Shown piece by piece: positions 1 through 64,000 of a DNA stretch of 64,000 nt; position 1 is the first letter of the stretch, and the number at the start of each line of letters is the position of its first letter. The DNA is taken from the sequence record NC_019526.1; one strand, 5' to 3'. Under the pieces are notes generated by a model, which saw nothing but the letters and a program-made list of their open reading frames with translations, was not told where the DNA came from and searched no databases. The translations under genes were made by a program, and so were the position numbers.

Positions 1-1
1 T

Positions 2-151
2 CATGGCCGAAAGATAAAAATTATTAATATTAATGGAGAATATTACACAAAAATTAAAAAGTACAAGATTACATTAGGTGAATGTGTATTTCGTACTAAA
101 TCAGGAGTTAACGGTTTATTTTTTGGAAATTATACGATGCTATGTGATTAA
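2..151 (+). CDS. 3' end of a hypothetical protein (family C-like), truncated by the window edge
   Basis: Open frame from base 2 to TAA at 149-151 (HGRKIKIININGEYYTKIKKYKITLGECVFRT...), resembling the C-terminus of 8647..8946. Confidence 0.6.
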   Translation, partial: HGRKIKIININGEYYTKIKKYKITLGECVFRTKSGVNGLFFGNYTMLCD

Positions 152-221
152 AAATGGTTTTTTACTTACCATGTTAGTACATAGATAAAACAACCATGAT
201 ATTTAATATAAAGGAAACGTT

Positions 222-476
222 ATGAAACAATTTTTTAAAACCATCTGGAATTCACTGTTCAGTAAAAATACCAGTAATGTCGTTGATACTGTTGATAGTA
301 CTGTTAGTACCAATACACAAAGTACATACATTCCGGTATACAGTGATGAAAATCCATTCTATACAGAAGAAGAGAAGAAACAATGGATTGAAGATGAAGT
401 ACGTTTACGCAAAGAAGAAGCAGAGCGTATGAAACTTGAAAAAAGTAATAAGAAATGTAACCAATGCAACAAATAA
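222..476 (+). CDS. hypothetical protein
   Basis: 84-aa ORF with AAGGA SD. Confidence 0.7.
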   Translation: MKQFFKTIWNSLFSKNTSNVVDTVDSTVSTNTQSTYIPVYSDENPFYTEEEKKQWIEDEVRLRKEEAERMKLEKSNKKCNQCNK

Positions 477-637
477 ATTCTGACTATTATTACAGTACTG
501 TACAGTACAATATGTATTTAAGTTCTTTTATGAATTTAAAAACGAGTTCAATAGACAAAGACGTGTATGAAAGTATATTGGGTTGTTTGAATCATAGTAT
601 TCATAAATTATATAAATTAAAAGGTACGTTGGGATGA
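464..637 (+). CDS. small hypothetical protein (57 aa, not in the ORF track)
   Basis: MQQINSDYYYSTVQY...HKLYKLKGTLG; fills the gap, overlaps the next ATG (ATGA), C-terminus resembles 634..816. Confidence 0.65.
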   Translation: MQQINSDYYYSTVQYNMYLSSFMNLKTSSIDKDVYESILGCLNHSIHKLYKLKGTLG

Positions 638-816
638 TTGATAATTACCAACAAATAAAAACACTATCTGAGTATTATAAAATTGATACTAATTATATAG
701 TACGGATGCCTGTAGAGTTAGATGAATCTTTACATAAGTGGAGATATTTTTCAGTATTAAATAATTTGAATTTTGTCATTAATAGTTTATATGAATTACA
801 AGGTAAATTACCATGA
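634..816 (+). CDS. small hypothetical protein (C-terminal LYELQGKLP)
   Basis: ATGA overlaps on both sides; C-terminus shared with 464..637 and 1563..1781. Confidence 0.7.
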   Translation: MIDNYQQIKTLSEYYKIDTNYIVRMPVELDESLHKWRYFSVLNNLNFVINSLYELQGKLP

Positions 817-1160
817 AATATAAACGATGTGATGATGGATATCTGGCTGCCAGGTATTACAGTAAATTTGTATCTACAACTAATAAAGATGATCTGCTAT
901 TACTTATGTTAGTAGGTACAATTAAACAAGAAATGGCGGCTGAAAGATATATCAACACGTTAATACATAAAATGGTACTTAAACACAGGCTGGTTAAAAT
1001 TAGAACTATTGGTGGTTATGAACCTTATAAGTTTGGTGTATTTTATCTTGACAATACTAATTTAGTTGCTTCTGATTCTATTATAATTTGTGAGTCCATT
1101 GAAAAAGCGGTTCAGTACTGTAAAAATAATAATTATAGATTGATTGGTACAGAGGTATGA
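813..1160 (+). CDS. family B (GTxxQ) domain protein with C-terminal extension
   Basis: LLMLVGTIKQEMAAERYINTL. Confidence 0.7.
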   Translation: MKYKRCDDGYLAARYYSKFVSTTNKDDLLLLMLVGTIKQEMAAERYINTLIHKMVLKHRLVKIRTIGGYEPYKFGVFYLDNTNLVASDSIIICESIEKAVQYCKNNNYRLIGTEV

Positions 1161-1163
1161 ATT

Positions 1164-1415
1164 ATGATGAGTTTAAAATTTTATGACCATTTACCAAAAA
1201 GTATTAAATTCAGTAATATACAATATTATACATTAGAAGATTGGGAAATGCATTATCGAAAGATACTCGGTTTTTCTTTGGGATTTGAAGAAACTGAGTA
1301 CCAGGAAATACATTATAATTATTATATTGAAATATTAAAATGTATGATACATAAAGATTATGAAATTTTAATTTCCAGATATATAGTGACGAGTAAAAAT
1401 GGATCAAGAAACTAA
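1164..1415 (+). CDS. hypothetical protein, divergent family B-like
   Basis: EETEYQEIHYNYYIEIL. Confidence 0.6.
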   Translation: MMSLKFYDHLPKSIKFSNIQYYTLEDWEMHYRKILGFSLGFEETEYQEIHYNYYIEILKCMIHKDYEILISRYIVTSKNGSRN

Positions 1416-1566
1416 GAAGAAGTTAACAGAACTTATTGAAGCATCTATTAATGCTGAGGGTGCTTTCTTTGAGCACTACGATAAGTACGATAAAAAAGGA
1501 CGAGTATTGTGGGAGAAGCGTAATAGTACCAGGAAGGAGTTGGATGAATTTATTTCTAAATTGTGA
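1399..1566 (+). CDS. small hypothetical protein (55 aa, not in the ORF track)
   Basis: MDQETKKKLTELIEAS...ELDEFISKL fills the gap between neighbours. Confidence 0.6.
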   Translation: MDQETKKKLTELIEASINAEGAFFEHYDKYDKKGRVLWEKRNSTRKELDEFISKL

Positions 1567-1781
1567 GGAAATTAGTGAATAGTCCAAATGGTCGTGCATC
1601 TATATCACAACTATATTTGTATAATCTTAAATTATCTTATATTATAAAATCAATAAAAACTAAAAATAACTTCATTGGTTTGCCTAATTATGTAAGAGAA
1701 ATGGAGATAGATTCATTTGTTAAGGATATGATAGAAATATATAAAATTCAAGGTAAGTTACCACCGTTTGATGAGTTGTAA
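1563..1781 (+). CDS. small hypothetical protein (C-terminal YKIQGKLPP)
   Basis: Shares C-terminal motif with 634..816. Confidence 0.65.
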   Translation: MRKLVNSPNGRASISQLYLYNLKLSYIIKSIKTKNNFIGLPNYVREMEIDSFVKDMIEIYKIQGKLPPFDEL

Positions 1782-1821
1782 TACTATCCACTTCATACCC
1801 ACCGTGTGTCTTTTTAAACAC

Positions 1822-1850
1822 TTGACTTCCAGTCAAATCTGTGTTATTGT
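1822..1850 (+). promoter_or_regulatory. sigma70-type promoter
   Basis: TTGACT-17 bp-TATTGT in an intergenic gap. Confidence 0.55.
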
Positions 1851-1882
1851 TATTATTGTAATAATCAAAATGGTACAATATA

Positions 1883-2167
1883 ATGACCAAAAGTGAATAC
1901 TATTCTGTACTGAATATTCAGGAAGCGTGTAAAGGTTTATACTTTACTCCTTATATTGAAGTGATGCGTTCTGTATTTAAATTACTACAGAAGGAATTTT
2001 CTACAAAGTACAAAGGAACACTAATTTCTGTAAAAAACGATAATGAAGTTTTTGATGTTTTAATTAATAGTTATAGTATAACATTTATTCTTTGTTATTT
2101 TGAAACATCGGGTTCTATAGCAGTGACAAGAAAATATTTTGATTCTGATACAAAGATTAGGAAATAA
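1883..2167 (+). CDS. family C hypothetical protein
   Basis: LLQKEFSTKYKGTLISV. Confidence 0.7.
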   Translation: MTKSEYYSVLNIQEACKGLYFTPYIEVMRSVFKLLQKEFSTKYKGTLISVKNDNEVFDVLINSYSITFILCYFETSGSIAVTRKYFDSDTKIRK

Positions 2168-2227
2168 AAATAGTGTAATCTTTTATACATCCAACAATCT
2201 TTAAAAATAACGGGTAATTACTGTATC

Positions 2228-2503
2228 ATGACTGAACAAGAATACAAATGCACAACGCATGTAATCGGAGTATTAGGTGATATTGAATCAAAGTATCGCA
2301 GTACAATGCTTACTATCTTATCAATGCTACAAACTGATTTTAATAAAAAGTACGCACAAAGAAAAGTACAAATAACTGTAGGTTCAGGTGTTAAAACCAA
2401 AACAATCAAGGGGTATTGTATTGGATTTAGATATGTGTATTTTACTATTACCAAAGGATATAAAAGAGAGTATTTTAATGAATTCACTACTTTGTGTTCA
2501 TAA
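2228..2503 (+). CDS. family C hypothetical protein
   Basis: LQTDFNKKYAQRKVQI; close paralog of 8378..8650. Confidence 0.75.
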   Translation: MTEQEYKCTTHVIGVLGDIESKYRSTMLTILSMLQTDFNKKYAQRKVQITVGSGVKTKTIKGYCIGFRYVYFTITKGYKREYFNEFTTLCS

Positions 2504-2512
2504 AGAGGGATT

Positions 2513-2779
2513 ATGAAAAGAGATAAACATTATAAACAAATTGAATTCATTTATAAACTCGCACGATATAGTGATGCTTACACTTATATTTCTTATAAAT
2601 CATATCTCAAAGAAGTTGTTGTTTTGTATCTTAAAAAGTACAAATCAAAAAAGGTTGATTCTGGTACTTACATCATAGACGATATTAAATTTTTATACGG
2701 TGAACTTCGTGTATACCAGAGAAGAGTAAGTGATGGTATGCTTTTGTGGGATTCTATCTGGAATACAAAAATAGATTAA
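2513..2779 (+). CDS. family C-like hypothetical protein
   Basis: VLYLKKYKSKKV; GAGG SD. Confidence 0.65.
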   Translation: MKRDKHYKQIEFIYKLARYSDAYTYISYKSYLKEVVVLYLKKYKSKKVDSGTYIIDDIKFLYGELRVYQRRVSDGMLLWDSIWNTKID

Positions 2780-2781
2780 TT

Positions 2782-3210
2782 ATGAAAACATTAGAAGAAT
2801 TAATTAGAATAAGTAAAAATATCATTTATATTAACAATGTATTCAGTACTGGAAAAGGTCATCTTATTGTTGATGATGTTAGATACTTTTATTCTGAGTC
2901 TGCTCATATATGGTACAGTTCATTTTATGTTCGTGATTTTGAACCCGAGTGGGATTGTATTTCTTATTCGAGGGGTTTAAGTACAGTCACAACTATTTCT
3001 TCTATGAAGGAACATACTCACACACTCGATTGTTCAGAATTTGATTTAAGTGAAGAGATGCTTTTTCAGTACAGTACCATGTATTCCAGTCTTGAGCTGG
3101 AAGCTATATTCGTTAAAGTGTACCTGGATAAATTCACTGATATAGATGAATTTTGTATAAATCTCTCACAATACCCTTCGTATTGCGAAAAACTTGGATT
3201 AATACCATGA
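2782..3210 (+). CDS. family A (FQYST motif) protein
   Basis: LSEEMLFQYSTMY; start moved to ATG 2782. Confidence 0.8.
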   Translation: MKTLEELIRISKNIIYINNVFSTGKGHLIVDDVRYFYSESAHIWYSSFYVRDFEPEWDCISYSRGLSTVTTISSMKEHTHTLDCSEFDLSEEMLFQYSTMYSSLELEAIFVKVYLDKFTDIDEFCINLSQYPSYCEKLGLIP

Positions 3211-3623
3211 GTTACAGAAGTTCATTATTTTTTGCACAAAAGGTATACTATACCGTTCAGTGCTTTTATAATTCAGAATTTGATAATACAGTACTAAAAA
3301 AGACAGGAAATGACAGTGTATTTGATTACTACGATTATCAGAATTTATTTTTTGGTTATCCGGTCTTCAATACTACACAGATGGATTGTCATATTTCTCT
3401 TGATTTTTCTTTTATGACATTCAATTCATATAGTACAGACTATATGTCACTCGATTCTGTGGTTAGATTAAATTCTGATAACATAGTGTTAATTCATAAT
3501 AGCGAGGATTATGATTTCTTTAGTAATTCTTATACTGAAAAAGAATTGTTTGTTTGTACTGTATTTTCGTACCTAATTCTTAATAAATGCAAACCATTCT
3601 ATCTGGATTTGAGTATAATTTAA
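3207..3623 (+). CDS. family A-related protein (shared C-terminus, motif degenerate)
   Basis: TVFSYLILNKCKPFYLDL; paralog of 4245..4640. Confidence 0.7.
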   Translation: MSYRSSLFFAQKVYYTVQCFYNSEFDNTVLKKTGNDSVFDYYDYQNLFFGYPVFNTTQMDCHISLDFSFMTFNSYSTDYMSLDSVVRLNSDNIVLIHNSEDYDFFSNSYTEKELFVCTVFSYLILNKCKPFYLDLSII

Positions 3624-3642
3624 AGAGGGGATTTTCATTATC

Positions 3643-4245
3643 ATGCTAGAGAATTTTTATTCAAATTTAATGAAAGCTTTCCCTACAAAAGAGGAAGTTG
3701 GATTAGGCCATGTATCAGATTTGGATTATGATATTTACGTTGCTATGGTAATTGTTGGTCAAGCAAAAAGTGTTCATGAGGTTCATGAACGATGGACAAA
3801 ACTGGCGAATGAAAGAAATTATACAAATGAATTGAAATCTGAACCTGAAATACAAGGTAGATTGTTTATTGTAAAAAATACAAGAACATTAGAATTAATT
3901 TTGATACCTACTAAAGAAACATTTAATGAGATATCAAAAACCGAAGAATATCTTTTGAATAATCATGGAATTTCTTATAAATCAAAAGACTGGATTATTG
4001 ATACAGTACTGTACGTTTCTCGCAAAGATAGAGGATTAACAAGAGTACATGATTTATATTCTTCTGTTCTAAAAATTGTTACACCAAATGAATTTGGAAT
4101 ATTCAATTCAGAACAATATGATATAATCATGAACTGTATTAATGATAAAATATCAAGATGTTATAATCGTTGTGTATATCCAAATGGATATCATAGTAAT
4201 AAAAATTTTCACTACAAATACAATGAAATATGGAATAAAGTATAA
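3643..4245 (+). CDS. hypothetical protein
   Basis: 200-aa ORF with GAGG SD; no recognised motif. Confidence 0.75.
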   Translation: MLENFYSNLMKAFPTKEEVGLGHVSDLDYDIYVAMVIVGQAKSVHEVHERWTKLANERNYTNELKSEPEIQGRLFIVKNTRTLELILIPTKETFNEISKTEEYLLNNHGISYKSKDWIIDTVLYVSRKDRGLTRVHDLYSSVLKIVTPNEFGIFNSEQYDIIMNCINDKISRCYNRCVYPNGYHSNKNFHYKYNEIWNKV

Positions 4246-4640
4246 TGAACAACAACGAATCACTTTTTCTTGCTAAAAAGATATATAACACTGCACAACT
4301 TTTTTATAATTCAAGTTTCAACTGTACTGGATTTAAGAGAAGTTTTGTGGGGCTGGATTATGAATACAAATTTTCCAATTTAATTGTTTTCAGTACTGAA
4401 AATACATATGGCTGTTTCTTTTCTTTTAAAAAAAATATTATAATTTTTGATAATGAATTCGCCGGTATAATTGAATGTGAATACGAAGATGGAACACGTA
4501 ATTATCTTTCCCGTATAATGAATTTACATCAACAGTGCCAACCTGTGAATACAAAGGATAATATGTCAGTACTGACAATTTTTTCGTACTTAGCCCAGAT
4601 GAAGTGTCAACCATTCTATATGGATTTACGCATAATTTAG
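4245..4640 (+). CDS. family A-related protein (motif degenerate)
   Basis: TIFSYLAQMKCQPFYMDL; paralog of 3207..3623. Confidence 0.7.
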   Translation: MNNNESLFLAKKIYNTAQLFYNSSFNCTGFKRSFVGLDYEYKFSNLIVFSTENTYGCFFSFKKNIIIFDNEFAGIIECEYEDGTRNYLSRIMNLHQQCQPVNTKDNMSVLTIFSYLAQMKCQPFYMDLRII

Positions 4641-4652
4641 GGGGTATATTTT

Positions 4653-4952
4653 GTGTTAAAAATTCACTGTCGTAACGGTATATTTTTTTGTAACACTACA
4701 ATACATAACGGAAAGTTGATTTATCATAAAAGTGAGGATTCTTTTTATTATACCACCCATGTGAATTCTAAAAAAATGCACAAAATTATTGATTATTCAG
4801 GATTACAAGAGGATGAACTTTTCCAGATGCATTTAGTATATGATAAAGTACTTAATTTGGATTTTTACACTTTAACATATATTCAGACCAAAATGCGAGA
4901 ATTATCAAAAATTTATACTGCTGATTTTAAGATTATAACACCTGAAATATAA
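4653..4952 (+). CDS. family A protein
   Basis: LQEDELFQMHLVY; GTG start. Confidence 0.75.
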   Translation: MLKIHCRNGIFFCNTTIHNGKLIYHKSEDSFYYTTHVNSKKMHKIIDYSGLQEDELFQMHLVYDKVLNLDFYTLTYIQTKMRELSKIYTADFKIITPEI

Positions 4953-4953
4953 G

Positions 4954-5289
4954 ATGAATAAAAATATAAGAACCAATAATATTATGTGGTGCACTGTATA
5001 TAAACTGATTTATACTACTTATGCTCTTATACGATTGGTTAGCAAAAATAATACAAAAATCGATGTTTATTTCTATAATGACGGTACCAAAGAACACTAC
5101 TTAACAGAGGGTAATGATATATATGAAATTCATGATTTATGCTCTTTGAGCACAGAAGAACATTTCCAATTACTCACAGTATGGGATTATAAAACAGATA
5201 TTGATTTTGTTATTTCTGCACATAAACGCATAGAGGAACTTAAAAAGGATGAGTTTTTCAATCGTGTCGATACAGTGATTGAATATTAA
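4954..5289 (+). CDS. family A protein
   Basis: LSTEEHFQLLTVW. Confidence 0.75.
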   Translation: MNKNIRTNNIMWCTVYKLIYTTYALIRLVSKNNTKIDVYFYNDGTKEHYLTEGNDIYEIHDLCSLSTEEHFQLLTVWDYKTDIDFVISAHKRIEELKKDEFFNRVDTVIEY

Positions 5290-5456
5290 AAGAGCGTACA
5301 AAAAAATGATTTATGATAAAAATGTTGAGTATATAACCCAGTTCATAGTACTATCATACACCAGATATGGCAGTTCTGGTTCCAGGTATATTGATAGTAT
5401 ACTTAAACAACATATTGAGTTTAATGTTATCAATAACAAGAAAGGTTAATATAGAA

Positions 5457-5921
5457 ATGGGTTTTGATACAAGAGAAGGTGCACTCTTTTATGCAAATCA
5501 AATATGTAATTTAGTTTTGTATTACAAAAGTAATGAAAATTTATTAGATGAATATAAATGTTTGTATTCTAAAGTCGATGATGTATTAAGAATTTCTTTA
5601 GAAATAGAACACAAAAACCCATTCCCTGAATCAATTATTGATTTTCAAGAAAAATATATTAATTATATTCCAGGTAAAGAATGTGAATTAATTCTTTCCG
5701 ATGTATTTGGCCATAGTATCAAAATCGATCCCAGTGTTCTAAATGAAGAATTGAATACCAGTACAGAAGAAGGTTATTTCCAGAAGAGTACTATATACAA
5801 TTCTGATGAATTGTTCTGCATTATTCTTTTTGAAAATATAGTGCGTAAAATTCCTTTTCAATTCTACATTGATTTAGAAACAATTAATTACCTAATAAAA
5901 GAGAAAAATTATGAGATATAA
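5457..5921 (+). CDS. family A protein
   Basis: STEEGYFQKSTIY; ATG 5457 follows AAGG SD. Confidence 0.8.
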   Translation: MGFDTREGALFYANQICNLVLYYKSNENLLDEYKCLYSKVDDVLRISLEIEHKNPFPESIIDFQEKYINYIPGKECELILSDVFGHSIKIDPSVLNEELNTSTEEGYFQKSTIYNSDELFCIILFENIVRKIPFQFYIDLETINYLIKEKNYEI

Positions 5922-6246
5922 AATATACAAAAGCGACCTCCTTGTTGTAGCTGAATACATTTGTGATGATATGTTCAATATGTTCAAAAATGAACATGAT
6001 TTTATTTTAAATTTAAGTACTAAAAAATTTAAGTTGAACTATTATGGTTCATATGAATTATCTGAACACTATTCAATTGATTTAAATGATTGTACTCAGA
6101 TGCAGGACGATGAATTGTTTCAATACTCTTTAATTTTTTATTTTAATTTATTAAGTTTAAAGGATATTGTATCGCTTCAAAAAGAAATGCTTACTATACA
6201 AGATGATACATATGGCACTAAAGAAATTAATTTTATTGACTTTTGA
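5911..6246 (+). CDS. family A protein
   Basis: MQDDELFQYSLIF. Confidence 0.8.
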   Translation: MRYKIYKSDLLVVAEYICDDMFNMFKNEHDFILNLSTKKFKLNYYGSYELSEHYSIDLNDCTQMQDDELFQYSLIFYFNLLSLKDIVSLQKEMLTIQDDTYGTKEINFIDF

Positions 6247-6250
6247 ATGT

Positions 6251-6286
6251 ATACGTGATAATATACGTGATAATATATGTGGTATG
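6251..6286. repeat. 12-bp tandem repeat (2 exact copies + 1 degenerate)
   Basis: ATACGTGATAAT ATACGTGATAAT ATATGTGGTATG, intergenic. Confidence 0.7.
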
Positions 6287-6319
6287 GGTGATACAAAACC
6301 ATAAAAAGAGGAATATATA

Positions 6320-6685
6320 GTGCAGACAAATCAAGAAATACAAATAAAATTAAAAATTAATAATTATTATAATAATACAGTTAGTGCTTCATATAATGAA
6401 GAAGTTTTGTACGAAATAAATTATTCCATGAATGATTCCATTTTTACATTTCGTGAGTACAATGGTATCACTTTAATAAGATCTTATATAATTCCAGTTA
6501 TTGATTATACCGAAATGCAAGATGATGAATTGTTTCAGTACTCTTTAATATACGATCTGGAACATGTTATTCCCTTTGACTCTATGGTTGAATTGCAGGG
6601 TATTATGAAATCACGTACACAACTACAAGGTGAGATTGAATACACATTTATCACAATGAATAAGAAGAATTATTATGTACAATGA
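6320..6685 (+). CDS. family A protein
   Basis: MQDDELFQYSLIY; GTG start with GAGG SD. Confidence 0.8.
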   Translation: MQTNQEIQIKLKINNYYNNTVSASYNEEVLYEINYSMNDSIFTFREYNGITLIRSYIIPVIDYTEMQDDELFQYSLIYDLEHVIPFDSMVELQGIMKSRTQLQGEIEYTFITMNKKNYYVQ

Positions 6686-6914
6686 ATGTATTAAATCTCA
6701 CATAGAAAAAATAACTCTAATGTCTCCTGAGTATTTTACTTTACGAAATGCAAAAATTTATCGTAAAATACAAAAAGATGTTGTTAATTATTATCTTTCA
6801 TTGTACTGCAATGGAACTAAATCAAATTATATCATAATAGATATAAGGTCTATAATTGATGGTACATTTAGTATCCAGTACAGAGTGTACCAAAGGAGTT
6901 ACAATCATGACTAG
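6675..6914 (+). CDS. hypothetical protein
   Basis: Overlaps both neighbours in the operon. Confidence 0.6.
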   Translation: MYNECIKSHIEKITLMSPEYFTLRNAKIYRKIQKDVVNYYLSLYCNGTKSNYIIIDIRSIIDGTFSIQYRVYQRSYNHD

Positions 6915-7188
6915 AGATGAATATTTTGTATTGCAATGCATCAATTCATTTTACTACGATATTACGATTAATTACAAATACAGGGAAGTATTATTCGAGT
7001 ATATTTGTGAAGCAGAAGAGTACTACAACAAAAAAATAAAAGGTGCACCATGCACAATAAAAAACATAAATGAAGATGCTATACTGGAGAATATACACTG
7101 TATTGGATTTAAACATATATTATTCACTGTATATATGTTTAATCTAAAGAATTCAACAATAACTCGATACGAGAATATAGAATTTTGA
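6907..7188 (+). CDS. family C-like hypothetical protein
   Basis: AEEYYNKKIKGAPCTI; AGGAG SD before ATG 6907. Confidence 0.7.
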   Translation: MTRDEYFVLQCINSFYYDITINYKYREVLFEYICEAEEYYNKKIKGAPCTIKNINEDAILENIHCIGFKHILFTVYMFNLKNSTITRYENIEF

Positions 7189-7409
7189 AAACAACAAAAA
7201 ATATATCAAAACAACAAAGTACTGATCTCATGTTTAAAGCTTATTTACAAGTGGAATTGGAAAGTAGTACTTCTCCAGAGTGGTCGAGTTATCGTTTATC
7301 TGAATTGTTCATGTTGTATCATTTGGGTACTACTAGTCAGGATGAAATGTCGGAGTTCTACATTTATGCACTTATTCATAAAATGAATTATGTACACAAT
7401 GGTAAGTAA
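7185..7409 (+). CDS. family B protein
   Basis: ELFMLYHLGTTSQDEMSEFYIYAL. Confidence 0.7.
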   Translation: MKTTKNISKQQSTDLMFKAYLQVELESSTSPEWSSYRLSELFMLYHLGTTSQDEMSEFYIYALIHKMNYVHNGK

Positions 7410-7613
7410 ATGAAAACATTAACAATTCCTCAGTGGTCTAATTTGTATGATTATTATCATGAAAAATACAAAACCAATTGCAAATCCAGTAAAGACGTGA
7501 TAAGATGTATTGAAGTGACATTGATTGCTTCACTTGGTACAGATAAACAAACATATTGTGTAGAGCAATATGTTGCAATGTTAATTGATTACACAAAGGA
7601 GTTTCAACATTAG
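7410..7613 (+). CDS. family B protein
   Basis: EVTLIASLGTDKQTYCVEQYVAML. Confidence 0.75.
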   Translation: MKTLTIPQWSNLYDYYHEKYKTNCKSSKDVIRCIEVTLIASLGTDKQTYCVEQYVAMLIDYTKEFQH

Positions 7614-8043
7614 TACAAATTTATCTAGTGCAGAGTTAGATTTTTTAGTTCGAAAATGTGATCCTTATGTCCAAAAATTACTAAAGAAATGTAAAACATA
7701 TTCATACACAAATGTTAAATTACAGTTTGAATTTACTACAATAAAAATTTATTCCTGTGTGTTAATTGATTCTGATATTATACCAAAAAGAAGTTCATGT
7801 GAAATTCCTTTGGAAATCTTTTATAAGAAACATTATAAATTATTAAAGAAGTTGAATTATATTCAGTACTACAGTAATGCACATTTATATACTGAATTGC
7901 AATGTATGTATAATCAGTACCTTGAAAGCATGGGGGTATCTATTGATGATTTTGATGGATATCCTTTAAGTACTGAACAGATTAATTTATACAAATTTGT
8001 TTTTAATTTTAATTGTTCATTTTTAAGGAATGAATTAATATGA
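7585..8043 (+). CDS. hypothetical protein
   Basis: 152-aa ORF in the operon; start uncertain. Confidence 0.6.
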   Translation: MITQRSFNISTNLSSAELDFLVRKCDPYVQKLLKKCKTYSYTNVKLQFEFTTIKIYSCVLIDSDIIPKRSSCEIPLEIFYKKHYKLLKKLNYIQYYSNAHLYTELQCMYNQYLESMGVSIDDFDGYPLSTEQINLYKFVFNFNCSFLRNELI

Positions 8044-8378
8044 AAAACGAATTGCGTGGTTTATTGAGTACTCAAACGTTTCTTAAACGAATATCCACAG
8101 AAGAAATAGATTTTATCAGGAAAGAATTACTAAATCAATTATTTGATAGTGCCATTAAAAATTTTGCAAATGATCTTACTGTAATACATAAAGATAAAAT
8201 TGTATCAATTAAAATTCTAGTGTGTAATACAAATACAAATACGTTTGAATACATTAAATCCGATTTTGTTATAAATGAATTTAGTTGTTCTTTATTCAAT
8301 GCTACCTGTCTTGTTGATAGTATTGAGGGTTACATCAGAATAACACGAGTACATTGTAAATTTATAGTGGATGGGTAA
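8040..8378 (+). CDS. hypothetical protein
   Basis: Overlapping start/stop coupling. Confidence 0.65.
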   Translation: MKNELRGLLSTQTFLKRISTEEIDFIRKELLNQLFDSAIKNFANDLTVIHKDKIVSIKILVCNTNTNTFEYIKSDFVINEFSCSLFNATCLVDSIEGYIRITRVHCKFIVDG

Positions 8379-8650
8379 TGCAAAAATATGAATTTGACTC
8401 AGTAGATATCATCATAAGTACTTTGTGGGATATGGATCCTTCTTATACAACAGTGTATTATAAAATATTCTCTTCAATACAAGATGATTTTAATAAAAAA
8501 TACGCACAAAAAGAAGTACTCATAGAATCGAATAATAAAGTAATAAAAGAAAAAATATCGTACTACATTATTTCCTTTGGTGTATTGAAATTTATTTGTA
8601 CAAATGCATTTAGTAGACAATACTTCGGCGACAGGTGTCAATTATTATGA
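8378..8650 (+). CDS. family C protein
   Basis: IQDDFNKKYAQKEVLI. Confidence 0.75.
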   Translation: MQKYEFDSVDIIISTLWDMDPSYTTVYYKIFSSIQDDFNKKYAQKEVLIESNNKVIKEKISYYIISFGVLKFICTNAFSRQYFGDRCQLL

Positions 8651-8946
8651 CTAAAGAAGAATATATGAAAGTTTTGTTCATTAAAGAAATTTTTGTCCAA
8701 ATGGTATTGGGTACTGATTATTTGTACAAAAATGCATTCATTAACATTCTTGAAGTACTACAAGATGATTTTGATTCAAAGTATAATGGAATGAAAATAA
8801 ATTACAAAACATATAATCAGGATTATATTAAAATTATCAAAAAATATACAATTAATTTAAGTTCTGTAAATTTTGAAACTGCACTTGGAATGAGGTTTAA
8901 ACATTTTGATTATTATTTGATTCCCATGGGATTTAAAGATGAATAA
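8647..8946 (+). CDS. family C protein
   Basis: LQDDFDSKYNGMKINY. Confidence 0.75.
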   Translation: MTKEEYMKVLFIKEIFVQMVLGTDYLYKNAFINILEVLQDDFDSKYNGMKINYKTYNQDYIKIIKKYTINLSSVNFETALGMRFKHFDYYLIPMGFKDE

Positions 8947-9244
8947 ATTCGAATACCAATCAATACAATTAATTAAAGAGTATTCAAATTCTTTAAATAG
9001 TTCTTTAATTTTTAAAAATAATAATTATTTTTCTAAAATTTGTGATATAATTAATAATTATTTTAAATGTATATCTAAAGAATTTTCTCTAAAATATAAG
9101 AATAAAAACATAAAAACTGATGCAGATGTTTTTGTAATAGTGGGTTTCATTATACAACAAGATTTATGTGTTGTAAAATCACTGGTGAATAGTACTAATT
9201 ATTTCTTTAATTGTAAATCCCTTATAGAAGGCAAACTTTTGTGA
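8939..9244 (+). CDS. family C protein
   Basis: ISKEFSLKYKNKNIKT. Confidence 0.7.
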   Translation: MNKFEYQSIQLIKEYSNSLNSSLIFKNNNYFSKICDIINNYFKCISKEFSLKYKNKNIKTDADVFVIVGFIIQQDLCVVKSLVNSTNYFFNCKSLIEGKLL

Positions 9245-9579
9245 ATAAACCAAACATTTATCTGGAATTTGATAACAGCATAAAGCAAGTTAATATGTTG
9301 AGATCAATTTTAAGAGATTGTTATATAGAAGCATATTACTACAAGAACTGGAATACTAAAATGTATTCTAATACATTATATTACTCATTCAATGAATATT
9401 TAGATTACATTTCCGAAGAATTCAATGAAAAATATAATTCAATTGTACTTACCTACAATTCAAAAGAACATGTACTGAATAATATAGAAATGAGTTTGAA
9501 ATTTATCACATTACATTTATCCAGTTCAGAATTACCAACGACAATTATTATTCATCCTTCATATCTGGATAAAATATAA
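9241..9579 (+). CDS. family C protein
   Basis: ISEEFNEKYNSIVLTY. Confidence 0.7.
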   Translation: MNKPNIYLEFDNSIKQVNMLRSILRDCYIEAYYYKNWNTKMYSNTLYYSFNEYLDYISEEFNEKYNSIVLTYNSKEHVLNNIEMSLKFITLHLSSSELPTTIIIHPSYLDKI

Positions 9580-9782
9580 TGAATGATTTGGATTCACTGT
9601 TGTGGTATACTTTATCCGTTCTTTCATTTGAACGTGATAAACACAAAGTACAAGCTTCTAAAAATCCAGACATGTTACAGAAAAAGAAAGAATACGCATT
9701 AGTGTATTCTTTGGAAAAATCATTTATTTCTATGCATCTGGAATACAGAGAATACAGAACATCAAATGGTATTAAAAAATGA
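9579..9782 (+). CDS. small hypothetical protein
   Basis: TAATG overlap with the upstream gene. Confidence 0.6.
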   Translation: MNDLDSLLWYTLSVLSFERDKHKVQASKNPDMLQKKKEYALVYSLEKSFISMHLEYREYRTSNGIKK

Positions 9783-10114
9783 AATATAAATCCATAGTAC
9801 ACAAAAGATTTAAGTCAATATATTACACGGAAATTAATGTTCATAAAAAAGTAAAAGGTATTGATTTTTATATTGATAAAGTATATCTGGATTATGATGT
9901 AGTTACTAATACATTCGAATGTACAGACCTCTTTGATTCAATACCAGTACCTAACTTGGCTGAATTAAGTGAAGAAGAAGAATTTCAGTACTCATTAGTA
10001 TATGAAGATATATGGGGATTTAAATGGGATTATTATCGAATGGTGTCTTATCAAAAAGCACTAATATCCTCTATAAAAAAACAAAATTACTTATTAATTA
10101 ACCTGGAATATTAA
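9779..10114 (+). CDS. family A protein
   Basis: LSEEEEFQYSLVY. Confidence 0.8.
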   Translation: MKYKSIVHKRFKSIYYTEINVHKKVKGIDFYIDKVYLDYDVVTNTFECTDLFDSIPVPNLAELSEEEEFQYSLVYEDIWGFKWDYYRMVSYQKALISSIKKQNYLLINLEY

Positions 10115-10115
10115 T

Positions 10116-10649
10116 ATGCAAAACAAGTACAACTATAATGACCCAGAATTTGCTACACTCGCATATGATATAGCAAAAATGGTAAAAGACTTAAAGGAAT
10201 GTGCTATTGGTACTAAGGATATCAGTACTGTAATGAATACCGATGTAAATTTTAAGAAAGAATTACAGGTGACTGATTCGACAAATCCATTGGCTGCATT
10301 CAAGAATTGTGTGGTAAATTACTATGGTGTAGTACAATGTAACATCGGATATAAATCCCACGAATGTAATATAGTAACTTTTGATGCATATGGAAATCTC
10401 CATGAAATTGATATTTATAAGGGTCAAAAATTAATCATTAAATTCATGGATAGATATCAATGTAGCATATCATATCATTTCGAATTACCAAAAATTGATG
10501 GTGCATTCATTGATAATTATGATGCTTATATTTTTCAGTTAAGCACTACAAATGAATATTACAGTATCATTGATTTTGTACTTAGAATGAAAATGAAATT
10601 CCAGAGTAATTTGTACTTAAAAGGAAGTATCCTTGATCTGGTGTTATAA
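10116..10649 (+). CDS. family A protein
   Basis: YDAYIFQLSTTN. Confidence 0.75.
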   Translation: MQNKYNYNDPEFATLAYDIAKMVKDLKECAIGTKDISTVMNTDVNFKKELQVTDSTNPLAAFKNCVVNYYGVVQCNIGYKSHECNIVTFDAYGNLHEIDIYKGQKLIIKFMDRYQCSISYHFELPKIDGAFIDNYDAYIFQLSTTNEYYSIIDFVLRMKMKFQSNLYLKGSILDLVL

Positions 10650-10654
10650 AATAT

Positions 10655-10840
10655 ATGAAAATTTTAACAAAAGAAGAAGTACAAAAACGATTATTTGTAC
10701 AACAAGATTATACAACAATGCATAGATTTCTTGAGCTTCGTTTATTGAATTTTATTGGTACAGATTATCAGAATTATTGTGTAGATTTTTATATCAAAAT
10801 GCTTGAATCCGAAATTAAACTAAAATTAAAATTAAAATGA
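10655..10840 (+). CDS. family B protein
   Basis: ELRLLNFIGTDYQNYCVDFYIKML. Confidence 0.75.
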   Translation: MKILTKEEVQKRLFVQQDYTTMHRFLELRLLNFIGTDYQNYCVDFYIKMLESEIKLKLKLK

Positions 10841-11013
10841 AACACATTAATAGTATTCAGTACCTTAAATTGTACAAAAAAGCACTTGATAATTCCAGTA
10901 CAATGTTGGAGTTTAATGAAAACTTTTTCATATACGTATTGGGAACTAACTATCAAGAAAAGTTAATGCTTCCATATTTAGAAACTCTCTGCTATTCAAT
11001 GAAGAAAAAATGA
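10837..11013 (+). CDS. family B protein (58 aa, not in the ORF track)
   Basis: ENFFIYVLGTNYQEKLMLPYLETL; ATGA overlaps at both ends. Confidence 0.75.
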   Translation: MKHINSIQYLKLYKKALDNSSTMLEFNENFFIYVLGTNYQEKLMLPYLETLCYSMKKK

Positions 11014-11201
11014 AAATGTTAACTCCAACCGAATATGACAATGTAATAAGTTTAGTATATGTTTCTTTACCACGAAAATGTAGTTCTATTAGAAAATTTG
11101 AATTGTATTTAAAAGCGGTTCTTGACACCAATTACCAGTTACAAATTACAAATATATACATTTCCAGACTTATTCTACATATGCAAGGAAAAATTATATA
11201 A
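11010..11201 (+). CDS. family B protein
   Basis: ELYLKAVLDTNYQLQITNIYISRL. Confidence 0.75.
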   Translation: MKMLTPTEYDNVISLVYVSLPRKCSSIRKFELYLKAVLDTNYQLQITNIYISRLILHMQGKII

Positions 11202-11213
11202 TTCATTTGAATC

Positions 11214-11238
11214 AAAACCCCCCTTAATTGGGGTTTTT
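11214..11238 (+). terminator. intrinsic terminator
   Basis: AAAACCCC...GGGGTTTTT after the operon end. Confidence 0.7.
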
Positions 11239-11242
11239 GTAA

Positions 11243-11271
11243 TTGACTTTCTATATAATTTAATGTACAAT
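11243..11271 (+). promoter_or_regulatory. sigma70-type promoter
   Basis: TTGACT-17 bp-TACAAT directly after the terminator. Confidence 0.65.
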
Positions 11272-11305
11272 AACAATAAATGTTAATAGCAAGAGGTATT
11301 ATGTT

Positions 11306-11635
11306 TTGAAAATCACACTAGGCGAAGATAAGTATATCAAATTTTTAATCAATTTATATCAATCATTTAATTCAATGCCAGGAGATACTGAATATGATAA
11401 GAATATAAAATTGATTTCTATAATTATGTTAGATACCATATGTGAACCACATATTGAGTATTTGAACAAAAAATACAAAAACAAAAGAGTAACAGATCGA
11501 TTTAATCATCCATATTATATTGGATATTTCAAAAGCACCCCATTGGCCTTCTTTGCTTATACATTTACTGTTAATTTTCATATGTACAGTTTCAAAGATT
11601 TATATTTAACTGAGGACATTTTATATTGTGAATAA
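11306..11635 (+). CDS. family C protein
   Basis: HIEYLNKKYKNKRV; TTG start with GAGG SD. Confidence 0.75.
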   Translation: MKITLGEDKYIKFLINLYQSFNSMPGDTEYDKNIKLISIIMLDTICEPHIEYLNKKYKNKRVTDRFNHPYYIGYFKSTPLAFFAYTFTVNFHMYSFKDLYLTEDILYCE

Positions 11636-11936
11636 GTATGAGAGAATAGATAAAACTATACTAAAAACATTACAAATGATTTATCGATTGACTAATTCAA
11701 GACACCAATACACTGAAATATTCACTTATACATTTATTGAGTACCTCAATTCCAGATACGAATATTGTACTATAAATGATGATACATTCAATGTGGTAGA
11801 ATTTAAGATTGGGTTATTTGGTATTTTGTGTGTGATTAATAGTGAAAAAACCGGTAGAAATGAATACATTTATACCCATGATTTAGGTGATATAGATTTT
11901 GTTGTACAAAAAAACACCATAGAGATATCACAATGA
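11628..11936 (+). CDS. family C protein
   Basis: FIEYLNSRYEYCTI. Confidence 0.7.
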   Translation: MNKYERIDKTILKTLQMIYRLTNSRHQYTEIFTYTFIEYLNSRYEYCTINDDTFNVVEFKIGLFGILCVINSEKTGRNEYIYTHDLGDIDFVVQKNTIEISQ

Positions 11937-12250
11937 AACTATCAGAAGACAAATATTATAGTACTTTAGATTTAATTTCTGAATTATTTCATGATTATAA
12001 AATAAGAAAAACATATGCTTCTTATACATTGAGTAAATTGCTAGGTATTCATTATGAAGAATATATTCAGTACTTATCTATAAAATATAAAAATGCATTA
12101 TGTGATACTACTTCTCACGGAGAAGGTGTTATTATTGAATTTTCATATGATAAATTTGGTATTTTAATTTATTGTACCAACAATTCATATGGTTTTTGTA
12201 CAAGACTGGAGTTTGTGGAAATAATTACTGATGAAAAAACTGAAAAATAG
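11933..12250 (+). CDS. family C protein
   Basis: YIQYLSIKYKNALC. Confidence 0.7.
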   Translation: MKLSEDKYYSTLDLISELFHDYKIRKTYASYTLSKLLGIHYEEYIQYLSIKYKNALCDTTSHGEGVIIEFSYDKFGILIYCTNNSYGFCTRLEFVEIITDEKTEK

Positions 12251-12557
12251 TATAGTACACAAAACAATAAAAATGATTAATACTTCTATCATTTATACAG
12301 ATTTTGTATATTGCTCACAAACATATAAAAATTTATTTGATTTACTAATGGAACCATATATTGAATATTTGAGAGAAAATTATATCAACAAACAAGGTTC
12401 AAGTGCGTATGGTTTTTCTGTGAATCATTTTATAAACATAGTTGAAATTAATTCAGATCACGACTGGTTAGTTATTATTAAAGGACAATCCAGCACTTTA
12501 TATTCACAAACTTATGTATATTTCTCAATTGATGATTTTATTATAAAAGATGAATAA
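12231..12557 (+). CDS. family C protein
   Basis: YIEYLRENYINKQG. Confidence 0.7.
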   Translation: MKKLKNSIVHKTIKMINTSIIYTDFVYCSQTYKNLFDLLMEPYIEYLRENYINKQGSSAYGFSVNHFINIVEINSDHDWLVIIKGQSSTLYSQTYVYFSIDDFIIKDE

Positions 12558-12846
12558 AGAAAAAACACAAAGAACGATAGATTACATAGAAGAATTACTT
12601 TTTGATGATTTGTATATGGGTAATATTATTCCACACAATGGTTCGTTTTTGCATGATATAACATATGAAATATTAAAACCATTTATGGATTATCTTTATG
12701 TAAAATATACAGGAAAATTATGTTTAATTAATTCCCTTAATACCTGTTCTTATATTACTTCAGTTGAAATAAGAGTTGTTGTTGGTATTGTATTCCTCAC
12801 CAATTCAGAAAATAGTTACAAAATGAAGGATATAACAATAATATGA
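12550..12846 (+). CDS. family C protein
   Basis: FMDYLYVKYTGKLC. Confidence 0.7.
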   Translation: MNKEKTQRTIDYIEELLFDDLYMGNIIPHNGSFLHDITYEILKPFMDYLYVKYTGKLCLINSLNTCSYITSVEIRVVVGIVFLTNSENSYKMKDITII

Positions 12847-13052
12847 AAAAGATATCAGATTTGGTATATTATGAAATTTTTTATAAGTACTTTGACCGAT
12901 TTACTAATACTATTCTGGATAAACCGTACAGAAAATATGAAATTGAATTATTGGCGTTTATTGGAACAGATCAACAACAACAATGCCAAGATGATTATAT
13001 ACTATCATTGATTCGATACATGAGATTTTACCAAAATGATGAAGAATATTAA
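12843..13052 (+). CDS. family B protein
   Basis: EIELLAFIGTDQQQQCQDDYILSL. Confidence 0.75.
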   Translation: MKKISDLVYYEIFYKYFDRFTNTILDKPYRKYEIELLAFIGTDQQQQCQDDYILSLIRYMRFYQNDEEY

Positions 13053-13230
13053 TATATTCGAAGCAGAAAAACTTCTAAACAAATATGAAAATGAATACAA
13101 ATACAACCAATGTGATAAATTAAGAAAATCCGAAATTCATTTTTTTGCGTTACTTGGTACTAATTTTCAGGATAACGTTTATCATTTTTATTTCGGTAAT
13201 TTACTTAACAAAGCGAGAAATATAAATTAA
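13036..13230 (+). CDS. family B protein
   Basis: EIHFFALLGTNFQDNVYHFYFGNL. Confidence 0.75.
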   Translation: MMKNINIFEAEKLLNKYENEYKYNQCDKLRKSEIHFFALLGTNFQDNVYHFYFGNLLNKARNIN

Positions 13231-13231
13231 T

Positions 13232-13414
13232 ATGAAACAGATTACTTTATTGGATTTATCTACCAGAAGAATAGTTGCAAGAAGAACAATGACTGAATAT
13301 AATGAACTTAGATATCATGAATTAAATTTGTTAGCATCACTTGGTACTAATTTTCAGGAAAATCATAATCAGATTTATATTACTGCCTTAAAAGATTCAT
13401 TAAAGATAAAATAA
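13232..13414 (+). CDS. family B protein
   Basis: ELNLLASLGTNFQENHNQIYITAL. Confidence 0.75.
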   Translation: MKQITLLDLSTRRIVARRTMTEYNELRYHELNLLASLGTNFQENHNQIYITALKDSLKIK

Positions 13415-13434
13415 AAATAATTTTTAATTTAAAC

Positions 13435-13487
13435 TTGACATTTGTTCATTTTGTGATATAGTATTAAAATGAAATTCAAGTACTTGA
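13435..13487 (+). promoter_or_regulatory. sigma70-type promoter with extended -10, followed by a 12-bp palindrome
   Basis: TTGACA (13435)...TGATATAGT (to 13462); TCAAGTACTTGA at 13476-13487. Confidence 0.75.
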
Positions 13488-13541
13488 TTTTGTACTGAAA
13501 ATATTTTATCAAATTAAATCTATTCATTTGGGGTTAATAAA

Positions 13542-13751
13542 ATGAAATATACCGTTATTGGTATTTTGGGTTCAGATATTTGTAGTACTAACACCTCACT
13601 GGAAGCAGTACAAGTTGTATTGAAACAGATTCCTTTGAGTGAAAAAAATGCGAAAAAGTTTGAAAATCGATTACAAAATGCAAAAGAAGGCTCCACGATT
13701 TATATTGAATATGGTGGAGCTTCATGTGCTGTTAAAGTTCACAAGAATTAA
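13542..13751 (+). CDS. hypothetical protein
   Basis: First ORF after the promoter. Confidence 0.7.
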   Translation: MKYTVIGILGSDICSTNTSLEAVQVVLKQIPLSEKNAKKFENRLQNAKEGSTIYIEYGGASCAVKVHKN

Positions 13752-13759
13752 GGGTTACT

Positions 13760-14032
13760 ATGAAATTAATTAAAAATATTTTATTCTTTTTTATTTTTAG
13801 TATATGTATTACAAATAATGTATATGCCATACAAATGAATTGTGTCAATGTACAGGACAATAAATTTTGCACAAGTACAGATGAAAATGGTAATACAGTA
13901 CGTACCAACATTTATCGTTTTGGTAATATAGAAACCATCGAATCATCCGGTACTGATTCTAATGGTAATACTTTTATCAACAAGTGTACTGTAATAAAAT
14001 TGGATAATTATAGTACTATTAACTGCAATTAG
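13760..14032 (+). CDS. small putative exported protein
   Basis: N-terminal MKLIK + hydrophobic stretch ending VYA; paired cysteines in the mature part. Confidence 0.65.
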   Translation: MKLIKNILFFFIFSICITNNVYAIQMNCVNVQDNKFCTSTDENGNTVRTNIYRFGNIETIESSGTDSNGNTFINKCTVIKLDNYSTINCN

Positions 14033-14041
14033 GGTGATATT

Positions 14042-14416
14042 ATGTCATTTAAAAGAGATAGAGAATATATCGACACAATAATAAAAATTATAAAACAATT
14101 AAAAAGTCAAAATTCTGATCTAGGAACTTCAATATACAATGAATATTGCTCTTTTGGTTATTTGTGTTATAATTACAATGAACCAACATTGACTTATTTT
14201 TATGATAAAAAAGATAAAGATTTCGAAAAGTTTTCTACTACACTTGAAGTACCTTCATATGATATCAGTACAGAAGAAGGTTATTTTCAGGCATCTTTGA
14301 TGTATACAGATTCACAAATGCGAGTAATGTTTTTATTTGTTGAATTGAAAAAGAATTTTAAAAATGATTCATTTGTTATTCCCATGAAGTTACTAAATGA
14401 TAATTTAATATATTAA
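14042..14416 (+). CDS. family A protein
   Basis: ISTEEGYFQASLMY. Confidence 0.8.
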   Translation: MSFKRDREYIDTIIKIIKQLKSQNSDLGTSIYNEYCSFGYLCYNYNEPTLTYFYDKKDKDFEKFSTTLEVPSYDISTEEGYFQASLMYTDSQMRVMFLFVELKKNFKNDSFVIPMKLLNDNLIY

Positions 14417-14421
14417 AGGAT

Positions 14422-14820
14422 ATGTTTCTTATGTCTGAATTTGAAAAAATTATTAAACGTTGTGAAATATATTTTTATCATATTATAAAGAATATAGGAA
14501 AAACAAAAAAATCTACAGTTATAAATTGTGAATACAAAGATAATGGATTTATTTGTTATACACCAGAAAATAATGAATGTTATTTTTATTTCCCAGATCC
14601 AGAATTTGGTTCTTCTGGTATAAAAACAGAAATACCAGATGATGTTCTAACTGAAGAAGGTTATTTTCAGTACTCAACTATTTTTGATGATGAAAAATTA
14701 TTCAGTATGGTGTTAATGAAATATTTTAAAGATAATTGTGATTTTGGATTTTCTGTAGAGGCTCCTGATTGTCTTTTTGACTTCCTACAACGAACCGTAT
14801 ACAATGAAAATACTAACTGA
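14422..14820 (+). CDS. family A protein
   Basis: LTEEGYFQYSTIF. Confidence 0.8.
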   Translation: MFLMSEFEKIIKRCEIYFYHIIKNIGKTKKSTVINCEYKDNGFICYTPENNECYFYFPDPEFGSSGIKTEIPDDVLTEEGYFQYSTIFDDEKLFSMVLMKYFKDNCDFGFSVEAPDCLFDFLQRTVYNENTN

Positions 14821-14998
14821 GAGTGATTGCTACAGAATATGTTCTGAAGTATCTTTAAACTCAATCAATAAAAATAAAGTACAACGTGCAGAACTAATAT
14901 TAGTAAGATTTATGGGTACAAACTTTGAAGGAATTGCTTTGTATAATTATATGAATTGTTTAATGGAATATTGTAATGAGTTACATAACAGAAAATAG
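14804..14998 (+). CDS. family B protein
   Basis: ELILVRFMGTNFEGIALYNYMNCL. Confidence 0.7.
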   Translation: MKILTESDCYRICSEVSLNSINKNKVQRAELILVRFMGTNFEGIALYNYMNCLMEYCNELHNRK

Positions 14999-15398
14999 TT
15001 ACGAAAGAGATATTTTTATGTGTTCAGAAATAATGAGAATTCATGAACGATTTATTGGTCTTGATTCTTCTACGTGGAGTTTCAGGGAGGATGCATATTT
15101 AATTTTCAGCCCAGGAACCAAAAATCAAATACAGTACCATCTTTCATCACAAGAACGAAAAGAGTTATTTTTTAATGGTTCTGCTTTTCTGAGTTCAATC
15201 GATTTGGATTATCCACTCAAAGAAGACCTTGATTTGTGTACAGAAGAAGGTTATTTTCAGGGTTCATTAATTCTTGACAAAAAATATTTAACAGTATATA
15301 CTATTTTTCAGTACCTTGATAAAAATTGTAATTCTGCGTTCTCTATTGATATGGTACCTTTTTTGAACGGGTTTAGACGAAAATATGAAAATAGTTGA
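14976..15398 (+). CDS. family A protein
   Basis: LCTEEGYFQGSLIL. Confidence 0.8.
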   Translation: MSYITENSYERDIFMCSEIMRIHERFIGLDSSTWSFREDAYLIFSPGTKNQIQYHLSSQERKELFFNGSAFLSSIDLDYPLKEDLDLCTEEGYFQGSLILDKKYLTVYTIFQYLDKNCNSAFSIDMVPFLNGFRRKYENS

Positions 15399-15780
15399 TT
15401 ATGATTACCAAAGGGATCTAGCTATATCTAATATCATTTTGGAACTCTGTGAAGATGATCCTTATTATACTGTAGTTCGAGGGTATAGTAATAATGAATA
15501 CAAAAGTGATGGGTTTTTGGTTTATTCCAATGGAACACCCGTAAATGAAATTCTTGTATTTCCAATGTTCAATGAAATACTACAAAAGAACATGGTACCA
15601 AATAAACTTGTTAAATTAGTCCAAACTGATTTGTTGTCCGAAGAATCATATTTTCAACACAGTACTTTATATGATGCATTAGAATTGCATGTTATGTTTA
15701 TTTTTCAGTACTTAATGAAATATAGTACACATTCAGTATCAATGCCAATGAGATCAATCTGGAATGAATATGAAAAATAG
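15385..15780 (+). CDS. family A protein
   Basis: LSEESYFQHSTLY. Confidence 0.8.
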   Translation: MKIVDYDYQRDLAISNIILELCEDDPYYTVVRGYSNNEYKSDGFLVYSNGTPVNEILVFPMFNEILQKNMVPNKLVKLVQTDLLSEESYFQHSTLYDALELHVMFIFQYLMKYSTHSVSMPMRSIWNEYEK

Positions 15781-16300
15781 TTATATCTATGATGAAAAAG
15801 AAAACAAAGATGAACTAATTCAACACATGACTATACAAGAATGTTTTGAATACGCTGATAAAGTAATTGATTTATATAATATCTTACATAATAAACCAAA
15901 AATAAAAATACTCAATTTAGCTGAACTAGAGTCAGATAAATCAAGAAAACACAAATCTTTTGAATATACAAGTAATGATGATTTGGTTTATTCAGAAGAT
16001 AATCATTATTTTGTTGGTACTTCATTTATTGAGATTTATACTGGAATACGATATATTCCAGAGAGTGTTCATAAAATATTAGGTATAACATCAGGTACAA
16101 CAAGTAAACTTATTGATATCGGTGATGTTATCATTGAGAACACTGAAGAGGATATCTTCCAGTACAGCACAGTTTACAGTGATCACGAATTGAAGCATTT
16201 GATTATTTTAAGTGCAATTAAAAAAAATAGGTGTAGAGAGTTCTTTATGGATTTAAATTATTTGGAATTTTTATTAGATTATCATTCTATCTTAAATTAA
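15764..16300 (+). CDS. family A protein
   Basis: NTEEDIFQYSTVY. Confidence 0.8.
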   Translation: MNMKNSYIYDEKENKDELIQHMTIQECFEYADKVIDLYNILHNKPKIKILNLAELESDKSRKHKSFEYTSNDDLVYSEDNHYFVGTSFIEIYTGIRYIPESVHKILGITSGTTSKLIDIGDVIIENTEEDIFQYSTVYSDHELKHLIILSAIKKNRCREFFMDLNYLEFLLDYHSILN

Positions 16301-16310
16301 AAAACAAACT

Positions 16311-16832
16311 ATGAAACCAATTTACACTGAAAGTATTAAACTTATTAATGACATTGATGATTTCTTTAAATTTGTAAATTCAAATTCTTATTATGCACTT
16401 CATAATTTGAATATACTAATTTTTGATCATCCAGGTTCGGTTATTTCTGCATTTGAACCAAAAAATTTTTATCAAATCTGTTTAATTAGAGATAATGTAC
16501 AGGAATCAATTTTTAAGGTGTCATTGAATACAAGATATGAATACTGGAATGAATCAAGAATGTTTTATTTCGACGCGAGCAGAAATGATTTTTCTATATG
16601 TGAAAAAACAAAAATCCAAAATACTGTTGATATTTTGGAATATGATAACAATATAGAAGAGTTAGCATTCCAGTACAGTACTGAAGTACAACTGGAATTT
16701 GTTCCTGTTTGTGTATTGGCTTCATACTTAAAGAAGAATCACGACCCGAAATATCCATTATTTAAACTGATACTCAATGATGTTGATTTTTTATTAAAAC
16801 GATTCAAGGAAATAGAAGATTATGATTGGTAA
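16311..16832 (+). CDS. family A protein
   Basis: NIEELAFQYSTEV. Confidence 0.8.
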   Translation: MKPIYTESIKLINDIDDFFKFVNSNSYYALHNLNILIFDHPGSVISAFEPKNFYQICLIRDNVQESIFKVSLNTRYEYWNESRMFYFDASRNDFSICEKTKIQNTVDILEYDNNIEELAFQYSTEVQLEFVPVCVLASYLKKNHDPKYPLFKLILNDVDFLLKRFKEIEDYDW

Positions 16833-17313
16833 TTTAGTTGATTTTGCTTCAGTATCAAAATTCTCAGAAAATTTAATTAGAATTCATAAAGCATTTACTG
16901 ATGGTTTCTTTTTGAAAGTACCGAACTTTTGTACTAAACTGGAAGAAGTACAAGGTGAGTATGAATATTCGGTTATTCAACCAATAAAATGTTCACAAAT
17001 GTATACCAGTTTAACTGAAGAATATATTATTGATATTAATGATATATATTTTATATCTTTCAATCCTGATTCAGTACTTGAGATATACATTAATGCCGTT
17101 AGATCAAAAGTACTTAGTACAAAAGATGTAAATTCATTTGATATATCAGAGGAGGGTTACTTCCAGGGAAGCACGATTTATGAACCAGCAATGTTAAATT
17201 CTATTTTCATTGCATCTGTTCTAAATCGAAGTGATTGTGATAAATTTTATTTTGATTTAGATTATTATGATCTTTGTGTTGAGTATATGGAAAAATATAA
17301 TTATGTTCAATGA
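16822..17313 (+). CDS. family A protein
   Basis: ISEEGYFQGSTIY. Confidence 0.8.
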   Translation: MIGNLVDFASVSKFSENLIRIHKAFTDGFFLKVPNFCTKLEEVQGEYEYSVIQPIKCSQMYTSLTEEYIIDINDIYFISFNPDSVLEIYINAVRSKVLSTKDVNSFDISEEGYFQGSTIYEPAMLNSIFIASVLNRSDCDKFYFDLDYYDLCVEYMEKYNYVQ

Positions 17314-17797
17314 ACGTATCAGAACTGCACAAGAAATTATTCAAATTATAGTAGCAATAGAATCTACTGATAAAAAGTATGATGATTTCAAAAGTAATTT
17401 TACAGAAAAATATGTTCAGGACTCGGATTTTATTCAGTACTATATTAAAGGTGAAGAATCTGTAATATTCTATGCAAATGAAACATATATTTGTGATTAT
17501 GACAATTCTTCTAGATTTAATTACATCTGTTTTATTCCAAAATCAAATATTATAGTATATCGTATGTCTGATGAATTCGAAACAATATATGAATATGAGC
17601 TGTTTAAAGATTTTTCAGAAGAACTTGCATTTCAGTACAGTACCTTGTACAATTATGATATAATTGAAATGATGATTATGTTCTGGTATTTTAACCAGAT
17701 CTACAATGGCTCTTTTTATATTAATATGAATTTATTTGAAAAAGCCAAAAAAATATATGAGAGATATCATGACTTCGAATACAAATCCATTAATTGA
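17303..17797 (+). CDS. family A protein
   Basis: FSEELAFQYSTLY. Confidence 0.8.
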   Translation: MFNERIRTAQEIIQIIVAIESTDKKYDDFKSNFTEKYVQDSDFIQYYIKGEESVIFYANETYICDYDNSSRFNYICFIPKSNIIVYRMSDEFETIYEYELFKDFSEELAFQYSTLYNYDIIEMMIMFWYFNQIYNGSFYINMNLFEKAKKIYERYHDFEYKSIN

Positions 17798-18359
17798 ACA
17801 CGATAGTCAATTTTTTTACGAAAAAATAACTAATAGTATAGAATTATTAAAAAATATAGTCACTTATTTAAATCAAAATGATATGGAATATGTTGCTCAT
17901 AAAACTGGAGATTTGTATTTTTATATTACAAATGAAAACCCTCGTATTATGTCATTCCATACTGGTGAATATTCTTTTATGGATTTTTATACTAGTACAG
18001 AAAAGAAAGATGGTAGAAATTCAGTAGACATATTCAATAATAAAAAGAAAACGTGTATAGATTTTAATATACTACAAAATACTGATTCTTTTTTTCTCTC
18101 AGATTCCAGAAATGGTACAGCGAATGTAATTGATGCGTCAAAAATAATTGAATTGCCTATAATTAAAGTTCAAACAGAAGAAGAAAGATTTCAGTACAGT
18201 ACTGTGTATAATGATATTGAATTGAGTAGTATTGAATTGTATTATAAATTTATGAAAGAACAATTGTATTTTTACGTTACATTAGATGGTGTTGAAGAAA
18301 TTCAAACTGTACTTCAAACAATACACAATGATTTACCAAAATATATAAGGAAAAAATAA
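17769..18359 (+). CDS. family A protein
   Basis: QTEEERFQYSTVY. Confidence 0.8.
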   Translation: MTSNTNPLIEHDSQFFYEKITNSIELLKNIVTYLNQNDMEYVAHKTGDLYFYITNENPRIMSFHTGEYSFMDFYTSTEKKDGRNSVDIFNNKKKTCIDFNILQNTDSFFLSDSRNGTANVIDASKIIELPIIKVQTEEERFQYSTVYNDIELSSIELYYKFMKEQLYFYVTLDGVEEIQTVLQTIHNDLPKYIRKK

Positions 18360-18856
18360 TGAATTGTGAATATAAAAAATCTAAACACATCACGGATTCG
18401 TTGGTAAAATTAATCAAATCAATACTGAATGGTGCAATCGATGGACGACTAAACTATGATGACAGTGATGACATTATTAATGTTACATTAAAATCCAACA
18501 AAAAGAGTTATAGGAATTTATTTTCTACCGGGTGGTATTATAGTGAGTATTTACTTGAAGACAACTCTTCATTGGGATATTCAGAAACCCATTATTTTGC
18601 TTTTGATCCAAATGATAGTTCTCTTGTTGTTACGATTCGAACATGTAATGGTAAAAGAACAAGAGAGAAAATTAATACATCTGGACTTAATATAGATACA
18701 GAAGAAGGGTGGTTCCAGTACAGTACTTTATACGATGATACTGAACTATTTGCTATTATGTTATGGTGTGCATTTAAGAAAGAAAACTTCCCATCATGTT
18801 TAGTTGAATTTTCAGAATTTTTTAAATATTTGGAAGAAACAAATGCTATTATCTGA
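18359..18856 (+). CDS. family A protein
   Basis: DTEEGWFQYSTLY. Confidence 0.8.
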   Translation: MNCEYKKSKHITDSLVKLIKSILNGAIDGRLNYDDSDDIINVTLKSNKKSYRNLFSTGWYYSEYLLEDNSSLGYSETHYFAFDPNDSSLVVTIRTCNGKRTREKINTSGLNIDTEEGWFQYSTLYDDTELFAIMLWCAFKKENFPSCLVEFSEFFKYLEETNAII

Positions 18857-19424
18857 TATCAAATCTTTTAGTACTGAACTGGATGTAATTAAAAATATCA
18901 TTATTAAGATGATTGAAATTCACAGAACTAAAAGACGATCTACGTCTTTTAGTGAAGAAGGTTTTGAACTTGAGCGTGGATTGTTTCATATTGATTTGAT
19001 GATTAGTGATTATGAATGTATTTTTAGTTTAAGAAACGATTCGTCTCAAATGAAAAATACTGGGATTGATTTATCCATTATTCCACATCATCAAATTATA
19101 CTTGGTGGTTCTGGAAACGTATACATTTCACCCTTCGAATCTGGATTTAGTAGAAGTATAGCTTTACCAAAAAATGAAGGTAGTGAACCTTACATTTTAA
19201 TTAACGATGATGCACTTGATGAATGGAAATTTCAGTTAAGTACATTATATGATCCAATAATCGTTGATATAATAAACCTAGAAGAAGAACTAAGAGATCA
19301 CTTAGCCTCTTTGGAGCACAACAATAATGTATATGCACCTTTGTTATTGGTTGTTGATTTAAAATGTTTAGAAAAGAAAAAACACGATTTGAATTCTATG
19401 CTTGAATTTTTAGAGAACATATAA
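18843..19424 (+). CDS. family A protein
   Basis: ALDEWKFQLSTLY. Confidence 0.8.
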   Translation: MLLSDIKSFSTELDVIKNIIIKMIEIHRTKRRSTSFSEEGFELERGLFHIDLMISDYECIFSLRNDSSQMKNTGIDLSIIPHHQIILGGSGNVYISPFESGFSRSIALPKNEGSEPYILINDDALDEWKFQLSTLYDPIIVDIINLEEELRDHLASLEHNNNVYAPLLLVVDLKCLEKKKHDLNSMLEFLENI

Positions 19425-19427
19425 AAC

Positions 19428-20036
19428 ATGAAATTAGAATATTTCCCAAATTTAGAATACAAACATTGTATTGCTTATTCAATGTTTGTGGAAGATTTAA
19501 TTAACGCATTACATGATCCAGAAATACGAAGAGAATGTGGAATTATAAGAATAGAAAATGATAGATTTTATATCAACACTGGAATTAGAAAAATAGATCT
19601 GGATATATTAAGTGTAGATACAACCTCTACACCAACCTTGATTTCTTCCAGAGTTGGTAATTTCGAATTTTACTGGACTCACTGTTATGAATTCAATAAA
19701 GATTCTAAACATGATTTTATGATAGATGGTGATTTGTGCGAAAAAATTAAGTACAGTTATGACTATACAGAAGAAATGTTCTTTCAAAACAGCTTATTAT
19801 ACAAAAACTGTGATTTGTTTTATATTATATTATTCAATTATTTAAAATGTAATTTAAATCATTCATTCTGTATGGCATCTGCACCCATCCCTGAAGATTT
19901 TTTTAAATTAATTCCAAATTTACTTTACATTGCTACCGAAAAGGGGTATTATGGTGATCTGTTAGAGTTGATGAAAAATATTCATCCAAATAACAACGAT
20001 AAAAGTTCATATCTATCAGGATTTAGCAATCTATGA
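19428..20036 (+). CDS. family A protein
   Basis: YTEEMFFQNSLLY. Confidence 0.8.
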   Translation: MKLEYFPNLEYKHCIAYSMFVEDLINALHDPEIRRECGIIRIENDRFYINTGIRKIDLDILSVDTTSTPTLISSRVGNFEFYWTHCYEFNKDSKHDFMIDGDLCEKIKYSYDYTEEMFFQNSLLYKNCDLFYIILFNYLKCNLNHSFCMASAPIPEDFFKLIPNLLYIATEKGYYGDLLELMKNIHPNNNDKSSYLSGFSNL

Positions 20037-20596
20037 CATACGAAGAATACAAAAAGACAATACCAGTACTCGCTGAAATTGTTTCATTACTAAAAAATCA
20101 TCTAAGTAAAAGAACCATATACAACGATAGATTCTTCACCTTACCCAAATCCAATTTTTATATAAAACAAATCAATGATGCTGATATTGACATAAGAATT
20201 TCAAAAAATAGTGATTCTATTATTCGCGTTGCAAAAGAATCTCAGTGTTTTGATGGAGAGATTCCTATGTTACTTCGTCAGTTCGGTGATGTATATTGTT
20301 CATCCAGAAAACACCCAGGGTATATTAAAATATATTCAAGTGAAAGTGACATAGATTTACTTGATGTTGACTGCCCAGAAGAGCAATTATTTCAATATAG
20401 TACAATTCTTTCTAATATAGATCTTATCGTACTTGATCTTGAGTTAGAACTTCAAAAAGTACTTGACGAAAATGTTTACTGTGTAATTACATTATTCTAT
20501 GATAATGATTACTATAGTGAATGTGCTTCATACAATGATTATGTAAATCTACGAGATGATTTAAAAGATGAAAAAAGAACATGGGAACATTATTAA
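20033..20596 (+). CDS. family A protein
   Basis: CPEEQLFQYSTIL. Confidence 0.8.
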   Translation: MTYEEYKKTIPVLAEIVSLLKNHLSKRTIYNDRFFTLPKSNFYIKQINDADIDIRISKNSDSIIRVAKESQCFDGEIPMLLRQFGDVYCSSRKHPGYIKIYSSESDIDLLDVDCPEEQLFQYSTILSNIDLIVLDLELELQKVLDENVYCVITLFYDNDYYSECASYNDYVNLRDDLKDEKRTWEHY

Positions 20597-21152
20597 TAAC
20601 TTAAAAGTTATTAAAGAATTAAGCACTGCTATGATTTTGTTGTACAAAAATACAGACAAAATTAATGCTGATAATTATATTCTAAGTACTACCAGATTAA
20701 ATCCATACGAAAATGGAACATTGTACTTGAGAACAAAAGCATCTCAAAATATCATTGGAATTATGAATGAATCAGTTTGCCTGGAAGAATATGCATACAA
20801 AGATGAAGAGGTACCTGGTAATTACAGGGTTATTATACGAGATTCGGCATTCTTCTTATGTAGTCCGATGAATCCATTTTTCAATAAAATATATGCTGAT
20901 TTTAATTATACAAATGGTGTTGAAACTTTTCCCATTCCCAGTGAAGATACATGGGAAGAAGAGATGTTTCAACTATCATTAGTAGTACCAAATATGGTAT
21001 GTTCCGAAGTACTGGAATTATATAAAGAAATACACAATAATATTGAAAGTCATTTTTATATTTCATATGAATATGAAAATTATGATACCACATTATTAAA
21101 AGATGCATTAAATGACGTTAAAAAATTTATCAAGCACTACATCAACAAATGA
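20568..21152 (+). CDS. family A protein
   Basis: TWEEEMFQLSLVV. Confidence 0.8.
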   Translation: MKKEHGNIINNLKVIKELSTAMILLYKNTDKINADNYILSTTRLNPYENGTLYLRTKASQNIIGIMNESVCLEEYAYKDEEVPGNYRVIIRDSAFFLCSPMNPFFNKIYADFNYTNGVETFPIPSEDTWEEEMFQLSLVVPNMVCSEVLELYKEIHNNIESHFYISYEYENYDTTLLKDALNDVKKFIKHYINK

Positions 21153-21159
21153 TACTGAA

Positions 21160-21690
21160 ATGTACTTATTGTACAAAAATATTTTACTTGAATTAAAAAG
21201 ATTATTGCATACTGATAATGTACGCGATAATTATCTACATCAAGATATAAATGGTGAAATTTATTGTATAATTTCTGATGGTAAAATCGCATTATATGCT
21301 AATTCCGAAAATATAGCATTCACTTATGTTTTATTTGCTTATTCGTTTAATTCACCAAATTACGTATCAGAAAAATATAGAGTAGAATATGATTCATATG
21401 TATACCTTGATCGTGATAATTCAACTAATGAATATATGATTAATCACGAAACAAATAATATCATCCAATTGATTAAAGAAAATGAGTTGAGTTCAGATGA
21501 ATTAGAAAGTTTATTATTCCAACATAATACACTGTATTCAGATGAAGATAAATTTTGTATTTGGATGGATTATTATATCAGAGACTACATCGAAGATGGA
21601 TATTATTTCTGTGTAAACTACAACAGACTAAATGAATTCAGTACTGACATATATGAAAATATTCTATTGGAATTAAAGAAATATGATTGA
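21160..21690 (+). CDS. family A protein
   Basis: ELESLLFQHNTLY; start probably ATG 21160. Confidence 0.75.
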   Translation: MYLLYKNILLELKRLLHTDNVRDNYLHQDINGEIYCIISDGKIALYANSENIAFTYVLFAYSFNSPNYVSEKYRVEYDSYVYLDRDNSTNEYMINHETNNIIQLIKENELSSDELESLLFQHNTLYSDEDKFCIWMDYYIRDYIEDGYYFCVNYNRLNEFSTDIYENILLELKKYD

Positions 21691-22294
21691 ATTAAAATTT
21701 AAAATACAAGAACTAAAAGAACTGGTAATTAATTTAAAGAATGTAAATGATAAATTCCATCTCTCAGAAAATTTCATGATTTATATTCCGGGTACCGAAT
21801 CAACACTCATTCATGAAATGTCAACAAAAGGAATATATTCCAATATTACATTGAAATCAAAAGATTACAAAACTAATATCTGTTACAACACTATCTCTTT
21901 AATCAGGAGTTCAGATCCCTCTGAAGAACGTATCAGGAAATCTAAAACAGTAGGTTCAATTTATAGTAGTTCATGTAATATATATTCTTTATCCGATAAT
22001 ACTAAAATGGAGATTGGTATATATGAAAACTATCATAGAAAGTGTGATACCAGTGAAAACGGAACTATTGAATTACCTGAATATGTAAAAGATTCTGATG
22101 AATTTGAAGCATTATTATTTCAATACAGTACAGAGAGTGGTATTAAGTACAACCGATTATTAAAAATGCGTATCATACACGAAATATGTGATTTACTTCA
22201 ATATGAAGAAATATCAATAGATGATACCTTATTTGATTTGAATTCAGATGATTTAAAAACAATTATACAGGAATTAAAATTAAAATTATGCTGA
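21683..22294 (+). CDS. family A protein
   Basis: EFEALLFQYSTES. Confidence 0.8.
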   Translation: MIELKFKIQELKELVINLKNVNDKFHLSENFMIYIPGTESTLIHEMSTKGIYSNITLKSKDYKTNICYNTISLIRSSDPSEERIRKSKTVGSIYSSSCNIYSLSDNTKMEIGIYENYHRKCDTSENGTIELPEYVKDSDEFEALLFQYSTESGIKYNRLLKMRIIHEICDLLQYEEISIDDTLFDLNSDDLKTIIQELKLKLC

Positions 22295-22851
22295 CATTGA
22301 CCGAAATTATTGAGTACGACAATAAAATTATCAATCTGTTGAGTGATATATCATTTGAATTTAACAAAAAAGAAGATAAAAACAACAATAAAGCCACTAT
22401 ACTGAAAGTAAATGATAGTGAATTAGTTGTATTAGAAAATAATCTTCATTTTTATTCTGTTATACTTAAAGTGTATAATGGTATGTCAGACACTCCGTGG
22501 TATATGGTGAAAAACACAGATGATTATGATACATTTCGTGGTATTAAACCATTCATCAACGAGTATGGTATTTTTTGTACTGCAAATGATTACGATGTAT
22601 TATATGATGAATACGATCAATTCGGTACTGTTCATAACGTACTAACAGAAGAACAGTACGCTTGTATAGAAAGCACTGCGTTTCAGTTGAGTACTGAGTT
22701 TGATTTACAAGTAGTAAGAGTATTAGCAATGCAAACCAATTTGTATTACAACAAAAGACACTATCAAATAATGTGTAATACAAAAATTCAGGATCATTTA
22801 TATAATCCAAAGTTAATTTTAAATCTAGAAAAATATCTGGAAAAATTATGA
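22288..22851 (+). CDS. family A protein
   Basis: CIESTAFQLSTEF. Confidence 0.75.
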   Translation: MLTLTEIIEYDNKIINLLSDISFEFNKKEDKNNNKATILKVNDSELVVLENNLHFYSVILKVYNGMSDTPWYMVKNTDDYDTFRGIKPFINEYGIFCTANDYDVLYDEYDQFGTVHNVLTEEQYACIESTAFQLSTEFDLQVVRVLAMQTNLYYNKRHYQIMCNTKIQDHLYNPKLILNLEKYLEKL

Positions 22852-23339
22852 AAGAAATTATTGAACTAATAGAATTAATACAATCATGTATAAGTTCATA
22901 TAAACTTGCTGCCGGTGAACATAATTTGAATGCTGATTTTGATTTAGTAGTCAATAATCAAAAGAAATGCATTCACTTGATTAAAAAATCCAGTACTAAA
23001 ACAATCAAACACACAGCACTCATGATAGCTTCTTCACATCCTGCTAAAAAATATAATTCAAATATTGCTAATATAAGTTCACTGTACAAACCAGAAAGTA
23101 CATCTTCATATATCAGTTCAATTAAAAGTGAATTAGATTTTCATAAATGCACTTTGGATTCTTATGAAGAATTAGAATTTCAGTACAGTACGATAATTAC
23201 ACGAAGTGATATTTTTATAATTCAATGCTTATTATATTCAATTGATTTTAAAGATATTGTGTACATGACAAATGATTTCACGAAATACAATTATATTGAA
23301 ATACTCCGATTATTAAAGGACAAACTATGCCAAAATTAG
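22848..23339 (+). CDS. family A protein
   Basis: SYEELEFQYSTII. Confidence 0.8.
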   Translation: MKEIIELIELIQSCISSYKLAAGEHNLNADFDLVVNNQKKCIHLIKKSSTKTIKHTALMIASSHPAKKYNSNIANISSLYKPESTSSYISSIKSELDFHKCTLDSYEELEFQYSTIITRSDIFIIQCLLYSIDFKDIVYMTNDFTKYNYIEILRLLKDKLCQN

Positions 23340-23920
23340 ATGCACAGTACTGTGATAAATTACTTAATGCATTGATTACTATACAGAAGAATATAAAAAA
23401 AGAAAAGAGTATTCAAATTTACTACAATGACAGTTATATTCTCGTACAATGCAACCCAGATGGGAATTATGTAGAGTTCAGTTTAAAGAAAGAAGATGTT
23501 CATGATTGTATTAGTATTGATTTACATGAAGCAACACCACAACAAAGTTTAAAAAATATCATTAAAGCATATAAAAGAACTACATATGCATTTGACACTT
23601 TAGTACACAGATATAAAACATTTTATTGTATGTTTGATACAGATGACTATGATTTTAATTTAGTGGGATTTGATGAAAATAATATAATTAACATTCCTTA
23701 TGACTTTGATGATGAATTATATTTTCAGTACAGTACTTTGTATAGTTTACCACCACAGAGCGTTCTTGAGCTTCATAAAAACATTCATAAAAAATGTAAA
23801 AATGAACTACCAATTAAAAGTGTAGTAAGAATTTCATATCTATCCATCGAATTAGATCAAAACGAAATGGATGAAATTTTGGAATCTTTGTATTCATTGG
23901 TTCCTGTGTTTAAGCATTAA
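23327..23920 (+). CDS. family A protein
   Basis: FDDELYFQYSTLY. Confidence 0.8.
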   Translation: MPKLDAQYCDKLLNALITIQKNIKKEKSIQIYYNDSYILVQCNPDGNYVEFSLKKEDVHDCISIDLHEATPQQSLKNIIKAYKRTTYAFDTLVHRYKTFYCMFDTDDYDFNLVGFDENNIINIPYDFDDELYFQYSTLYSLPPQSVLELHKNIHKKCKNELPIKSVVRISYLSIELDQNEMDEILESLYSLVPVFKH

Positions 23921-23957
23921 AATCCCCCTTGACTGGGGTTTTTTTATTTGTTATAAT
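23921..23957 (+). promoter_or_regulatory. terminator hairpin with an embedded sigma70 promoter
   Basis: AATCCCC-cttgact-GGGGTT followed by a T-run; TTGACT (23929)-17 bp-TATAAT (23952). Confidence 0.7.
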
Positions 23958-23976
23958 AAAAAATAGAGAATATAAA

Positions 23977-24603
23977 ATGAAAAAAGAATCATATAACATA
24001 CTTCGTGTATGTGAAAATTTAATATTGTTGTTACTGGCTTATAAGAAAAATATAAATTTAAGCAAGAAAATTCTTGATTATCATATTAATATTAATATTA
24101 CATGTAGTACTCATATTTCAATATATTTAAATATTAGTAATTTTGGTTCTATTACAACAACATCATCCAATATAATTTCATTTAATGCTGATAATATTCA
24201 ACCAGTTGAATTAAATTTACCAATTGAAGATATTAAAGGTGAAATGATTTATTTTGATGACCGATATTGTGAATATGATGTTAATAGTCCAAATTTAGTC
24301 GGAGCGTATTTAAAAAAATATGATCCTGATATTGATGGATACAATGAAACAAACTGCCATGAAGTAATGGAAAAGACGTATGATGAATGGGCTTTTCAGT
24401 ACAGTACATTATATGATTTTGTTCCAGATAAAGAAGATTATTTTTACTTGAAAAATTTCATGCATAAATTGGGTAACGAATTCGATTATACATATTCAAA
24501 TATTTTATTTGAATCAAAAGTGGATATTGTGAATCTAAAATCCGCAATTGATATATGTACCGAAACTGTTAAAAGGAAGATTGATGAAAACTCCGATATT
24601 TGA
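23977..24603 (+). CDS. family A protein
   Basis: TYDEWAFQYSTLY. Confidence 0.8.
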   Translation: MKKESYNILRVCENLILLLLAYKKNINLSKKILDYHININITCSTHISIYLNISNFGSITTTSSNIISFNADNIQPVELNLPIEDIKGEMIYFDDRYCEYDVNSPNLVGAYLKKYDPDIDGYNETNCHEVMEKTYDEWAFQYSTLYDFVPDKEDYFYLKNFMHKLGNEFDYTYSNILFESKVDIVNLKSAIDICTETVKRKIDENSDI

Positions 24604-25099
24604 AAAATCAAAGGAATATGCACAACGCATATCTGATTGTATTGAACTTATTCAATCAATGAGAAAAACTTTTTACGTAAATCACAAAGGTTCTTTTCGA
24701 TATCAACATGAAAATAATGGACTTATTACCATGAGCAGAGGCAAATCGCCTTTTGGTGAGGTTATATTAACATATGTACCAGATAATATTCATATTCCGT
24801 TCAATGATAATTATCTAATAGAAATATCAAATTATATTCCAGTACTAGATTATACAGAAGAAACCGAATTTCAATATAGTACTTTGTATAATAATGAAGA
24901 ATTGTTAATGCATTATATATATTCCATTCTATGGAATTTGAACATCAAAGGGAAAATTTATATAAACCAAAATATAAATTTAAGAACATATACAATGGCA
25001 TTGAAAAATATCAATAGTTATTTTCAGGACACAAATTATAATTTATATAAAGAATTGTGTAATAAAAAATTCAAATCAATGGAAATAAACTACTTATGA
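24584..25099 (+). CDS. family A protein
   Basis: YTEETEFQYSTLY; AGGA SD before ATG 24584. Confidence 0.8.
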   Translation: MKTPIFEKSKEYAQRISDCIELIQSMRKTFYVNHKGSFRYQHENNGLITMSRGKSPFGEVILTYVPDNIHIPFNDNYLIEISNYIPVLDYTEETEFQYSTLYNNEELLMHYIYSILWNLNIKGKIYINQNINLRTYTMALKNINSYFQDTNYNLYKELCNKKFKSMEINYL

Positions 25100-25680
25100 T
25101 TGAAAGATATGAGTTTAGTACAAGAATATTAAATGAAGCACTCAAAAAAGTGCCATTAATTGTGGAAAAACATAGTAAATTATATTCTAAGTACAATAGT
25201 AATAGTACATTCAATGTTGGTATTAAAAATCAGAATTATGAAACTAACATTGATGATAGTTCCATTGAATATGGTTCAGCAAATGGTTCTTCATGGACAA
25301 TTGAATTTGACAATTCACTCCATGATTATTATAACTGGACACCAGAATATAATGAATTTAGCTTTAATACATCATCTGTTGCTTTTTTGGTTAGTAGTGA
25401 ACATATGTTGTACGCTCTTTATGATTTTAATACTGAAATTTTTATAATCGAAGACACCGATTTATCTTTTGAAGTAAATTGCATAGATTCGCTACGTGAA
25501 ATGATTTTTACATTACAACTGGAGTACTCAGATATTATTGAGACTGAATTACTATGGAGTATGCTATCACCGATGATTGAGTTTAAAAAGCTGTTGACAC
25601 CTGACAAAGATGTTGCTATTATATTTGAACCATATAGACAAGAGTTTTTAGAATTAAACCCAGAGATACCAAACGTATGA
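25096..25680 (+). CDS. divergent family A-like protein
   Basis: SLREMIFTLQLEY at the equivalent position. Confidence 0.65.
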   Translation: MIERYEFSTRILNEALKKVPLIVEKHSKLYSKYNSNSTFNVGIKNQNYETNIDDSSIEYGSANGSSWTIEFDNSLHDYYNWTPEYNEFSFNTSSVAFLVSSEHMLYALYDFNTEIFIIEDTDLSFEVNCIDSLREMIFTLQLEYSDIIETELLWSMLSPMIEFKKLLTPDKDVAIIFEPYRQEFLELNPEIPNV

Positions 25681-26087
25681 TTCTATATCACTGTAGTACT
25701 GTAAAAATTGACAGCTTTTATATCCCCTTTGGTGGCTTACATTTTGGTGGTATTAATAGTGCTTTAGAAGCGGCGTTACGTAAGCTGAGAAGCCCACGAA
25801 ACACGTTGGATCACAAGGAGATACATATCCATAAATGTTTCGTGGAACTCGGTAAAACACAGCACAGTGAGGATTTGGGTGGTGAGGATTCGTGGAGAGC
25901 GGTGATCGATGAATGCTCACGATTAGGATTTAATTCAGTACAATATAAGAATGTATATGAACCTGATTCAGTACCTAGCTATATGATTTGGGACGCCAGT
26001 AGAGTAAAAATCATAGAAGTGGATTGTATTCATATGGATGACGCCGAACAAATACTGGAAGAATTTTATGATTCACATTGTACTTAA
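25677..26087 (+). CDS. putative ADP-ribosyltransferase-fold protein (ART-PolyVal-like)
   Basis: LYHCST...F...GLHFG...A...; C-terminal GFNSVQYKNVYE...SYMIWDASRVKII matches the YHGT/GFYF/GYDG..YVVF..QIK pattern as recalled. Confidence 0.55.
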   Translation: MILYHCSTVKIDSFYIPFGGLHFGGINSALEAALRKLRSPRNTLDHKEIHIHKCFVELGKTQHSEDLGGEDSWRAVIDECSRLGFNSVQYKNVYEPDSVPSYMIWDASRVKIIEVDCIHMDDAEQILEEFYDSHCT

Positions 26088-26107
26088 ACTAATACAGGTA
26101 ACGATTC

Positions 26108-26659
26108 ATGTCAGAACCAATAGAATATTTTAAAGCATGTTCTCGTTTGGTTAATTCAATTTCAAAGGATTTTTTATCAAGAAAACCAAAAGAGTATATT
26201 GATGATGTACTTGGATATAATTTTATATTATATTGTGGTTTTAGTTCATTAAGAATTTCAGTTGATGATGAAAACGAAACACCAGTACTTACAATTTTTA
26301 ATGTTGATTACATAACATGCAACCCAAAAGTATTTCATAAACCACGCTGGTGTATAACTAATATTGTTAACAGTGGTATTCAATGTGGTTTGGTGAAAAA
26401 AATTACCCACCGTTTTGATTCAGACGCTGAACTCATAGATTATGAGAATGATTTTAGTTCTAAGTTATTCTCTAATACTTTAACTGAAGAAGAATTTTTT
26501 CAGTACAGTACGGTACTGAAATTAAACACATTGGAATATTATCTGGAATGGAATAAAACTATAATGCAAGACAATACAAATGAAAAAGTTGTTTGGCATT
26601 GGTATTATGGTGATTTCATTTCAAAAGAAGCTATTGATGAATTATCGAAAAGAATATAA
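26108..26659 (+). CDS. family A protein
   Basis: LTEEEFFQYSTVL. Confidence 0.8.
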   Translation: MSEPIEYFKACSRLVNSISKDFLSRKPKEYIDDVLGYNFILYCGFSSLRISVDDENETPVLTIFNVDYITCNPKVFHKPRWCITNIVNSGIQCGLVKKITHRFDSDAELIDYENDFSSKLFSNTLTEEEFFQYSTVLKLNTLEYYLEWNKTIMQDNTNEKVVWHWYYGDFISKEAIDELSKRI

Positions 26660-26672
26660 TAAGGATTAAAAA

Positions 26673-27161
26673 ATGATGCTTGACATTATCGGAAATTTAG
26701 ATATAGTTAATCAAATCATTCAATCAGCAATTGATGATATTAAGAAGAAGGAGATTGAAGTACGATGGAATTTCTTATCGTCTGATATTGGATACCTTGT
26801 TGATATTAGTGAACCAACAAAGAAACAAATGGTTGTACAAATCAATGCACTAAGTAACAGGCAATCTCTCTGTAAATTTTATATTACAAAGAATGGGATA
26901 ATTCTCAGATATAATAATAAATTGTTGTTTGAATACAAAAACAGTACTAAAACATTCATTACAAATTTATTTGATGAACCATTTTATATTGATGATTTAG
27001 AAAGTACTTTCTTTACTCAAAGATGTTTAAATTCGTTTGGTTCACTGGATAATATAGTATTTGATTATGATATCATGACTGAAACATTAAAGAAAACACA
27101 GGATTTATATTATGCCTACTTGGTGTTTACCCAAAAACGAGAAAATGCTAACACAGCCTGA
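26673..27161 (+). CDS. divergent family A-like protein
   Basis: DLESTFFTQRCL. Confidence 0.6.
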   Translation: MMLDIIGNLDIVNQIIQSAIDDIKKKEIEVRWNFLSSDIGYLVDISEPTKKQMVVQINALSNRQSLCKFYITKNGIILRYNNKLLFEYKNSTKTFITNLFDEPFYIDDLESTFFTQRCLNSFGSLDNIVFDYDIMTETLKKTQDLYYAYLVFTQKRENANTA

Positions 27162-27591
27162 CGATAGCGTATATAAGTGTATTGAGCATTTCGATTATTT
27201 TATTAATTCAAACAAAGAATTTATTGTGGTCGATTGTATACCATTGTATTTCATTAAATCCGATTCAAATACAATCAAAGAATTTAATATGTACTATGGT
27301 AGTGAATTTATATCAATTAAATTAATCAATAAATATTTGAAAAATTCTTATTCAATTGAAAGTTATTACAATGGAATATTTTTGCTCGGTATTAGTAATG
27401 AGTACATAAATTCAGTACTATTAAAATCAAACACAAATAAACCAGTTTATGCTGATCGAGAAGCATTCAATGAAATCGATTTCTTCCAGTATACATGTGG
27501 TGATGCTTATATACCATTACACACCAATACGATGTGTTTAGTTAAAGATAAATTGTTGGAGATTGAAAATGATTTCAAAAAATACTATTAA
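27145..27591 (+). CDS. family A protein
   Basis: FNEIDFFQYTCG. Confidence 0.7.
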   Translation: MLTQPDDSVYKCIEHFDYFINSNKEFIVVDCIPLYFIKSDSNTIKEFNMYYGSEFISIKLINKYLKNSYSIESYYNGIFLLGISNEYINSVLLKSNTNKPVYADREAFNEIDFFQYTCGDAYIPLHTNTMCLVKDKLLEIENDFKKYY

Positions 27592-28060
27592 AACTGGAAT
27601 GCAATGTTTGATTGATTATTTTGAAAATCCAAAATCATACACTGAGGTACTGAAAGGTGATCACACATTTCATTACTACGGTGATGATATTCAGATTATA
27701 GTTGGATTTCATACATTAAAACTTTGTATTATTGATAATAAAAATTCAAATTGTTTTATTTTCTCTCCAGTAAAAATGCGAGAAGATGATATTTGCACCG
27801 AATTCGGTACTATTGTTGCTGTAATTGATGATGATGGTAGAAAAACACATGTATACGATACACTATTCATTGAAAGTTCTACTTTATTTCAATTGAGTTT
27901 AATTCACGATATTAATATTGATGGATTGGATATATTGATGTATAAGTACGGTGAATTACTTGAATTACTAGGGAAATCTAAAATTAATCACAATACTAAA
28001 TACATTAAAGAAGCATGTGAAAATTTATCAAAAGCTCACGTGCAATACTCTAACGAATAA
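27569..28060 (+). CDS. family A protein
   Basis: IESSTLFQLSLIH. Confidence 0.75.
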   Translation: MISKNTIKTGMQCLIDYFENPKSYTEVLKGDHTFHYYGDDIQIIVGFHTLKLCIIDNKNSNCFIFSPVKMREDDICTEFGTIVAVIDDDGRKTHVYDTLFIESSTLFQLSLIHDINIDGLDILMYKYGELLELLGKSKINHNTKYIKEACENLSKAHVQYSNE

Positions 28061-28062
28061 GA

Positions 28063-28087
28063 CACTTCAGGAAGAAGTGCATTTTTT
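28063..28087 (+). terminator. intrinsic terminator closing the family A array
   Basis: CACTTC-aggaa-GAAGTG + T-run. Confidence 0.55.
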
Positions 28088-28101
28088 GGAAAGGATGCCC
28101 C

Positions 28102-28578
28102 ATGGAAAAGACCAGCATCATCGAAAATGGTGATATTAACGATATTTTATCTTTGAATGGATTTAAAATTCATGATATAATGTTTTCAGTGAGAGACATA
28201 ATTCAGTGCTTATTTTTATGTAGTAAAACAATGTACGATTATTATCATAGTGATTTATGTAATATGTTTGTCATTACTATCAGTACTGAAAACTCTTTTG
28301 TATTATCTTTTCCAATGAATACCAATGAAGAATTCATTCAAGCAGTACTAAGAAATGATAATGTAACTAATGCACAAACTGAAGTTCATAGAAAGAAGAA
28401 TACTTATACAATTAAAGATGATAAAATCATTATGTTTGTTAGTAAAGGTTTTATCATGGATAACTTCATTGTTAAAGAATCTTATCATGATTTTAAAATT
28501 GAACCTGATAGTTCTAAAGTTATGATTTATGCTAGTGATATTGAATCAATTACAGTATCTGATCCTGAACTGGAGTAA
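28102..28578 (+). CDS. hypothetical protein
   Basis: 158-aa ORF with AAGGA SD. Confidence 0.7.
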   Translation: MEKTSIIENGDINDILSLNGFKIHDIMFSVRDIIQCLFLCSKTMYDYYHSDLCNMFVITISTENSFVLSFPMNTNEEFIQAVLRNDNVTNAQTEVHRKKNTYTIKDDKIIMFVSKGFIMDNFIVKESYHDFKIEPDSSKVMIYASDIESITVSDPELE

Positions 28579-28582
28579 TATT

Positions 28583-28723
28583 ATGTCAAAGAAAAATAAA
28601 GTAAACAACTACGTTGCAAAGTACTGCAATGAGTTCAATAAAGCTCAAACTCACGTAGATCGTAAAAAAGAATTCAAAAAGGGTAAAATCAAACACAAAG
28701 GCGGGAGTGAATACTTCCGCTAA
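28583..28723 (+). CDS. small basic protein of a type common in T4-like phages
   Basis: NNYVAKYCNEFNKAQTHVDRKKEFKKGKIKHK pattern; GGAG SD. Confidence 0.65.
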   Translation: MSKKNKVNNYVAKYCNEFNKAQTHVDRKKEFKKGKIKHKGGSEYFR

Positions 28724-28757
28724 TTTTTCGCCTAAATTTCGAGAAGAATAAAATAAT

Positions 28758-29651
28758 ATGAAAGACTTTTTAAATTTCTCTGTACTATCTGTAAAAGAGC
28801 ACTTTGATATAATTAAAGGAAGCTCTTTAAGCAATCCACCATTTAATTCAATTCATAAAAAAACTTATAGAAATGCAATAATTTATGAACTAATGGACTA
28901 TGATATTTGTTTTTATAAACACGACGGTGATAGTACTGAATTTAGTATTCAGGATCATTCATTTAATCTACCGTGTTATTCATTAGTTGAATCAAGAAAT
29001 TATAGTTCTTATTGTTCACATGATTATTCGTACAGAAAAGATTTATACACAAATGAATTGTCTTACAAACAATTCACATTAAATGGTATTGATTATGCAA
29101 AAAACACATTTAATGCAAGTGTAAGATATCACAGTATTTCTGATAAAATCAAATACAACCGAATTCTTACTGACTATAATTACTGCATTCGTTCATTATA
29201 TAGTGATATCAATAATATAAGTGCAACTGCAATTGAATCAGAATTCTTCAACAGAAATTTTCAAATTTTAGAAAAATCTAAAATTAGTACTGGATTTGTA
29301 TTCGAATCTAATTTTGATATTAGTATACCAAAAGAAAATAATAATAAATTATTAACAAGTGTTCACGTTAATCTAAAGAAAGAAACAAAAGATAGTAACA
29401 CATTATTTGAAATGAAATGGAATTATGATGATAGATTGGTATTTGAATTAGATACTCCAGATGCAAGTATTATGCATTTATATAATACACTATACACATT
29501 TCAATCTGAATTGTTGTTTGGTAAAACCGATTATTATCATTTTAAAAATTCATTAATTTATCTGGAAAAAATATTAGAGTATTATAAATCAGAATTACCC
29601 ATAATCAGTATTGTGTTAGAAAATATTAAGAGGAACAAAGATGGAAACTAA
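28758..29651 (+). CDS. hypothetical protein
   Basis: 297-aa ORF; no recognised motif. Confidence 0.75.
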   Translation: MKDFLNFSVLSVKEHFDIIKGSSLSNPPFNSIHKKTYRNAIIYELMDYDICFYKHDGDSTEFSIQDHSFNLPCYSLVESRNYSSYCSHDYSYRKDLYTNELSYKQFTLNGIDYAKNTFNASVRYHSISDKIKYNRILTDYNYCIRSLYSDINNISATAIESEFFNRNFQILEKSKISTGFVFESNFDISIPKENNNKLLTSVHVNLKKETKDSNTLFEMKWNYDDRLVFELDTPDASIMHLYNTLYTFQSELLFGKTDYYHFKNSLIYLEKILEYYKSELPIISIVLENIKRNKDGN

Positions 29652-29949
29652 TTTTAAAATTGTATTCAAGGAATTTTTAATTCCATACCTTGGAAAGAGA
29701 TTCATTCCTTATAATGCGAAGAAAGTACAACACCCAGATGGTACTGAACTGTATTTGGTTGAAAGCACAGAACAAGATGCACTTGATTTATTCCTAATGC
29801 ATATCAAGAATGCAAATTCAGACGTTTATAACAAATATTTTGAGTACTTGTATAATGAATATATTCTTGAATTCCAGGATGAAAATATGTTCAGATTAGC
29901 AATGAGTGATTATTCTGAATGGTCAAATATCGTAATTGGAACAAACTAA
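29641..29949 (+). CDS. hypothetical protein
   Basis: GAGG SD. Confidence 0.7.
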   Translation: METNFKIVFKEFLIPYLGKRFIPYNAKKVQHPDGTELYLVESTEQDALDLFLMHIKNANSDVYNKYFEYLYNEYILEFQDENMFRLAMSDYSEWSNIVIGTN

Positions 29950-29971
29950 ACTAACAAGAAGGATTAAAATT

Positions 29972-30358
29972 ATGCGTGATGAAAAGACAAGTAAAATTCT
30001 AAAAGCAATCGGTGGTGTTCTTATTATTGATGTAAAAGGAGAACCAAAACTTTGTGCTATGGAAGATCTAAAAAAATCAAAATTCTTTGATATTGGATCA
30101 CTCTTCAATGCTATCCGAGTGCTGAATAATAAAGAAGTTGAAGATTATGGTCTTAAATGGCCTACATACCGTGATGCTTCAGGTGAAATCAGCAATTCAT
30201 GGAAAACAATTCAGGAAGTACACAGTCGTTCTGATAATGATTGGGACTTTATCGTTGCTGTCTGTGAACAACTAAATGAAGAAGTACCTGAAGTACTGGA
30301 GAAATATATTGTATTACAAAATCTGGATAGTTTTCGTAATGGAACTTTGCAGTACTAA
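29972..30358 (+). CDS. hypothetical protein
   Basis: AAGGA SD before ATG 29972. Confidence 0.7.
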   Translation: MRDEKTSKILKAIGGVLIIDVKGEPKLCAMEDLKKSKFFDIGSLFNAIRVLNNKEVEDYGLKWPTYRDASGEISNSWKTIQEVHSRSDNDWDFIVAVCEQLNEEVPEVLEKYIVLQNLDSFRNGTLQY

Positions 30359-30387
30359 TTAACAAAAAAACATAAAGGAATATAATA

Positions 30388-30675
30388 ATGAAAGAACAAG
30401 ATATGGATATGGAATACGATTTTATTAAAATTGAAGAAGGTGAAGAGAGTGAACAAGTAAGTACACAACTTGTTGCTAATACAAAACGTTCAATGATTGC
30501 CCGCAAACCAACCAGAACGCAGGAGGAATATGAATCGTTTATTGAATCAAAATACACAGAAGTCCATTATATGCAAGATGGTACACCATATGACGTCACC
30601 GTTACAGTACTGAAACCTGAAGTTAATGATCTTGAAGGTTTAAAACAGTGCTACGCATACCAAACACGTAGTTAA
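30388..30675 (+). CDS. acidic hypothetical protein
   Basis: AAGGA SD; followed by a terminator. Confidence 0.7.
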   Translation: MKEQDMDMEYDFIKIEEGEESEQVSTQLVANTKRSMIARKPTRTQEEYESFIESKYTEVHYMQDGTPYDVTVTVLKPEVNDLEGLKQCYAYQTRS

Positions 30676-30684
30676 TATATTAAA

Positions 30685-30713
30685 GGCAGAGATGTACTTC
30701 TCTGCCAATTTTT
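30685..30713 (+). terminator. intrinsic terminator
   Basis: GGCAGAGA-tgtact-TCTCTGCC + AATTTTT. Confidence 0.65.
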
Positions 30714-30744
30714 AATTTAAAACAAAATAAGGTTTAGTAGATAT

Positions 30745-31605
30745 ATGAAATTATATTTTTTATTTTCTTTTGCTGAAGATATGTATGGATTTGCAGAAGT
30801 TGCAGAAAGTGATGGAATCTCATCACATACCAGGCATCAAAAACACCCACATGAGTTTTATAATAATTTATTCATGTTTATGCAATATAAAATTTTCTCA
30901 TCTGAATTTGATAATTTAGATCACCCATGGGAATTACCTTTAATTGATATTCCAGACGAATACGTATTTCAGTTCATGTTAATGGGTCTGGAAGACTATG
31001 ACTTAGTTGTTTATAACTACAGAACTAAACGCATTATGCTTGGAACTCACGATAGTTCCATTGTATATGTTTCAAGTACCAATGATGAGTTAGCGTCTGA
31101 TGAAGGTAATTATAGAAAATCTTATGGTTATATAGAAAATGATAATGATTTTATTTTAGATTTTCGTGTATCAGAAGAAGAAAGAAGAAAAAGAGAAACT
31201 TATCAAGTGGAGTTAAAACCAGATAATGGTTATAATGAAATTTTGGAAGTACTTAAACCATACTACCTTGATATTGTTTATAAGAAATATAAACGCCTGT
31301 TAAATCATCTTAGCGAAAAAGAACCAATTGGTTTTGAAACCAATTCATTACGTAATAGCATCATATTTCCACCTAGAGTAATGAAATATGGCGAGGTTTC
31401 TAAACACAAGATGAAACTATATCCCGATGATATTGAAGTTCTATATCATTCGTGGTTGAATAATGATGAACTATATGTAGAAAATAAAAAGTTAATGCGT
31501 ATAAGTAATAATGATGATAGATTGCTACAAGCGTGGTATAATGATTCATATTCTGCATTTACTGACAGTAATTCTGAGTATTGGAAGAACACAGGACAAA
31601 AATAA
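30745..31605 (+). CDS. hypothetical protein with an N-proximal family A-like motif
   Basis: IPDEYVFQFMLMG at about residue 70 of 286. Confidence 0.7.
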   Translation: MKLYFLFSFAEDMYGFAEVAESDGISSHTRHQKHPHEFYNNLFMFMQYKIFSSEFDNLDHPWELPLIDIPDEYVFQFMLMGLEDYDLVVYNYRTKRIMLGTHDSSIVYVSSTNDELASDEGNYRKSYGYIENDNDFILDFRVSEEERRKRETYQVELKPDNGYNEILEVLKPYYLDIVYKKYKRLLNHLSEKEPIGFETNSLRNSIIFPPRVMKYGEVSKHKMKLYPDDIEVLYHSWLNNDELYVENKKLMRISNNDDRLLQAWYNDSYSAFTDSNSEYWKNTGQK

Positions 31606-31608
31606 ACC

Positions 31609-31636
31609 AAGGACGGCGTAAAAACCGTCCTTTTTT
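31609..31636 (+). terminator. intrinsic terminator
   Basis: AAGGACGG-cgtaaaaa-CCGTCCTT + TTTT. Confidence 0.85.
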
Positions 31637-31692
31637 AATACATAAATATCTGAACGAAAAATAGATTTAAGATATAATGTTTATAATTACAA

Positions 31693-32067
31693 GGATGTTG
31701 GATGCACAGGATGTGCATACACTAAAAACCTGATCCACTCGAAACAAGTAGAGGGCAGATGAGTATACCAACAATACGCCGTGTAGAGGATACCCGTTTA
31801 GGCGAGTCGACACGTTAAAGGGCAAAGGTAGCACGATTGCCCCAATCTCTCAGGAGATTGATAGGACGCGAATCCAGTTAAGTCTGGACATTAAGTGTAA
31901 AAGGGAGATTATTTTCTTTTAGATATTTTGGAAATAATCACAGTATTGAATTGCTTGAATAGTTCGGTACTGAAGTGCAAGTATGTTTAAACTTGTGACC
32001 GTTGCATGTGACTGCGATAAGGGGAAACCGGGCAACCCGCCTCTGCCTAATAAATTAAATTTATTAG
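31693..32067 (+). ncRNA. candidate structured non-coding RNA (~370 nt), family not recognised
   Basis: No ORF; GC-richer than its flanks; at least 8 stems, several with G-U pairs; TATAAT at 31682 upstream; 3' hairpin at 32047-32067. Confidence 0.55.
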
Positions 32068-32128
32068 AATTCGCAATTCAAGGAATTTCGACAGCTACGA
32101 GCTTCAAGGCTTAGCTTTTTATTTCTCT

Positions 32129-32330
32129 TCCCCTCCCTGTGGGGGGATGAAAATATCTCGTGCAAACGCCTTCAAGTATTGAAATTCACGAAGTGAATTG
32201 AAATTACTTGTTCTGTAGTCGAACGACAGTGAGACGTGAGAACAAGTAATTTCTGCATGTATCAACGAAGTGACAACGAGTTGATACATAGCACTTTAAA
32301 ACATTATTGAATTCAATAATTAATATTATT
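32129..32330. repeat. cluster of perfect inverted repeats (candidate origin/cruciform element)
   Basis: Stems 32171-83, 32183-99, 32200-14/32239-53 (15 bp), 32257-66/32280-89; palindrome 32303-20; ACGAAGTGA occurs twice. Confidence 0.7.
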
Positions 32331-32344
32331 ATGGTTTTAAAGAA

Positions 32345-32956
32345 ATGAATTTAGAAGAACAGAAAAAAATCGCTTCAAGAAAACAAAAGAAAGGAATTGA
32401 TATTAAGTACTTGAATAAGGAATTTCAAATAGTTCATAATCCAGATAGCTCTTTTTGTGGTTACAGAATACGAACAGAACAAAATACATTATCTAATATA
32501 AGCGAGTATGAAAATGGTACTGAAATAGGAATTATTAACTTCAGACCAACTCAAACACCAACAATACTCGGAGCTAGATATAAACAATATTTTGAAGAGA
32601 GATATGCCAATGGAAACATTTCTCTTCATTATACATTTTATAAAAGCGTACTAATTGGTGAATACAAGAAATATGATTCAGATGGGAATTTAACACTAAG
32701 AGAATTCTATGATGGAAATGGTGATTGTACTAAAGAAATAAAAGAATTCATTGGTTTTAATGGAACCGATGAGGAATTTATGCATTACGAATTTAAAGAA
32801 GATGAAGAATTTAATATATTAATGCGATATGGTTCTCACTTCAAATTAATAAAAGAAATAAAATTTAAAACAGAATATTTTAATTACGTATATGAAAATT
32901 GCCTCAAACGTGGCTATATACGCAATGATTTAAATAAAAAGAAATTCAAACACTGA
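32345..32956 (+). CDS. MORN-variant (YwqK-like) repeat protein
   Basis: EYENG...YANGNISLHYTFYKSVLIGEYKKYDSDGNLTLREFYDGNG repeats. Confidence 0.65.
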   Translation: MNLEEQKKIASRKQKKGIDIKYLNKEFQIVHNPDSSFCGYRIRTEQNTLSNISEYENGTEIGIINFRPTQTPTILGARYKQYFEERYANGNISLHYTFYKSVLIGEYKKYDSDGNLTLREFYDGNGDCTKEIKEFIGFNGTDEEFMHYEFKEDEEFNILMRYGSHFKLIKEIKFKTEYFNYVYENCLKRGYIRNDLNKKKFKH

Positions 32957-32979
32957 GTTCAAATAAGGAAAACAATTTC

Positions 32980-33498
32980 ATGGAAAAGAAGAAAAATAAA
33001 CACGCGGTACATTTCAGTACAAGAAAAAATGATCTATGGACAACACCAAAACCATTGTTTGATAAACTAAATGCTTTGTGGAATTTTACAGTAGATGTTG
33101 CTTGCAGTAATGAAACAGCTTTGTGTCTTAAACACTACACACCAGAAGATGATGGTTTATCACAGGACTGGAGTAACGAAACATTTTGGTTAAATCCACC
33201 TTATAGTGATTTATCTCCTTGGTTATCAAAAAGCGTTGAAGACTATAACAGAGGTGCTACTGGTTTGATTTTGGTTCCAGCAAGAACTGATACCAGAGCT
33301 TTTCAGAATTTTGCTTCTCCTTTTTGTGATGCTATGTGTTTTATAAAAGGAAGGCTTAAATTTGGTAATCCACTAAAACCGAATGATAAACTAACATCAG
33401 CACCATTTCCTTCATGTATTATAGTACTGGATAAGAATCTAACACAAGCGAAAATAGATTGCCTAAAATCTTTAGGAAACACTATGGTTAACATATGA
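32980..33498 (+). CDS. phage DNA N6-adenine methyltransferase (small Dam-like family)
   Basis: WTTP..LF..L...F.VDVA, DGLSQDW, WLNPPYS, L.PARTDT motifs. Confidence 0.9.
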   Translation: MEKKKNKHAVHFSTRKNDLWTTPKPLFDKLNALWNFTVDVACSNETALCLKHYTPEDDGLSQDWSNETFWLNPPYSDLSPWLSKSVEDYNRGATGLILVPARTDTRAFQNFASPFCDAMCFIKGRLKFGNPLKPNDKLTSAPFPSCIIVLDKNLTQAKIDCLKSLGNTMVNI

Positions 33499-34031
33499 AT
33501 AAATGTATAATTACTTTTGGTAGAATAAATCCAATTCATTTAGGTCATGGGATTTTATTCAATAAAGTACAAGATATTAGTACTGAATTAAATGCAGATT
33601 TTCGAATTTATCTCAGTACTACACAAGATCCAAAGAAAAATCCACTTCCACCTAATCTAAAACAATATTACACTTCAAATTTTTATCCAAACATTAAAGA
33701 TGTATTGAGTACTGAAAGTAATGTAATTAATATTATGCAAGATTTGGATTCTAAGTACAATGATATTATTTTTGTTTGTGGATCAGATAGAATAAATTCC
33801 TTTAAAAAAGCACTTGACAGTGCTAATGGAAAATTATATAATTTCGATTCAATACAAGTAATTCAGGCTGGGATTGAAAGAGAATGTAGCAAATATAGTA
33901 GTACTGTAATGCGTTCGTATGCACTTGATGGTGATTACAACTCATTTAGTACCTTTTTACCTGGAAAAGATGTTTATTTAAAAGAACAGCTATTTGAAGA
34001 TGTTCGACTGTATTTGGGAGTACAAAAATGA
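33495..34031 (+). CDS. HIGH-motif nucleotidyltransferase (phage cytidyltransferase-like)
   Basis: TFGRINPIHLGH, NPL, VCGSDR, SST.MR. Confidence 0.85.
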   Translation: MNKCIITFGRINPIHLGHGILFNKVQDISTELNADFRIYLSTTQDPKKNPLPPNLKQYYTSNFYPNIKDVLSTESNVINIMQDLDSKYNDIIFVCGSDRINSFKKALDSANGKLYNFDSIQVIQAGIERECSKYSSTVMRSYALDGDYNSFSTFLPGKDVYLKEQLFEDVRLYLGVQK

Positions 34032-34318
34032 TTCTGTTTAACACCAATGCACTACATTGGGATGAAAATGAAAAAACTGGATTCAGGAAAATTTCAGTAC
34101 TATATAAATCAAACAATGTATTGAATATTATTGCAAATAAAACGAATAATCAATGGATGACACAAGTGGTACCTATGGGTTATTCATATACAAAAGATGA
34201 AGTTGAATTTCTTGTTGAATTGTACAAAATTATAGTACCTATTATGGATTTTTTAGAACAAGATATCGTAATGGAACATTCCGATGTTCTTGATTTTCTG
34301 GAATCCATAAATGTCTAA
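34028..34318 (+). CDS. hypothetical protein
   Basis: Coupled ORF in the operon. Confidence 0.65.
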   Translation: MILFNTNALHWDENEKTGFRKISVLYKSNNVLNIIANKTNNQWMTQVVPMGYSYTKDEVEFLVELYKIIVPIMDFLEQDIVMEHSDVLDFLESINV

Positions 34319-34571
34319 AATAGATATTTCATCTATATTCAATGAATCATGGCTTGAGCTTCGAGATGAACTGGCTATCATTGAATTTACTGAATTGTGG
34401 TTAATCAAGAGCCAAAAAAAATTCTCAGTAGAATTAAAACATAAATTATATCACGCATATAAAAATTCTCTACCTTGTACCATTAAAACAAAAAACATTA
34501 ATTACGATGGTAAAATAATATACTTAGACGATGGTTGTATATTTTATCTAGTAAAAATTGAATACATTTAA
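34311..34571 (+). CDS. hypothetical protein
   Basis: Coupled ORF in the operon. Confidence 0.65.
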   Translation: MSKIDISSIFNESWLELRDELAIIEFTELWLIKSQKKFSVELKHKLYHAYKNSLPCTIKTKNINYDGKIIYLDDGCIFYLVKIEYI

Positions 34572-34580
34572 GGAATAAAA

Positions 34581-35186
34581 ATGAATACTAATAGTAATAC
34601 TTATTTTCGTTATCTACGTCTGGGTCTATCTCTTCGTCCAGTACGTGGTTATTGTGATGATCTGGAAGATTTTGAATACGCGTGGGCTGTTCATTGTGAA
34701 AATGTACAATACGTACTTAATGATTTTGGTGAATTTGAAAAAGATAATGATGCAACTTCAATGATGAATGCAATTGATAATCTTGATTGTATTGCTAATT
34801 CAGATCGTCATGAAACAGTACTTGCAGTACAAAAATATATTGAAAGCAATCTGAGCAAGCCAGTTTGGTGCATGGTAAGCACTGAAGAACAACTTGGAAT
34901 TACTTTTGGTACTGAAGATGGTTATGTTGCACAATTAATTATGGATTTTAGTACTGAAGAAAAATTCATTTCTTATCGTGATAAAATTTATCAAGCACTA
35001 TTACGCAGTGGTATCAGTGAAGATCAAGTACCAGAAATTGCACCAATGAAAGATTTCTTCCTTATCCCAAGTGATGAAAAATATGATGCAATGTTTTATA
35101 AAATGAATGTGCCAGGTGTTATTGTTGAACATTTTGATGATGATAATACTGAGTGGTTGGACTTGGGTGATGACGAAGACGATTGA
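34581..35186 (+). CDS. acidic hypothetical protein
   Basis: 201-aa ORF with AAGGA SD. Confidence 0.8.
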   Translation: MNTNSNTYFRYLRLGLSLRPVRGYCDDLEDFEYAWAVHCENVQYVLNDFGEFEKDNDATSMMNAIDNLDCIANSDRHETVLAVQKYIESNLSKPVWCMVSTEEQLGITFGTEDGYVAQLIMDFSTEEKFISYRDKIYQALLRSGISEDQVPEIAPMKDFFLIPSDEKYDAMFYKMNVPGVIVEHFDDDNTEWLDLGDDEDD

Positions 35187-35334
35187 TGATTTTTATTGCT
35201 TTATAGAAAATACAACTGCACTATTAGAGTATTTTGACAATAATCCTTATCATAAAATATTAGTGCAGGTTTATGATGATCTTTTTTATGAATATGGTAA
35301 CTATTTTGATTGGTTCGCACATCTTAGTACATAA
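35170..35334 (+). CDS. small hypothetical protein
   Basis: ATG 35170 overlaps the upstream gene. Confidence 0.5.
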   Translation: MTKTIDDFYCFIENTTALLEYFDNNPYHKILVQVYDDLFYEYGNYFDWFAHLST

Positions 35335-35596
35335 CTTTTTATTACTTCTTAATAACAAAATACAAATTAACTATATTTTCAGAGATGATCCTTTATATAA
35401 AAATGAAATCTCTGATATATACAAGAATATGACAACTGAAATCTATCATTATTACATGAATAAAAAATTCAAGTGCTATTATATCAAAGCAATTGTAAAA
35501 CCAGCAAGGTTATATATATGCACTAAAAATGATATGGTTAGTAAAGTTATAGATATCAAAGATTTAAAAGATGAGGTTCTTAGGGATGAATGGTAA
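35273..35596 (+). CDS. family C-like protein (start uncertain)
   Basis: TEIYHYYMNKKFKC. Confidence 0.55.
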   Translation: MMIFFMNMVTILIGSHILVHNFLLLLNNKIQINYIFRDDPLYKNEISDIYKNMTTEIYHYYMNKKFKCYYIKAIVKPARLYICTKNDMVSKVIDIKDLKDEVLRDEW

Positions 35597-35903
35597 TGAA
35601 TGTGTGAAAAAGAAAATAGAATTTATACAAATGACATGTAAGGTAATTTTCGATTTAGCACACAATACCAATATGCCAACCTTGTTCAAAGAAGAATTAT
35701 TATTAAGTACTGAGGTTATTTTTGAAGAATATTTCAGTACTAAATTATATTTAAAATATGGTAACTTTTACAAAATTCACGGCTTTACTATATGTAGTTC
35801 AAATGGAAGTGTCCATATTACAACTTCATACGGCTATTTCGAATTAACAGAAAGTACTGTAAAAAATTTATATGAATATCCATCAAAAATGAGAGTAAAT
35901 TAA
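35586..35903 (+). CDS. family C-like protein
   Basis: FEEYFSTKLYLKYGN. Confidence 0.6.
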   Translation: MNGNECVKKKIEFIQMTCKVIFDLAHNTNMPTLFKEELLLSTEVIFEEYFSTKLYLKYGNFYKIHGFTICSSNGSVHITTSYGYFELTESTVKNLYEYPSKMRVN

Positions 35904-36103
35904 TGAAAAAATGTTCGTGTTGTGGATCTACTCAAATTGCACGTTTTCGATTAGATTCTGATTGGGCCGTTGGTTGTGGTGATTTCTACCCAGTTAATGA
36001 TGATTCAGAATATACTGAAGAACAACTGAAAGATTTTGATAATAGTTGGAGACCAGATTTTGAGTTTCTATATTGTTTGAATTGTAATTCGGTACAGGAA
36101 TGA
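35903..36103 (+). CDS. small zinc-ribbon protein
   Basis: CSCCGS...CLNCNS. Confidence 0.7.
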   Translation: MKKCSCCGSTQIARFRLDSDWAVGCGDFYPVNDDSEYTEEQLKDFDNSWRPDFEFLYCLNCNSVQE

Positions 36104-36369
36104 TTAAACCACATTATCATTGTATTCACTACTTAGGAACGACTATTTGTAATGAATTTACGAAAAATAAACATCATCAATTCAGTACTGTAATACGTGA
36201 TATATTGTTATACATTGAAAAAGAATTAACATTATTTTATAAAAATACCGTATATACTTATTGTAATAAAAAGTACAAAATACTCAATTTATCATTTGAT
36301 GATAGAGGATTTTTATATGTAATGAGTACTGAATATTATACTCATTTGGTTCTGCATACGGATTTATAA
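36100..36369 (+). CDS. family C protein
   Basis: IEKELTLFYKNTVY. Confidence 0.7.
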   Translation: MIKPHYHCIHYLGTTICNEFTKNKHHQFSTVIRDILLYIEKELTLFYKNTVYTYCNKKYKILNLSFDDRGFLYVMSTEYYTHLVLHTDL

Positions 36370-36638
36370 TGAACAAACAATTATTATATTGTAAAGTGGT
36401 TTATTACTTGACTAATTCAGTACTGAATATGAATAACACACATTTTAACTATTCACTATGTATTAGAAGTATTTTAGATAACATAGAAGATGAACTAAAT
36501 GTGTTATATACTGGAAAAACATTCACAAAAAACAATATCCGACACAAATGTAATGGTATTGTTATAACATATGGGCGTATATTTGCTTTATACGGTATAC
36601 GTTACACTTGCTATTTTCATAGGGCTAAATTTAAATGA
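36369..36638 (+). CDS. family C protein
   Basis: IEDELNVLYTGKTF; paralog of 36100..36369. Confidence 0.7.
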   Translation: MNKQLLYCKVVYYLTNSVLNMNNTHFNYSLCIRSILDNIEDELNVLYTGKTFTKNNIRHKCNGIVITYGRIFALYGIRYTCYFHRAKFK

Positions 36639-37252
36639 AAACAGATTATTCAAAACTAAGAACAAAACTTTATGGAATTATAGAGGGGCTATCTCTAATC
36701 GATCCAAAGTACTATGAATTGCGTCGTTTACTTGCATTCGCCGAACAATATCATTGTAATACACGAAAAGATGGTTCTGAAGAATTCTCTCATCAATTGC
36801 AAATGCTTGGATTGGCTCTTACGCTTCATGAATCGCTGTGTAAGCCGTTTGAAGTATACATGGCAATTGTATCTCATGATTTAATCGAAGACTATCCAGA
36901 AGCTTCTGAAACGCTTGAGATGTTATTCCCTGATGTAATCCAATATAGTCGTAAACTGGCTAAATTTAAAGATTCAAATACTGATGAAGATTCATACTAT
37001 GGATACTTTAATCAGCTTTCTAATTGTCAAGTATGTTCAATTGTAAAACTAGTAGATAGAGTGCACAATTTGAGTACCGCACCTGGTGTATTCAGTACAG
37101 AAAAAATTATAAGTTATTGTGATGAAACTGATAAGTATTTCTTTGATATGATAAAAAAATCCAAAGTTATGTTCAATCAGCGTTCAGCTTATGAAGTTCT
37201 AAAATTCATGTTGAATACCGAAGTCAGTACTATCAGGAATTTATTAAAATGA
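36635..37252 (+). CDS. stand-alone HD-domain (p)ppGpp hydrolase-like protein (Mesh1/SpoT-HD)
   Basis: AEQYH..TRKDG.E..SH, SHDLIED, VKLVDRVHNL. Confidence 0.85.
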   Translation: MKTDYSKLRTKLYGIIEGLSLIDPKYYELRRLLAFAEQYHCNTRKDGSEEFSHQLQMLGLALTLHESLCKPFEVYMAIVSHDLIEDYPEASETLEMLFPDVIQYSRKLAKFKDSNTDEDSYYGYFNQLSNCQVCSIVKLVDRVHNLSTAPGVFSTEKIISYCDETDKYFFDMIKKSKVMFNQRSAYEVLKFMLNTEVSTIRNLLK

Positions 37253-37455
37253 AAATAGTTTTAGAATTTGCATTTATTATTTTTGGTTTCATTTGGTTCA
37301 CTGCTATTTCAATTTTTGCTGGATATCTCATTATTAAACCGGATATGTTGATTTTCTACTGGATTTTGACTTTAATTGCATTCATCAGTGTTGTCTGTTT
37401 GTCTTATAAACTGGTATATCTATATGCAGATGAAATCAAAAAATATAACACTTAG
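37249..37455 (+). CDS. small membrane protein
   Basis: Two hydrophobic segments. Confidence 0.7.
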   Translation: MKIVLEFAFIIFGFIWFTAISIFAGYLIIKPDMLIFYWILTLIAFISVVCLSYKLVYLYADEIKKYNT

Positions 37456-37562
37456 TTGGCTTTATGTTGAAAAGATTTAAAATCGATATTGAATAAACAT
37501 TTCTCCTTGTGATATAATACTATATGTAAAAGGATTTTACATAAGCACAAGGAGAGTCAAAG

Positions 37563-38291
37563 ATGATAGATAATTTAGCATTTGCATCCGAAATGGCTAA
37601 TCAGTTGAACATGAGCAATTTTCAGAGTCTTACGCCAGTGATGGCGGAATATGCTGTTGCTCATGCCACCTGTGGTGAACAAGTTGGATCAGCAAATTTA
37701 TTGGCTGATGTATTCAGTACTGTACAAAGTACCCAATACAGTGTTAAAATGTATAGGGATAAGTTTGTACAGTTGTATATGCTTGATGTAATAAAAGAAG
37801 AACCAGAATGGACTGATTTTATTATTGAGCGTAGGATTAGTGGTGTTTCTAATCCAGATAAAGACGCAGTACAAGTATTTGATGAAATACTTCAAGATGT
37901 ATATAGTAATGAACAAAAAAGTCTAAATCAATACAATGTACGTTCTACCAAGACAGTGCTCGTGGGATTTGATGAAGATGAAGAATATTACTATTTTCGT
38001 TGTACTGAAGTAGATTTTAAATACGAAACTCCCAGTACAGTGAAAGTTAAAGAATTTACTGAAAAGAGTAAAAACTTCAAAAAACATTCTTCTAATATTA
38101 GTAATATAGTTGGTTATAATAAAGATGGTATTGATATATATCAATGGGTACATCCAAATAATTCAACTTATACCAGATGTTTAAAGAAACGTTATAATTT
38201 AAAACAAGAAGAATCATTTTATTTTAAGATAAAGAAACATTCTTATCAACGACCTGATGAATCAGTGTTACTTGGTATGATTTACTTCTGA
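37563..38291 (+). CDS. hypothetical protein
   Basis: AGGAG SD; TGTGATATAAT extended -10 at about 37508-37518. Confidence 0.8.
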   Translation: MIDNLAFASEMANQLNMSNFQSLTPVMAEYAVAHATCGEQVGSANLLADVFSTVQSTQYSVKMYRDKFVQLYMLDVIKEEPEWTDFIIERRISGVSNPDKDAVQVFDEILQDVYSNEQKSLNQYNVRSTKTVLVGFDEDEEYYYFRCTEVDFKYETPSTVKVKEFTEKSKNFKKHSSNISNIVGYNKDGIDIYQWVHPNNSTYTRCLKKRYNLKQEESFYFKIKKHSYQRPDESVLLGMIYF

Positions 38292-38297
38292 TTAGCA

Positions 38298-38331
38298 GTC
38301 CAGTACAATATAAGTACTGGACATTTTTTTT
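38298..38331 (+). terminator. intrinsic terminator
   Basis: GTCCAGTAC-aatataa-GTACTGGAC + T8. Confidence 0.85.
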
Positions 38332-38342
38332 AAGGTAAAAAA

Positions 38343-39508
38343 TTGAATATATTACAAAAAGTCAATTTATTTGGAAAAGCGTATGTAAATGCTTTTTATG
38401 ATATTGATAAACGTTATGAATATGCTAATTTTTTAAATAGAGAAATTGAATTTAGTAGAATGAATAGGTTATTGTCTGGTAAACGAGTAACTATTATTTT
38501 TAATGGTTATCAGGGATATATTAATCAAATTCGCCATCTAGATAAGAAAATTTTTGCATTCGTTTATACTAATAATGGAAATTTATTGGTTAATGTATCT
38601 TTTTTGGAATTGATTGAATGAAATTAATAGACCAAGTTATTCTTTATAAGAAAGTATTTGATTATATGGAAGATTTTCTTGATGGTACACATTATGAATG
38701 TTGCATTTATGTTACATGGAAAAAGAATGTAATGGAAATAGAAAAAGCTACTATTTCTAAAATAGTTCGAGTAAAAAGCCTTGATATTATCGGTACTATC
38801 ATTGAACTTAATATAGGAAGATATTTTGCATTTTTTGGTGTAAAAGTACCTGAAAATGATTTTGCTCTTATAATTTCATTAGATGATATTGAGTTTCTTT
38901 GATTTTTATCTATTTGGTAATACAGAATATTATGGATAAATTACACAAAGCATTATTATTTTTAAAAGCATATAGCTATGAGTACTTACAAAGTCATGGA
39001 AGATGGAATGGTAGTTATAAGGATTTGTATTCATCTGTTTTTCTCAATGAAGTAAATCTTGTGATATCAGAGGTACAAAAATTATATAAAAGAAAACTTG
39101 TGCATACGAGATTTGGTATTGGAATTATTATTGATATATTTTGCTTCACATACGGTACCCTTTTTGCTACAATCGAAACAATAATAGAGAGCAAACCACA
39201 AACAATAGTATTAAAATTAAGTGAGATATACCTAGATGAATGAACATTTTAATAGAATACAATTAATCACCCAACTTCTACAAATGGTTGATGACACATT
39301 TGATGAATTAAAAAATAATCTTATGAATAAGAAAATCAAATGTAAGGTATATATGAATGATGGTGATTATTTCGATATGCGTGAAGTTGAAGTAACTGGA
39401 ATTGTTACTAATATTACTTTATATGAATATGATCTAACTATTACAGTGAAAATCGACGAAGGTCGTGAATATTACGTTTGTAATCAACATATTGAGGTGG
39501 TTGAATGA
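38343..39508 (+). CDS. four family C-like ORFs (38343..38621, 38618..38902, 38932..39243, 39236..39508)
   Basis: N-terminal helix followed by GK/RK-V and a beta-rich C-terminus; coupled starts and stops. Confidence 0.65.
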
Positions 39509-40650
39509 GTGTAGTAGAAATTTATAATGATTTAATGAATTTAGTACAAAATAATGAAGCATTTGAATATAAAGATCAGCGTTCAATTGGTGGTGGTTTG
39601 TATAGAATCTTTTCTTATCGAATGGCCTCATATACTGATTTCTGCGAACCAAATGCTAAAGAAACACGTGGTTCAATGTGGGAAATTAGTGAAGATGGTA
39701 AAATGATTCGTTGTGCAGCACGTACTATGAATAAGTTTTTTAATGCATATGAAAACCCATTCACGATGTTTGATAAAAATATGCTTAGTACTGAAATTGA
39801 AGTGGCGATGGATAAACGCGACGGTTCTATTATCAGTACTTTCAGAGATAATGACGGAATTATTCGTTGTAAATCTCACACTTCTCTATCTTCAGAACAC
39901 GCAATTAATAGTAATGCTATCATGCTTCCTGGTTCTAGTTTATATCAATACGTAGAAGAAGCTGAACTTCAACAATATACCGTGAACCTCGAATATACTT
40001 CACCTGAATATCGTATTGTATTGCCATATCAGAGCGAGAAACTGACTATATTGAACGTTCGCCATCGAATCACTGGTGAACTACTGTGTGGTGAAAAACT
40101 GCGTCAGAAGTTTCCTATGCTCGCTATGCGTAGCACTAATATGATAAATGGTCAGAACATTGCAAGTAATTTTCCAATGCGTACTACAGTACTTGAAACT
40201 GTGGAAGCAGTAAAAGGAATGCGAGACATTGAAGGATTTGTAGCAGTACTGAAAGATGGCACAATGTTTAAAATTAAAACAGATTGGTACTGTGCTTTGC
40301 ATTTCAATAAGGATAGTATTAATGTTGATTCTAGACTTTACGAATCAGTGCTACAAGGTGCAAGTGATGATTTAAGGCAAATGTTCTCTAATGATCAGTA
40401 TTGTCTTGATAAGATTAAAAGGATGGAAGATTTAGTATTCAGTACTTATAATTCTTTTGAAAAATTTGTTAATGATTTTTACAATGAATTTAAACATTTA
40501 GAACGCAAAGAATATGCACTAAAAGTACAGAAACTTCTACCAAAAGAATTAAATCATCAGGGTTATGCTTTCTCTTTGTATAACAATAAACCGTTTGATT
40601 TAAAGGAAAACATGATCAAATACAGCAAAGAAGTATTAAAAGATTTCTAA
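39505..40650 (+). CDS. rnlA: RNA ligase 1 (T4 RnlA-like)
   Basis: E.RG, KFFN, KRDGS (motif I), EYTSP.YRIVL.Y, EGFV, FKIKTDWY. Confidence 0.95.
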   Translation: MSVVEIYNDLMNLVQNNEAFEYKDQRSIGGGLYRIFSYRMASYTDFCEPNAKETRGSMWEISEDGKMIRCAARTMNKFFNAYENPFTMFDKNMLSTEIEVAMDKRDGSIISTFRDNDGIIRCKSHTSLSSEHAINSNAIMLPGSSLYQYVEEAELQQYTVNLEYTSPEYRIVLPYQSEKLTILNVRHRITGELLCGEKLRQKFPMLAMRSTNMINGQNIASNFPMRTTVLETVEAVKGMRDIEGFVAVLKDGTMFKIKTDWYCALHFNKDSINVDSRLYESVLQGASDDLRQMFSNDQYCLDKIKRMEDLVFSTYNSFEKFVNDFYNEFKHLERKEYALKVQKLLPKELNHQGYAFSLYNNKPFDLKENMIKYSKEVLKDF

Positions 40651-40662
40651 TAAGGACACCAA

Positions 40663-40836
40663 ATGAAGAAAAGGAATTCGTGGAGTACTCCTGAAGAATA
40701 TAGGAAGATTCAGTGTTATTTTGATACAATACACAAAGAAAAATCCAGTTCAGGAGTACGAAAAAACAGAAATAAAATTAATACTAAAAAGAAAGAACGT
40801 ATATATTCTTTAGAACGCCATACAAGAGAAGCTTAA
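40663..40836 (+). CDS. small basic protein (57 aa, not in the ORF track)
   Basis: AAGGA SD; MKKRNSWSTPEEY... Confidence 0.6.
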   Translation: MKKRNSWSTPEEYRKIQCYFDTIHKEKSSSGVRKNRNKINTKKKERIYSLERHTREA

Positions 40837-40849
40837 ACGGGAGATTATT

Positions 40850-41826
40850 ATGAAAGTACAAATTCAGCACAGTATTGTTCAAGACATGTCAGTGGTTAGA
40901 TTTAACAATCTTCATGATTTTTTTAGATGTATTGACTTTCTCGATAATTCATGTTTAGAATATGATATGATAAAATACAGTTCAGTTCTTGATACTGCCA
41001 GTATCAGAGTGAATGAATTGGTACTACATAAATTTAGCAAACGTTTCGGGATTGGGAAATGATTATGTATGAAAAATTTATATCAACTAAAGAAATGCTT
41101 CATAGGTTGATTGACGACACTGACAAAGAAATTATAAGGTATTACACTGGAAAAAAAGTACAAATTTCTTCTGAACTCCTTGAGGAACTCGAATTGGAAT
41201 CAGAGGATGATATTGTATGGACTATATATGCAGTCACTGTATTCGATGATTGCCTATTTTTTGATGTAGAGCACGGTGATGATGACTTACAAGATTTAGA
41301 AATAGATGATCTTATATTTCTTTGAGAATAAAAATGAATACAGAACAAGCTATTAGTACTATTGAAAATTTAAATAACACTTTAGTAATTCTTGAAAAAA
41401 TTAAGTTAGATGTTGAATATCAAGTACAAAATTTATTTTTGAATAAGAAAGCATTATTTAAGGATGGCACAGAAGGATATATTGTCGAGTTGTTTTCTGA
41501 AAATGTAAACCTACCTTATGATTTTCAATTTCTTGTTCGTTCAGAAGGTGGATACTTAGATTATATATATGAGGCAAAAGATTTTGTGCAATTCATCTAA
41601 AATAATTAAGCAGTACGAACAATACGTAACTATGCTTGAAACCATGAATGCGGAATTAGAAGTTTCTGCATTTAATTCTGTACATAGATACTTTATAAAT
41701 CGTCCAGTACTTTATAAAAATAATGAATATAGAATTCAAAATGTATTCAGAGATGAAGAAAGTACTATTATTTTTCTACTGTATAATAATATATATGTGG
41801 ATTATACTGAAGTAACGTTTATTTAA
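40850..41826 (+). CDS. four small hypothetical ORFs (40850..41062, 41059..41325, 41322..41600, 41569..41826); the last three are family C-like
   Basis: Coupled ORFs; YYTGKKVQI, FLNKKALF, FINRPVLY. Confidence 0.65.
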
Positions 41827-41837
41827 AGGACATAATA

Positions 41838-42782
41838 ATGCCAACAATCACATTAACAGTTGGACTTCCCGGATGTGGCAAGACTACATGGGCTGTTGAA
41901 GAAGTTCGAAGATCTAAAAGTAAAACAGTAAACATCAACCGCGATGATTTACGTGAAAGTATGGCTGGTTCTCATAAGAATTATAAGTTCAAAGATGAAA
42001 ATGAGAAGTATATCGACGCAATGCAAATTGCAGCGGCAGATACAGCAGCAAACAACAAATGGAATATTATTATTTCAGATACAAACCTGAAGTTGTCTAT
42101 CCGAAAGAAATGGAAAGATTGGGCCAAAGCGAATGATTATGATTATAAAGAAAAGAATTTCTTTAATGATTTTGTAGCAAAGGATACTTCGGGTGCTGAT
42201 GTTCATCAGTACTTTAAAATTAAAGAATTTGTAAAACAATGCAAAGACTATAATTTACTTCGCTACAAATCAGTACCGGAATCGGTAATTGATACAATGG
42301 CTGATTCTTATTTGTATAGTACTATGCCAGTTCCTTCTATTCAGAAAGATTCGATGTATGATTTTAATACTGAATATATCATTGTTGATATTGATGGTAC
42401 TTTAGCACATAGGGGAAATCGCAACCCATATGATGAAAGTACTGTACTGGAAGATACACCAGATCTTGAAGTTATTCGTTCAGTACTGGCTGAAGTGAAC
42501 CATCATAAACGAAAGGTTATTATCATGAGTGGTCGTCATGAAACTTGTGCAAAAGACACTCGTTTGTGGCTCCATGAAAATGGAGTTCCATTTGAATATC
42601 TTTTCATGCGTTCAGAAAATGACAATCGCCCTGATGATGTGGTAAAATATGAATTGTACATGAATCATGTTGCACCATATTATAATGTTGTTAAAGTTTA
42701 TGATGACCGCCAACAAGTGTGCACGATGTGGCGTAAATTATTGAAATTGAAAGTTTTTCAAGTTGATTTTGGTAATTTTTGA
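41838..42782 (+). CDS. pseT: polynucleotide 5'-kinase/3'-phosphatase
   Basis: GLPGCGKTT P-loop, INRDDLR, HAD motif DIDGT, YDDR. Confidence 0.95.
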   Translation: MPTITLTVGLPGCGKTTWAVEEVRRSKSKTVNINRDDLRESMAGSHKNYKFKDENEKYIDAMQIAAADTAANNKWNIIISDTNLKLSIRKKWKDWAKANDYDYKEKNFFNDFVAKDTSGADVHQYFKIKEFVKQCKDYNLLRYKSVPESVIDTMADSYLYSTMPVPSIQKDSMYDFNTEYIIVDIDGTLAHRGNRNPYDESTVLEDTPDLEVIRSVLAEVNHHKRKVIIMSGRHETCAKDTRLWLHENGVPFEYLFMRSENDNRPDDVVKYELYMNHVAPYYNVVKVYDDRQQVCTMWRKLLKLKVFQVDFGNF

Positions 42783-42790
42783 TAATTATT

Positions 42791-42831
42791 GAAGGGGAAC
42801 ACTTGACCCCCTTCTCTTCTTTTGATAAAAT
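42791..42831 (+). promoter_or_regulatory. terminator hairpin with an embedded sigma70 promoter
   Basis: GAAGGGG...CCCCTTC; TTGACC (42803)-17 bp-TAAAAT (42826). Confidence 0.6.
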
Positions 42832-42882
42832 AGAACTACAAATAGAAAAAAATAATCAAGACTCAGTACTTGGGATAAGAAA

Positions 42883-44013
42883 ATGAAACAATTTTATGAG
42901 CACTGGAAAATGTTGTTTAATAGTACAGAGTCGTTTTACTGGAATAGATATTATTCCGGTTGTATCAATGAATTGTATAATCATTTTTTATATGAAGCTA
43001 CTTCATCATTAAAAGGACAAACAGTTCAACACAACGTACTCGGCGAATGTAGAATTACAAGAGTTTATTCTTTTTATGATGATGAATTATTTTGTACAAT
43101 ATATTCGAATTTATACAGAATGGATGTAAAATTGCGAGATTTAATTTAATGAATTTATCAGAATGTGTAAAATTGACTAAATTTTTAGATTCAGTGAATG
43201 ATCGTATGTTTGAGGAATTTTGTGATAATTCTGAATATTTAAATATAGTAATGGGTATTTTTCATAAACATCTAAATTTGTATATTGATGAACTGAATAA
43301 AAAACTAAAAAACAGAGAACTTTTCGTGTATGGTTTAGGTTACTGTGTAATTTATGATGTTTATCGTTCGATACGCGGTGAATTAAAATGTACAGTAACA
43401 TTTGAAAATGATTATCATAATGTCTATATGAAATACTCAAAACTCGTATGAATAAAATAAAGTCACTTGATATTGCTTATACCCTATTTTATATCAAAGA
43501 TCATACAGATGACTCTTTTTATAAAGTTATAGTCGATTATACAGAGAATTTAATACAAGAACTTAATACAATACTTATTGGTAGTGACTGTATTGTTAAA
43601 CCATCTGGTGTTGAATTCAAAGCTACAATTGATTCAATATTGTTTAGTTCTATTTCTGGTTTAGTATATAAAGTGACTGAGAATACCAAATCATTTTATA
43701 GTTATCGTTATGTTAATCCATTAAAAATTGAGTTCTTATGAAATCACTCAAAGAAGATATTAATTTCAAATTATTATCAGTACTGAAAGAACATACTTTT
43801 AGTAACCCACTTTGTCAAGATTTACTTAATTCAATATATTATAATAAAATTACCAAATATGTTGATAATAAATGTTATTTTATTCATGACAAAGAAAAAG
43901 TATGCTCAACCATAAATGGGTTTTATGTATCCAAAAACGGTGATGTTTTATGTTATTTGTATCACAACAAAACATACAATTTTATAGAATTAAAGGATGT
44001 ATATATTGAATAG
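42883..44013 (+). CDS. four family C ORFs (42883..43149, 43149..43451, 43448..43741, 43738..44013)
   Basis: e.g. YIDELNKKLKNREL, LIQELNTILIGSDC; coupled overlaps. Confidence 0.7.
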
Positions 44014-44291
44014 TATTCAGGATGATATAGAAAGGAGAATATACTTCATTATAGTGTGTTATAAAAGGAAATATACTACACAGTACTATAATTTCTGGAA
44101 TGCAAGATTAAATTTGGAAATTAAAAACATATTATACTACCAGAGGATATTGTAATGGATTCTTATTTAGATGAATTGATTATTGATTTACTAGTTTCTT
44201 CAGTACTATCACGTCGCGGCGAACAAAAAGAACGCAAATATAATAAAGAAAAATTTGATGATTATTTGCGTGGTTTTCTGGGAAGATTCAG

Positions 44292-44477
44292 ATGAATCAA
44301 CATCAAGATTACAAATATCATAAGCTGCTTGATGAATTCACAGAAAACATAAAAATGTATGGGGTGCTAAAACAGATAGCAACAAAACATAAAACAGGAG
44401 ACTATTTCAATAAAAGATGTAATTCAATTATAAAGAGATTTGTTACAGAAAGTAATTTTATTATTAAAGGAAAATAA
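44292..44477 (+). CDS. small hypothetical protein
   Basis: One of several ORFs under 65 aa filling 44006-44630. Confidence 0.5.
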   Translation: MNQHQDYKYHKLLDEFTENIKMYGVLKQIATKHKTGDYFNKRCNSIIKRFVTESNFIIKGK

Positions 44478-44681
44478 TTTATGGATATTGATGATACGTA
44501 TTTATATAATCTTGAATTAGTGAGAGTTGGTGTATTATTGGTCACTTATTATACTAACTACAAATGTATTAATTCTGTTATAAATTCTATACTTGATTCA
44601 TGGGTACATTATAGTTCCAGATTACTATAATGATTAATTTAAATTTAAGTTACAAAACATATAACTTCGAAAGTATAAAAT

Positions 44682-45259
44682 TTGATGAATAAAATAAATG
44701 ATGTATACCATACTTGGGAAATGCTTTTTGACTTAACTGATGATTTTTATCCAGGTAACTATTCAAATGTTTATTCTGAAGTATATAAAAATTATTTTTC
44801 AGTACTGAATGGTTATATCAAAGGAACTAAAGTTGAACTTATAATATCATATTCAATGAGTCCTTCAAAACTAGGAACCATTAAATCAATAAATGTGACA
44901 CCATTTGGAATAAAATTTAAAATAGAACTGGATCATAATTCAGAAATTTTTTTCAGTGAATATTATGAAATAAAAGAATATTAATATGTGGGGTTATCAT
45001 GAATTTAAAAACTGATATAGAATATTTCAATTTACTTATGTCATTAGTAAATGAACAATTGGAGCACATGAATAATACTTATAAAAACACCAATGTATTA
45101 ATAGATTCACATAAACAGAATTTATATGATGAAGAGGGAAATATTTTATTATTTGATATTTCGGATAAAGACGCTACATTAATGATAAGTGTTCAGTACA
45201 GTAACGGTTGGTTTGGTCATTTAAACTCAGAATATCATGATTTTGTGATCAAAAAATAA
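44682..45259 (+). CDS. two family C ORFs (44682..44984, 44999..45259)
   Basis: SVLNGYIKGTKVEL; EHMNNTYKNTNVL. Confidence 0.7.
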
Positions 45260-45268
45260 CAAAAAATA

Positions 45269-45363
45269 TTGCAATAGCTTCTATTGTGTTGTATAGTCTG
45301 TGTATCAGTCTCACTGATGGATGTAAAATAAAAATTGAATATTTTTCGTATCAATGATATAGT
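45269..45363 (+). promoter_or_regulatory. tandem sigma70-type promoters
   Basis: TTGCAA-17 bp-TATAGT (45269-45297) and TTGAAT-17 bp-TATAGT (45335-45363). Confidence 0.6.
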
Positions 45364-45392
45364 GTTATAAACATATAAAAGAGGAAATAAAA

Positions 45393-46068
45393 ATGATCGC
45401 TATCTGGTTTATTATGGTTATTCTTGTCGGTGTTTGGGCTAATGCATGGGGTCGTAGTGGTATTTTATTCGGTCTGTTGTCACTAATTTTGTCACCACTG
45501 ATTGGTGCAATTGTGCTTCTTTGTGCTGGTAAAAAAGTTGTTGCAACACAACCACAAAATATGCAACCAATTCAGAACATCGTAATTCATACCAACGGTA
45601 CTACTCCATCAGAAGTACAAGTAACAACTGATACTACTGTACTGGAAAAAGAAGACGAATCTGATAAAAAAAAAAGATCAAAGTCTTGAACCCGTAGAAG
45701 CAACCGAAGTATCTGAAGTAGTAAATGAGGTTGTTGAATCTTCTCCAAAAGAAGATAATACGAATCCAGTACCAGTTACTAAACAAAAGAGAGCACAACA
45801 AGCGAAAAAAGCACGTACTGTTAAAAAGAAATCAAGTACTGTTGTTGGTGCAACTAAACAAACAAAAACAACTAAAACTGTTGTTGATGATTCCAGTACT
45901 AAAAATACATCAAACAACAATGATAGTATTGATAGTACTTCAATCGTACCTGGTGTAGCCGGTGCTGTTATTACAACCCAAATCCTAACGGAGAGTAGTT
46001 CAGTGGATAGTAGCTCTTCATACGATTCTGGAAGTTGTGACAGTTCTTCAAGTTCTTCATGTGATTAA
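45393..46068 (+). pseudogene. membrane-anchored low-complexity protein split by a frameshift in an A10 run (error, phase variation or slippage)
   Basis: The TM ORF stops at 45689; removing one A from 45666-45675 joins it to a 130-codon frame ending SSSYDSGSCDSSSSSSCD-TAA at 46068, giving 224 aa. Confidence 0.8.
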
Positions 46069-46073
46069 TAAAC

Positions 46074-46102
46074 AAAAGAAGCCCAAATAAGGGCTTCTTT
46101 TT
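46074..46102 (+). terminator. intrinsic terminator
   Basis: AAAAGAAGCCC-aaataa-GGGCTTCTTTT directly after the restored stop. Confidence 0.9.
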
Positions 46103-46130
46103 ATTTAAGTAAAATATATTAAGGATTAAT

Positions 46131-46877
46131 ATGAGACATTATTTACAAGTAACCGTACCGGATGAAAAGGAATTATATATTGTTGGTGATATCCATGGGA
46201 ATGCAAGACTGTGGGATTTAACTAAAAAAGAATTTGGAATCACTGATAATGATGTAGTATTCAGTCTAGGTGATATTGTGGATCGTGGTAAAAATAATTC
46301 CAAATTACTATTTGAATTTCTTTTTCAAGACAATCGTTATATGATTAACGGTAATCACGAATCCATGCTCGTTGATGGATTGACTAATCGTGAATGGTAT
46401 CATTGTCATATTAGTAATGGTGGAGACAAACTATACGAAGAACTTGGTCATACTGGTGTAGAATTCTTTGCTCAGTACTTAAAAGATTTACCCATGATCA
46501 TAGAAATACGTTATCGTGGTATGAAAATTGGATTAGTACACGGTTGCTGTCCTTTACGTTATACAGACTGGAACGAATTTTTAACTGATAGTTCAACGTT
46601 ATCTCCAAAAATTGTTGAAGAATGCATTTGGTCCAGAAATGATTTTGACTATGCAAAACAAAACAACACTTATCATTCACCAAGAATTTCCAATATTGAT
46701 TATGTCATTTCAGGACATTCCCCTGTATTTGATCCACTAATTTATGGAAACCGATGGTGGATTGATTCACAATTTAGTACTGGAGATTTGAATGTAGTAC
46801 AACCAAACAGTGGAAAACTGAGATATTTTAGAAGAGAAAAGGATGCATATTCTTTTGATCGTAAACGTGGTTATTAA
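46131..46877 (+). CDS. Ser/Thr protein phosphatase (metallophosphoesterase, PphA/NinI-like)
   Basis: GDIHG, GDIVDRG, GNHE, VHG, GHSP. Confidence 0.92.
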   Translation: MRHYLQVTVPDEKELYIVGDIHGNARLWDLTKKEFGITDNDVVFSLGDIVDRGKNNSKLLFEFLFQDNRYMINGNHESMLVDGLTNREWYHCHISNGGDKLYEELGHTGVEFFAQYLKDLPMIIEIRYRGMKIGLVHGCCPLRYTDWNEFLTDSSTLSPKIVEECIWSRNDFDYAKQNNTYHSPRISNIDYVISGHSPVFDPLIYGNRWWIDSQFSTGDLNVVQPNSGKLRYFRREKDAYSFDRKRGY

Positions 46878-46889
46878 TAAGGATAAAAT

Positions 46890-47327
46890 ATGAAACTATA
46901 TCTATTAGTTAACAGTTATTGTACTGGTAAACAAGCATATATTCAGGCAATGCACGCTGGTTTTGATCTACTCATGAAATACCATGATGATTCAACCTAT
47001 GGTACCAAATGTGTTGATATGATCACCGATTGGTACAATAATCATAAAACAGTAGTAGTACTGAATGCTGGTAATTCAGATATGCTTCATTATTATGAGA
47101 CCATTCTTGACGCACAACAAACAGTTCCATACGATGTTTTCTGTGAACCCGGACTGGATGGTACCATGACTGCAATTGCAGTACTCGCCAGTACTGAAAT
47201 GGTGGAAGATATGAAACACATGCGTGATGGTTTATATGATGATGTTCCTGGATTTTTTGGTGTAAAATATGGTTGTGAATTAGAAGAAATCCTAACTGAC
47301 ATGAGTACCATGAGAACTGCGGATTAA
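46890..47327 (+). CDS. peptidyl-tRNA hydrolase 2-like protein
   Basis: GKQAYIQAMHA, W....KTVVVL, F.EPGL....TAIAV. Confidence 0.75.
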   Translation: MKLYLLVNSYCTGKQAYIQAMHAGFDLLMKYHDDSTYGTKCVDMITDWYNNHKTVVVLNAGNSDMLHYYETILDAQQTVPYDVFCEPGLDGTMTAIAVLASTEMVEDMKHMRDGLYDDVPGFFGVKYGCELEEILTDMSTMRTAD

Positions 47328-47998
47328 TGAAAATTTATAATAAAGAAACTAAACTTTATAATAATGTTATAAAATTGTATAATTCTGAAATTAATTACTT
47401 AAAAAGTAAAGTTAAGAAACTCAAAAACAATCCAGTACTTAGAAATGAAATAAAACGAACCAACGAATTATACATCAAAAAGGCAAAAACTGAATTATCA
47501 AAAGAACATTACACCGCTTACAGTAACTGGATGGAAGCATCCTTAAATGTAAACAAAATAAAGCACAATTTGGGAATAAAAAGTTATTTACAACTAATAA
47601 CCGATTTAGAAACACAAAAGGAATTTGTATTAAAAGAAATAGAAAACCAGTTAGGTTCAGTTTTATTTCATTTGTGTGAATTAGATGGTAATTCCTCAAC
47701 GCATTATTCTTTCTTTAGTATGAATGGTGTATATATTTGGATTACCAACATCGCAACATCATATATTTTATATGATAATTTTGATTATTACAGTACTGAA
47801 TTATTTGAGGAACTTATAAAGTACCTTCCCAAGAAAAATTCTGAACTGAAATTCATTTTGCATGGTAAAAATAAGCATATAATTGTAAAAGATGATATTT
47901 TTATTCTTTTTGATGAAGTAAATTTTAACCATTTTAGTACAGGATCACTACAGGAACTATTTGAAGAAATTATAAGGATTAATAATGAGTATACCTAG
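47327..47998 (+). CDS. hypothetical protein
   Basis: 223-aa coupled ORF. Confidence 0.75.
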   Translation: MKIYNKETKLYNNVIKLYNSEINYLKSKVKKLKNNPVLRNEIKRTNELYIKKAKTELSKEHYTAYSNWMEASLNVNKIKHNLGIKSYLQLITDLETQKEFVLKEIENQLGSVLFHLCELDGNSSTHYSFFSMNGVYIWITNIATSYILYDNFDYYSTELFEELIKYLPKKNSELKFILHGKNKHIIVKDDIFILFDEVNFNHFSTGSLQELFEEIIRINNEYT

Positions 47999-49199
47999 TA
48001 AATTATACGTAGCACGTTCATATGCTGGAACAGATAAAATAAATGGAAGTATAATCGATGCAACAAAAGATCATACTAAAGCATATCAGGATAAAAAATC
48101 CAGAGTAGATCAACGCCACCGACATAATACACTGGCTTCACTTGAACTGGATAATGTCCCAACAAAGGGGTTCAGCGTAGTCAAACAATATAGTTATGTC
48201 AGCCGTGAATGTTTTTTTTCTATTCATCACCCAAGAGGTTTTGAATTTAGTATTTCAGTACAAAATATGATTGATTTGATTGCTAACAATAATATCATCA
48301 ATGGTTCATTTGTTGATGAAATGTACTTCGATGATAAATTACAACTAATCAACAGTAATACTGAAGCGTTTGAAAAAATGAAAAAACGCGAAGAAATCAA
48401 AGAGAAGAACAAAAATACAAAAGAAAATCTTAAATGTGGTAGTGGTTTTGTTTATCTGAAAAATGAATTCTATTACTGTGGTAAAGTTCATGCAATTAGT
48501 GTTCATGCAAACAAAGATTATACATTAACTGATAAAAGTCGTTCATATGATTTAGTATATGATATTGGCAAGAAACTCTATTCTTTGTGTAATGATTTGA
48601 GTAAGTACCAAATTGAACAAAGAGCACTTCTTAATACAAAAACTGATTTAGAAACAGAAGTACAGAAAGCAAATACATATTTTCAAAGTACAGTCAAAAA
48701 AGAATATGCACCTCTTTCCGACCAAAGAGAACCAGTACTAATTCATACCAAATCATTCAAGAAATCCGACTTACGTATTCAGTACAATGATATTTCTTAT
48801 TCAGAAATGTCAAACGGTGTAAATTATTTTTGTTCTAATTTATTATACTTAGCAGAATATAATAATAACACATATAGAGTGTTCTTTGGTCTTAATAAAA
48901 ACTATAAGCCAGGTGTATACCGACATTATAGTAATGATTATGATATAATCAATTCTGGTAATTTTGAGATTTACTGTGCATACCCATGTACTGTGTCAGA
49001 AAATACATTAGAAATGGATGTTGACATTAATAGTCATTATTCTTTTGCTATGTGGGGTGCATATAAATCACCATTCTATCCACCATCCAAGCGTTATGAC
49101 GCATATAGTACCAGTTATAAAAACAAAAAGGAACTAATTCATCTTGATCCATCTAATACAGTACTAAAAGTTGGTCGTTATTATCTACAAGGAAAGTAA
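47985..49199 (+). CDS. hypothetical phage protein
   Basis: 404 aa; DNVPTKGF and HPRGFEFSI motifs resemble a phage family of unknown function as recalled. Confidence 0.75.
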   Translation: MSIPSKLYVARSYAGTDKINGSIIDATKDHTKAYQDKKSRVDQRHRHNTLASLELDNVPTKGFSVVKQYSYVSRECFFSIHHPRGFEFSISVQNMIDLIANNNIINGSFVDEMYFDDKLQLINSNTEAFEKMKKREEIKEKNKNTKENLKCGSGFVYLKNEFYYCGKVHAISVHANKDYTLTDKSRSYDLVYDIGKKLYSLCNDLSKYQIEQRALLNTKTDLETEVQKANTYFQSTVKKEYAPLSDQREPVLIHTKSFKKSDLRIQYNDISYSEMSNGVNYFCSNLLYLAEYNNNTYRVFFGLNKNYKPGVYRHYSNDYDIINSGNFEIYCAYPCTVSENTLEMDVDINSHYSFAMWGAYKSPFYPPSKRYDAYSTSYKNKKELIHLDPSNTVLKVGRYYLQGK

Positions 49200-49201
49200 A
49201 A

Positions 49202-50605
49202 ATGAGCATTCTGTCCATTCTAAATGAAATTAAAAATACCAGCAGTACTAATGCAAAAAAAGATATCCTAAGAGAAAATAAAAATAATATTTTACTACAA
49301 AAGGTAATCAAATACGCATTGGATCCTCTTAAAGTTTATGGATATAAAAAGCTTCCAGAACCAGTCTCAGACGGTTTCAAAATGAGCCTTAATGATGCAC
49401 TGGACGCACTTGACCGTATTGCTAGTCGTGAATTTACTGGTCATGCTGGCCGTGATTTTATTGCATCAGTCCTTGGTTCAGTTAATAAAGATGATGCTGA
49501 AGTACTACGTAAAGTATTGGTTAAAAATCTAGATAATGGTATTCAAGCAAAAATGGCAAATGCTGTTTTTGGTAATATCGTTCTCGATGAAAGTTATATG
49601 CGTTGTGATCTACTTACTGCAAAAACGGCAAAAAAAATTAATTTTAAAAAGTTTGGTTATGCAGTTAGTGAATTAAAACATGATGGTCAATATCTTTCGC
49701 ATATTATCAAAGATGGAAAAGTCACGAGTACCAGTCGCAACTCCAAAATATATGACTTTTATGGAACTAAAGATGATGATATGCTAAAACTTGCTGAACT
49801 TATTCAAAGTTCCGACTCTCGTTTTAGTTCCGGTGTTGTTGTGATGGGTGAAGCATTAGTATACAGTACTGACATGATTAACCCAGAACCAAGAACTACT
49901 GGTAATGGTATTATTCAGAAATTTGGTAAAAATGGCGGTACTATTGACGAAGCCCACAGAGTATTCTTTAAACTATGGGATGTTGTTCCATATGATGCGT
50001 TCATTGAAGGTGAGTGGGATGTTATTAGAAAGGAACGCCGAGAACTATTAGAAAATACATTAAATGAATTAAATTCTAACTTTGTTAAAATGACTGAGTA
50101 CAGAATAGTTCATTCATTCAAAGAAGCATTTGATTATAATACAGAAGTGATGACACAAGGTTCCGAAGGTACTATCATCAAGTCTGAAGACAATATTTTC
50201 AAATCACATACATCACCAACACAACTTAAAGTCAAACTCAAGATGGAAGTTGATTTGAAAATTGTTGGATTTGAAAAAGGTGTAGGAAAACGTAAAGGAA
50301 CACTTGGTTCTATTATTCTACAAAGTGATGATGGTCAATTAGTGACCAACTGTGGGACTGGTTTCACTGATAAAATGCTTGACGAAATCTGGAAAAACAG
50401 AGATAATCTTCTTTACAAAATCGTAGCAGTTGAAGCAAATGATATAGTACTGGATAAGCGTACAAAAGTTCCTAGTTTATTCTTACCAGTATTTGTTGAA
50501 ATTCGTGAAGATAAAAATACTGCTGATACATATAGTAGAATTCAAGAAATCAAAGAAAGTAGTATTGAAGTATTCAGTACTAAACTATTAGAATCAATCA
50601 AATAA
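49202..50605 (+). CDS. lig: ATP-dependent DNA ligase (T4 gp30-like)
   Basis: ELKHDG (motif I), DGE-equivalent MGEAL, LWDVVP, EGTIIK, KVKLK, OB-fold GTG..D, SLFLPVF..IR.DK. Confidence 0.95.
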   Translation: MSILSILNEIKNTSSTNAKKDILRENKNNILLQKVIKYALDPLKVYGYKKLPEPVSDGFKMSLNDALDALDRIASREFTGHAGRDFIASVLGSVNKDDAEVLRKVLVKNLDNGIQAKMANAVFGNIVLDESYMRCDLLTAKTAKKINFKKFGYAVSELKHDGQYLSHIIKDGKVTSTSRNSKIYDFYGTKDDDMLKLAELIQSSDSRFSSGVVVMGEALVYSTDMINPEPRTTGNGIIQKFGKNGGTIDEAHRVFFKLWDVVPYDAFIEGEWDVIRKERRELLENTLNELNSNFVKMTEYRIVHSFKEAFDYNTEVMTQGSEGTIIKSEDNIFKSHTSPTQLKVKLKMEVDLKIVGFEKGVGKRKGTLGSIILQSDDGQLVTNCGTGFTDKMLDEIWKNRDNLLYKIVAVEANDIVLDKRTKVPSLFLPVFVEIREDKNTADTYSRIQEIKESSIEVFSTKLLESIK

Positions 50606-50615
50606 TGAACAGGAA

Positions 50616-50645
50616 TAGAGAGTACTAAGTACTCTCTAACTTTTT
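50616..50645 (+). terminator. hairpin/terminator
   Basis: TAGAGAGTAC-taa-GTACTCTCTA + ACTTTTT. Confidence 0.65.
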
Positions 50646-51041
50646 ATGTACATAAAAATGCTAAATTTTAGTAATAATGATTTTATATTTACATCAACTG
50701 AATCACCACAGTCGTATTTGAATATGAATAATCTACCTTCTGGTATTATGTATCATTGTGATGTATCTACAATTTTTGATTCAAATAATCCTGAATTTCA
50801 TTTCGTTGAAAAATCAAGATATAATAACAATGTTGGTATTATCAATGGTGGATTATATGAGTATGCATTTGATTACGATAAAAATTATTATGTAGCAATA
50901 CCAAATAGTAGTTTAGTGTATTCATATATGCTGACTGATATAATTGGATTACCATTCAGTACTAAATTATTGAAATTTGATTTGAGGGTGATTGAACCAG
51001 TACTATTATGGGATTTTATTTTTGCAATGAAATCGCTTTAA
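50646..51041 (+). CDS. hypothetical protein
   Basis: 131-aa ORF; start uncertain. Confidence 0.6.
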   Translation: MYIKMLNFSNNDFIFTSTESPQSYLNMNNLPSGIMYHCDVSTIFDSNNPEFHFVEKSRYNNNVGIINGGLYEYAFDYDKNYYVAIPNSSLVYSYMLTDIIGLPFSTKLLKFDLRVIEPVLLWDFIFAMKSL

Positions 51042-51044
51042 TTC

Positions 51045-51073
51045 TTGACAAATGTAAAAATTTGTGATATAGT
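51045..51073 (+). promoter_or_regulatory. sigma70-type promoter with extended -10
   Basis: TTGACA-17 bp-TATAGT, with the same TGTGATATAGT as at 13435. Confidence 0.8.
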
Positions 51074-51181
51074 GATTGTAATGATTGCAGTATTAAAATA
51101 CGTATATGTAAAATGGAGAATATACTATGATTAATTTGACATAAGAAGAAACTGCTGTTATTATAAAAAAATAATCAATAA

Positions 51182-51204
51182 GCTCACCATAAGGTGAGCA
51201 TTTT
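51182..51204 (+). terminator. intrinsic terminator
   Basis: GCTCACC-ataa-GGTGAGC-ATTTT. Confidence 0.65.
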
Positions 51205-51253
51205 GTCTCAAAATACTTACAATTTAATAGATTAAAATATACAAAGGATTTGT

Positions 51254-52078
51254 ATGAAAGTAACAGGAAAGGGAAATCAGAAGGATGACCTATTTCATAT
51301 AGATAAGTTTTTAAATACTGGTAAATTTTTACCAGGAACAATATTTTCTCGTTCAACTACTAGACAAAAGAACAATAAAGGTGTAATATCATATCCATAT
51401 TGGAATTATAAATGCCCCAAATGTTCACATGATGAATTTGTTGAACATGGTTTATGTTCTGGTGTATTCGAAGGTGAATGTCAAAAACTAAAATTAGGAA
51501 AACGTAATTGTAGATGTGCTCCGACATATAGGTGGACACAAGAACAACGAGAATATCAAATACAAAAAGAAATCGATGAACGTGGTCTAGAAAATTATTT
51601 TATTGGATGGGTTGATCCTGAAGGATATAAAAATAATGGAAGTAAAATTATAATTGGATGTATAAATTCAGATGATGATGGTACCCAACATAAAAGTTAT
51701 ACTATAGCAATAAATGATTTTCTCCATGGTCATAAAGGTTGTGCTAAATGTGCTGGTCAAACACAAAAACATGCATATATAAATGTTGTATATAATGAAA
51801 ATAAACCAGTAGCTATAAAATTTGGAATTGCAAATGCACCACACATAAGGATTGAATTTCAAAATAGTAAAAATTTATATAAGATGGTTCAACCGCACAT
51901 TTACAAATTTTTCAGTACTGAACAATGTAAAGATGCTGAACGATATTGTAAATCAATTTATAAAAATGTTTTAACAAAAGAACAACTATTTGATGGTTAT
52001 ACTGAAACCACACTATTGGAAAATATAGAAAATATTATTCAAATCTATGAAAAATATGGTGGAATCAGAACAAAATAA
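51254..52078 (+). mobile_element. free-standing homing-type endonuclease: zinc ribbons + T5orf172/GIY-YIG-like domain
   Basis: CPKC, CRC, CAKCA; Y...IKFGIA....RI...AERY...GYTET. Confidence 0.7.
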
Positions 52079-52147
52079 TGATTGACATTTTATTTGTTTA
52101 TGTTACAATGTCTCTATAAATTGATTAATAAACACGAGGAAATACAA

Positions 52148-52849
52148 ATGCTAGATCAATTCACATTCGGTGGTTACTCATCCGGTACACAAATTACTAA
52201 CTACAGTGTTCCAATTGTGGTAGAAAAAGAAAATGGGCAAGAGCGTTCTTATGACTTGTCTTCTCGTATGATGAAAGAACGTATTATTTTCATCGATTCT
52301 GATTTCAATCCACAAATGGCACACATTCTAAAAATGCAACTACTTTGGCTTGACTCACAGGATGATGCACCAATTGTATTGTATGTATCATCACCTGGTG
52401 GTTCTGTTCATGATGGTCTAGGTATTGCTGACGTTGCGAAATACTGTCGCTCTCCAATTCGTACTATTGTAATGGGATATGCCGCCAGTATGGGTGCGTT
52501 TACACAAAGTACAGTAGGTACTCCAGGTCATCGTTTTGCTGGCGAATCTGCTATGATTATGTGTCACCAAGTATCTTCAGGCACTAAAGGTCTAATTACT
52601 GATCAGAAGATTGCTCTAAAGCATACTGAACGCCTTAATGAACTACTGATGAAACGCATTGCTGAAAGTGTTGGTGTTTCATATGAACAACTACTTGAAG
52701 ATGCTGACCGTGACTTGTGGCTAAATGCTGAAGAGTCACTAAATTATGGTACTAAGGGTTTCATTGATGGTATTATTCTTAGTGCTAAAAATGAAAAAGG
52801 TGAATTCCTAGTTCGTCGTCGCGGTGGCGTAGAAGAGTGGGTCAAATAA
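52148..52849 (+). CDS. clpP: ClpP protease proteolytic subunit
   Basis: YDLSSRMMKERIIF, SPGGSV, AASMG (Ser), MCHQ (His), RDLWL (Asp); GAGG SD before ATG 52148. Confidence 0.95.
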   Translation: MLDQFTFGGYSSGTQITNYSVPIVVEKENGQERSYDLSSRMMKERIIFIDSDFNPQMAHILKMQLLWLDSQDDAPIVLYVSSPGGSVHDGLGIADVAKYCRSPIRTIVMGYAASMGAFTQSTVGTPGHRFAGESAMIMCHQVSSGTKGLITDQKIALKHTERLNELLMKRIAESVGVSYEQLLEDADRDLWLNAEESLNYGTKGFIDGIILSAKNEKGEFLVRRRGGVEEWVK

Positions 52850-52866
52850 TTTAGTACTGAATAATT

Positions 52867-52892
52867 AAAACCCTCCAATTGGAGGGTATTTT
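52867..52892 (+). terminator. intrinsic terminator
   Basis: ACCCTCC-aatt-GGAGGGT-ATTTT. Confidence 0.75.
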
Positions 52893-52906
52893 GTATAGAG
52901 AGTAAT

Positions 52907-53188
52907 ATGAAACAATTAATTCGAAACAATACAAATGAAGAATCCGAAATTCTAGATGATACTGAATTTCTCAGTACTGCATTAGAACAGATCAGTACTA
53001 CTGCATTAAATCTCAAAGAAGTTGATGCAACTGATAAATTACTTGATGGTTTTTCAGATATTCTTGAACTTCTTAGTGAAGTACTTCTTAAAAATAATAT
53101 CAATCCAAAAAATGCTTTTATTCATGCAGAAAATCTACGTCAAGAAAAGGGAACTTTTCATGACAAGAAAGCAATTAATAAAGACTAA
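52907..53188 (+). CDS. MazG-like/PRA-PH family protein with degenerate acidic motifs
   Basis: KQLIR...ILDDTEF...SDILELL...LRQEKGTF. Confidence 0.6.
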   Translation: MKQLIRNNTNEESEILDDTEFLSTALEQISTTALNLKEVDATDKLLDGFSDILELLSEVLLKNNINPKNAFIHAENLRQEKGTFHDKKAINKD

Positions 53189-53211
53189 CATCAATTAAAA
53201 GGAATTAGAAT

Positions 53212-53676
53212 ATGTCACAACAAGAACAATATGAACTAGGTAAAGTATCTTTCAACAACGGTATTGTATATACTCAGGAAGAACTTAAACAATGTAATCC
53301 ACTATTTCGTACTGGATATAAGGCTGCACAACAAGCAGCGATGCTACGAAATAACAACATTTTCCCCACTGTACTCTTCGATGTTCCAAAACGTCCAGAA
53401 ATTTTCAAACCAACATGGGTTGATATCATGAGTGCAATGAAACGCCCACGATACCATCGCTTACATAGTAATGAAGGCCGTTGGTTGATGTTTGGTATTG
53501 CTAAGCACATTGAAACGCGTACAAGTGAAATCAAGCGTTATAAAGACGTGCTCACTATGGTGGATGAAGCATTTGACTATGTTCTCCAATATGGTTATGA
53601 TGAAGGTGTATTAACGGCACAGGATTGTGAGCAATATAATTACACACCAAAGCCAGTAATTGCAAATAAAGAGTAA
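53212..53676 (+). CDS. hypothetical protein
   Basis: AAGGA SD. Confidence 0.75.
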   Translation: MSQQEQYELGKVSFNNGIVYTQEELKQCNPLFRTGYKAAQQAAMLRNNNIFPTVLFDVPKRPEIFKPTWVDIMSAMKRPRYHRLHSNEGRWLMFGIAKHIETRTSEIKRYKDVLTMVDEAFDYVLQYGYDEGVLTAQDCEQYNYTPKPVIANKE

Positions 53677-53725
53677 AATAGATCCAGTACTACACTCTAT
53701 GTGGTATTTTTGAGGTAATTGTAAT

Positions 53726-55154
53726 ATGCGTAAAATTATTTGTGTTGATATGGATTATTCCGCTGATCCTCTGTGGTTAGGAATTGAAGATGTAGATGAA
53801 CCAGAAAGTATTTCATTCATCAATGAATGTTTGACTGATTACGAGGATGTTTTGAGTAATGAAGTACTACACAGTTTAACTCTATTCCAATCCACATGGG
53901 AAAGTTTTCATAGTTCAAAATACAAATCTGTATTTTCTGCATATTCTTTTCCTGGATCATTCAGTACCAAAGAATACCTGAGTACTTTAGCTTTTTTGTG
54001 TGCTTCACAAATTAAAAAAGAACACCCAGAATGGCGTGTATTTTATACCTCAATGTATGATTATGAAAGGACTGAATTAAAATGAAATTAAAAAATGCAG
54101 ATGTAAAAAACATTAGTACTAAAATTGAATACTTGCATAAGCGTAGAATTGAACTTGCATATGAAATTAGTACTAAAGCATATAATTTAGTTAAAGGGTT
54201 ATATGCCGAATATGAAAAAAATTTCAAATATAGTATTTTAAATACACTTCAATTCAAACCACAATCTTTTGATAGTTTTGAGAAAGATTTGTTTGGTGGT
54301 GGAGGATTCTATAGTACCAAAAAGAAAATTGTACTTGATGTAGTTAATCAGACCAATCCAGGTGTTACTAGGGTGATATTTGTTGATGCTTTGTGGTTTA
54401 AAGTCAAATATACTATAACCAACGAAAAGGATGATGATTTTATTCATCGTGCTGATACAGTAGGTCAAATTTTTGTAGATCATAATAAAGACTTTGATTT
54501 TTATAAAAAATTCCGTATTATTTCTGAATTGGGTGATATAGTATATGAAGATTCAGATTTATCCCGAATTACACGCTGGGAAAGAGAGATTGACAATATG
54601 GAATCAATTTTAGCGGATTACAATAAATGATATATCATTTAACTGAAGAACAAAGTACTGAATACTTTAACAATTTAGAAGCGGTTCTGGACTATCATAA
54701 AAAAATTCATACAGATGCATGTAATATTTTAAATTCTTGGTATACTTTTTATAAACTGAATTTTAATAACCTACCATGGTATATGAAATTTGGTGTTTTA
54801 TCATATAAAAAGTTTTTAGCATCTATTGCTAACGATACTGGGTTAGAAATAAGAAATAAAATGTATCAATATGTAACACCACGCAATATGTCTGGATGGG
54901 TTTATAAATTAAAAATTAATAAAATCCAAAAATTAACTGGTATTGATTTAAGTACCGAAAGTATAAATTTGGTAATTCATGCAATGCATTTTGGTTTACA
55001 ATATGATAGTATGTATGATTTGTATAGAACATTAGAAAAAATAAAAAAATATGGTTCAATTCCATATACTATTGATGAATATGATTTGAAAATTTTTGAA
55101 CATGTATCATTTTTAGTACAACATTATAATATAGAGAAATATAATGAAGCATAA
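53726..55154 (+). CDS. three hypothetical ORFs (53726..54085, 54082..54630, 54627..55154)
   Basis: Coupled ATGA overlaps. Confidence 0.7.
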
Positions 55155-55614
55155 AACATGGTTAAATATTGCTAAAGCGGTTGCAGAGGAAAGTAAATGT
55201 ATTTCACACAAAGTTGGTGCAGTAATTGTAAAGAATAACAGGATTCTCAGTACTGGGTATAATGGTACAAGTTCTGGGGCAGTTAATTGTTGTGATGCGA
55301 ATAGTCATTTAATTCATAATAATGAATTTCAAAATTGGGTATCAGATGAAGCTAAACATGAACATCATGAGTGGAGTAATATTCATGAAATTCACGCAGA
55401 AATGAATGCTTTATTGTATAGCTCTCCACAAGAACGACAGGGTGCAACTCTTTATAGTACAATGCAACCCTGCTATACCTGTTCTAAATTAATTGCAGGA
55501 AGTGGTATTACTAATGTAATTTATGAAAAAGAATACCCACGTACACCACCCGAAGCAATTGAAGTTTTAAAAGATGCTGGTATTACAGTTAATAAATTAT
55601 CAGATTTGGAATAA
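55144..55614 (+). CDS. cd: dCMP deaminase
   Basis: S.C....VGAVIV, GYNG, HAEMNA, PCYTCSK. Confidence 0.93.
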   Translation: MKHKTWLNIAKAVAEESKCISHKVGAVIVKNNRILSTGYNGTSSGAVNCCDANSHLIHNNEFQNWVSDEAKHEHHEWSNIHEIHAEMNALLYSSPQERQGATLYSTMQPCYTCSKLIAGSGITNVIYEKEYPRTPPEAIEVLKDAGITVNKLSDLE

Positions 55615-55681
55615 TTATTTTAACATAATAAATGTACTTTTGGATTATATACAATTAGTATCTTTTGAGTTAAAATAATAC

Positions 55682-55717
55682 AAAAAAAGGAGAACTATAA
55701 AGTTCTCCTTAATTTTT
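55682..55717. terminator. bidirectional terminator between convergent genes
   Basis: A-run, AGGAGAAC-tataaa-GTTCTCCT, T-rich tail. Confidence 0.75.
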
Positions 55718-55720
55718 AAA

Positions 55721-56359
55721 TTATTCTACTGTGACTTCAACAGTATCAGTTTTGTTTCCATCATTGGTGGTTACAGTTATAGTTGCAGTACCAGTAGCTA
55801 CATATGAAACTAGTCCAGTACTATCTACAGTACAAACACCCTCTGCACTGGAAGACCATGTAACAGATTTATCGGTTGCATCCAATGGTAGTACTGAGAT
55901 ACTCAATTGTTCAGTACCACCTACAGCACCAGTAAGCGTTTTTGGTGAAACGGTAACGCTTTCTACATGAACGACTGGTGGTTTTACGTTAGTGCGTCTA
56001 AAAATAAATCCACCATTGTCCAACTTGACTTTGTTGAGTTGGTAGAGTATACTGAATCCCTCGACACCGGTTTTTGGGTCAGATTCTTTGATACAAAAGG
56101 TATTTACTGCTAGTGAATCAGCAATATCTTCGTCAGCATCGGAATATTTTAGTGCTACCAGATTTGAATCGCGGTGAACTAGTCTAATAAATGTATAAAC
56201 AGTTCCATCTGTGGAAATCAAATCATACACATCAAAAGTTCTTTGTTTGTATACAAATAGGTCGCCAACATGAACTGTACCATTAACATTTGCCGCAGTG
56301 ACTTTCAATCCATCAACAACAAACGGATAATGGTTTTGTTTTGCGATAACACGTGCCAT
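55721..56359 (-). CDS. Ig-like (Big_2) domain protein, probably virion-associated
   Basis: C-terminal VESVTVSPKT...ATDKSVTWSSS...VDSTGLV....GTATITVTTNDGNKT; GGGAG SD on the minus strand. Confidence 0.85.
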   Translation of the reverse strand: MARVIAKQNHYPFVVDGLKVTAANVNGTVHVGDLFVYKQRTFDVYDLISTDGTVYTFIRLVHRDSNLVALKYSDADEDIADSLAVNTFCIKESDPKTGVEGFSILYQLNKVKLDNGGFIFRRTNVKPPVVHVESVTVSPKTLTGAVGGTEQLSISVLPLDATDKSVTWSSSAEGVCTVDSTGLVSYVATGTATITVTTNDGNKTDTVEVTVE

Positions 56360-56458
56360 TATTTTCTCCCTTTTATAAAAACTTGTAAACGTTATTAAAT
56401 TTATGTTTATTATAAAATTTTATATAACCTTACTATTATTTACCAATTTAGAGGAAAT

Positions 56459-57055
56459 ATGTTTATTGTACTAAAAGAATTTTTATATAATACATTAATT
56501 GCTTTTTCACTTATTTTCCCATCACATGATATTCAACAGAATGTAACTGTAAACGATAGTAACGTATTAATTTTTAATACGAAAATAAACGACGAATCAG
56601 TACAAAGAGCGGAAACATTATATAAGAAATATAAGTACAAAACCATTTCTATTACCTCACCGGGAGGTGATGTGAATTCTAGTTTCGAATTAGCAGTCTT
56701 TGCTTCTGACCATAATATTAAAGTTCATGTACCACAGTACTGTGCAAGTGCATGTACAGTTATATTTTTTGCTGCTGATAAACAAAACAGAGTTATGGAT
56801 AAAGATGCTATTATTGCTATTCATAATGTTTCGGTTGTGGCTAATGATGATATTTCTGGTAATGAAACCATATCTATCAATACTGCCATGGATTTAATGA
56901 AAGATACATCAGAAATCGTAGCAGCTATGTATAGTTTATATGCATATGTTGGTATTCCAGGTGAAATCCTGATGAGAACAAGCACTATGCACGGAGCTGA
57001 TTCTTATCAAATAACAAAAAAACAACTCCAAATGTGGGGCATTTTAGAAAAATAA
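56459..57055 (+). CDS. exported ClpP/crotonase-fold serine-protease-like protein
   Basis: N-terminal hydrophobic segment; TSPGG.V, CASAC, R, IAIH. Confidence 0.7.
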   Translation: MFIVLKEFLYNTLIAFSLIFPSHDIQQNVTVNDSNVLIFNTKINDESVQRAETLYKKYKYKTISITSPGGDVNSSFELAVFASDHNIKVHVPQYCASACTVIFFAADKQNRVMDKDAIIAIHNVSVVANDDISGNETISINTAMDLMKDTSEIVAAMYSLYAYVGIPGEILMRTSTMHGADSYQITKKQLQMWGILEK

Positions 57056-57075
57056 ATCTGTACAAGAATATCATT

Positions 57076-57142
57076 TGTGATATAATAATTAAACAGAGAG
57101 TGATGTAGCTCTCTTTTATATAGCTTAGGGAGTACTAAGACA
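57076..57142 (+). promoter_or_regulatory. extended -10 promoter plus a two-hairpin leader with the SD in a loop
   Basis: TGTGATATAAT; AGAGAG-tgatgtag-CTCTCT; CTTAG-ggagta-CTAAG, then 3 nt, then ATG. Confidence 0.65.
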
Positions 57143-58207
57143 ATGAAAGAAAAAGTTTATGTATATATTGGACGTTTCCAAATTCCACATATTGGTCATG
57201 AAGAAGTCCTCAAACATGCGATCAAAATTGCAGATCGTGTTATCATTCAGGTCGGTTCAAGTGAACTGGCTCGTGATCCAAAAAACCCATTCACGTTTGA
57301 AGAACGTAAGTCAGTACTAGAAGAAATTACAAAACGTGTAGCTCAAGATGAATGGAATAAAGGTCGAACTGTTAAAATCGATATTATGCCATTACATGAT
57401 TATGTATATGATAATAATGCATGGCTAAAAGAAGTACAGGATAATGTTAAAACATGTACTTCAAGTAATGATATTACTATTACTGGTTGTCGTAAAAATG
57501 GTGATAACAGTACTGAATATCTTAACTATTTTCCTCAATGGAAAAATGACTTCATTAACGAAGTACAAAGTAATGCAAAGGGTACTATTAGTAGTACTGA
57601 ACTACGCGAAGCTTTCTTTGTCTCTGGTAAAGTTCCAACTGAATTTGTTTCAAAAGAAACAACAGAATTTCTAGAAAATTTTGTCAGTACTAAACCAGAT
57701 GTATTCGATAATCTTATTAAAGAATATGAATTCATTAATCGTTATATTGAACAAATGAAAGAAGCACTACCTTATGATATTCCATTTTTGACGGGTGATG
57801 CTATCGTTGTGGCTGCGGGACATGTACTCTTGGGACGTCGAAGAACTCAACCAGGCTTGAATAACCTCTGTATCCCTGGGGGATTCATACAGGCATTTTC
57901 TGATAAAGATCAAATTGATACGGCTATTCGTGAACTTAAAGAAGAAACAAAAATTGATGTACCAGAAAAAGTACTTCGTGGTAATATAGTAAACGTAATG
58001 GATTTTTCTGATATGAATCGTTCCTTGCGTTGGCGTATTCTCACTAAAGCAGTACTGATCCAGTTACCAGACACTACATTACCAAAAGTAAAAGGGAGTG
58101 ATGATCTAAAACATGCTCAATGGATCCCACTGAGTGATGTTGAAAAATATCGTGATCAATTTTTTGAAGATCACTATAGTATCTTACAAATTATGCTAAA
58201 ATTATAA
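57143..58207 (+). CDS. nadM: bifunctional NMN adenylyltransferase / Nudix (ADP-ribose pyrophosphatase)
   Basis: IGRFQIPHIGH, GSS....D.KNPF, ISSTELR, Nudix PGGF...AIRELKEET, GSDD. Confidence 0.95.
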   Translation: MKEKVYVYIGRFQIPHIGHEEVLKHAIKIADRVIIQVGSSELARDPKNPFTFEERKSVLEEITKRVAQDEWNKGRTVKIDIMPLHDYVYDNNAWLKEVQDNVKTCTSSNDITITGCRKNGDNSTEYLNYFPQWKNDFINEVQSNAKGTISSTELREAFFVSGKVPTEFVSKETTEFLENFVSTKPDVFDNLIKEYEFINRYIEQMKEALPYDIPFLTGDAIVVAAGHVLLGRRRTQPGLNNLCIPGGFIQAFSDKDQIDTAIRELKEETKIDVPEKVLRGNIVNVMDFSDMNRSLRWRILTKAVLIQLPDTTLPKVKGSDDLKHAQWIPLSDVEKYRDQFFEDHYSILQIMLKL

Positions 58208-58225
58208 TAAAAAAATAGAACATGG

Positions 58226-59251
58226 ATGTTCATAATGTATAGAATAATAAAAACTGATTATAATTATGATTTTTATTATATGTTACCACAAGATATAATC
58301 AATTATAATTCTAGATATCAAGAACCACAAAAATTGATAGATAATATTAATAATATAAAAATACAAAATTTAACTGTTATTGGTTTTTTTATAAAACATG
58401 AAAATGAATATAAAGCAACCAAAACAAAAATTTTAGTTGCATATCATAATATATATTACATCATATTATATAATAATTTAATTAGTACTGGTAAGTTTAC
58501 TGGAAGAGTAGAATGTAATAATGAAAATATATATTATTACTTATATTCAAAAAGACCACTAAGTACTAACCATTTAGAAATTATTGATATACCAAATAAA
58601 AAGAAAATACGAGCTAAAGATTATATTAAAGTTAGATGTACTAAAGATGGACATGAATATTATATAACATTAAATAAATTCTTTCAAAATAAAAAATGTC
58701 CAAAATGCACTAATCAAATAGCTTATGATATGTATAATTTAACAAAATTTGTTTATCAAAAAAGACCACCCGAATATACTGGTATATACATAACATATAT
58801 ACCATTTAATATTAATGGCAAAGATGATTATTTATATTTGAAATGTTCTTATTGTGAAACTGAATGGAATACAACAAATATTCATTCTTATGTGAACGGA
58901 GGAACTGGTTGTCCTCATTGTAAAATATCCAAAGGTGAACGAAAAATAAAGGAACTATTATTACATAATAATATAAAATTTGAATTTCAAAAAAAATTTA
59001 AAAATTGTAGAAACAAAAAACAATTACCATTTGATTTTTTTATTAATGATGTAAATGTTCTAATAGAATATGATGGTATACAACATTTTCAACCTGTTGA
59101 AATATTCGGTGGAAATAAAAATTATGAACAAACATTGAAAAATGATCAAATTAAAAATCAGTACTGTAAAGATAACAACATCAGACTGATAAGAATTCGT
59201 TATGATGAAGACCCAAAAGAAATATTGACGCGAGAGGGTATCATCAAGTAA
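58226..59251 (+). mobile_element. free-standing homing-type endonuclease: zinc ribbons + PD-(D/E)xK (DUF559/Vsr-like) domain
   Basis: CPKC, CSYC, GCPHC.ISKGE, LPFDF, IEYDG.QH, D..KN.YC..NNI.LIRI. Confidence 0.8.
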
Positions 59252-59282
59252 AAAGAATTATTACACAGAGTAATAATAAATC

Positions 59283-59328
59283 AGAGAACGTAGTAGTTCT
59301 CTAACTTAAACTAAGGGAGTCTTAGAAA
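59283..59328 (+). promoter_or_regulatory. two-hairpin leader with the SD in a loop
   Basis: AGAGAAC-gtagta-GTTCTCT; CTAAG-ggagt-CTTAG, then 3 nt, then ATG. Confidence 0.6.
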
Positions 59329-60801
59329 ATGAAAAACGTAAATCCAAATGTAAACTTTATTTTAAACTGCGACAGCTATAAGATTCAACATAGAAAAATG
59401 CTCAAAAAGCATGTTGATGGTTATTACAGTACTATTGTACCTCGTAAAAGCTCTCCACATAGCAACCATGTAGTTGTGGCTGGTTTGCAATACACAATTA
59501 ATACCTATATCAATATTCAGATTACCAAAGAAGATGTTGATGAAGCTGAAATTGAAATTCGTGAACAAGGTTCACGTTTTGATAGAACTATTTGGGATAA
59601 AATCGTCAATGAGTTTGGTGGTAAAGTTCCAGTAAAAATTAGTGCTATTAAAGAAGGTACAGTTGTTCCAGTTCAATCAGTAGTTTGTGTTGTTGAAGCT
59701 AAAGATGAGTTTGCATTTTTGGCTAGTTATATTGAAACTTGTATTCAACGTGGTGTATGGTATAGCAGTACTGTAGCATCTGAATGTCGTGCAATGAAAA
59801 AAATTCTTGCTGATGTAATGCAACGTCATGCTGGTCATAAGAATGTAGATTATCATTTCCACAACTTTGGAGATCGTAGTGCAACTTGTTTTGAACATGC
59901 ATATGTAGCTGGTATGGCACATGCAATTATGTTCAATGGTTCGGATAGTTTAACTTCAAATCGTTATATTAAAGCTCACTATAATACTACCAAAGCGTAT
60001 CTGAGTTCAGTTGACGCTACTGAACATAGCGTTATGTGCAGTAATAGTGATGCTGAACATCGCAATGATTATGGTGCAGCAGTAATGGCGGTAGATCATT
60101 GGGAAGAACAAGTTACAATGTGGGAAGAAGATGGATTAGGTGTACCAGTAACTTCATGTGTTATTGATACTTATAATGATTATCGCTTTGTCCGTGACTT
60201 TATCGGTACTAAATTAAAAGACCGTATTGTTGAAATTGGCAAACGAGGTGGTCGCTTTGTTCTTCGTCCTGATTCACGAATTCCTAAAGAAATTTGTATT
60301 GATGTAATCGAAATTCTAATGGAAAAGTTTGGTTATACTATTAACGAACATGGTTACAAAGTACTACCACCATATATTGGAGTAATTCAAGGTGATGGTG
60401 TTAATTTCGATAGTATTCATGAAATTCTAGATATTCTTGATGAAAAGAAATTATCCCTTGAAAACATTGTATTTGGTTGTGGTACCAAATTGGTTAACCC
60501 TGAACGTGGTCGTGATCTTTATAGTTGGTCAATGAAAGGTACTGCACAACACATCGAAGATGAACGTGAATGGCAAGACCTATTCAAAGATCCAGCAGGT
60601 GAACCAGGCAAACGTTCACATAAAGGGCGTGTAGTAACCTGGAAATGTAAAGTATCTGGTAAGATTTTTGTTGATCGTGATGATCTTGATAAAGTTAATC
60701 ATTTCATTGAAAATCTACTTGTACCAATGTATGACTGCGGTAAAATTATGAATTTCAGTACTTTTGATGAAGTTCGTGAGCGTGCTAACGTAGGTATCTA
60801 A
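59329..60801 (+). CDS. nadV: nicotinamide phosphoribosyltransferase
   Basis: DSYK..H, HNFGDRS, ATEHSVM, VIDTY, LRPDS, IQGDG, VFGCG. Confidence 0.95.
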   Translation: MKNVNPNVNFILNCDSYKIQHRKMLKKHVDGYYSTIVPRKSSPHSNHVVVAGLQYTINTYINIQITKEDVDEAEIEIREQGSRFDRTIWDKIVNEFGGKVPVKISAIKEGTVVPVQSVVCVVEAKDEFAFLASYIETCIQRGVWYSSTVASECRAMKKILADVMQRHAGHKNVDYHFHNFGDRSATCFEHAYVAGMAHAIMFNGSDSLTSNRYIKAHYNTTKAYLSSVDATEHSVMCSNSDAEHRNDYGAAVMAVDHWEEQVTMWEEDGLGVPVTSCVIDTYNDYRFVRDFIGTKLKDRIVEIGKRGGRFVLRPDSRIPKEICIDVIEILMEKFGYTINEHGYKVLPPYIGVIQGDGVNFDSIHEILDILDEKKLSLENIVFGCGTKLVNPERGRDLYSWSMKGTAQHIEDEREWQDLFKDPAGEPGKRSHKGRVVTWKCKVSGKIFVDRDDLDKVNHFIENLLVPMYDCGKIMNFSTFDEVRERANVGI

Positions 60802-60807
60802 TATATT

Positions 60808-61377
60808 TTGGAGAGTCATTATGGCTCTCCAATCTTTTTAATTAAAGTAATAAAGGTATATAATGTGTTTATTGGTTTTAAAATAGTTATTATCTTCTTT
60901 ATATGGTTTATTACATATCAAATAATTGAAGAAATCAGTACTAAATTCTCTTCAGATAATTTCTTAGTAGACGTTTGTTTATTATCGATTGCAGTACTTG
61001 GTTTTTTGATCATACCAGTTATATTTTCATATTTTATATGAAAAATGTTGACATTTTTTTCTTCATAAGATATAGTATAGATATCAACAATTAACAACGG
61101 ATATCAAAAAATGTTCCAACATCTTTTGGATTTTTTCTGTACTGTAAACATTGAAAAACAAGCTAAGTTCATTATTGCAGAACTGGTCTTGTTTTACTTA
61201 GGTGGCTTGGTAATTACAATGTGTGCATTTTTACATAGTGATATTAATCTTGGTATTTCCTATGCCAAAAGTGAGAATAAACCATCATTACTACTCAAGT
61301 TTATTAGATGTTTATTGTACTTAGTGTATATCTTATATATTGTTGGATTTTTTGGTGTATATTATGTAATTCATTAG
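60808..61377 (+). CDS. two small membrane proteins (60808..61041, 61111..61377)
   Basis: Two hydrophobic segments each. Confidence 0.6.
61048..61076 (+). promoter_or_regulatory. sigma70-type promoter
   Basis: TTGACA-17 bp-TATAGT. Confidence 0.75.
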
Positions 61378-61387
61378 GAATTGATTG

Positions 61388-62125
61388 ATGATTAGTACTA
61401 AATTCATTAAAAAAGCTGGTGATAAAAGATTACTAATCATTTCTGGAAATGGATTGTCAATGGATAGTGGTTTTGACTTATATGACATTCCTGATAATTT
61501 TCAGATAAATGATGTGTGTAATATTGCCAGTTTAGGTACAAAATATCACGTAGTTCATTCTTATTATAATACTCTTAGAGTTAAATTAAAAGATATTGAA
61601 CCAAACGAAATGCATTACTATATTAAATCATTACAAGATGAGTATGGTGATAACTTTTTACACATGACCAGTAATGTAGATGATTTATATACAAGAATTG
61701 GTGGTACCGAATTAAAATTGCATGGTAATATTAAAGAGGTTATAGAAAACTATACCGCTGATGGTTCTGAAATAGAAATAAAAGAATTAGGTTATGAACC
61801 ATATATTCCATGTAGTGGTATTTTTTCTAAACCAGGTGTTACATTAATTGGTGAGTTCCATAGTTATTTTTATGGATATAAAATCCCAATTTATGAAGAA
61901 CGAAATGAAATACTAAAATCATTAAATGAAAATGATACTGTAGTAGTAATTGGAAGTTCTGATTCAGTACTGAAATGGAGCCATTTAATAAATGAGAAAT
62001 GTTACACAGTACTAATCAATATAAGAAAAAATGAAAACGATCATCGTTTCAATGAACGAATTTATAAATCTTGTTCCAAATCTGTATTAGATTTATCTGG
62101 AATAATTTCAAAAAGGATGGTATAG
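61388..62125 (+). CDS. divergent Sir2-family NAD-dependent enzyme
   Basis: ISGNGLSMDSG, TSNVDDL, KLHGN, KPGVTLIGE, VIGSS; Zn-binding CxxC pairs not evident. Confidence 0.85.
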   Translation: MISTKFIKKAGDKRLLIISGNGLSMDSGFDLYDIPDNFQINDVCNIASLGTKYHVVHSYYNTLRVKLKDIEPNEMHYYIKSLQDEYGDNFLHMTSNVDDLYTRIGGTELKLHGNIKEVIENYTADGSEIEIKELGYEPYIPCSGIFSKPGVTLIGEFHSYFYGYKIPIYEERNEILKSLNENDTVVVIGSSDSVLKWSHLINEKCYTVLINIRKNENDHRFNERIYKSCSKSVLDLSGIISKRMV

Positions 62126-62679
62126 TGGAAAAAATTGATTTCGGTACAAGAAGTACCAGAGCCGATTTTGCTTTTTGTTGGATTTTTGCCCGAGATTGTA
62201 CTCCATACTCTGGATATGATGATCAACTTGGAATTGATAAAGTAAATTTAGTACTAGCACAATTACGTTTTGATGGTTGCATTGGGGCGTGTGGTGGTAT
62301 GGTGGAAAGTGATGATAATTCATTAGAAGAAGCTGTACAGCGTGAAGTACTGGAAGAAATTGGTTATACTGTTGATTTAACACATTTAAAACCACTTCTA
62401 AGCTTGCGTTTACCATCAGGCAGCCATTGCCATAGCTATAGTTATGAAGTTGATTACAATGAATTACAAAGCATTAGAGATGGTGCTTATAGAGGAATAC
62501 ATTTCAATCCAGAATGTGCTGGTGTGAATCTTTTACATATTTCAAGATACACAAAAGGTTATGGAAACGAATGTGGATATAATGTATTATTAGAACAACA
62601 CTGGAGTGGTACATCAAAAGAAGAATTTATGTACCTTGTAGAGACAGAAAATCTATTAATTAGTTATTTGAAGGAATGA
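62125..62679 (+). CDS. Nudix hydrolase, NUDT16-like
   Basis: QLRFDGCIGACGGMV...LEEAVQREVLEEIG; GTG start overlaps the upstream TAG, AAGGA SD. Confidence 0.8.
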   Translation: MEKIDFGTRSTRADFAFCWIFARDCTPYSGYDDQLGIDKVNLVLAQLRFDGCIGACGGMVESDDNSLEEAVQREVLEEIGYTVDLTHLKPLLSLRLPSGSHCHSYSYEVDYNELQSIRDGAYRGIHFNPECAGVNLLHISRYTKGYGNECGYNVLLEQHWSGTSKEEFMYLVETENLLISYLKE

Positions 62680-63011
62680 TAATGGGATACCAGTTATTTT
62701 TAGATGATATTCGTTACCCATCAAAATATTATAGTACTGAAATGGTACTATGTAGATCTTATGATGAAGCTGTCAAATATGTAGAAGAACATGGAATTCC
62801 AGAATTTATCAGTTTTGACCATGACCTTGGAGATACTTCTGATAATGAAAAAACTGGTTATTCATTTGCTAAATTTTTGATTGATTATATGATTGATAAT
62901 GGCATCAGTACTGAATTCAAATATAATATTCATAGCTCAAATCCAGTAGGTGCAGATAATATCGATTCTTATCTAAAAGCTGGTTTTAAATATCTAAGAG
63001 AAAATATGTAA
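62676..63011 (+). CDS. receiver-like domain protein (cyclic-phosphate-processing REC family)
   Basis: LFLDDIR.P, RSYDEA, ISFDHDLG, IHSSNPVG. Confidence 0.8.
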   Translation: MIMGYQLFLDDIRYPSKYYSTEMVLCRSYDEAVKYVEEHGIPEFISFDHDLGDTSDNEKTGYSFAKFLIDYMIDNGISTEFKYNIHSSNPVGADNIDSYLKAGFKYLRENM

Positions 63012-63328
63012 TGAAGATTGGTAATCATATTTTTGCATGTTTTATTAGTATATGTATCTGTTCGGTTGTTGCTGGATTGTGGTATAATTCAATGAGGTAC
63101 GAAAAACACAATATTAGATATAATTCAGTTAAAGTTGTTGGTATTGGTCAATGTTCTAATAAAAGTTCGAGTACCGAGTGTTCTTTTTGGTACGAAGATG
63201 GAAATTCTACCCAATTTGCAATTTCAGATAATCCAGTTTCAATTGGTCAAATTGTTTATCAAATGTGCTGGACAGAAAAGGCTCGTGGTGATAGATGTTA
63301 TGTAAATTACCAAACGAGTAAGCAGTAA
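63011..63328 (+). CDS. small membrane-anchored protein
   Basis: N-terminal TM segment; cysteine-containing soluble part. Confidence 0.7.
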   Translation: MKIGNHIFACFISICICSVVAGLWYNSMRYEKHNIRYNSVKVVGIGQCSNKSSSTECSFWYEDGNSTQFAISDNPVSIGQIVYQMCWTEKARGDRCYVNYQTSKQ

Positions 63329-63405
63329 AAAAGTTGTATTTTAGCAGTTCTAAATACATATGAGAACAACATAATATTCTCCCCAACTAAGATAAGGAAT
63401 ATCTT

Positions 63406-64000
63406 ATGAAAAAATATACTATTGACACTAACGTAGTACTTTCTGATCCAAATGCAATCACTGCGTTTGATGGTACATCTGTTATTCTTCCATTTAAAGT
63501 ACTAGAAGAACTAGATTCTATTAAAAGTCGCAATGTTGACGTATCTCGTGATGCACGTTTTGCAATCCGAAATATTGATGCAATTCTAGCTGATGCAACT
63601 TATGAAGAGATTAGAAATACTGGTGTTGATATTTCAAAAGTACATACGAATATGAGTGTTTCCAGTAAATTATTTGTAATTACCGATGAAGAAGCAGAAG
63701 CTTTAATTCGTACACAAGATAAAGAAGAAAAATTAGTAACTCTTCTAAAAAGTACAGTTCCTGATGATAAAATCATTTTAGTAGCACTAGCAACTGATTC
63801 AGTACTAGTTACAAAAGATATCAATATGCGTCTAAAAGCACTATCTTATGGTGTTGAGGTTCAAGATTATCGTCATGATGTAGTACTAGAAGATAGTGAT
63901 CTTATTCATGTCGGTCAACATCATCTTGACATTGATTTTTGGGAAATGTTTAAAGATATTCCTGATGCAGAAATTAAATCCAATCAAATTGGTAGAAAAT
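63406..64000 (+). CDS. phoH: PIN-domain PhoH-like protein (5' part; runs off the window edge)
   Basis: MKKYTIDTNV, VLEELD, DDKII, LVTKDINMRLKA; AAGGA SD; not in the ORF track. Confidence 0.85.
   Translation, partial: MKKYTIDTNVVLSDPNAITAFDGTSVILPFKVLEELDSIKSRNVDVSRDARFAIRNIDAILADATYEEIRNTGVDISKVHTNMSVSSKLFVITDEEAEALIRTQDKEEKLVTLLKSTVPDDKIILVALATDSVLVTKDINMRLKALSYGVEVQDYRHDVVLEDSDLIHVGQHHLDIDFWEMFKDIPDAEIKSNQIGRK

Follow-up and report, generated by a model that had tools for sequence, protein, structure and literature searches.

The window analyzed here is a stretch of 64,000 nucleotides from Klebsiella phage vB_KleM_RaK2 (NC_019526.1, record 248001-312000), with a GC content of 0.26-0.32. 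It contains ~135 genes, mostly on the + strand, and a palindromic motif with a GTAC core is dispersed roughly evenly over these genes and the intergenic DNA, at 5 to 15 copies of AGTACT per 4 kb bin (Table 1). The core GTAC occurs 503 times where an order-1 Markov model predicts 149, AGTACT occurs 170 times against 13.8 expected, and CAGTACTG occurs 33 times against 0.29 in dinucleotide shuffles, none of which held more than 2. The original prediction, which counted CAGTACTG by eye, gave 30 copies; the enrichment holds and all 26 listed coordinates do carry the sequence, while the tally itself was too low. Its estimate that a simple composition model predicts fewer than one copy agrees with the shuffles, the cluster it placed at 57121-58200 indeed has seven copies of AGTACT, and both of the extended palindromes it described (4387-4402 and 4564-4577) are genuine. 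The iterated palindrome is real, and it had been underestimated.

Table 1. Copies of the motif and the DNA-modification gene in the window (positions are those of the window unless given as record).
Feature	Position	Record position	Strand	Gene	E value
Dispersed array: 170 AGTACT (33 of them CAGTACTG) among 503 GTAC	297..63887		.		
14-bp palindrome GTACTGTACAGTAC with three GTAC cores that overlap	495..508	248495	.		
Perfect 16-bp palindrome TTTTCAGTACTGAAAA	4387..4402	252387	.	ORF381	
Perfect 14-bp palindrome TGTCAGTACTGACA	4564..4577	252564	.	ORF381	
Dam-family (PF05869) adenine methyltransferase	32980..33498		+	ORF447	1.3e-27
Perfect 14-bp palindrome ATTCAGTACTGAAT	36415..36428	284415	.		
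Local cluster, 7 AGTACT	57131..58056		.	ORF498 (cytidylyltransferase-like gene)	

In its preferred form the motif extends to a 12-bp palindrome, TTCAGTACTGAA, and the preference is graded. Enrichment rises from 2.8x for GTAC to 12x for AGTACT and 82x for CAGTACTG, with symmetry out to 12 bp: the probability that the palindrome extends by a further pair is 45, 37, 36, and 45% up to arm 6 and then falls to 27%, where chance gives 28%. On its 5' flank, AGTACT has C in 47% of copies, against a background of 14.5%, and G in 7%, against a background of 17%. An origin of the copies in repeats or paralogy was rejected, as the flanks are uninformative beyond +/-6 and the window has only small families of paralogues. 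A primase trinucleotide site was likewise dropped, since GTA outside the GTAC context is not enriched (GTAA, GTAG, and GTAT at 0.95-1.16x). The spacing of AGTACT had a coefficient of variation (CV) of 0.84, against 0.99 +/- 0.075 under random placement. Cooperative arrays are not indicated, because the spacing of GTAC was Poisson-like and the dispersed copies showed no helical phasing other than the 3-nt codon period. There was no association of the motif with gene starts or ends.

Most copies within genes lie in frame 0, where they read AGT-ACT, and the phage has Ser and Thr tRNAs, so the excess of AGTACT could be a by-product of codon usage, amino acid composition, or the phage tRNAs (AGT for Ser, ACT for Thr). 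We addressed this question by shuffling synonymous codons, which preserves the amino acid sequence and codon usage of each gene. Disappearance of the excess under such a control had been named beforehand as the outcome that would speak against the motif, and it did not happen: genes contained 148 copies of AGTACT against 49.8 +/- 5.8 after shuffling, 33 copies of CAGTACTG against 3.6, and 456 of GTAC against 311. The claim that copies sit within genes in differing reading frames was also borne out, the excess of AGTACT being alike in the three frames, at 2.7-3.3x the synonymous-shuffle expectation and 6.8-7.7x the codon-permutation expectation. Enrichment was strongest in intergenic DNA, with 22 copies of AGTACT against 1.6 expected. 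The two per-frame shuffles and the intergenic counts rule out an artefact of codons, amino acids, or tRNAs, an explanation to which we attach practically no credence. Ser-Thr dipeptides occur at 2.2x, and 46% of these pairs are encoded as AGT-ACT where codon usage predicts 13.6%. The pressure for the motif acts at the DNA level, and it is strong enough to alter protein sequence.

Over the whole RaK2 genome, AGTACT occurs 937 times against 79 expected, or about once per 370 bp, and CAGTACTG occurs 247 times against 3 expected. AGTACT is similarly enriched in 121Q (221 versus 17 expected), GAP32 (114 versus 14), Muenster (131 versus 11), KP13-7 (133 versus 11), and a metagenomic relative on an IMG/VR contig (86 versus 4). 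The motif-bearing phages examined all infect Enterobacteriaceae, whereas relatives on Pseudomonas or Xanthomonas lack the motif, with no enrichment of AGTACT in PA5oct (3 versus 14) or XacN1 (0 versus 6). Neither T4 (4 versus 8) nor a sample of E. coli DNA (11 versus 5) was enriched, and phage DNA has 12 times as many copies per kb as the host sample. The motif is specific to the enterobacterial RaK2/121Q/GAP32 clade. The same clade wholly lacks GCGC, which occurs about 7 times per kb in the host. In metagenomes, the clade can be spotted by two simple signatures, the motif and the lack of GCGC. No paper in the literature library searched describes either feature in these phages. Phages generally avoid short palindromes; here a clade of therapeutically relevant jumbo phages is instead dense in one, to the point of shaping its proteins.

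We then asked how the copies are maintained. Sites are lost ~30% more slowly than matched words, with 27 losses of AGTACT against 40.2 expected (p = 0.018) and 69 losses of GTAC against 93.4 expected (p = 0.005); the excess of site gains was not individually significant. Deep positional conservation was assessed against GAP32, because the nucleotide alignment with 121Q covers only 3 kb and is biased by the motif itself, and at this depth individual sites turn over. Purifying selection on any single copy is weak, and one copy can be replaced by another. GTAC could also be generated without functional selection, by a drive arising from mutation or repair (for instance very-short-patch-like repair or a polymerase bias). 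This drive would fit the finding that tail-spike genes, which are recent acquisitions, show the smallest excess and the longest gaps between motifs, since a process of this kind would act over residence time, and also the rough equality of gains and losses in simple presence/absence patterns. Such a drive is familiar from E. coli, where Dcm and Vsr produce an excess of CCWGG, likewise a short palindrome over-represented genome-wide. There, however, the neighbor arising by deamination is depleted, whereas no one-step neighbor of the phage motif is depleted (GTAT/ATAC at 1.16x, AGTATT/AATACT at 1.42x). New GTAC sites come from ATAC, GCAC, and GAAC in similar numbers, that is, via two transitions and one transversion, and these gains from several neighbors, none of them depleted, indicate selection rather than repair drive. 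The slower loss of sites points the same way, and neither graded 12-bp symmetry nor exact placement in promoters (described below) would be expected of such a drive, which we regard as very improbable.

The promoters in question, ~30 immediate-early sigma70 promoters at record 226-243 kb, lie just upstream of the window and share the module TTGACA-N8-CAGTACTG-(N0-1)-TATAAT. The motif lies exactly 8 bp past the -35 box and adjoins the -10 box; the stretch separating it from the -35 box is variable, and the motif itself is constant. A second copy (AGTAC) often adjoins the -35 box on its upstream side, 20 bp or approximately two helical turns from the first. The identical module is present in 121Q. 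A palindrome fixed over the -35/spacer region and repeated in helical phase is the geometry of a repressor and its operator, and from this arrangement we infer that the motif in the early promoters is an operator. Scanning the early region against Rfam and for tRNAs gave no hits. Fur-box-like host sites are also present in this region.

The explanation we prefer, tentatively and mindful that it could well be wrong, is that the motif is recognized by a dimeric (two-fold symmetric), sequence-specific DNA-binding protein and acts both as an operator in early promoters and as a genome-wide mark. The phage itself is the most likely source of the predicted protein, which would be common to the enterobacterial RaK2/121Q/GAP32 clade. 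At the paired, high-affinity promoter copies it would occlude the -35 box and spacer and thereby shut off or time immediate-early transcription, and the 900-2500 dispersed copies would load the same protein along the entire phage chromosome. By such loading, phage DNA would be marked or coated, and this might serve protection, compaction, or the steering of phage machinery to phage DNA. Of the four mechanisms offered in the original prediction, a protein-binding site gains from the graded 12-bp preference and the fixed positions in ~30 promoters, the methyltransferase and repair versions do not fare well, and the results speak neither for nor against a recombination signal. LexA-, TrpR-, and MerR-type readings were dropped on spacing or sequence, and no DNA-binding domain was detected with Pfam or PHROGs in 30 early or neighboring ORFs. 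This lack of a candidate weighs against a binding protein, as do the missing helical phasing and the Poisson-like spacing described above; moreover, a catalytic reader such as a methyltransferase or nickase would equally see a symmetric site, ~10^3 sites per genome copy demand a very abundant protein, and selection per site is weak.

The reader might instead be a conserved DNA-binding protein of Enterobacteriaceae that the phage recruits or titrates, for example the nucleoid-occlusion factor SlmA; we consider this improbable. CAGTACTG is not known to be the site of any E. coli regulator. In favor of a host protein are the restriction of the motif to phages of Enterobacteriaceae, the Fur-box-like host sites in the early region, and the SlmA site GTGAGTACTCAC, which has the same AGTACT core (PMC3020112). 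SlmA and Noc sites are likewise dispersed, chromosome-marking 12-bp palindromes with this core, and they are read by a dimeric helix-turn-helix protein, but they number tens per 4.6 Mb, whereas the phage motif numbers hundreds to thousands per 346 kb. SlmA requires G1, T2, A4, and G5, with a purine at position 3 and a pyrimidine at position 6 (PMC3020112). The phage motif matches at A4, G5, and T6 but not at the required positions 1 and 3: there is no preference for G1 or T2, and position 3 is C in just under half of the copies and G in few (47% and 7%, as above). The SlmA reading was rejected on these key positions, and no SlmA homologue was found in the phage. The lack of enrichment in T4, which grows on the same host, and in the host sample also argues against a host protein.

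The reader could also be an enzyme. GTAC is the target of RsaI, Csp6I, and HpyAXII, and AGTACT that of ScaI; no cognate endonuclease or methyltransferase gene was recognized, and the site is enriched 3-12x, where a restriction target would be avoided or neutral. ORF447 is the window's sole gene for DNA modification and is present throughout the motif-bearing clade (XacN1 ORF202 was ruled out as its orthologue). RaK2 encodes three DNA-modification enzymes in all, and one possibility, to our minds an unlikely one, is that the motif is a modification target analogous to HIP, with a phage enzyme methylating or hypermodifying the A or C within GTAC or AGTACT. Site density would then be selected because modified sites protect the DNA or separate parental from newly replicated DNA, and modification of the two promoter copies would time early transcription. 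The retention of ORF447 across the clade is consistent with this, and the 272 ORFs without homologues make an unrecognized modification enzyme possible. Yet ORF447 is not supported as the motif reader, since the better-known PF05869 enzymes are GATC-specific. The Mom-like gene, ORF149, was rejected too; it is missing from motif-bearing 121Q-like phages and degraded in one RaK2-like genome, and is thus not clade-wide. The resistance of RaK2 virion DNA to many restriction enzymes (PMC3622015) is what a modification target would predict; however, the RaK2 m5C methyltransferase (ORF194, with homologues in rV5-like phages) is reported to methylate CpG (PMC3622015), a dinucleotide absent from GTAC, and was set aside as a GTAC enzyme. 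A preference graded over 12 bp is not the discrete word of a modification site, and simple methylation of 1-2% of bases would bring no obvious benefit that scales with density.

Alternatively, the motif could be cleaved or nicked by a phage endonuclease, so that 3' ends or nicks would arise throughout the genome, to serve recombination-dependent replication or clamp loading in late transcription. The genome is rich in nucleases and recombination genes and has ligase and polynucleotide kinase, a palindrome suits a dimeric nuclease, and the total absence of GCGC shows that the clade was shaped by some 4-bp-specific activity. We nevertheless judge this quite unlikely: no GTAC-specific nuclease was recognized, breaking each genome at thousands of sites would be costly, phages normally avoid cut sites, and the fixed positions in early promoters would be left unexplained.

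If a phage protein does bind the motif, a broader possibility, which is speculative and on balance improbable, is that RaK2-like phages, which lack a nucleus, tell their own DNA from that of the host by word content, the protein nucleating on ~1000-2500 GTAC-core palindromes. It would coat or mark phage DNA and also switch off the immediate-early promoters, and host DNA, with its 12-fold fewer sites and ~7 GCGC per kb, would be exposed to phage nucleases, for which a GCGC-specific activity and the nonspecific nuclease ORF290 are candidates. The virus would then possess a self/non-self system encoded in its sequence, a functional counterpart of T4 hydroxymethylcytosine and the phiKZ nucleus. 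The motif in the earliest promoters and the exclusion of GCGC imply at least one sequence-reading activity central to the infection program, and the 12-bp motif is a concrete bait for the reader. Its identity would show how nucleus-less jumbo phages organize, protect, or time large genomes, and would bear on the long-standing question of the purpose of highly iterated palindromes.

The closest known counterpart is HIP1 of cyanobacteria (GCGATCGC), likewise an octamer-scale palindrome over-represented by 1-2 orders of magnitude (PMC5861425). In all frames and in noncoding DNA, both HIP1 and the phage motif lie far above what Markov or codon-aware models predict, and both are kept by selection. 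HIP1 is a discrete octamer of different sequence in a cellular genome, whereas the phage motif is found in a lytic phage, shows a preference that grades over 12 bp, and takes fixed, operator-like positions in promoters. Work by Elhai in 2015 is said to have linked HIP1 to methyltransferases; among the recognized phage enzymes (m5C, Dam, and Mom-like), none is supported as a cognate methyltransferase for the palindrome core. The term HIP-like, used in the original prediction, stands as a description of a DNA-level, frame-independent iterated palindrome; the methyltransferase/repair version that defines the analogy with HIP1 is not supported. Phi29 p6 is a viral DNA-binding protein that coats its entire genome and is also a repressor of early promoters, as proposed for the reader of the phage motif; p6 recognizes DNA bendability and not a sequence word, and the phi29 genome accordingly has no iterated motif. 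Chi, uptake sequences, and KOPS resemble the phage motif in having many interchangeable, weakly selected copies whose density matters, but they are asymmetric and strand- or replication-oriented, whereas the phage motif is palindromic and its half-sites are balanced genome-wide (616 versus 640). Regionally, a half-site bias is present.

The octamer palindrome CAGTACTG, which contains AGTACT and has GTAC as its core, was present 33 times in the window where dinucleotide shuffles predicted 0.29 copies (shuffle maximum, 2); the excess claimed in the original prediction is real, and its count of 30 was too low. AGTACT (170 versus 13.8 expected) and GTAC (503 versus 149) were the hexamer and tetramer palindromes with the strongest over-representation, and CAGTACTG ranked among the top octamers of all. 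The predicted cluster of seven AGTACT copies and the longer palindromes were also found where they had been placed. The window is identical to the + strand of record positions 248001-312000 of Klebsiella phage vB_KleM_RaK2 (RaK2; JQ513383/NC_019526), a T4-related jumbo myovirus of the genus Alcyoneusvirus with a genome of 345,809 bp. Its ~135 genes are mostly small and mostly on the + strand, the majority without an assigned function; the others include genes for a Dam-family methyltransferase, RNA ligase, polynucleotide kinase, DNA ligase, dCMP deaminase, and NAD salvage. Small paralogue families of unassigned function lie in tandem. The relative Muenster carries an additional gene, annotated as a DNA-binding protein resembling homing endonuclease I-HmuI, that is inserted directly upstream of the Dam-family methyltransferase gene; RaK2 is without it (window ~32960). 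RaK2 ORF290 is a non-specific DNA/RNA endonuclease of the Serratia type (PF01223, E = 8e-37), which poses the question of what spares phage DNA.

Coordinates of features in RaK2 and Muenster (L007, RaK2 record minus 200 kb; L008, RaK2 record minus 312 kb; L012, Muenster locus)
Feature	Coordinates	Remark
AGTACT cluster	window 57131-58056	7 copies
Extended palindrome	window 4387-4402
Extended palindrome	window 4564-4577
Tandem paralogue families	window 1883-18856
Largest paralogue family	window 5367-18856	7 members
ORF290 endonuclease	L007 11210-11890
I-HmuI-like gene	L012 33411-34055	Muenster
Hot region	record 220-245 kb	directly upstream of window
Tail-spike/depolymerase region	record 322-337 kb; L008 10700-25000
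Early promoters	record 226-243 kb
ORF-free stretch, ~1.5 kb	L007 25590-26980; record 225.6-227.0 kb	outside window
Leader hairpin 1	L007 28439-28458	hairpins 1-4: record 228-236 kb, 5-14 nt before Shine-Dalgarno
Leader hairpin 2	L007 31358-31379
Leader hairpin 3	L007 32246-32265
Leader hairpin 4	L007 36435-36452

Amino-acid and codon usage did not account for the enrichment. When synonymous codons were permuted within each gene, which preserves protein sequence and codon usage, the window still exceeded expectation for AGTACT (148 observed versus 49.8 +/- 5.8), CAGTACTG (33 versus 3.6), and GTAC (456 versus 311), and permutation of whole codons predicted only 20.5 AGTACT. The AGTACT excess did not differ among the three frames (2.7-, 3.3-, and 3.3-fold relative to synonymous permutation; 7.7-, 6.8-, and 6.8-fold relative to permutation of whole codons) and was highest in non-coding DNA, where 6.6 kb contain 22 copies versus 1.6 expected. 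An excess that resists shuffling, is equal among frames, and peaks in non-coding DNA refutes coding bias as its source, to which we assign virtually no probability. The motif pressure extends to protein sequence: in window proteins, Ser-Thr dipeptides occur at 2.2 times expectation, Thr-Ser at 0.8 times, and Val-Leu, Gln-Tyr, and Gly-Thr at 1.6-1.95 times, with AGT-ACT encoding 79 of the 172 Ser-Thr pairs (46%, versus 13.6% expected from codon usage).

The whole RaK2 genome contains 2520 GTAC (904 expected), 937 AGTACT (79 expected), and 247 CAGTACTG (3 expected), and all 5-kb bins were enriched, for both gene orientations. Two regions were exceptional. The hot region reaches 39 AGTACT and 19 CAGTACTG per 5 kb, and in the tail-spike/depolymerase region GTAC is only ~1.5 times expectation, the lowest in the genome, and AGTACT is missing over 3.9 and 3.4 kb, the longest such gaps anywhere; this low excess is consistent with recently acquired depolymerase modules that have not yet gained the signature. 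Outside the hot region there was no helical phasing of copies, only the 3-nt codon period. GTAC spacing was Poisson-like, AGTACT spacing was a little more regular than chance predicts (z of about -2 in each of two independent regions), and copies showed no association with gene starts or stops.

The enrichment was found in some of the other genomes sampled.

Observed/expected counts of the motif in sampled genomes
Genome	Sample	AGTACT	CAGTACTG
121Q (Asteriusvirus)	50 kb	221/17	48/0.7
GAP32 (Mimasvirus)	50 kb	114/14	13/0.7
Muenster	50 kb	131/11	22/0.3
KP13-7	50 kb	133/11	26/0.3
IMG/VR contig	12.6 kb	86/4	16/0.2
PA5oct (Pseudomonas)	50 kb	3/14	1/0.4
XacN1 (Xanthomonas)	35 kb	0/6	0/0.5
T4	40 kb	4/8	0/0.3
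E. coli K-12	50 kb	11/5	0/0.4

Per kb, RaK2 has 2.7 AGTACT and 0.71 CAGTACTG; the E. coli sample has 0.22 and 0. From the table, the trait belongs to the enterobacterial RaK2/121Q/GAP32 clade. The genomic signature is real, very strong, clade-wide, and exerted at the DNA level. The absence of GCGC has the same clade distribution: there are no sites in RaK2 (127 expected in 345,809 bp) or in the samples of 121Q (37), GAP32 (44), Muenster and KP13-7 (8-9), and the IMG/VR relative (20). PA5oct, T4, and E. coli have GCGC at normal frequency, 7.1 per kb in E. coli. The absence points to a phage- or host-derived nuclease activity specific for GCGC, which the phage evades by carrying no sites. The lineage of XacN1, a distant relative, excludes a different 4-bp palindrome, GATC (0 versus 144 expected in record 100-135 kb), and its GCGC is reduced (58 versus 135).

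Around GTAC, the two adjacent positions on either side are informative (C-A ... T-G), and T/A at +/-4 is weakly so. Across the genome's 937 AGTACT copies, C is the commonest 5' neighbor (47%, against 14.5% in the background) and G the rarest (7%, against 17%), with T and A at 23% each; TCAGTACTGA is present 73 times. The palindrome extends by one further pair in 45, 37, 36, and 45% of cases for arms 3 to 6, versus 28% from composition, and past arm 6 this drops to 27%. The unit is thus a palindrome of 12 bp with graded preference, TTCAGTACTGAA, and since the flanks outside +/-6 hold no information, the copies are not pieces of a larger repeat. Incomplete half-sites differ in orientation by region. 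In the window there are 104 CAGTAC that no TG follows and 60 GTACTG that no CA precedes; at record 1-48 kb the numbers are 41 and 67. Both regions have their genes on the + strand.

A graded profile of this kind resembles the binding energetics of a dimeric DNA-binding protein, not the discrete word of a restriction or modification enzyme. We tentatively favor the motif being the site of a dimeric, sequence-specific DNA-binding protein, probably phage-encoded and clade-specific, a plausible but unproven reading. Its rivals, in the order in which we ranked them, are a modification target, a site of a host protein, a nuclease or nickase site, mutational drive, and coding bias. A nuclease or nickase acting at the palindrome seems improbable. 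Pfam and PHROGs searches found no DNA-binding domain in 30 ORFs from the early region, the sigma-factor neighborhood, and the window nucleases and unknowns, and the motif itself can serve as bait in experimental follow-up.

Modification of the palindrome is a reading we consider unlikely. RaK2 encodes three DNA-modification enzymes. ORF447, in the window and of the Dam family (PF05869), is found across the motif-bearing clade and is only a weak candidate because known members of this family methylate GATC. ORF149 is a Mom-family protein whose homologues occur in the Klebsiella genus and also in Vibrio, Listeria, and Enterococcus phages, which are unrelated; ORF149 cannot cause the motif, since no homologue is reported among 121Q-like E. 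coli phages and one RaK2-like genome retains only a fragment. ORF194 is a C5-cytosine methyltransferase, and we rejected it because the methylation reported for RaK2 DNA, from bisulfite data not shown, is at CpG, of which GTAC has none (PMC3622015).

A host protein as the occupant is likewise a slim prospect. SlmA, which mediates nucleoid occlusion in E. coli, recognizes GTGAGTACTCAC and depends on G1, T2, and a position-3 purine (PMC3020112). The two sites have a common core, but the phage motif prefers C at position 3 and disfavors G there, and RaK2 has no SlmA homologue; on both grounds we rejected SlmA as the motif's identity. The closest phenomenon is cyanobacterial HIP1 (PMC5861425), which shares the statistics and the mystery of the phage motif but differs in sequence, discreteness, and methyltransferase link. 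The motif is best classed as a kind of highly iterated palindrome. A search of literature outside the subscription journals found no mention of the motif, the promoter module described below, or GCGC exclusion in these phages.

In a three-way alignment of RaK2, Muenster, and KP13-7 (47.5 kb, ~96% identity), 91% of AGTACT sites were retained versus 83% of same-codon-phase hexamers. Under a gain/loss model whose rates were fitted separately for each branch, codon phase, and base change, losses were fewer than expected for AGTACT (27 versus 40.2, p = 0.018) and GTAC (69 versus 93.4, p = 0.005), gains were 13 versus 9.3 and 40 versus 32, and twelve control hexamers of the same composition behaved as expected. 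New GTAC arose from ATAC (12), GCAC (11), and GAAC (10), that is, by two different transitions and one transversion, and one-step neighbors of GTAC were not depleted genome-wide (GTAT/ATAC, 1.16-fold). Against GAP32 (20 kb aligned, 68% identity), 29% of GTAC versus 27% of same-length words and 21% of AGTACT versus 14% were shared, a level no higher than for same-length words. The pattern describes many interchangeable copies, each under weak purifying selection and turning over continually. Slow loss, mixed sources of gain, undepleted neighbors, and turnover together argue against a drive of the very-short-patch repair type, and mutational drive is accordingly very unlikely.

Within near-consensus sigma70 early promoters, the motif lies invariably 8 bp past the -35 box and touches the -10 box (TTGACA-N8-CAGTACTG-TATAAT, or a variant with one additional base ahead of the -10 box); the N8 varies freely and the motif does not. 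Some 30 promoters have this module. In many, AGTAC adjoins the upstream edge of the -35 box, placing palindromes 20 bp apart, the sole spike in the AGTACT distance histogram. The module is absent from other strong RaK2 promoters, including all those of the window, and is present in E. coli phage 121Q; its only IMG/VR occurrences are in RaK2, 121Q, and a single metagenomic relative. From geometry alone, sites at the spacer center and the -35 edge suggest a repressor-operator arrangement. For the dimeric protein we favor, paired best-match copies bracketing the immediate-early -35 box would let it act as a repressor or timer, and through the 900-2500 weaker dispersed copies it would load onto the entire chromosome, marking or coating the DNA of the phage. 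The nearest analogues at the level of mechanism are nucleoid-occlusion sites (SlmA, Noc) and the phi29 p6 nucleoprotein.

A minor second use of the motif is at the tip of an 18-22-bp hairpin in four 5' leaders, just ahead of the ribosome-binding site. The stems differ and pairing is maintained by compensatory changes (GGGAAT/ATTCCC, GGGATT/AATCCC, GGGTAT/ATACCC), the predicted stability is -10 to -13 kcal/mol, and the tip in RNA is a GUAC tetraloop; these hairpins may be elements of RNA processing or translational control. The ORF-free stretch that heads the cluster of early promoters yielded no Rfam families or tRNAs. Against the E. coli consensus, it contains five Fur-box matches at 3 mismatches (0.19 expected), amounting to four or five distinct sites as two pairs overlap, and three Fur-box-like sites directly adjoin a copy of the palindrome.

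Follow-up and report, generated by a model that had tools for sequence, protein, structure and literature searches.

The array of small genes in this part of the genome of the Klebsiella jumbo phage vB_KleM_RaK2 goes back to one single-domain alpha/beta protein family that has expanded in this lineage, with whole genes duplicated in tandem. The short motif of its members (EExxFQxST) appears to be the core of one fold that they have in common, and not a plug-in docking module. The window analyzed here is a stretch of 64,000 nt, corresponding to record positions 248001-312000.

A tandem array of one protein family

The motif is found on 32 genes in the window, all on the + strand (Table 1). A strict regular expression picked out 17 + strand ORFs with the motif. 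A seed HMM built from the motif and the downstream helix matched approximately 35 + strand ORFs when the 329 six-frame ORFs were scanned, and no ORF of the minus strand fell below E = 0.3. Iterating a full-length profile ended in a stable set of 31 genes. The sequence-only reading had claimed at least 32 motif ORFs, and a profile derived from 115 family sequences detected 32 genes in the window at E < 1e-3. With an external-only profile (85 non-window relatives and no window sequence), 31 of these 32 were regained at E < 0.01. The tandem array of motif-bearing genes is real and not a product of chance.

Within 14042-25099, 21 of the 22 genes are members, as had been counted before; the single non-member is small (14804-14998). 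For 2782-10649, where eight had been claimed, nine members were found within 2782-10114, and the gene at 10116-10649 is borderline (E = 0.048). Three had been placed in 26108-28060. Those at 26108 and 27569 are supported, and the count is two because the genes at 26673 and 27112 are not. The submotifs described for the neighbors at 14042, 14422 and 14976, and for the pair at 5911 and 6320, are present. Close by, upstream of the window, there are five to six further family genes, and the RaK2 genome as a whole holds at least 37.

Table 1. Genes and putative regulatory sites in the array region, with E values for the external-only profile.
Feature	Positions	Strand	Length (aa)	External-only E	Other evidence
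Family member, ORF378	2782..3210	+	142	1.3e-22, whole-length	Motif present
Family member, degenerate motif, ORF379	3207..3623	+	138	5.4e-08, whole-length	HHalign probability 95.9, residues 1-137; paralogue 4245
Family member, degenerate motif, ORF381	4245..4640	+	131	8.2e-07	HHalign probability 93.0, residues 2-129
Short family member	4653..4952	+	99	1.8e-06	Motif variant present; RaK2 annotation covers just 4776-4952
Short family member, ORF383	4954..5289	+	111	7e-05	Reciprocal-best orthologue in PBECO4
Family member, ORF384	5367..5921	+	184	9.1e-21	
Short family member, ORF385	5911..6246	+	111	0.0014	Seed HMM E = 1.1e-11; paralogue 6320
Short family member	6320..6685	+	121	3.1e-07	Seed HMM E = 1.5e-15; RaK2 annotates just 6428-6685, long form annotated in Muenster
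Short family member, ORF397	9779..10114	+	111	4.4e-08	
Borderline candidate, left out of count, ORF398	10116..10649	+	177		Motif-like stretch; HHalign probability against family 3.3
Near-consensus sigma-70 promoter-like site	13435..13462	+			11/12 hexamer matches and extended -10 TG
Family member, ORF412	14042..14416	+	124	4e-21, whole-length	
Family member, ORF413	14422..14820	+	132	9.5e-22	
Small non-member interrupting array, ORF414	14804..14998	+	64		No match to seed HMM or family profiles
Family member, ORF415	14976..15398	+	140	1.4e-17	
Family member, ORF416	15385..15780	+	131	2.3e-15	
Family member, ORF417	15764..16300	+	178	1.3e-25	phrog_12674 match, residues 21-173
Family member, ORF418	16311..16832	+	173	1.8e-14	
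Family member, ORF419	16822..17313	+	163	1.7e-24	phrog_12674 E = 3.8e-52; reciprocal-best orthologue in PBECO4
Family member, ORF420	17267..17797	+	176	6.8e-27	
Family member, ORF421	17757..18359	+	200	2e-13	
Family member, ORF422	18359..18856	+	165	4.7e-23	AlphaFold2 model, pLDDT 71.8, pTM 0.69
Family member, ORF423	18843..19424	+	193	4.7e-09	
Family member, ORF424	19428..20036	+	202	2.5e-17	phrog_22855 E = 1.5e-96
Family member, ORF425	20033..20596	+	187	6.6e-09	
Family member, ORF426	20568..21152	+	194	6.6e-11	
Family member, ORF427	21112..21690	+	192	5.9e-06	
Weakest family member, ORF428	21683..22294	+	203	Undetected	Inclusive profile E = 1.6e-07; motif core present
Family member, ORF429	22288..22851	+	187	0.003	Inclusive profile E = 4.7e-08
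Family member, ORF430	22848..23339	+	163	5.6e-07	Reciprocal-best orthologue in PBECO4
Family member, ORF431	23327..23920	+	197	8.3e-12	AlphaFold2 model, pLDDT 75.0, pTM 0.69
Terminator-like hairpin with T-run, dividing two transcription units	23919..23957	+			-35 hexamer in loop; -10 hexamer 17 nt further on
Family member, ORF432	23977..24603	+	208	2.7e-08	
Family member, ORF433	24584..25099	+	171	3.1e-16	
Two non-members inside array, ORF434 and ORF435	25096..26087	+	194, 136		No family match; matches only to PHROGs of unknown function
Family member, ORF436	26108..26659	+	183	5.8e-06	Reciprocal-best orthologue in PBECO4
Two non-members, ORF437 and ORF438	26673..27591	+	162, 159		Family matches non-significant
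Divergent family member, ORF439	27569..28060	+	163	0.0043	Seed HMM E = 9e-09; reciprocal-best orthologue in PBECO4, E = 3.9e-12
Terminator-like hairpin after second unit	28700..28721	+			9-bp stem, 5 G-C pairs, then T-run

The orthologue of ORF435 is named a putative ADP-ribosyltransferase in the Muenster record, a label that was not confirmed by Pfam and PDB sequence searches.

Fold of the members and place of the motif

The N-terminal regions had been described as unrelated by eye, which is fair for the raw sequences because there is next to no pairwise similarity between the N-terminal parts taken alone. The proposal built on this, an adaptor library of unrelated N-terminal modules with a constant docking module, is mostly unsupported by whole-length profiles, models and co-variation. 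In most members, the alignment to profiles from non-RaK2 relatives starts at approximately residue 5 and continues to the end, and PHROG profiles likewise align along the whole length. Of 31 N-terminal pieces, 13 were matched at E < 0.01 by a profile restricted to the N-terminal columns, which drew one background match. For N-terminal subfamily profiles, 5 of 105 pairs reached an HHalign probability of 80 or more, versus 0 of 105 reversed controls. Aromatic columns are conserved within the N-terminal half.

The AlphaFold models of ORF422 and ORF431, both of moderate confidence (pLDDT 72-75), have an identical order of secondary-structure elements, an agreement that is not fully independent because both used family-wide alignments. 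From the N-terminus, the prediction runs through a helix and a beta-meander of four to six strands, into which variable inserts are set; the motif then makes a short helix, and a long amphipathic helix, a strand and, in most cases, a final helix complete the domain. The helix and strand that had been expected downstream of the motif are thus seen in both models, and also as conserved hydrophobic columns. Independently predicted BFVD models, both for paralogues and for 121Q/SP27 relatives, align over around 160 columns with TM 0.5-0.7. In both AlphaFold models the motif is internal to the domain, flanked by the sheet and the long helix, and falls in the best-predicted part (pLDDT 84-94). The similarities of the N part and the C part rise and fall together (r = 0.90 over 315 pairs). 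A strong match in the N part with a weak one in the C part was seen in none of these pairs, and there is no sign of shuffling. One conserved fold with the motif as its core, which the sequence-only reading had named as the outcome that would speak against it, is largely what we find, because the whole-length profiles, the N-terminal tests, the shared order of the models and the N/C co-variation all point to it.

We consider it unlikely that the motif and helix form an exposed docking element for one common phage or host partner, with the remainder recruiting varied targets. Conservation at the motif's polar and acidic positions is far above all else, the N-terminal two thirds are paralogue-specific yet kept between orthologues, and in about half of the long members (17757-23977) family similarity is detectable around the motif only, all of which such a library would explain. 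However, the motif is internal to a domain and no terminal peptide, the N-terminal parts do not behave as independent modules, and no known docking motif family was matched in Pfam.

Conservation of the motif

Among the 115 diverse family sequences, F and Q are invariant, S is conserved at 91%, and the two acidic positions at approximately 80-90%; the mean column identity over the same sequences is 9%. An invariant Gln together with such a Ser and acidic pair is unusual for a purely structural core. These polar residues would be compatible, too, with catalysis or with a docking site that the members share. In a small enzyme, they would be the active site or bind a metal, with substrate choice left to the variable parts. 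Their retention at so low an identity is in keeping with this, as are the RNA-repair and nucleotide-modifying genes downstream in the same region. We nevertheless regard an enzyme as doubtful, and less probable than the docking element. The family has no match in Pfam, PDB sequences or PDB folds, to an enzyme family or otherwise. The degenerate-motif members ORF379 and ORF381 are under purifying selection, and 30-40 paralogous enzymes per phage would be unprecedented.

To self-association we assign the same low probability as to the enzyme. The conserved C-terminal helices would here be a common interface for homo-oligomers or mixed oligomers, and the motif would be kept for compatibility. The conserved part indeed consists of an amphipathic helix pair and the strand behind it, and many co-transcribed paralogues would be produced together, but neither the correlation of N and C divergence nor the retention of distinct orthologues requires such an interface.

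There is codon bias inside the motif. An exact 14-mer occurs 14 times versus 0.05 expected, and overlaps a palindrome that is over-represented genome-wide. The conserved residues could on these grounds come from a repeated DNA element and stand in otherwise unrelated proteins. We judge this to be the least probable explanation of all, since both synonymous codons are used at invariant residues, Ser is drawn from both codon classes, the protein profile alignment reaches far past the motif, dN/dS is low, and the palindrome is as frequent outside family genes as inside them. Synonymous variation and whole-length protein homology largely refute it.

Relatives, origin and selection

A search of 1.84 billion proteins gave family matches in 105 clusters only, all of small proteins from RaK2-like jumbo phages; nearly all are 120-200 aa long, and very few lack the motif. 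The family is limited to these phages, and it is older than the divergence of the jumbo phages of Klebsiella (Alcyoneusvirus) from those of Escherichia (Asteriusvirus). In PBECO4, around 39 copies (39 profile matches) stand in a syntenic array, and GAP32 has fewer, about 6-10 in 50 kb. CBB and the Yersinia and Salmonella relatives have family matches too. Reciprocal-best orthologues in PBECO4 were found for 14 members; they align over the whole length and are largely collinear in the distal block.

The best paralogue lies at most two gene positions away in 17 of the 32 members (around 4 expected), and orthologue identity is 35-52% in the N part and 52-68% in the C part. The suggestion of tandem duplication followed by fast N-terminal divergence is borne out by these values. 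Compared with Muenster, dN/dS is 0.00-0.54 in the 30 computable members, and two are without a synonymous difference. Purifying selection acts on every copy.

Gene organization and possible function

The member genes belong to long + strand units that are free of gaps and are preceded by promoter-like sites of host type. The promoter-like site of Table 1 is located in the gap before the main array. Over the entire region, promoter-like matches are no more numerous than chance would give.

Copies of a 12-bp palindrome, TTCAGTACTGAA, are far above chance across the RaK2-like phage clade.

In the relative CBB, RpoD-type promoters are abundant in the equivalent region, which is proposed to be early (PMC5259590). 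The members have a median pI of 4.85 and a median net charge of -9 (6.26 and -1 for the other window proteins), and no hydrophobic segment is present in any of them. All structural proteins detected by mass spectrometry of the RaK2 virion map to two other gene clusters (PMC3622015). From the gap-free units, the host-type promoter-like sites, the early-type region and the acidic, soluble, non-virion products, we infer that the members are early-expressed cytoplasmic proteins on one common scaffold. The motif and the following helix would hold the fold together, and the two acidic residues, Gln and Ser may make up a small polar patch that is conserved. Each paralogue would owe its own target to the variable sheet and loops, the likeliest kind being a host protein or nucleic acid with a part in takeover or defense. 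An anti-defense or host-targeting role is plausible. A tandem-expanded single-domain family of early cytoplasmic binders with paralogue-specific targets is the best joint explanation, and about half of our confidence rests with it.

The link to the virion or to injection suggested by the sequence-only reading is disfavored by the mass spectrometry. Packaged or injected internal proteins, with the motif as a packaging or protease signal, are very improbable: the motif lies within the folded core of the models, and the neighbors are small early-type genes and not morphogenesis genes. What speaks for them is the analogy of variable proteins with a common short signal, as at the T4 internal-protein loci. 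The acidic cytoplasmic binders that remain our best guess are proposed by analogy with other expanded families of large viruses.

One multigene family in the array

The genes in the first 31 kb of the window are all small, tightly packed and on the plus strand, with a G+C content of 25-29%, and each is annotated as a hypothetical protein in every record. The window is identical to positions 248001-312000 of Klebsiella phage vB_KleM_RaK2 (JQ513383 / NC_019526, 345,809 bp), and 96-98% identical to the phages K64-1, Muenster (a close relative of RaK2), RCIP0023, KP13-7, and phiKp_21. The sequence-only reading had claimed a large array of genes here that encode proteins with one short motif (EExxFQYSTLY), and profile searches bear this out for its core, EExxFQxST. 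A strict motif pattern found 17 ORFs, and a seed HMM built on the motif and its downstream segment found about 35 on the plus strand (the minus strand gave none below E = 0.3). Iterating a full-length profile led to a stable set of 31 genes. The inclusive profile, derived from 115 family sequences, recognised 32 genes in the window, which are named below by their start coordinates. An external-only profile, built from 85 relatives outside the window, recovered 31 of these 32 at E < 0.01; its matches extend mostly from profile positions ~5 to 150 of 166, in proteins of 100-210 aa.

Family members account for 21 of the 22 genes in 14042-25099, the exception being the small gene 14804-14998. The placement of this central block therefore stands as proposed, and the flanking groups need correction. 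The segment 26108-28060 holds two members (26108 and 27569), and profile searches gave no support for 26673 and 27112; nine members lie in 2782-10114, with 10116-10649 borderline. The sub-motifs said to be common to neighbouring genes are present. The array is one well-delimited multigene family. It is new, and its general kind, a lineage-specific expansion in a large virus, is known. Within 50 kb upstream of the window there are five to six more members (Table), which brings the RaK2 total to at least 37, so the family reaches beyond the array.

Some gene models in the region deserve comment. The RaK2 record starts the genes 4653-4952 and 6320-6685 at 4776 and 6428, and Muenster annotates the long forms. 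The longer ORFs include the N-terminal part of the family; hence, the RaK2 record probably places both starts too far downstream. The sole long minus-strand ORF inside the array (22556-22954), 132 aa from a TTG start, overlaps two family genes, matches no profile and is unannotated in all records; it is therefore probably spurious. Outside the array, the 86-aa ORF 44999-45259 matches the family profile and its N-terminal part weakly (E = 0.003-0.008), and could be a remnant or a distant relative. Other small paralogous genes nearby are listed in the Table.

Table. Coordinates of features in and around the array (window positions unless stated otherwise)
Feature	Coordinates	Description
Upstream family members	2263-2805, 25418-26020, 47582-48031, 48056-48583, 48663-49307 (50-kb segment RaK2 198001-248000)	RaK2 ORF269, 321, 363, 364, 365
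Possible further upstream member	20109-20462 (segment RaK2 198001-248000)	Perhaps a member
Family B type	813-1160, 7185-7409, 7410-7613, 10655-10840, 11010-11201, 12843-13052, 13036-13230, 13232-13414	Eight genes, mostly 60-75 aa (one 115 aa)
Second small paralogous family	1883-2167, 2228-2503, 8378-8650, 8635-8946, 8939-9244	Five genes, 90-103 aa
Paralogous pair further downstream	42883-43149 / 44682-44984	
Combined cassette	23919-23957, between 23327-23920 and 23977-24603	G+C-rich hairpin and T-run; loop with -35-like hexamer, perfect -10 hexamer 17 nt later
14-mer, examples in family genes	16668-16681, 17630-17643, 18189-18202, 23723-23736	
14-mer, minus strand	42439-42452, 45634-45647	
Iterated palindrome, examples	4389-4400, 36416-36427, 44798-44809, 51911-51922, 61963-61974	

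The motif and the predicted fold

The mean column identity in the alignment of the 115 family sequences is 9%. Within the motif, Phe and Gln are present in 100% of these sequences, and the Ser two residues after Phe-Gln in 91%. The acidic pair before Phe-Gln is E or D at 90% and 92%, and the preceding Thr/Ser is conserved at 70%. The motif core is found in 30 of the 32 window members; 3207 and 4245 carry degenerate versions. Conservation is also seen in the N-terminal helix and strands, which hold conserved aromatic and aliphatic columns, and one Tyr/Phe column in the N-terminal part is filled in 112 of the 115 sequences.

The N-terminal regions had been described as unrelated by eye, and pairwise comparison agrees, as the N-terminal pieces alone show almost no similarity to one another. 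Several independent tests nevertheless show that the family similarity extends beyond the motif. The profiles of PHROGs, a collection of phage protein families, and the external-only profile align most members from residue ~5 to the end. Built from the pre-motif columns of non-window relatives, a further profile picks up 13 of 31 N-terminal pieces (E < 0.01) alongside a single background match. Profiles of N-terminal subfamilies match each other collinearly, reaching a probability of at least 80 in 5 of 105 pairs compared to none of the 105 reversed controls. For roughly half of the long members (17757-23977), however, single-sequence profile comparisons detect the family only around the motif. 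The similarity of the N-terminal parts follows that of the C-terminal parts (r = 0.90 over 315 related pairs), and no pair among the 315 combines a strong N-terminal match with a weak C-terminal one. There is thus no sign of module exchange.

Structures of two members were predicted with AlphaFold2 from family-wide alignments (18359, pLDDT 71.8; 23327, pLDDT 75.0). The order of elements is the same in both models, although their common alignment basis makes this agreement not fully independent. An initial helix leads into a meander of four to six strands with a disordered insert; next come a short helix that the motif itself forms, then a long helix, one strand, and a last helix. Confidence is highest in the motif region of both. 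BFVD models of members from RaK2, 121Q, and SP27, which are independent predictions, align with the first model over ~160 columns with TM values of 0.5-0.7.

The adaptor design proposed earlier, in which unrelated N-terminal modules are joined to a constant docking module, is therefore largely not supported. The whole-length profile matches, the recognition of N-terminal pieces by a profile of their own, and the N/C correlation all count against it. The variable part is better described as the same fold, diverged, than as a set of separate modules. Within this single fold, the invariant Gln, the Ser, and the acidic pair of the motif leave room for a shared docking site, and the same residues leave room for a catalytic site.

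Codon usage in the motif and an iterated palindrome

The codons of the motif are biased. For Gln, CAG is used in 20 of 30 copies, compared to 32% genome-wide; for the Tyr often found next, TAC in 15 of 17, compared to 30%; and for Ser, AGY in 20 of 27, compared to 36%. The same bias is seen in the motif codons of PBECO4, an Escherichia jumbo phage. An exact 14-mer within these codons recurs 14 times against 0.05 expected and overlaps the half-sites of an iterated palindrome (Table), raising the question of whether a DNA repeat could be the cause of the motif. The bias is directed to CAG, TAC, and AGT. Both synonymous codons are used at the invariant residues, however, and both Ser codon classes occur, which argues that the residues are selected at the protein level, and a DNA repeat was rejected as the cause on these grounds and in view of the whole-length protein homology. 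The codon bias fits a genome-wide word preference, and the predominance of AGY at the conserved Ser also fits common descent.

The palindrome itself is abundant. AGTACT occurs 170 times in the window (8-fold over expectation) and CAGTACTG 33 times (77-fold). The occurrences fall in each of the three codon frames and also in non-coding DNA. Upstream of the window, a 50-kb stretch holds 94 copies of CAGTACTG, compared to 0.4 expected. When extended to 12 bp, this word becomes the palindrome TTCAGTACTGAA, which occurs 29 times in the window with at most one mismatch, compared to 0.27 expected. The same enrichment is present in Muenster, PBECO4, GAP32 (a further RaK2-like jumbo phage), and metagenomic relatives. 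The element is reminiscent of HIP1 of cyanobacteria, and our literature search found no paper on it. Several 6-bp palindromes that contain G and C (for example AGCGCT, CTGCAG, CTCGAG, CAGCTG) are absent from the window, where base composition predicts ~3.4 copies of each; their absence may reflect the avoidance of restriction sites, although the counts are small.

Origin and distribution of the family

Tandem duplication followed by fast divergence of the N-terminal part, as the sequence-only reading had suggested, is supported. Seventeen of the 32 members find their best paralogue no more than two gene positions away, compared to ~4 expected, as tandem duplication would produce. Between moderately distant orthologues, the N-terminal part is 35-52% identical and the C-terminal part 52-68%. 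Ratios of dN/dS against Muenster range from 0.00 to 0.54 for the 30 members for which they could be computed, and the remaining two lack synonymous differences.

PBECO4 (Asteriusvirus) carries a syntenic array, counted at 39 profile matches, and the methyltransferase and cytidyltransferase genes downstream of it are the same ones. Reciprocal-best orthologues exist there for 14 members, with 22-56% identity over the aligned stretch, and in several pairs the alignment covers most of the protein. The order of the orthologues in the distal block is largely collinear. It follows that much of the array predates the split of the two genera and that individual paralogues have been retained. In the 50 kb of GAP32 examined, ~6-10 copies are scattered among tRNA genes. 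Further matches were found in the RaK2-like phage CBB, in Yersinia phages fHe-Yen9-03/04, and in Salmonella and Klebsiella aerogenes jumbo phages.

The family appears to be narrowly distributed. When 1.84 billion representative proteins were searched exhaustively by profile, just 105 clusters were returned at E <= 1e-3. Nearly all of these are 120-200 aa long, cover most of the profile, and bear the motif. About 30 of the 105 are RaK2-type orthologues; the others are relatives known mostly from assemblies of sequencing runs only, or from ~350-kb contigs labelled E. coli. A word-indexed protein search, run with one member and also with an alignment, yielded little beyond near-identical orthologues. 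Among viral contigs, the motif written as a degenerate DNA pattern matched only RaK2-like ones. In 185,579 prokaryote genomes the motif pattern gave 10 matches, none of which holds a family ORF. We therefore take these matches as chance, and within the limits of one strict pattern there is no evidence for cellular homologues.

Expression and possible function

Acidic in composition (median pI 4.85, net charge -9), the member proteins lack hydrophobic segments. There is almost no intergenic space in the array. The few gaps contain near-consensus, host-type promoter-like sites at 13435-13462 and 23929-23957, the second of which sits in a terminator-like hairpin cassette (Table) that presumably resembles the promoter/stem-loop cassettes in plastic regions of T4-type genomes. 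A strong terminator-like hairpin is found at 28700. The equivalent region of short genes in CBB is rich in RpoD-type promoters and was proposed to be early (PMC5259590), and the virion proteins of RaK2 map to two other clusters (PMC3622015). Taken together, these features favour a reading in which the members would be early-expressed cytoplasmic proteins on one scaffold, each paralogue with a target of its own.

Searches for a known function returned nothing significant. Pfam, searched with 10 members and then with all 115, gave no recurrent family and no match above any curated cut-off. Two family profiles matched only noise among PDB sequences, and a Foldseek search of the PDB with both models found nothing significant (best E = 0.17, TM <= 0.25). 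The PADLOC models of anti-phage defence gave one stray match (E = 0.012) for the 32 members. We found no paper on the family or the motif. An ADP-ribosyltransferase, raised by the Ser-Thr pair and by a neighbour annotated as such in Muenster, was rejected in the absence of a significant Pfam, PDB-sequence, or Foldseek match. A Nudix-like or other hydrolase was also considered and dropped. The neighbour in question, 25677-26087 (136 aa, embedded in the array), owes the annotation of its Muenster orthologue as a putative ADP-ribosyltransferase to an HHpred match, for which searches of Pfam, PDB sequences, and PHROGs gave no support. This gene has a syntenic, orthologue-sized neighbour in PBECO4.

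A more specific reading, which we put forward tentatively and regard as rather unlikely, is that the family is a phage library of inhibitors or decoys with a fold so far absent from solved structures, in which every paralogue is retained against its own host target, be it in defence or in housekeeping. In that case, with at least 37 copies, ~7% of RaK2 genes, common to several jumbo-phage genera, it would be among the largest counter-defence or host-takeover gene families known in any phage.

Should the members turn out to bind specific targets, many natural inhibitors of bacterial proteins could be drawn from the family. For most jumbo-phage genes no function is known. The analysis brings together ~7% of the genes of RaK2, and a comparable fraction in PBECO4/121Q-type coliphages, as a single family that can be recognised by its signature, is predicted to have a common architecture, and has a defined history. 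It is thus a tractable starting point, as a small number of structures and expression profiles would annotate dozens of genes per genome in a phage group under consideration for therapy of Klebsiella and E. coli infections.

Comparison with known systems

Type III secretion chaperones and p32/gC1qR-like proteins, at the top of the Foldseek list, are roughly alike in placing an N-terminal helix on an antiparallel sheet, followed by C-terminal helices. Such a fold was rejected, as the matches have E >= 0.17, TM <= 0.25, and an rmsd of ~15 Å. The SUKH-type immunity arrays beside polymorphic toxins, and their viral relatives, likewise consist of fast-diverging small alpha+beta proteins, and are thought to bind different targets. 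No toxin gene adjoins the RaK2 family, however. A SUKH or other immunity protein was rejected, since no member exceeds the Pfam curated cut-offs and Foldseek gave no significant PDB match.

The T4-type internal-protein loci also encode hypervariable small proteins with one short conserved element in common, in a plastic region of a T4-related genome. In those proteins the capsid-targeting element sits at the N terminus, is removed by cleavage, and directs packaging. The RaK2 element is internal, and the published mapping of RaK2 virion proteins to two other clusters (PMC3622015) does not place the family in virions. A packaged internal protein is therefore considered unlikely.

The poxvirus ankyrin/PRANC (F-box-like) proteins, from which the adaptor analogy was drawn, resemble the RaK2 family in being multicopy in a virus and variable apart from a short conserved element near the C terminus. 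In the RaK2 family, however, the variable part is the same diverged fold and not a separate repeat domain, and the motif is internal. An F-box/PRANC adaptor was rejected, as none of the 115 members has a Pfam match above a curated cut-off and the N-terminal parts are not separate modules. Nor is an SCF ligase known in the bacterial host.

The same proteins and their RaK2-like relatives are contained in PHROGs 12674, 9317, 22855, 34017, 34636, 22368, and 35972, all of function unknown, and several members match two or three of these over their whole length. PHROGs thus splits the family into many unlinked, unannotated groups, and neither the common motif nor the extent of the superfamily, at 30-40 copies per genome, is recorded there. 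About 10% of RaK2 proteins were reported to be paralogues (PMC3622015), and Bacillus phage G carries ~35 zinc-ribbon copies as a lineage-specific expansion (PMC7824862). In such jumbo-phage expansions, one small domain is likewise multiplied tens of times in one lineage. Unlike the phage G zinc ribbon, the RaK2 family has a different domain, without a recognisable fold or function, and is common to several genera, with its orthologues retained.

Follow-up and report, generated by a model that had tools for sequence, protein, structure and literature searches.

Large, deeply conserved and intricately folded RNAs are rare in bacteria and phages, and those that have been solved, such as RNase P, tmRNA and HEARO (as an omega-RNA guide), uncovered new biochemistry. 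ROOL (RF03087) and GOLLD (RF01998) are large RNAs of approximately 0.5-0.8 kb which are pseudoknot-rich, independently transcribed and of unknown function; they are often found in phages or prophages, mostly of Firmicutes-type hosts, and usually adjoin tRNA genes. OLE is a chromosomal RNA of extremophilic Bacillota. RNA II of ColE1 and the origin transcripts of T4, a phage with several origins, are sigma-70-driven, non-coding and neighbour-independent RNAs of approximately 0.5 kb. OLE is described as a highly conserved, structured RNA of approximately 600 nt whose function involves a membrane protein (PMC9723947, PMC12265935). The lytic myovirus ICP1 and the PLE satellites express large and/or abundant non-coding RNAs of unknown function from ORF-less gaps; these were defined by RNA-seq and no homology between the ICP1 and PLE RNAs was reported (PMC7567579). 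Likewise, RNA-seq of PA5oct, a jumbo phage related to RaK2 and 121Q, revealed ncRNA002 and ncRNA004, of 451 and 619 nt, in gaps without ORFs (PMC7318152).

The RNA described here, from Klebsiella jumbo phage vB_KleM_RaK2, resembles ROOL and GOLLD in being large, pseudoknot-rich and phage-carried, but its family occurs in jumbo phages of Enterobacteriaceae, in several paralogues per genome and without nearby tRNA genes. Homologues in chromosomal islands are accompanied by a predicted membrane protein (p286 or a 257-aa relative), which recalls OLE, although sequence or model similarity to OLE is lacking and the putative link of p286 to the RNA is one of gene neighbourhood. In contrast to the ICP1 and PLE transcripts, the phage and island RNAs of this family are homologous, and they are known here from sequence alone. 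Homology to the PA5oct RNAs was considered and rejected, as neither nhmmer nor either of our covariance models yielded a match. A literature search retrieved no description of the RaK2-type RNA or of the islands that carry it.

The non-coding unit of RaK2 and its predicted promoter

The window (the whole 64,000-nucleotide stretch of DNA that was analysed) derives from the 346 kb genome of RaK2, with record position equal to window position plus 248000; the gap sequence matches RaK2 279600-280350 at 100%. The original prediction of an ORF-free gap of approximately 740 bp, GC-enriched, preceded by a terminator (31609-36) and lying in an otherwise gene-packed window, was borne out. The gap (31606-32344; 739 nt) is the sole stretch of at least 300 nt in the window without an ORF of at least 60 aa, its GC content is 0.47 as opposed to approximately 0.30 in the flanks, and a terminator scan located a terminator-like hairpin (31609-31632) followed by a T-run. 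The flanking genes, ORF445 upstream and ORF446 (32345-32956) downstream, are intact, each with its own stop or start codon. The features preceding the RNA are:

31609..31638, + strand: intrinsic terminator of ORF445 (30745-31605), the gene preceding the gap, from the terminator scan; outside the RNA unit
31670..31678, + strand: predicted promoter -10 element, aGATATAAT, aligning with the family's extended -10 element TGnTATAAT

The conserved non-coding unit spans approximately 31671-32349, and the 375 nt (31693-32067) first attributed to the RNA proved too short. Both sequence conservation and an internal duplication in RaK2, the second copy of which lies at approximately 191.3 kb of the record, extend over 31671-32349; the 5' edge of the duplication falls exactly at the -10 element and its 3' edge at the next start codon. 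The conserved core measures approximately 490 nt (31685-32176), and with the 3' module the RNA may reach approximately 650 nt.

A TATAAT at 31682-87, from which a transcript start near 31693 had been proposed, is indeed present, but a second one at 31673-78 aligns with the family-conserved promoter, which would place the start near 31685. Upstream of the core, TGnTATAAT was found in 31 of 43 representatives and TATAAT in 37 of the 43, while the second RaK2 copy carries TGATATAAT at the position aligned with the -10 element. The predicted promoter is of the sigma-70 type with an extended -10 element (TGnTATAAT type) and no -35 element. Two other candidate elements were rejected: the TTGAC-type sequence of the phage copies, considered as a -35 box, is a strand that pairs with the H2 loop (PK0, below), and TGGTATAAT, located just upstream of CCUGAUCC in island copies, sits inside hairpin H0. 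We infer the use and timing of this promoter, and the ends of the transcript, from such sequence features; candidate 3' ends are the U-run (~32125), ~32180 and ~32335.

In approximately half of the members, although not in RaK2, a terminator-like hairpin with a U-run is located mid-unit, after H12, so that the tail and 3' module may be missing from most transcripts; alternatively, these parts may serve a function of their own, perhaps as DNA. At some loci the unit is followed by a co-directional gene with no terminator in between, and read-through is therefore possible.

Conserved secondary structure and pseudoknots

The comparative set drew on over 100 homologous loci, of which 43 are less than 93% identical, and support for stems was scored across 32-46 homologues. 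In two covariance models, 97.6-98.9% of cells were paired, compared with 75-81% after shuffling and 31-53% when the partners were slid, and 36 of the 52 modelled pairs exhibited compensatory changes. None of 500 shuffles reached the observed covariation scores (0.605 and 0.579), slid partners attaining at most 0.12, while RNAalifold identified compensatory changes in 41 of 67 pairs. Covariation among homologues, proposed at the outset as a check on the structure, is therefore strong in both domains and extends to three pseudoknots (PK0, PK1 and PK2), and it supports the central claim of a large structured non-coding RNA in this jumbo phage. The RNA is predicted to form at least 14 helices in a two-domain architecture locked by the three pseudoknots.

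The 5' part of the RNA contains the following features:

31696..31701, + strand: 5' strand of PK0 (UGUUGG), pairing with CCAACA (31768-31773) in the loop of hairpin H2
31702..31718, + strand: hairpin H0, 7 bp with a GGA loop, identified from the sequence; the family has a variable-sequence hairpin here
31729..31906, + strand: 5' domain (model R2), comprising H1-H6, RaK2-specific hairpins and the invariant UGAG and AAGGGA
31736-40/31751-55, + strand: H1, with a conserved GAAA(N)NGUA loop
31763-66/31774-77, + strand: H2, 5' domain
31780-84/31810-14, + strand: H3, a nested helix of the 5' domain
within 31729..31906, + strand: H4 (short) and H6, 5' domain
31820-25/31837-42, + strand: H5, 5' domain
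31843-60 and 31873-88, + strand: RaK2-specific hairpins, 5' domain
31907..31939, + strand: variable-region hairpin (31907-16/31930-39); other members have a different optional hairpin here

Covariance model R2 matches 31730-31906 with 85 bits (E 7e-22). In alignment A7 this domain, which carries an invariant UGAG and an invariant AAGGGA (31901-06), is 97.6% paired with a covariation of 0.579 against 0.154 in shuffles, and 18 of its 25 pairs show compensatory changes. PK0 is realised by no fewer than 10 different sequences, of 6-9 bp, and its median complementarity score is 7.5 for cognate strands compared with 5.5 for swapped ones, 4% of swaps reaching 7.5.

Most of the stems initially drawn in this part are real, some in a different guise. 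The pairing 31696-701/31768-73 is supported by covariation and constitutes PK0, joining the 5' strand to the H2 loop; 31820-25/31837-42 is likewise supported, as H5. The pairing 31780-84/31810-14 also covaries, although what had been regarded as a possible pseudoknot is the ordinary nested helix H3. Four further stems (31702-07/31713-18, 31843-49/31854-60, 31873-77/31884-88 and 31907-16/31930-39) remain plausible, though only for the RaK2 lineage, as they are either identical in its two copies or show compensation solely between these; the last is identical in both copies and thus uninformative on covariation, while hairpins of differing sequence occupy the H0 position in alignments A1 and A3. 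The stem 31777-80/31801-04 and the long-range pair 31753-59/32042-48 are unsupported and are considered wrong.

The 3' core is composed of:

31941..31972, + strand: H7, 13 bp (31941-53/31960-72) with four G-U pairs, from covariation
31954-60 with 32076-82, + strand: PK1, the H7 loop CUUGAAU with AUUCAAG, from covariation
31976..32108, + strand: rest of the 3' core (model R1), comprising H8-H12, PK2, the PK1 3' strand and the first direct repeat
31977-82/31991-96, + strand: H8
32001-05 with 32032-36, + strand: PK2, GUUGC with GCAAC in the H10 loop
32013-17/32071-75, + strand: H9
32020-24/32040-44, + strand: H10, with a conserved 15-nt loop
32047-/-32067, + strand: H11
32076-82, + strand: PK1 3' strand, downstream of H9
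32093-96/32100-03, + strand: H12
32102-08, + strand: direct repeat CUUCAAG, first copy

Model R1 matches 31937-32108 with 118.5 bits (E 7e-29), and in alignment A5 the 3' core is 98.9% paired, with a covariation of 0.605 against 0.246 in shuffles and compensatory changes in 18 of 27 pairs. H7, predicted at 31941-50/31963-72, is in fact a 13 bp helix, with a covariation of 0.72 versus 0.24 in shuffles and 121 G-U cells versus 21 A-C cells; the proposed stem 31978-82/31991-95 is upheld by covariation as H8. All seven pairs of PK1 show compensatory changes (99.7% paired), while every cell of PK2 is paired (100%) and two of its pairs covary, and an invariant GACCGUU is located at 31997-32003. The two GNRA mini-hairpins suggested at 32020-39 lack support, their place being taken by H10 and PK2.

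Downstream of the core lie the tail and the 3' module:

32113..32179, + strand: tail, with U-rich linker, H13, AAAAU...CAAAC and the second direct repeat, from alignments
32116-25, + strand: U-rich linker
32133-37/32142-46, + strand: H13, GC-rich with a tetraloop; U-G alternates with C-G among members
32170-76, + strand: direct repeat CUUCAAG, second copy
32180..32335, + strand: 3' module of four hairpins, conserved in phage copies and the chromosomal island
32183-89/32193-99, + strand: hairpin with a GAA loop
32200-13/32240-53, + strand: long hairpin with an apical CGAACG...GUGAG motif
32258-67/32280-89, + strand: hairpin with a ACGAAGUGA-type loop
32303-32335, + strand: AT-rich hairpin with a U-rich tail, a possible weak terminator

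The two copies of the direct repeat vary together, reading CGUCAG in most members, CGACAA in the island variant L069 and CUUCAAG in RaK2; a third partner for them was sought and none was found. A closing helix (5' CCUGAU with 3' GUCAG) predicted on nine sequences is a doubtful candidate, as neither L069 nor RaK2 supports it. One helix of the 3' module has a covariation of 0.72, with 20 G-U cells versus 6 A-C cells.

With regard to strand, alignment A5 holds approximately 104 G-U cells as opposed to at most 13 unpaired cells, and the large excess of G-U over A-C cells shows that the RNA is read from the + strand. Single-sequence folding z-scores (-3.0 on the + strand, -2.6 on the - strand) barely separate the strands and are not counted as evidence; the case rests on the comparative data.

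The RNA is non-coding: no reading frame of at least 40 codons is open in more than 29 of the 43 members. ORFs of 33-56 aa do occur on both strands, some of them annotated by depositors, and it might be argued that the gap encodes small proteins. We see virtually no chance of this, given that even the best frame is not family-wide (29 of 43 members), that substitutions in stems are paired compensatory changes and that indels in loops are not multiples of three.

Distribution in jumbo phages and enterobacterial islands

The assertion that the RNA does not match tRNA, tmRNA, RNase P or introns was confirmed by Rfam cmscan, run as had been advised, and by ARAGORN. Neither the window nor 10 homologous loci contained a match at gathering score to any Rfam 15 family, including ROOL, GOLLD, HEARO, OLE and raiA. 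Among matches at E up to 10 (31500-32450) there was only noise and none of these five models was listed, nor was any of them at E up to 5 for an island copy, which gave nothing usable. RNase P had no model match at E up to 10, group I and group II introns had no Rfam match and the flanking genes are uninterrupted, while ARAGORN detected no tRNA or tmRNA gene in the window. Across 38 loci, it found tRNAs at one locus only, more than 8 kb from the RNA.

It might nevertheless be envisaged that the RNA is a far-diverged representative of a known family (RNase P RNA, tmRNA, group I/II intron, ROOL, GOLLD, HEARO or OLE), as size and phage association recall ROOL and GOLLD and as a segment, ACGACCGUUGCA...ACAGAGCAACCCGC, resembles what we take to be part of E. 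coli M1 RNA (ACGACCAGUGCAACAGAGAGCAAACCGCC), a similarity treated as a lead only. This explanation appears extremely unlikely in view of the searches above, in which none of the named families surfaced even at E up to 10, and because the look-alike segment contributes to PK2 and the H10 loop rather than to an arrangement such as P11/J11-12 of RNase P; the RNase P lead was accordingly rejected. Based on comparison with Rfam and the literature, the RNA probably represents a family of no described kind, so that the earlier view of an undescribed RNA is retained, while membership of the ROOL/GOLLD group, for which both a model match and a tRNA neighbourhood are lacking, is not.

The proposed check for homologues in related jumbo phages was positive. 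Among 50,697 phage records, matches were confined to RaK2-like jumbo phages (RaK2/121Q/GAP32/CBB-type; 58-71 records with 2-5 places each), and every such phage checked keeps 2-5 copies. A motif scan yielded 44 true loci in IMG/VR (48 matches, 4 by chance), 61 loci in metagenomes and 7 in genome assemblies. The paralogues have diverged, forming three to four old clades that are common to several phage genera, orthologous and syntenic, and placed at different loci. The RaK2 copies are the most divergent members, scoring 85 and 67 bits with model R2 compared with 130-190 for others; even so, R1 and R2 both match in the window and PK0, PK1 and PK2 can all form in RaK2.

Members reside at no fewer than four unrelated loci, beside dam, EndoVII, an ADP-ribosylglycohydrolase gene or a sigma factor gene, and are independent of their neighbours. 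This bears on the possibility that the RNA is a cis-acting 5' leader, a riboswitch or attenuator controlling ORF446. The next gene is co-directional and not preceded by a strong terminator in RaK2 and at the ADP-ribosylglycohydrolase locus, and some copies have a hairpin with a U-run, a possible attenuator, between promoter and core or after H12. However, the genes that follow the RNA at different loci show no relationship to one another (ORF446-like, ADP-ribosylglycohydrolase, small ORFs or none), at the EndoVII locus it runs antiparallel to the genes on either side, and in the islands it converges on a repressor gene. Known riboswitches are, moreover, far smaller than this RNA of at least 500 nt with three pseudoknots, and a leader function is considered very unlikely.

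Homologous RNAs were also identified in integrative islands of approximately 10 kb in chromosomes of Enterobacter, Silvania, Serratia and E. coli, the carriers including Enterobacter chinensis 170198 and E. coli LR-29-1 and EEC_W5. The homology between phage and island RNAs is clear (73% identity over 741 nt), and the island copies are nested within the phage diversity, indicating horizontal transfer. In the islands, one copy of the RNA belongs to a conserved backbone, which also encodes the p286-like membrane protein and a resolvase sharing 74% identity between two islands, while integrases and cargo vary, the latter including defence genes such as DarT with ADP-ribosylglycohydrolase. The p286 protein or its 257-aa relative, with predicted N-terminal membrane helices, is conserved alongside the island RNA; p286 has no Pfam or PHROG family, no informative atlas match and no phage homologue, RaK2 ORF445 (also 286 aa) being unrelated. 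For this reason p286 was rejected as a protein partner common to phages and islands.

The RNA could also be a selfish element or one that was once mobile, for instance a ribozyme without an ORF or the remnant of a retroelement, with the direct repeats as insertion or processing sites. Loci differ between genomes, the RNA lies beside integrases in the islands, whose copies are nested within phage diversity, and the 6-8 nt direct repeat flanking the H13 segment changes in both copies together. On the other hand, the orthology and synteny of the paralogue clades across genera point to old, stable loci and not to recent spread, group I/II introns, HEARO and all ribozyme models in Rfam gave no match, the loci examined have no adjoining gene for a reverse transcriptase or nuclease, and the flanks display no target-site pattern. 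We therefore regard such an origin of the RNA as improbable.

Candidate roles of the RNA

On balance, it seems probable that the gap is a stand-alone gene for a large, independently transcribed, structured non-coding RNA which acts in trans and has a role in host take-over or in phage-island conflict. Unmodified host RNA polymerase would transcribe it from its own sigma-70-type promoter on the + strand and thus probably early in infection. We infer that the RNA acts in trans through its three-dimensional fold, as a component of a ribonucleoprotein, as a decoy or possibly as a ribozyme, and that it takes part either in take-over of the host or in conflict between the phages and the islands carrying its homologue. 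The computational tests run indicated no protein partner, ligand or catalytic activity.

An RNA-primed replication origin, in which the structured transcript is a pre-primer comparable to ColE1 RNA II or the R-loop transcripts of T4 oriF/oriG, would account for several of the same observations. The 3' hairpins would then be single-strand initiation signals, the copies multiple origins, and the island copy a means for a rep-less island to replicate. In keeping with this are the neighbour-independent transcript of approximately 0.5 kb from a predicted sigma-70 promoter, the several copies at scattered loci of one genome, the pairing of RNA and resolvase in islands among whose products, as scanned or listed, no replication initiator gene was recognised, and the succession of a U-run, a C4...G6 hairpin and hairpins with CGAAG-type loops, which form very stable DNA mini-hairpins. 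Pairing in this RNA is, however, conserved at the RNA level from end to end, G-U pairs being plentiful, and the fold includes three pseudoknots and numerous loop nucleotides that are invariant, whereas ColE1 RNA II and the T4 transcripts have no pseudoknotted, invariant-rich fold and, to our knowledge, nothing comparable exists in known primer RNAs. In addition, the maintenance of diverged, old paralogue clades across genera fits distinct RNA functions better than redundant origins, and none of the 72,556 plasmids in PLSDB gave a match (E up to 1e-3), for which reason a plasmid replicon was rejected. An origin function is consequently judged unlikely, and a trans-acting RNA remains our preferred reading.

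Extending the latter, we tentatively suggest, as a possibility that is rather doubtful, that the RNA is the shared molecular interface in a hitherto undescribed pairing of RaK2-like jumbo phages with small integrative islands of Enterobacteriaceae that are their satellites or anti-phage defence elements. The phage paralogues would serve as RNA subunits, or as ribozymes, that are required at an early stage of infection, with the island copy hijacking or poisoning the partner that these use. If true, the function of this large RNA would define a new class, and no satellite or defence system built around an RNA of jumbo phages would have preceded it.

The RaK2-type family has unusually clean comparative support, with several old paralogues across a whole clade of phages of approximately 350 kb, and the RNA, being compactly folded, should lend itself well to cryo-EM. 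The clade is under development for therapy against Klebsiella, E. coli and Salmonella, and the island homologue beside defence cargo points to a previously unnoticed link between jumbo phages and mobile islands. Spurious small ORFs are now annotated over members of the family, namely RaK2 ORF245 (in the second copy), Muenster gene 135 and five ORFs in the K64-1 RefSeq record, the annotated ORF of Muenster being 43 aa in length; models R1 and R2, or equivalents, would allow the family to be annotated.

Setting and distribution of the RNA unit

The sole stretch of at least 300 nt in the 64 kb that is left uncovered by ORFs of at least 60 aa on either strand is the gap at 31606-32344, in which the original prediction had placed a large structured RNA (31693-32067). 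Positions 31600-32350 are identical (100%) to 279600-280350 of Klebsiella phage vB_KleM_RaK2 (here RaK2; NC_019526, 345,809 bp; window position = record position - 248000), whose record carries no annotated feature between the two genes flanking the gap:

30745-31605 (+): ORF445
31609-31632: terminator-like hairpin after ORF445
32345-32956 (+): ORF446

The GC content of the gap reaches 0.47, against approximately 0.30 in its surroundings. Since the fold of the single RaK2 sequence is only mildly better than that of shuffled sequences (z = -3.0 for the + strand and -2.6 for the - strand), this sequence by itself proves little about structure.

Sensitive BLASTN of 50,697 phage records, in line with the proposal that related jumbo phages be searched, yielded matches confined to jumbo phages of approximately 350 kb (58-71 records) of the RaK2/121Q/PBECO4/GAP32/CBB/BF/Yen9-04/Munch/XaC1 group, the hosts of which are Escherichia, Klebsiella, Salmonella, Erwinia, Yersinia, Serratia, Cronobacter, Pectobacterium and 'Xanthomonas'. 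Each matching record holds two to five places for the RNA, all in gaps of 600-840 nt at unrelated loci:

dam locus (RaK2, 121Q): RNA between an ORF445-like and an ORF446-like gene, then dam
EndoVII locus (121Q, GAP32, XaC1): RNA (+) between EndoVII (-) and a small gene plus baseplate hub gene (-)
ADP-ribosylglycohydrolase locus (CBB, BF, Yen9-04, XbC2): RNA between a gene of ~600 aa and the ADP-ribosylglycohydrolase gene
sigma-factor locus (second RaK2 copy, "copy 2"): record ~191,312-191,994 (locus L140, 2730-3412), directly downstream of ORF244, 'RNA polymerase sigma factor'

With the unit at such varied loci, it is very improbable that it is a cis leader. The annotated ORF245 (record 191634-191840) falls within copy 2 and is probably spurious. 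Small ORFs were also placed over the RNA by other depositors, namely a 43-aa ORF with a called ribosome-binding site in phage Muenster (locus L002, 2385-2516) and five 'hypothetical proteins' in the K64-1 RefSeq record (NC_027399, 279405-280156), but the family alignment gives no support to any of these as protein genes. No conserved reading frame was found, the best frame being open for at least 40 codons in 29 of 43 members, and the probability that the unit consists of small-protein genes is vanishingly small.

A motif drawn from the RNA's most conserved segment, located in its 3' core, was used to retrieve further homologues and yielded 48 loci in IMG/VR (four of them GC-rich chance matches), 65 in metagenomes (61 confirmed, nhmmer E < 1e-5) and 11 in genome assemblies (seven confirmed). 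Because loci were retrieved with this motif its invariance is partly built in, while covariation outside it is not so affected. Removal of near-duplicates left 43 representatives that are less than 93% identical. Three to four old paralogue clades are common to several phage genera.

The seven bacterial-assembly matches and many metagenome matches are chromosomal rather than phage-borne. In Enterobacter chinensis 170198 the RNA lies in a ~10.5-kb element inserted in ppdD (locus L137, 5909-16183; JARDVI010000005.1), arranged as follows:

left flank: yacG-zapD-coaE-guaC-hofC-hofB-ppdD
first part: large serine recombinase, RNA (in a 1.3-kb gap), cI-like S24 repressor, HTH_35 protein
second part: p286 (286 aa, N-terminal membrane helices), LprI, 210-aa resolvase
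cargo: 561-aa ADP-ribosylglycohydrolase, DarT, UvrD-like helicase
right flank: ppdD fragment, nadC, ampD

Islands of this type recur at loci L065, L077, L089, L093 and L131, and the core RNA-cI-HTH35-p286-LprI is also present in Silvania, Buttiauxella and many metagenome contigs, with serine recombinases that are in some cases only 24-27% identical. A variant adjoining ffs occurs in two of 5426 complete E. coli genomes; in strain LR-29-1 it lies between ffs and ybaA (locus L139, 9959-20303; NZ_AP027515.1), where the RNA, at about 14005-14455 and beyond, is unannotated by PGAP. This variant carries a tyrosine integrase disrupted by IS3, a 257-aa protein related to p286 (23% identity, E 7e-6), a resolvase with 74% identity to that of E. 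chinensis, and a different cargo (DUF4326/DUF488/dual-OB). No homologue of p286 was found in phages.

Identity of the island RNA with the XaC1 phage copy is 73% across 99% of 741 nt. A tree places the island RNA as a nested branch within the phage copies, and it keeps both the 5' pseudoknot PK0 and the 3' module. Since homologous RNA occurs in jumbo phages and in chromosomal islands, the family is common to lytic jumbo phages and, within the same host range, to small integrative islands that carry defence-type cargo. In phages BF and XbC2 (L008 1802-2471, L009 1809-2499) the gene directly downstream of the RNA encodes an ADP-ribosylglycohydrolase from the PHROG (phrog_6572) to which the DarT-paired island enzyme also belongs. 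This may be coincidence, or the phage enzyme could be a counter-measure to DarT-type defence. DarT in the E. chinensis island adjoins the 561-aa ADP-ribosylglycohydrolase in place of the usual macrodomain DarG.

Secondary structure and pseudoknots

RNAalifold predicted 72 pairs from nine sequences, 31 of them with compensatory double changes, and 67 pairs from 32 sequences, 41 with such changes, while an all-against-all column scan returned the same helices together with crossing ones. The following elements were defined in RaK2:

31696-31701 (UGUUGG) with 31768-31773 (CCAACA): pseudoknot PK0, 5'-end strand with the loop of helix H2
31730-31906: covariance model R2, 5' domain, 187 positions, 25 pairs
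31937-32108: covariance model R1, 3' core, 153 positions, 27 pairs
31954-31960 (CUUGAAU) with 32076-32082 (AUUCAAG): pseudoknot PK1, from the loop of hairpin H7
32001-32005 (GUUGC) with 32032-32036 (GCAAC): pseudoknot PK2, second strand within the conserved H10 loop

Among 45 distinct sequences, 98.9% of R1 cells are paired (81.0% in shuffled controls, 34-53% with slid partners), with a covariation score of 0.605 against 0.246 in shuffles and changes on both sides in 18 of 27 pairs; for R2 the corresponding values are 97.6% (75.0% shuffled, 31-41% slid), 0.579 against 0.154, and 18 of 25 compensatory pairs. Neither score was reached by any of 500 shuffles. Fitting of these alignments to the models biases the counts toward pairing, and the same picture was obtained from the slid controls and from independent MAFFT alignments. 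G-U pairs abound and A-C oppositions are rare (121 and 21 cells, respectively, in H7; in family alignment A5, ~104 G-U cells and no more than 13 unpaired ones), and therefore the constraint acts on an RNA read from the + strand and not on DNA hairpins.

The alignments further support three pseudoknots. All seven pairs of PK1 covary, with 99.7% of cells paired and at least four sequence versions, while PK2 is 100% paired and covaries at two positions (GC/AU and CG/UA). PK0, which had been put forward as a simple stem, occurs in ten or more covarying variants of 6-9 bp; when 5' regions were swapped against H2 loops, the median score was 7.5 for a member's own partner versus 5.5 for those of other members, and 7.5 was reached by 4% of swaps.

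The originally predicted stems 31820-25/31837-42 (H5) and 31978-82/31991-95 (H8) were likewise supported, as was 31941-50/31963-72, which corresponds to the 13-bp H7 (covariation 0.72 against 0.24 in shuffles). Pairing of 31780-84 with 31810-14 held as H3, which is nested and so does not form the pseudoknot proposed for it. Stems 31702-07/31713-18 (H0), 31843-49/31854-60, 31873-77/31884-88 and 31907-16/31930-39 proved specific to the RaK2 lineage, the second and third being compensated between the two RaK2 copies (CAAUCUC/GAGAUUG versus AAGCUU/AGGCUU, and CCAG/CUGG versus CUGG/CCAG). No support was obtained for the pair of GNRA mini-hairpins at 32020-39, for the long-range pairing 31753-59/32042-48 or for stem 31777-80/31801-04; their bases are taken by H10/PK2, H1 and H2/H3, and the suggested partners are non-complementary in other members.

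An ~18-nt motif (UACAAUAUAGAUCCGUC-like) was observed at two optional insertion points, one following AAGGGAG and the other within H11 (alignment A3, columns ~385-420 and ~565-590; e.g. L049, L073, L130). Its behaviour is that of a portable module, which may mediate a tertiary contact or bind protein.

Ends of the unit and its promoter-like element

The two RaK2 copies align over 31671-32349 (85% over 699 nt), a duplication that spans the -10 element through the following gene's start codon. The copies are identical or almost so in blocks 31907-32018 and 32068-32349, and differ, with compensatory changes, in the 5' third and the H10-H11 segment (H10 is AGGGG/CCUCU in the window and GGACG/CGUUC in copy 2); this mosaic suggests gene conversion between the paralogues under structural selection. 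Upstream of the core, TGnTATAAT is found in 31 of 43 representatives and TATAAT in 37. The family-aligned element in RaK2 is aGATATAAT at 31670-78 (TGATATAAT in copy 2), which would place the transcription start near 31685; the TATAAT at 31682 favoured previously is retained as an alternative. In one paralogue clade an additional hairpin with a U-run lies between promoter and core.

Downstream of H12 the order is a U-rich stretch, the GC-rich hairpin H13 (in which U-G alternates with C-G), a conserved tail and a hairpin module. A strong terminator-like hairpin precedes the U-rich stretch in approximately half of the members and is absent from RaK2. The 3' region contains:

32102-32108 and 32170-32176: direct repeat, CUUCAAG in RaK2
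32183-32199, 32220-32236 and 32266-32274: loops of CGAAG / ACGAAGUGA type, in the 3' module

The 6-8 nt direct repeat lies on either side of the U-run/H13/tail segment, and its two copies vary in concert (most members have CGUCAG, L069 has CGACAA); a complementary third site was sought and none was found. The module, with ACGAAGUGA/CGAACG..GUGAG-type loops, is conserved in island copies also. C-GAA-G closes very stable mini-hairpins in DNA, and these loops may function either in the RNA or in single-stranded DNA. The RNA could end at about 32125, 32180 or 32335.

The main rival explanation, that the unit is an RNA-primed replication origin, would account for the promoter, the multiple copies and the 3' hairpins, and the islands carry a resolvase with no replication initiator gene recognised in them; however, it leaves RNA-level conservation along the full length unexplained and no plasmid match to the RNA was found, and we regard it as unlikely. 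A reading of the unit as a mobile RNA element is considered quite unlikely.

Class and possible role of the RNA

We conclude that the unit is a conserved non-coding + strand fold with three pseudoknots and its own conserved promoter-like element, independent of its neighbours. Comparison with Rfam 15 (4227 families), as had been recommended, gave no match at gathering score for the window and ten homologous loci, and only scattered noise in evalue mode; no tRNA or tmRNA was detected in the window, nor any tRNA neighbourhood across 38 loci. Every membership test run against defined families was negative, and a divergent member of a known family is extremely improbable. No homology was found to the ncRNAs defined by RNA-seq in the related phage PA5oct (PMC7318152), and no description of the RNA in the open-access literature searched, which is a part of the whole. 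The RNA is thus rated as a new class as set against Rfam and that literature, neither being exhaustive, and 'large structured RNA of unknown function' is an already recognised category. It resembles in kind the large ornate RNAs ROOL, GOLLD and OLE, and the abundant ncRNAs of phage ICP1 and its PLE satellites (PMC7567579).

Transcription would be by the unmodified host sigma-70 polymerase and hence early, and the RNA may act in trans through its fold, as a protein-binding scaffold, decoy or ribozyme, in host take-over or phage-island conflict. We hold the structural RNA with high confidence and the package as a whole as somewhat better than an even chance, the biological role being its weak part.

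Elsewhere in the window, 2300-27000 holds a long row of small paralogous genes spaced about 470-1070 nt apart, which share a conserved DNA motif (at least ten copies, repeat families D1-D8) that would encode roughly ...TEE..FQYSTLY...; the series looks like a tandemly expanded gene family.
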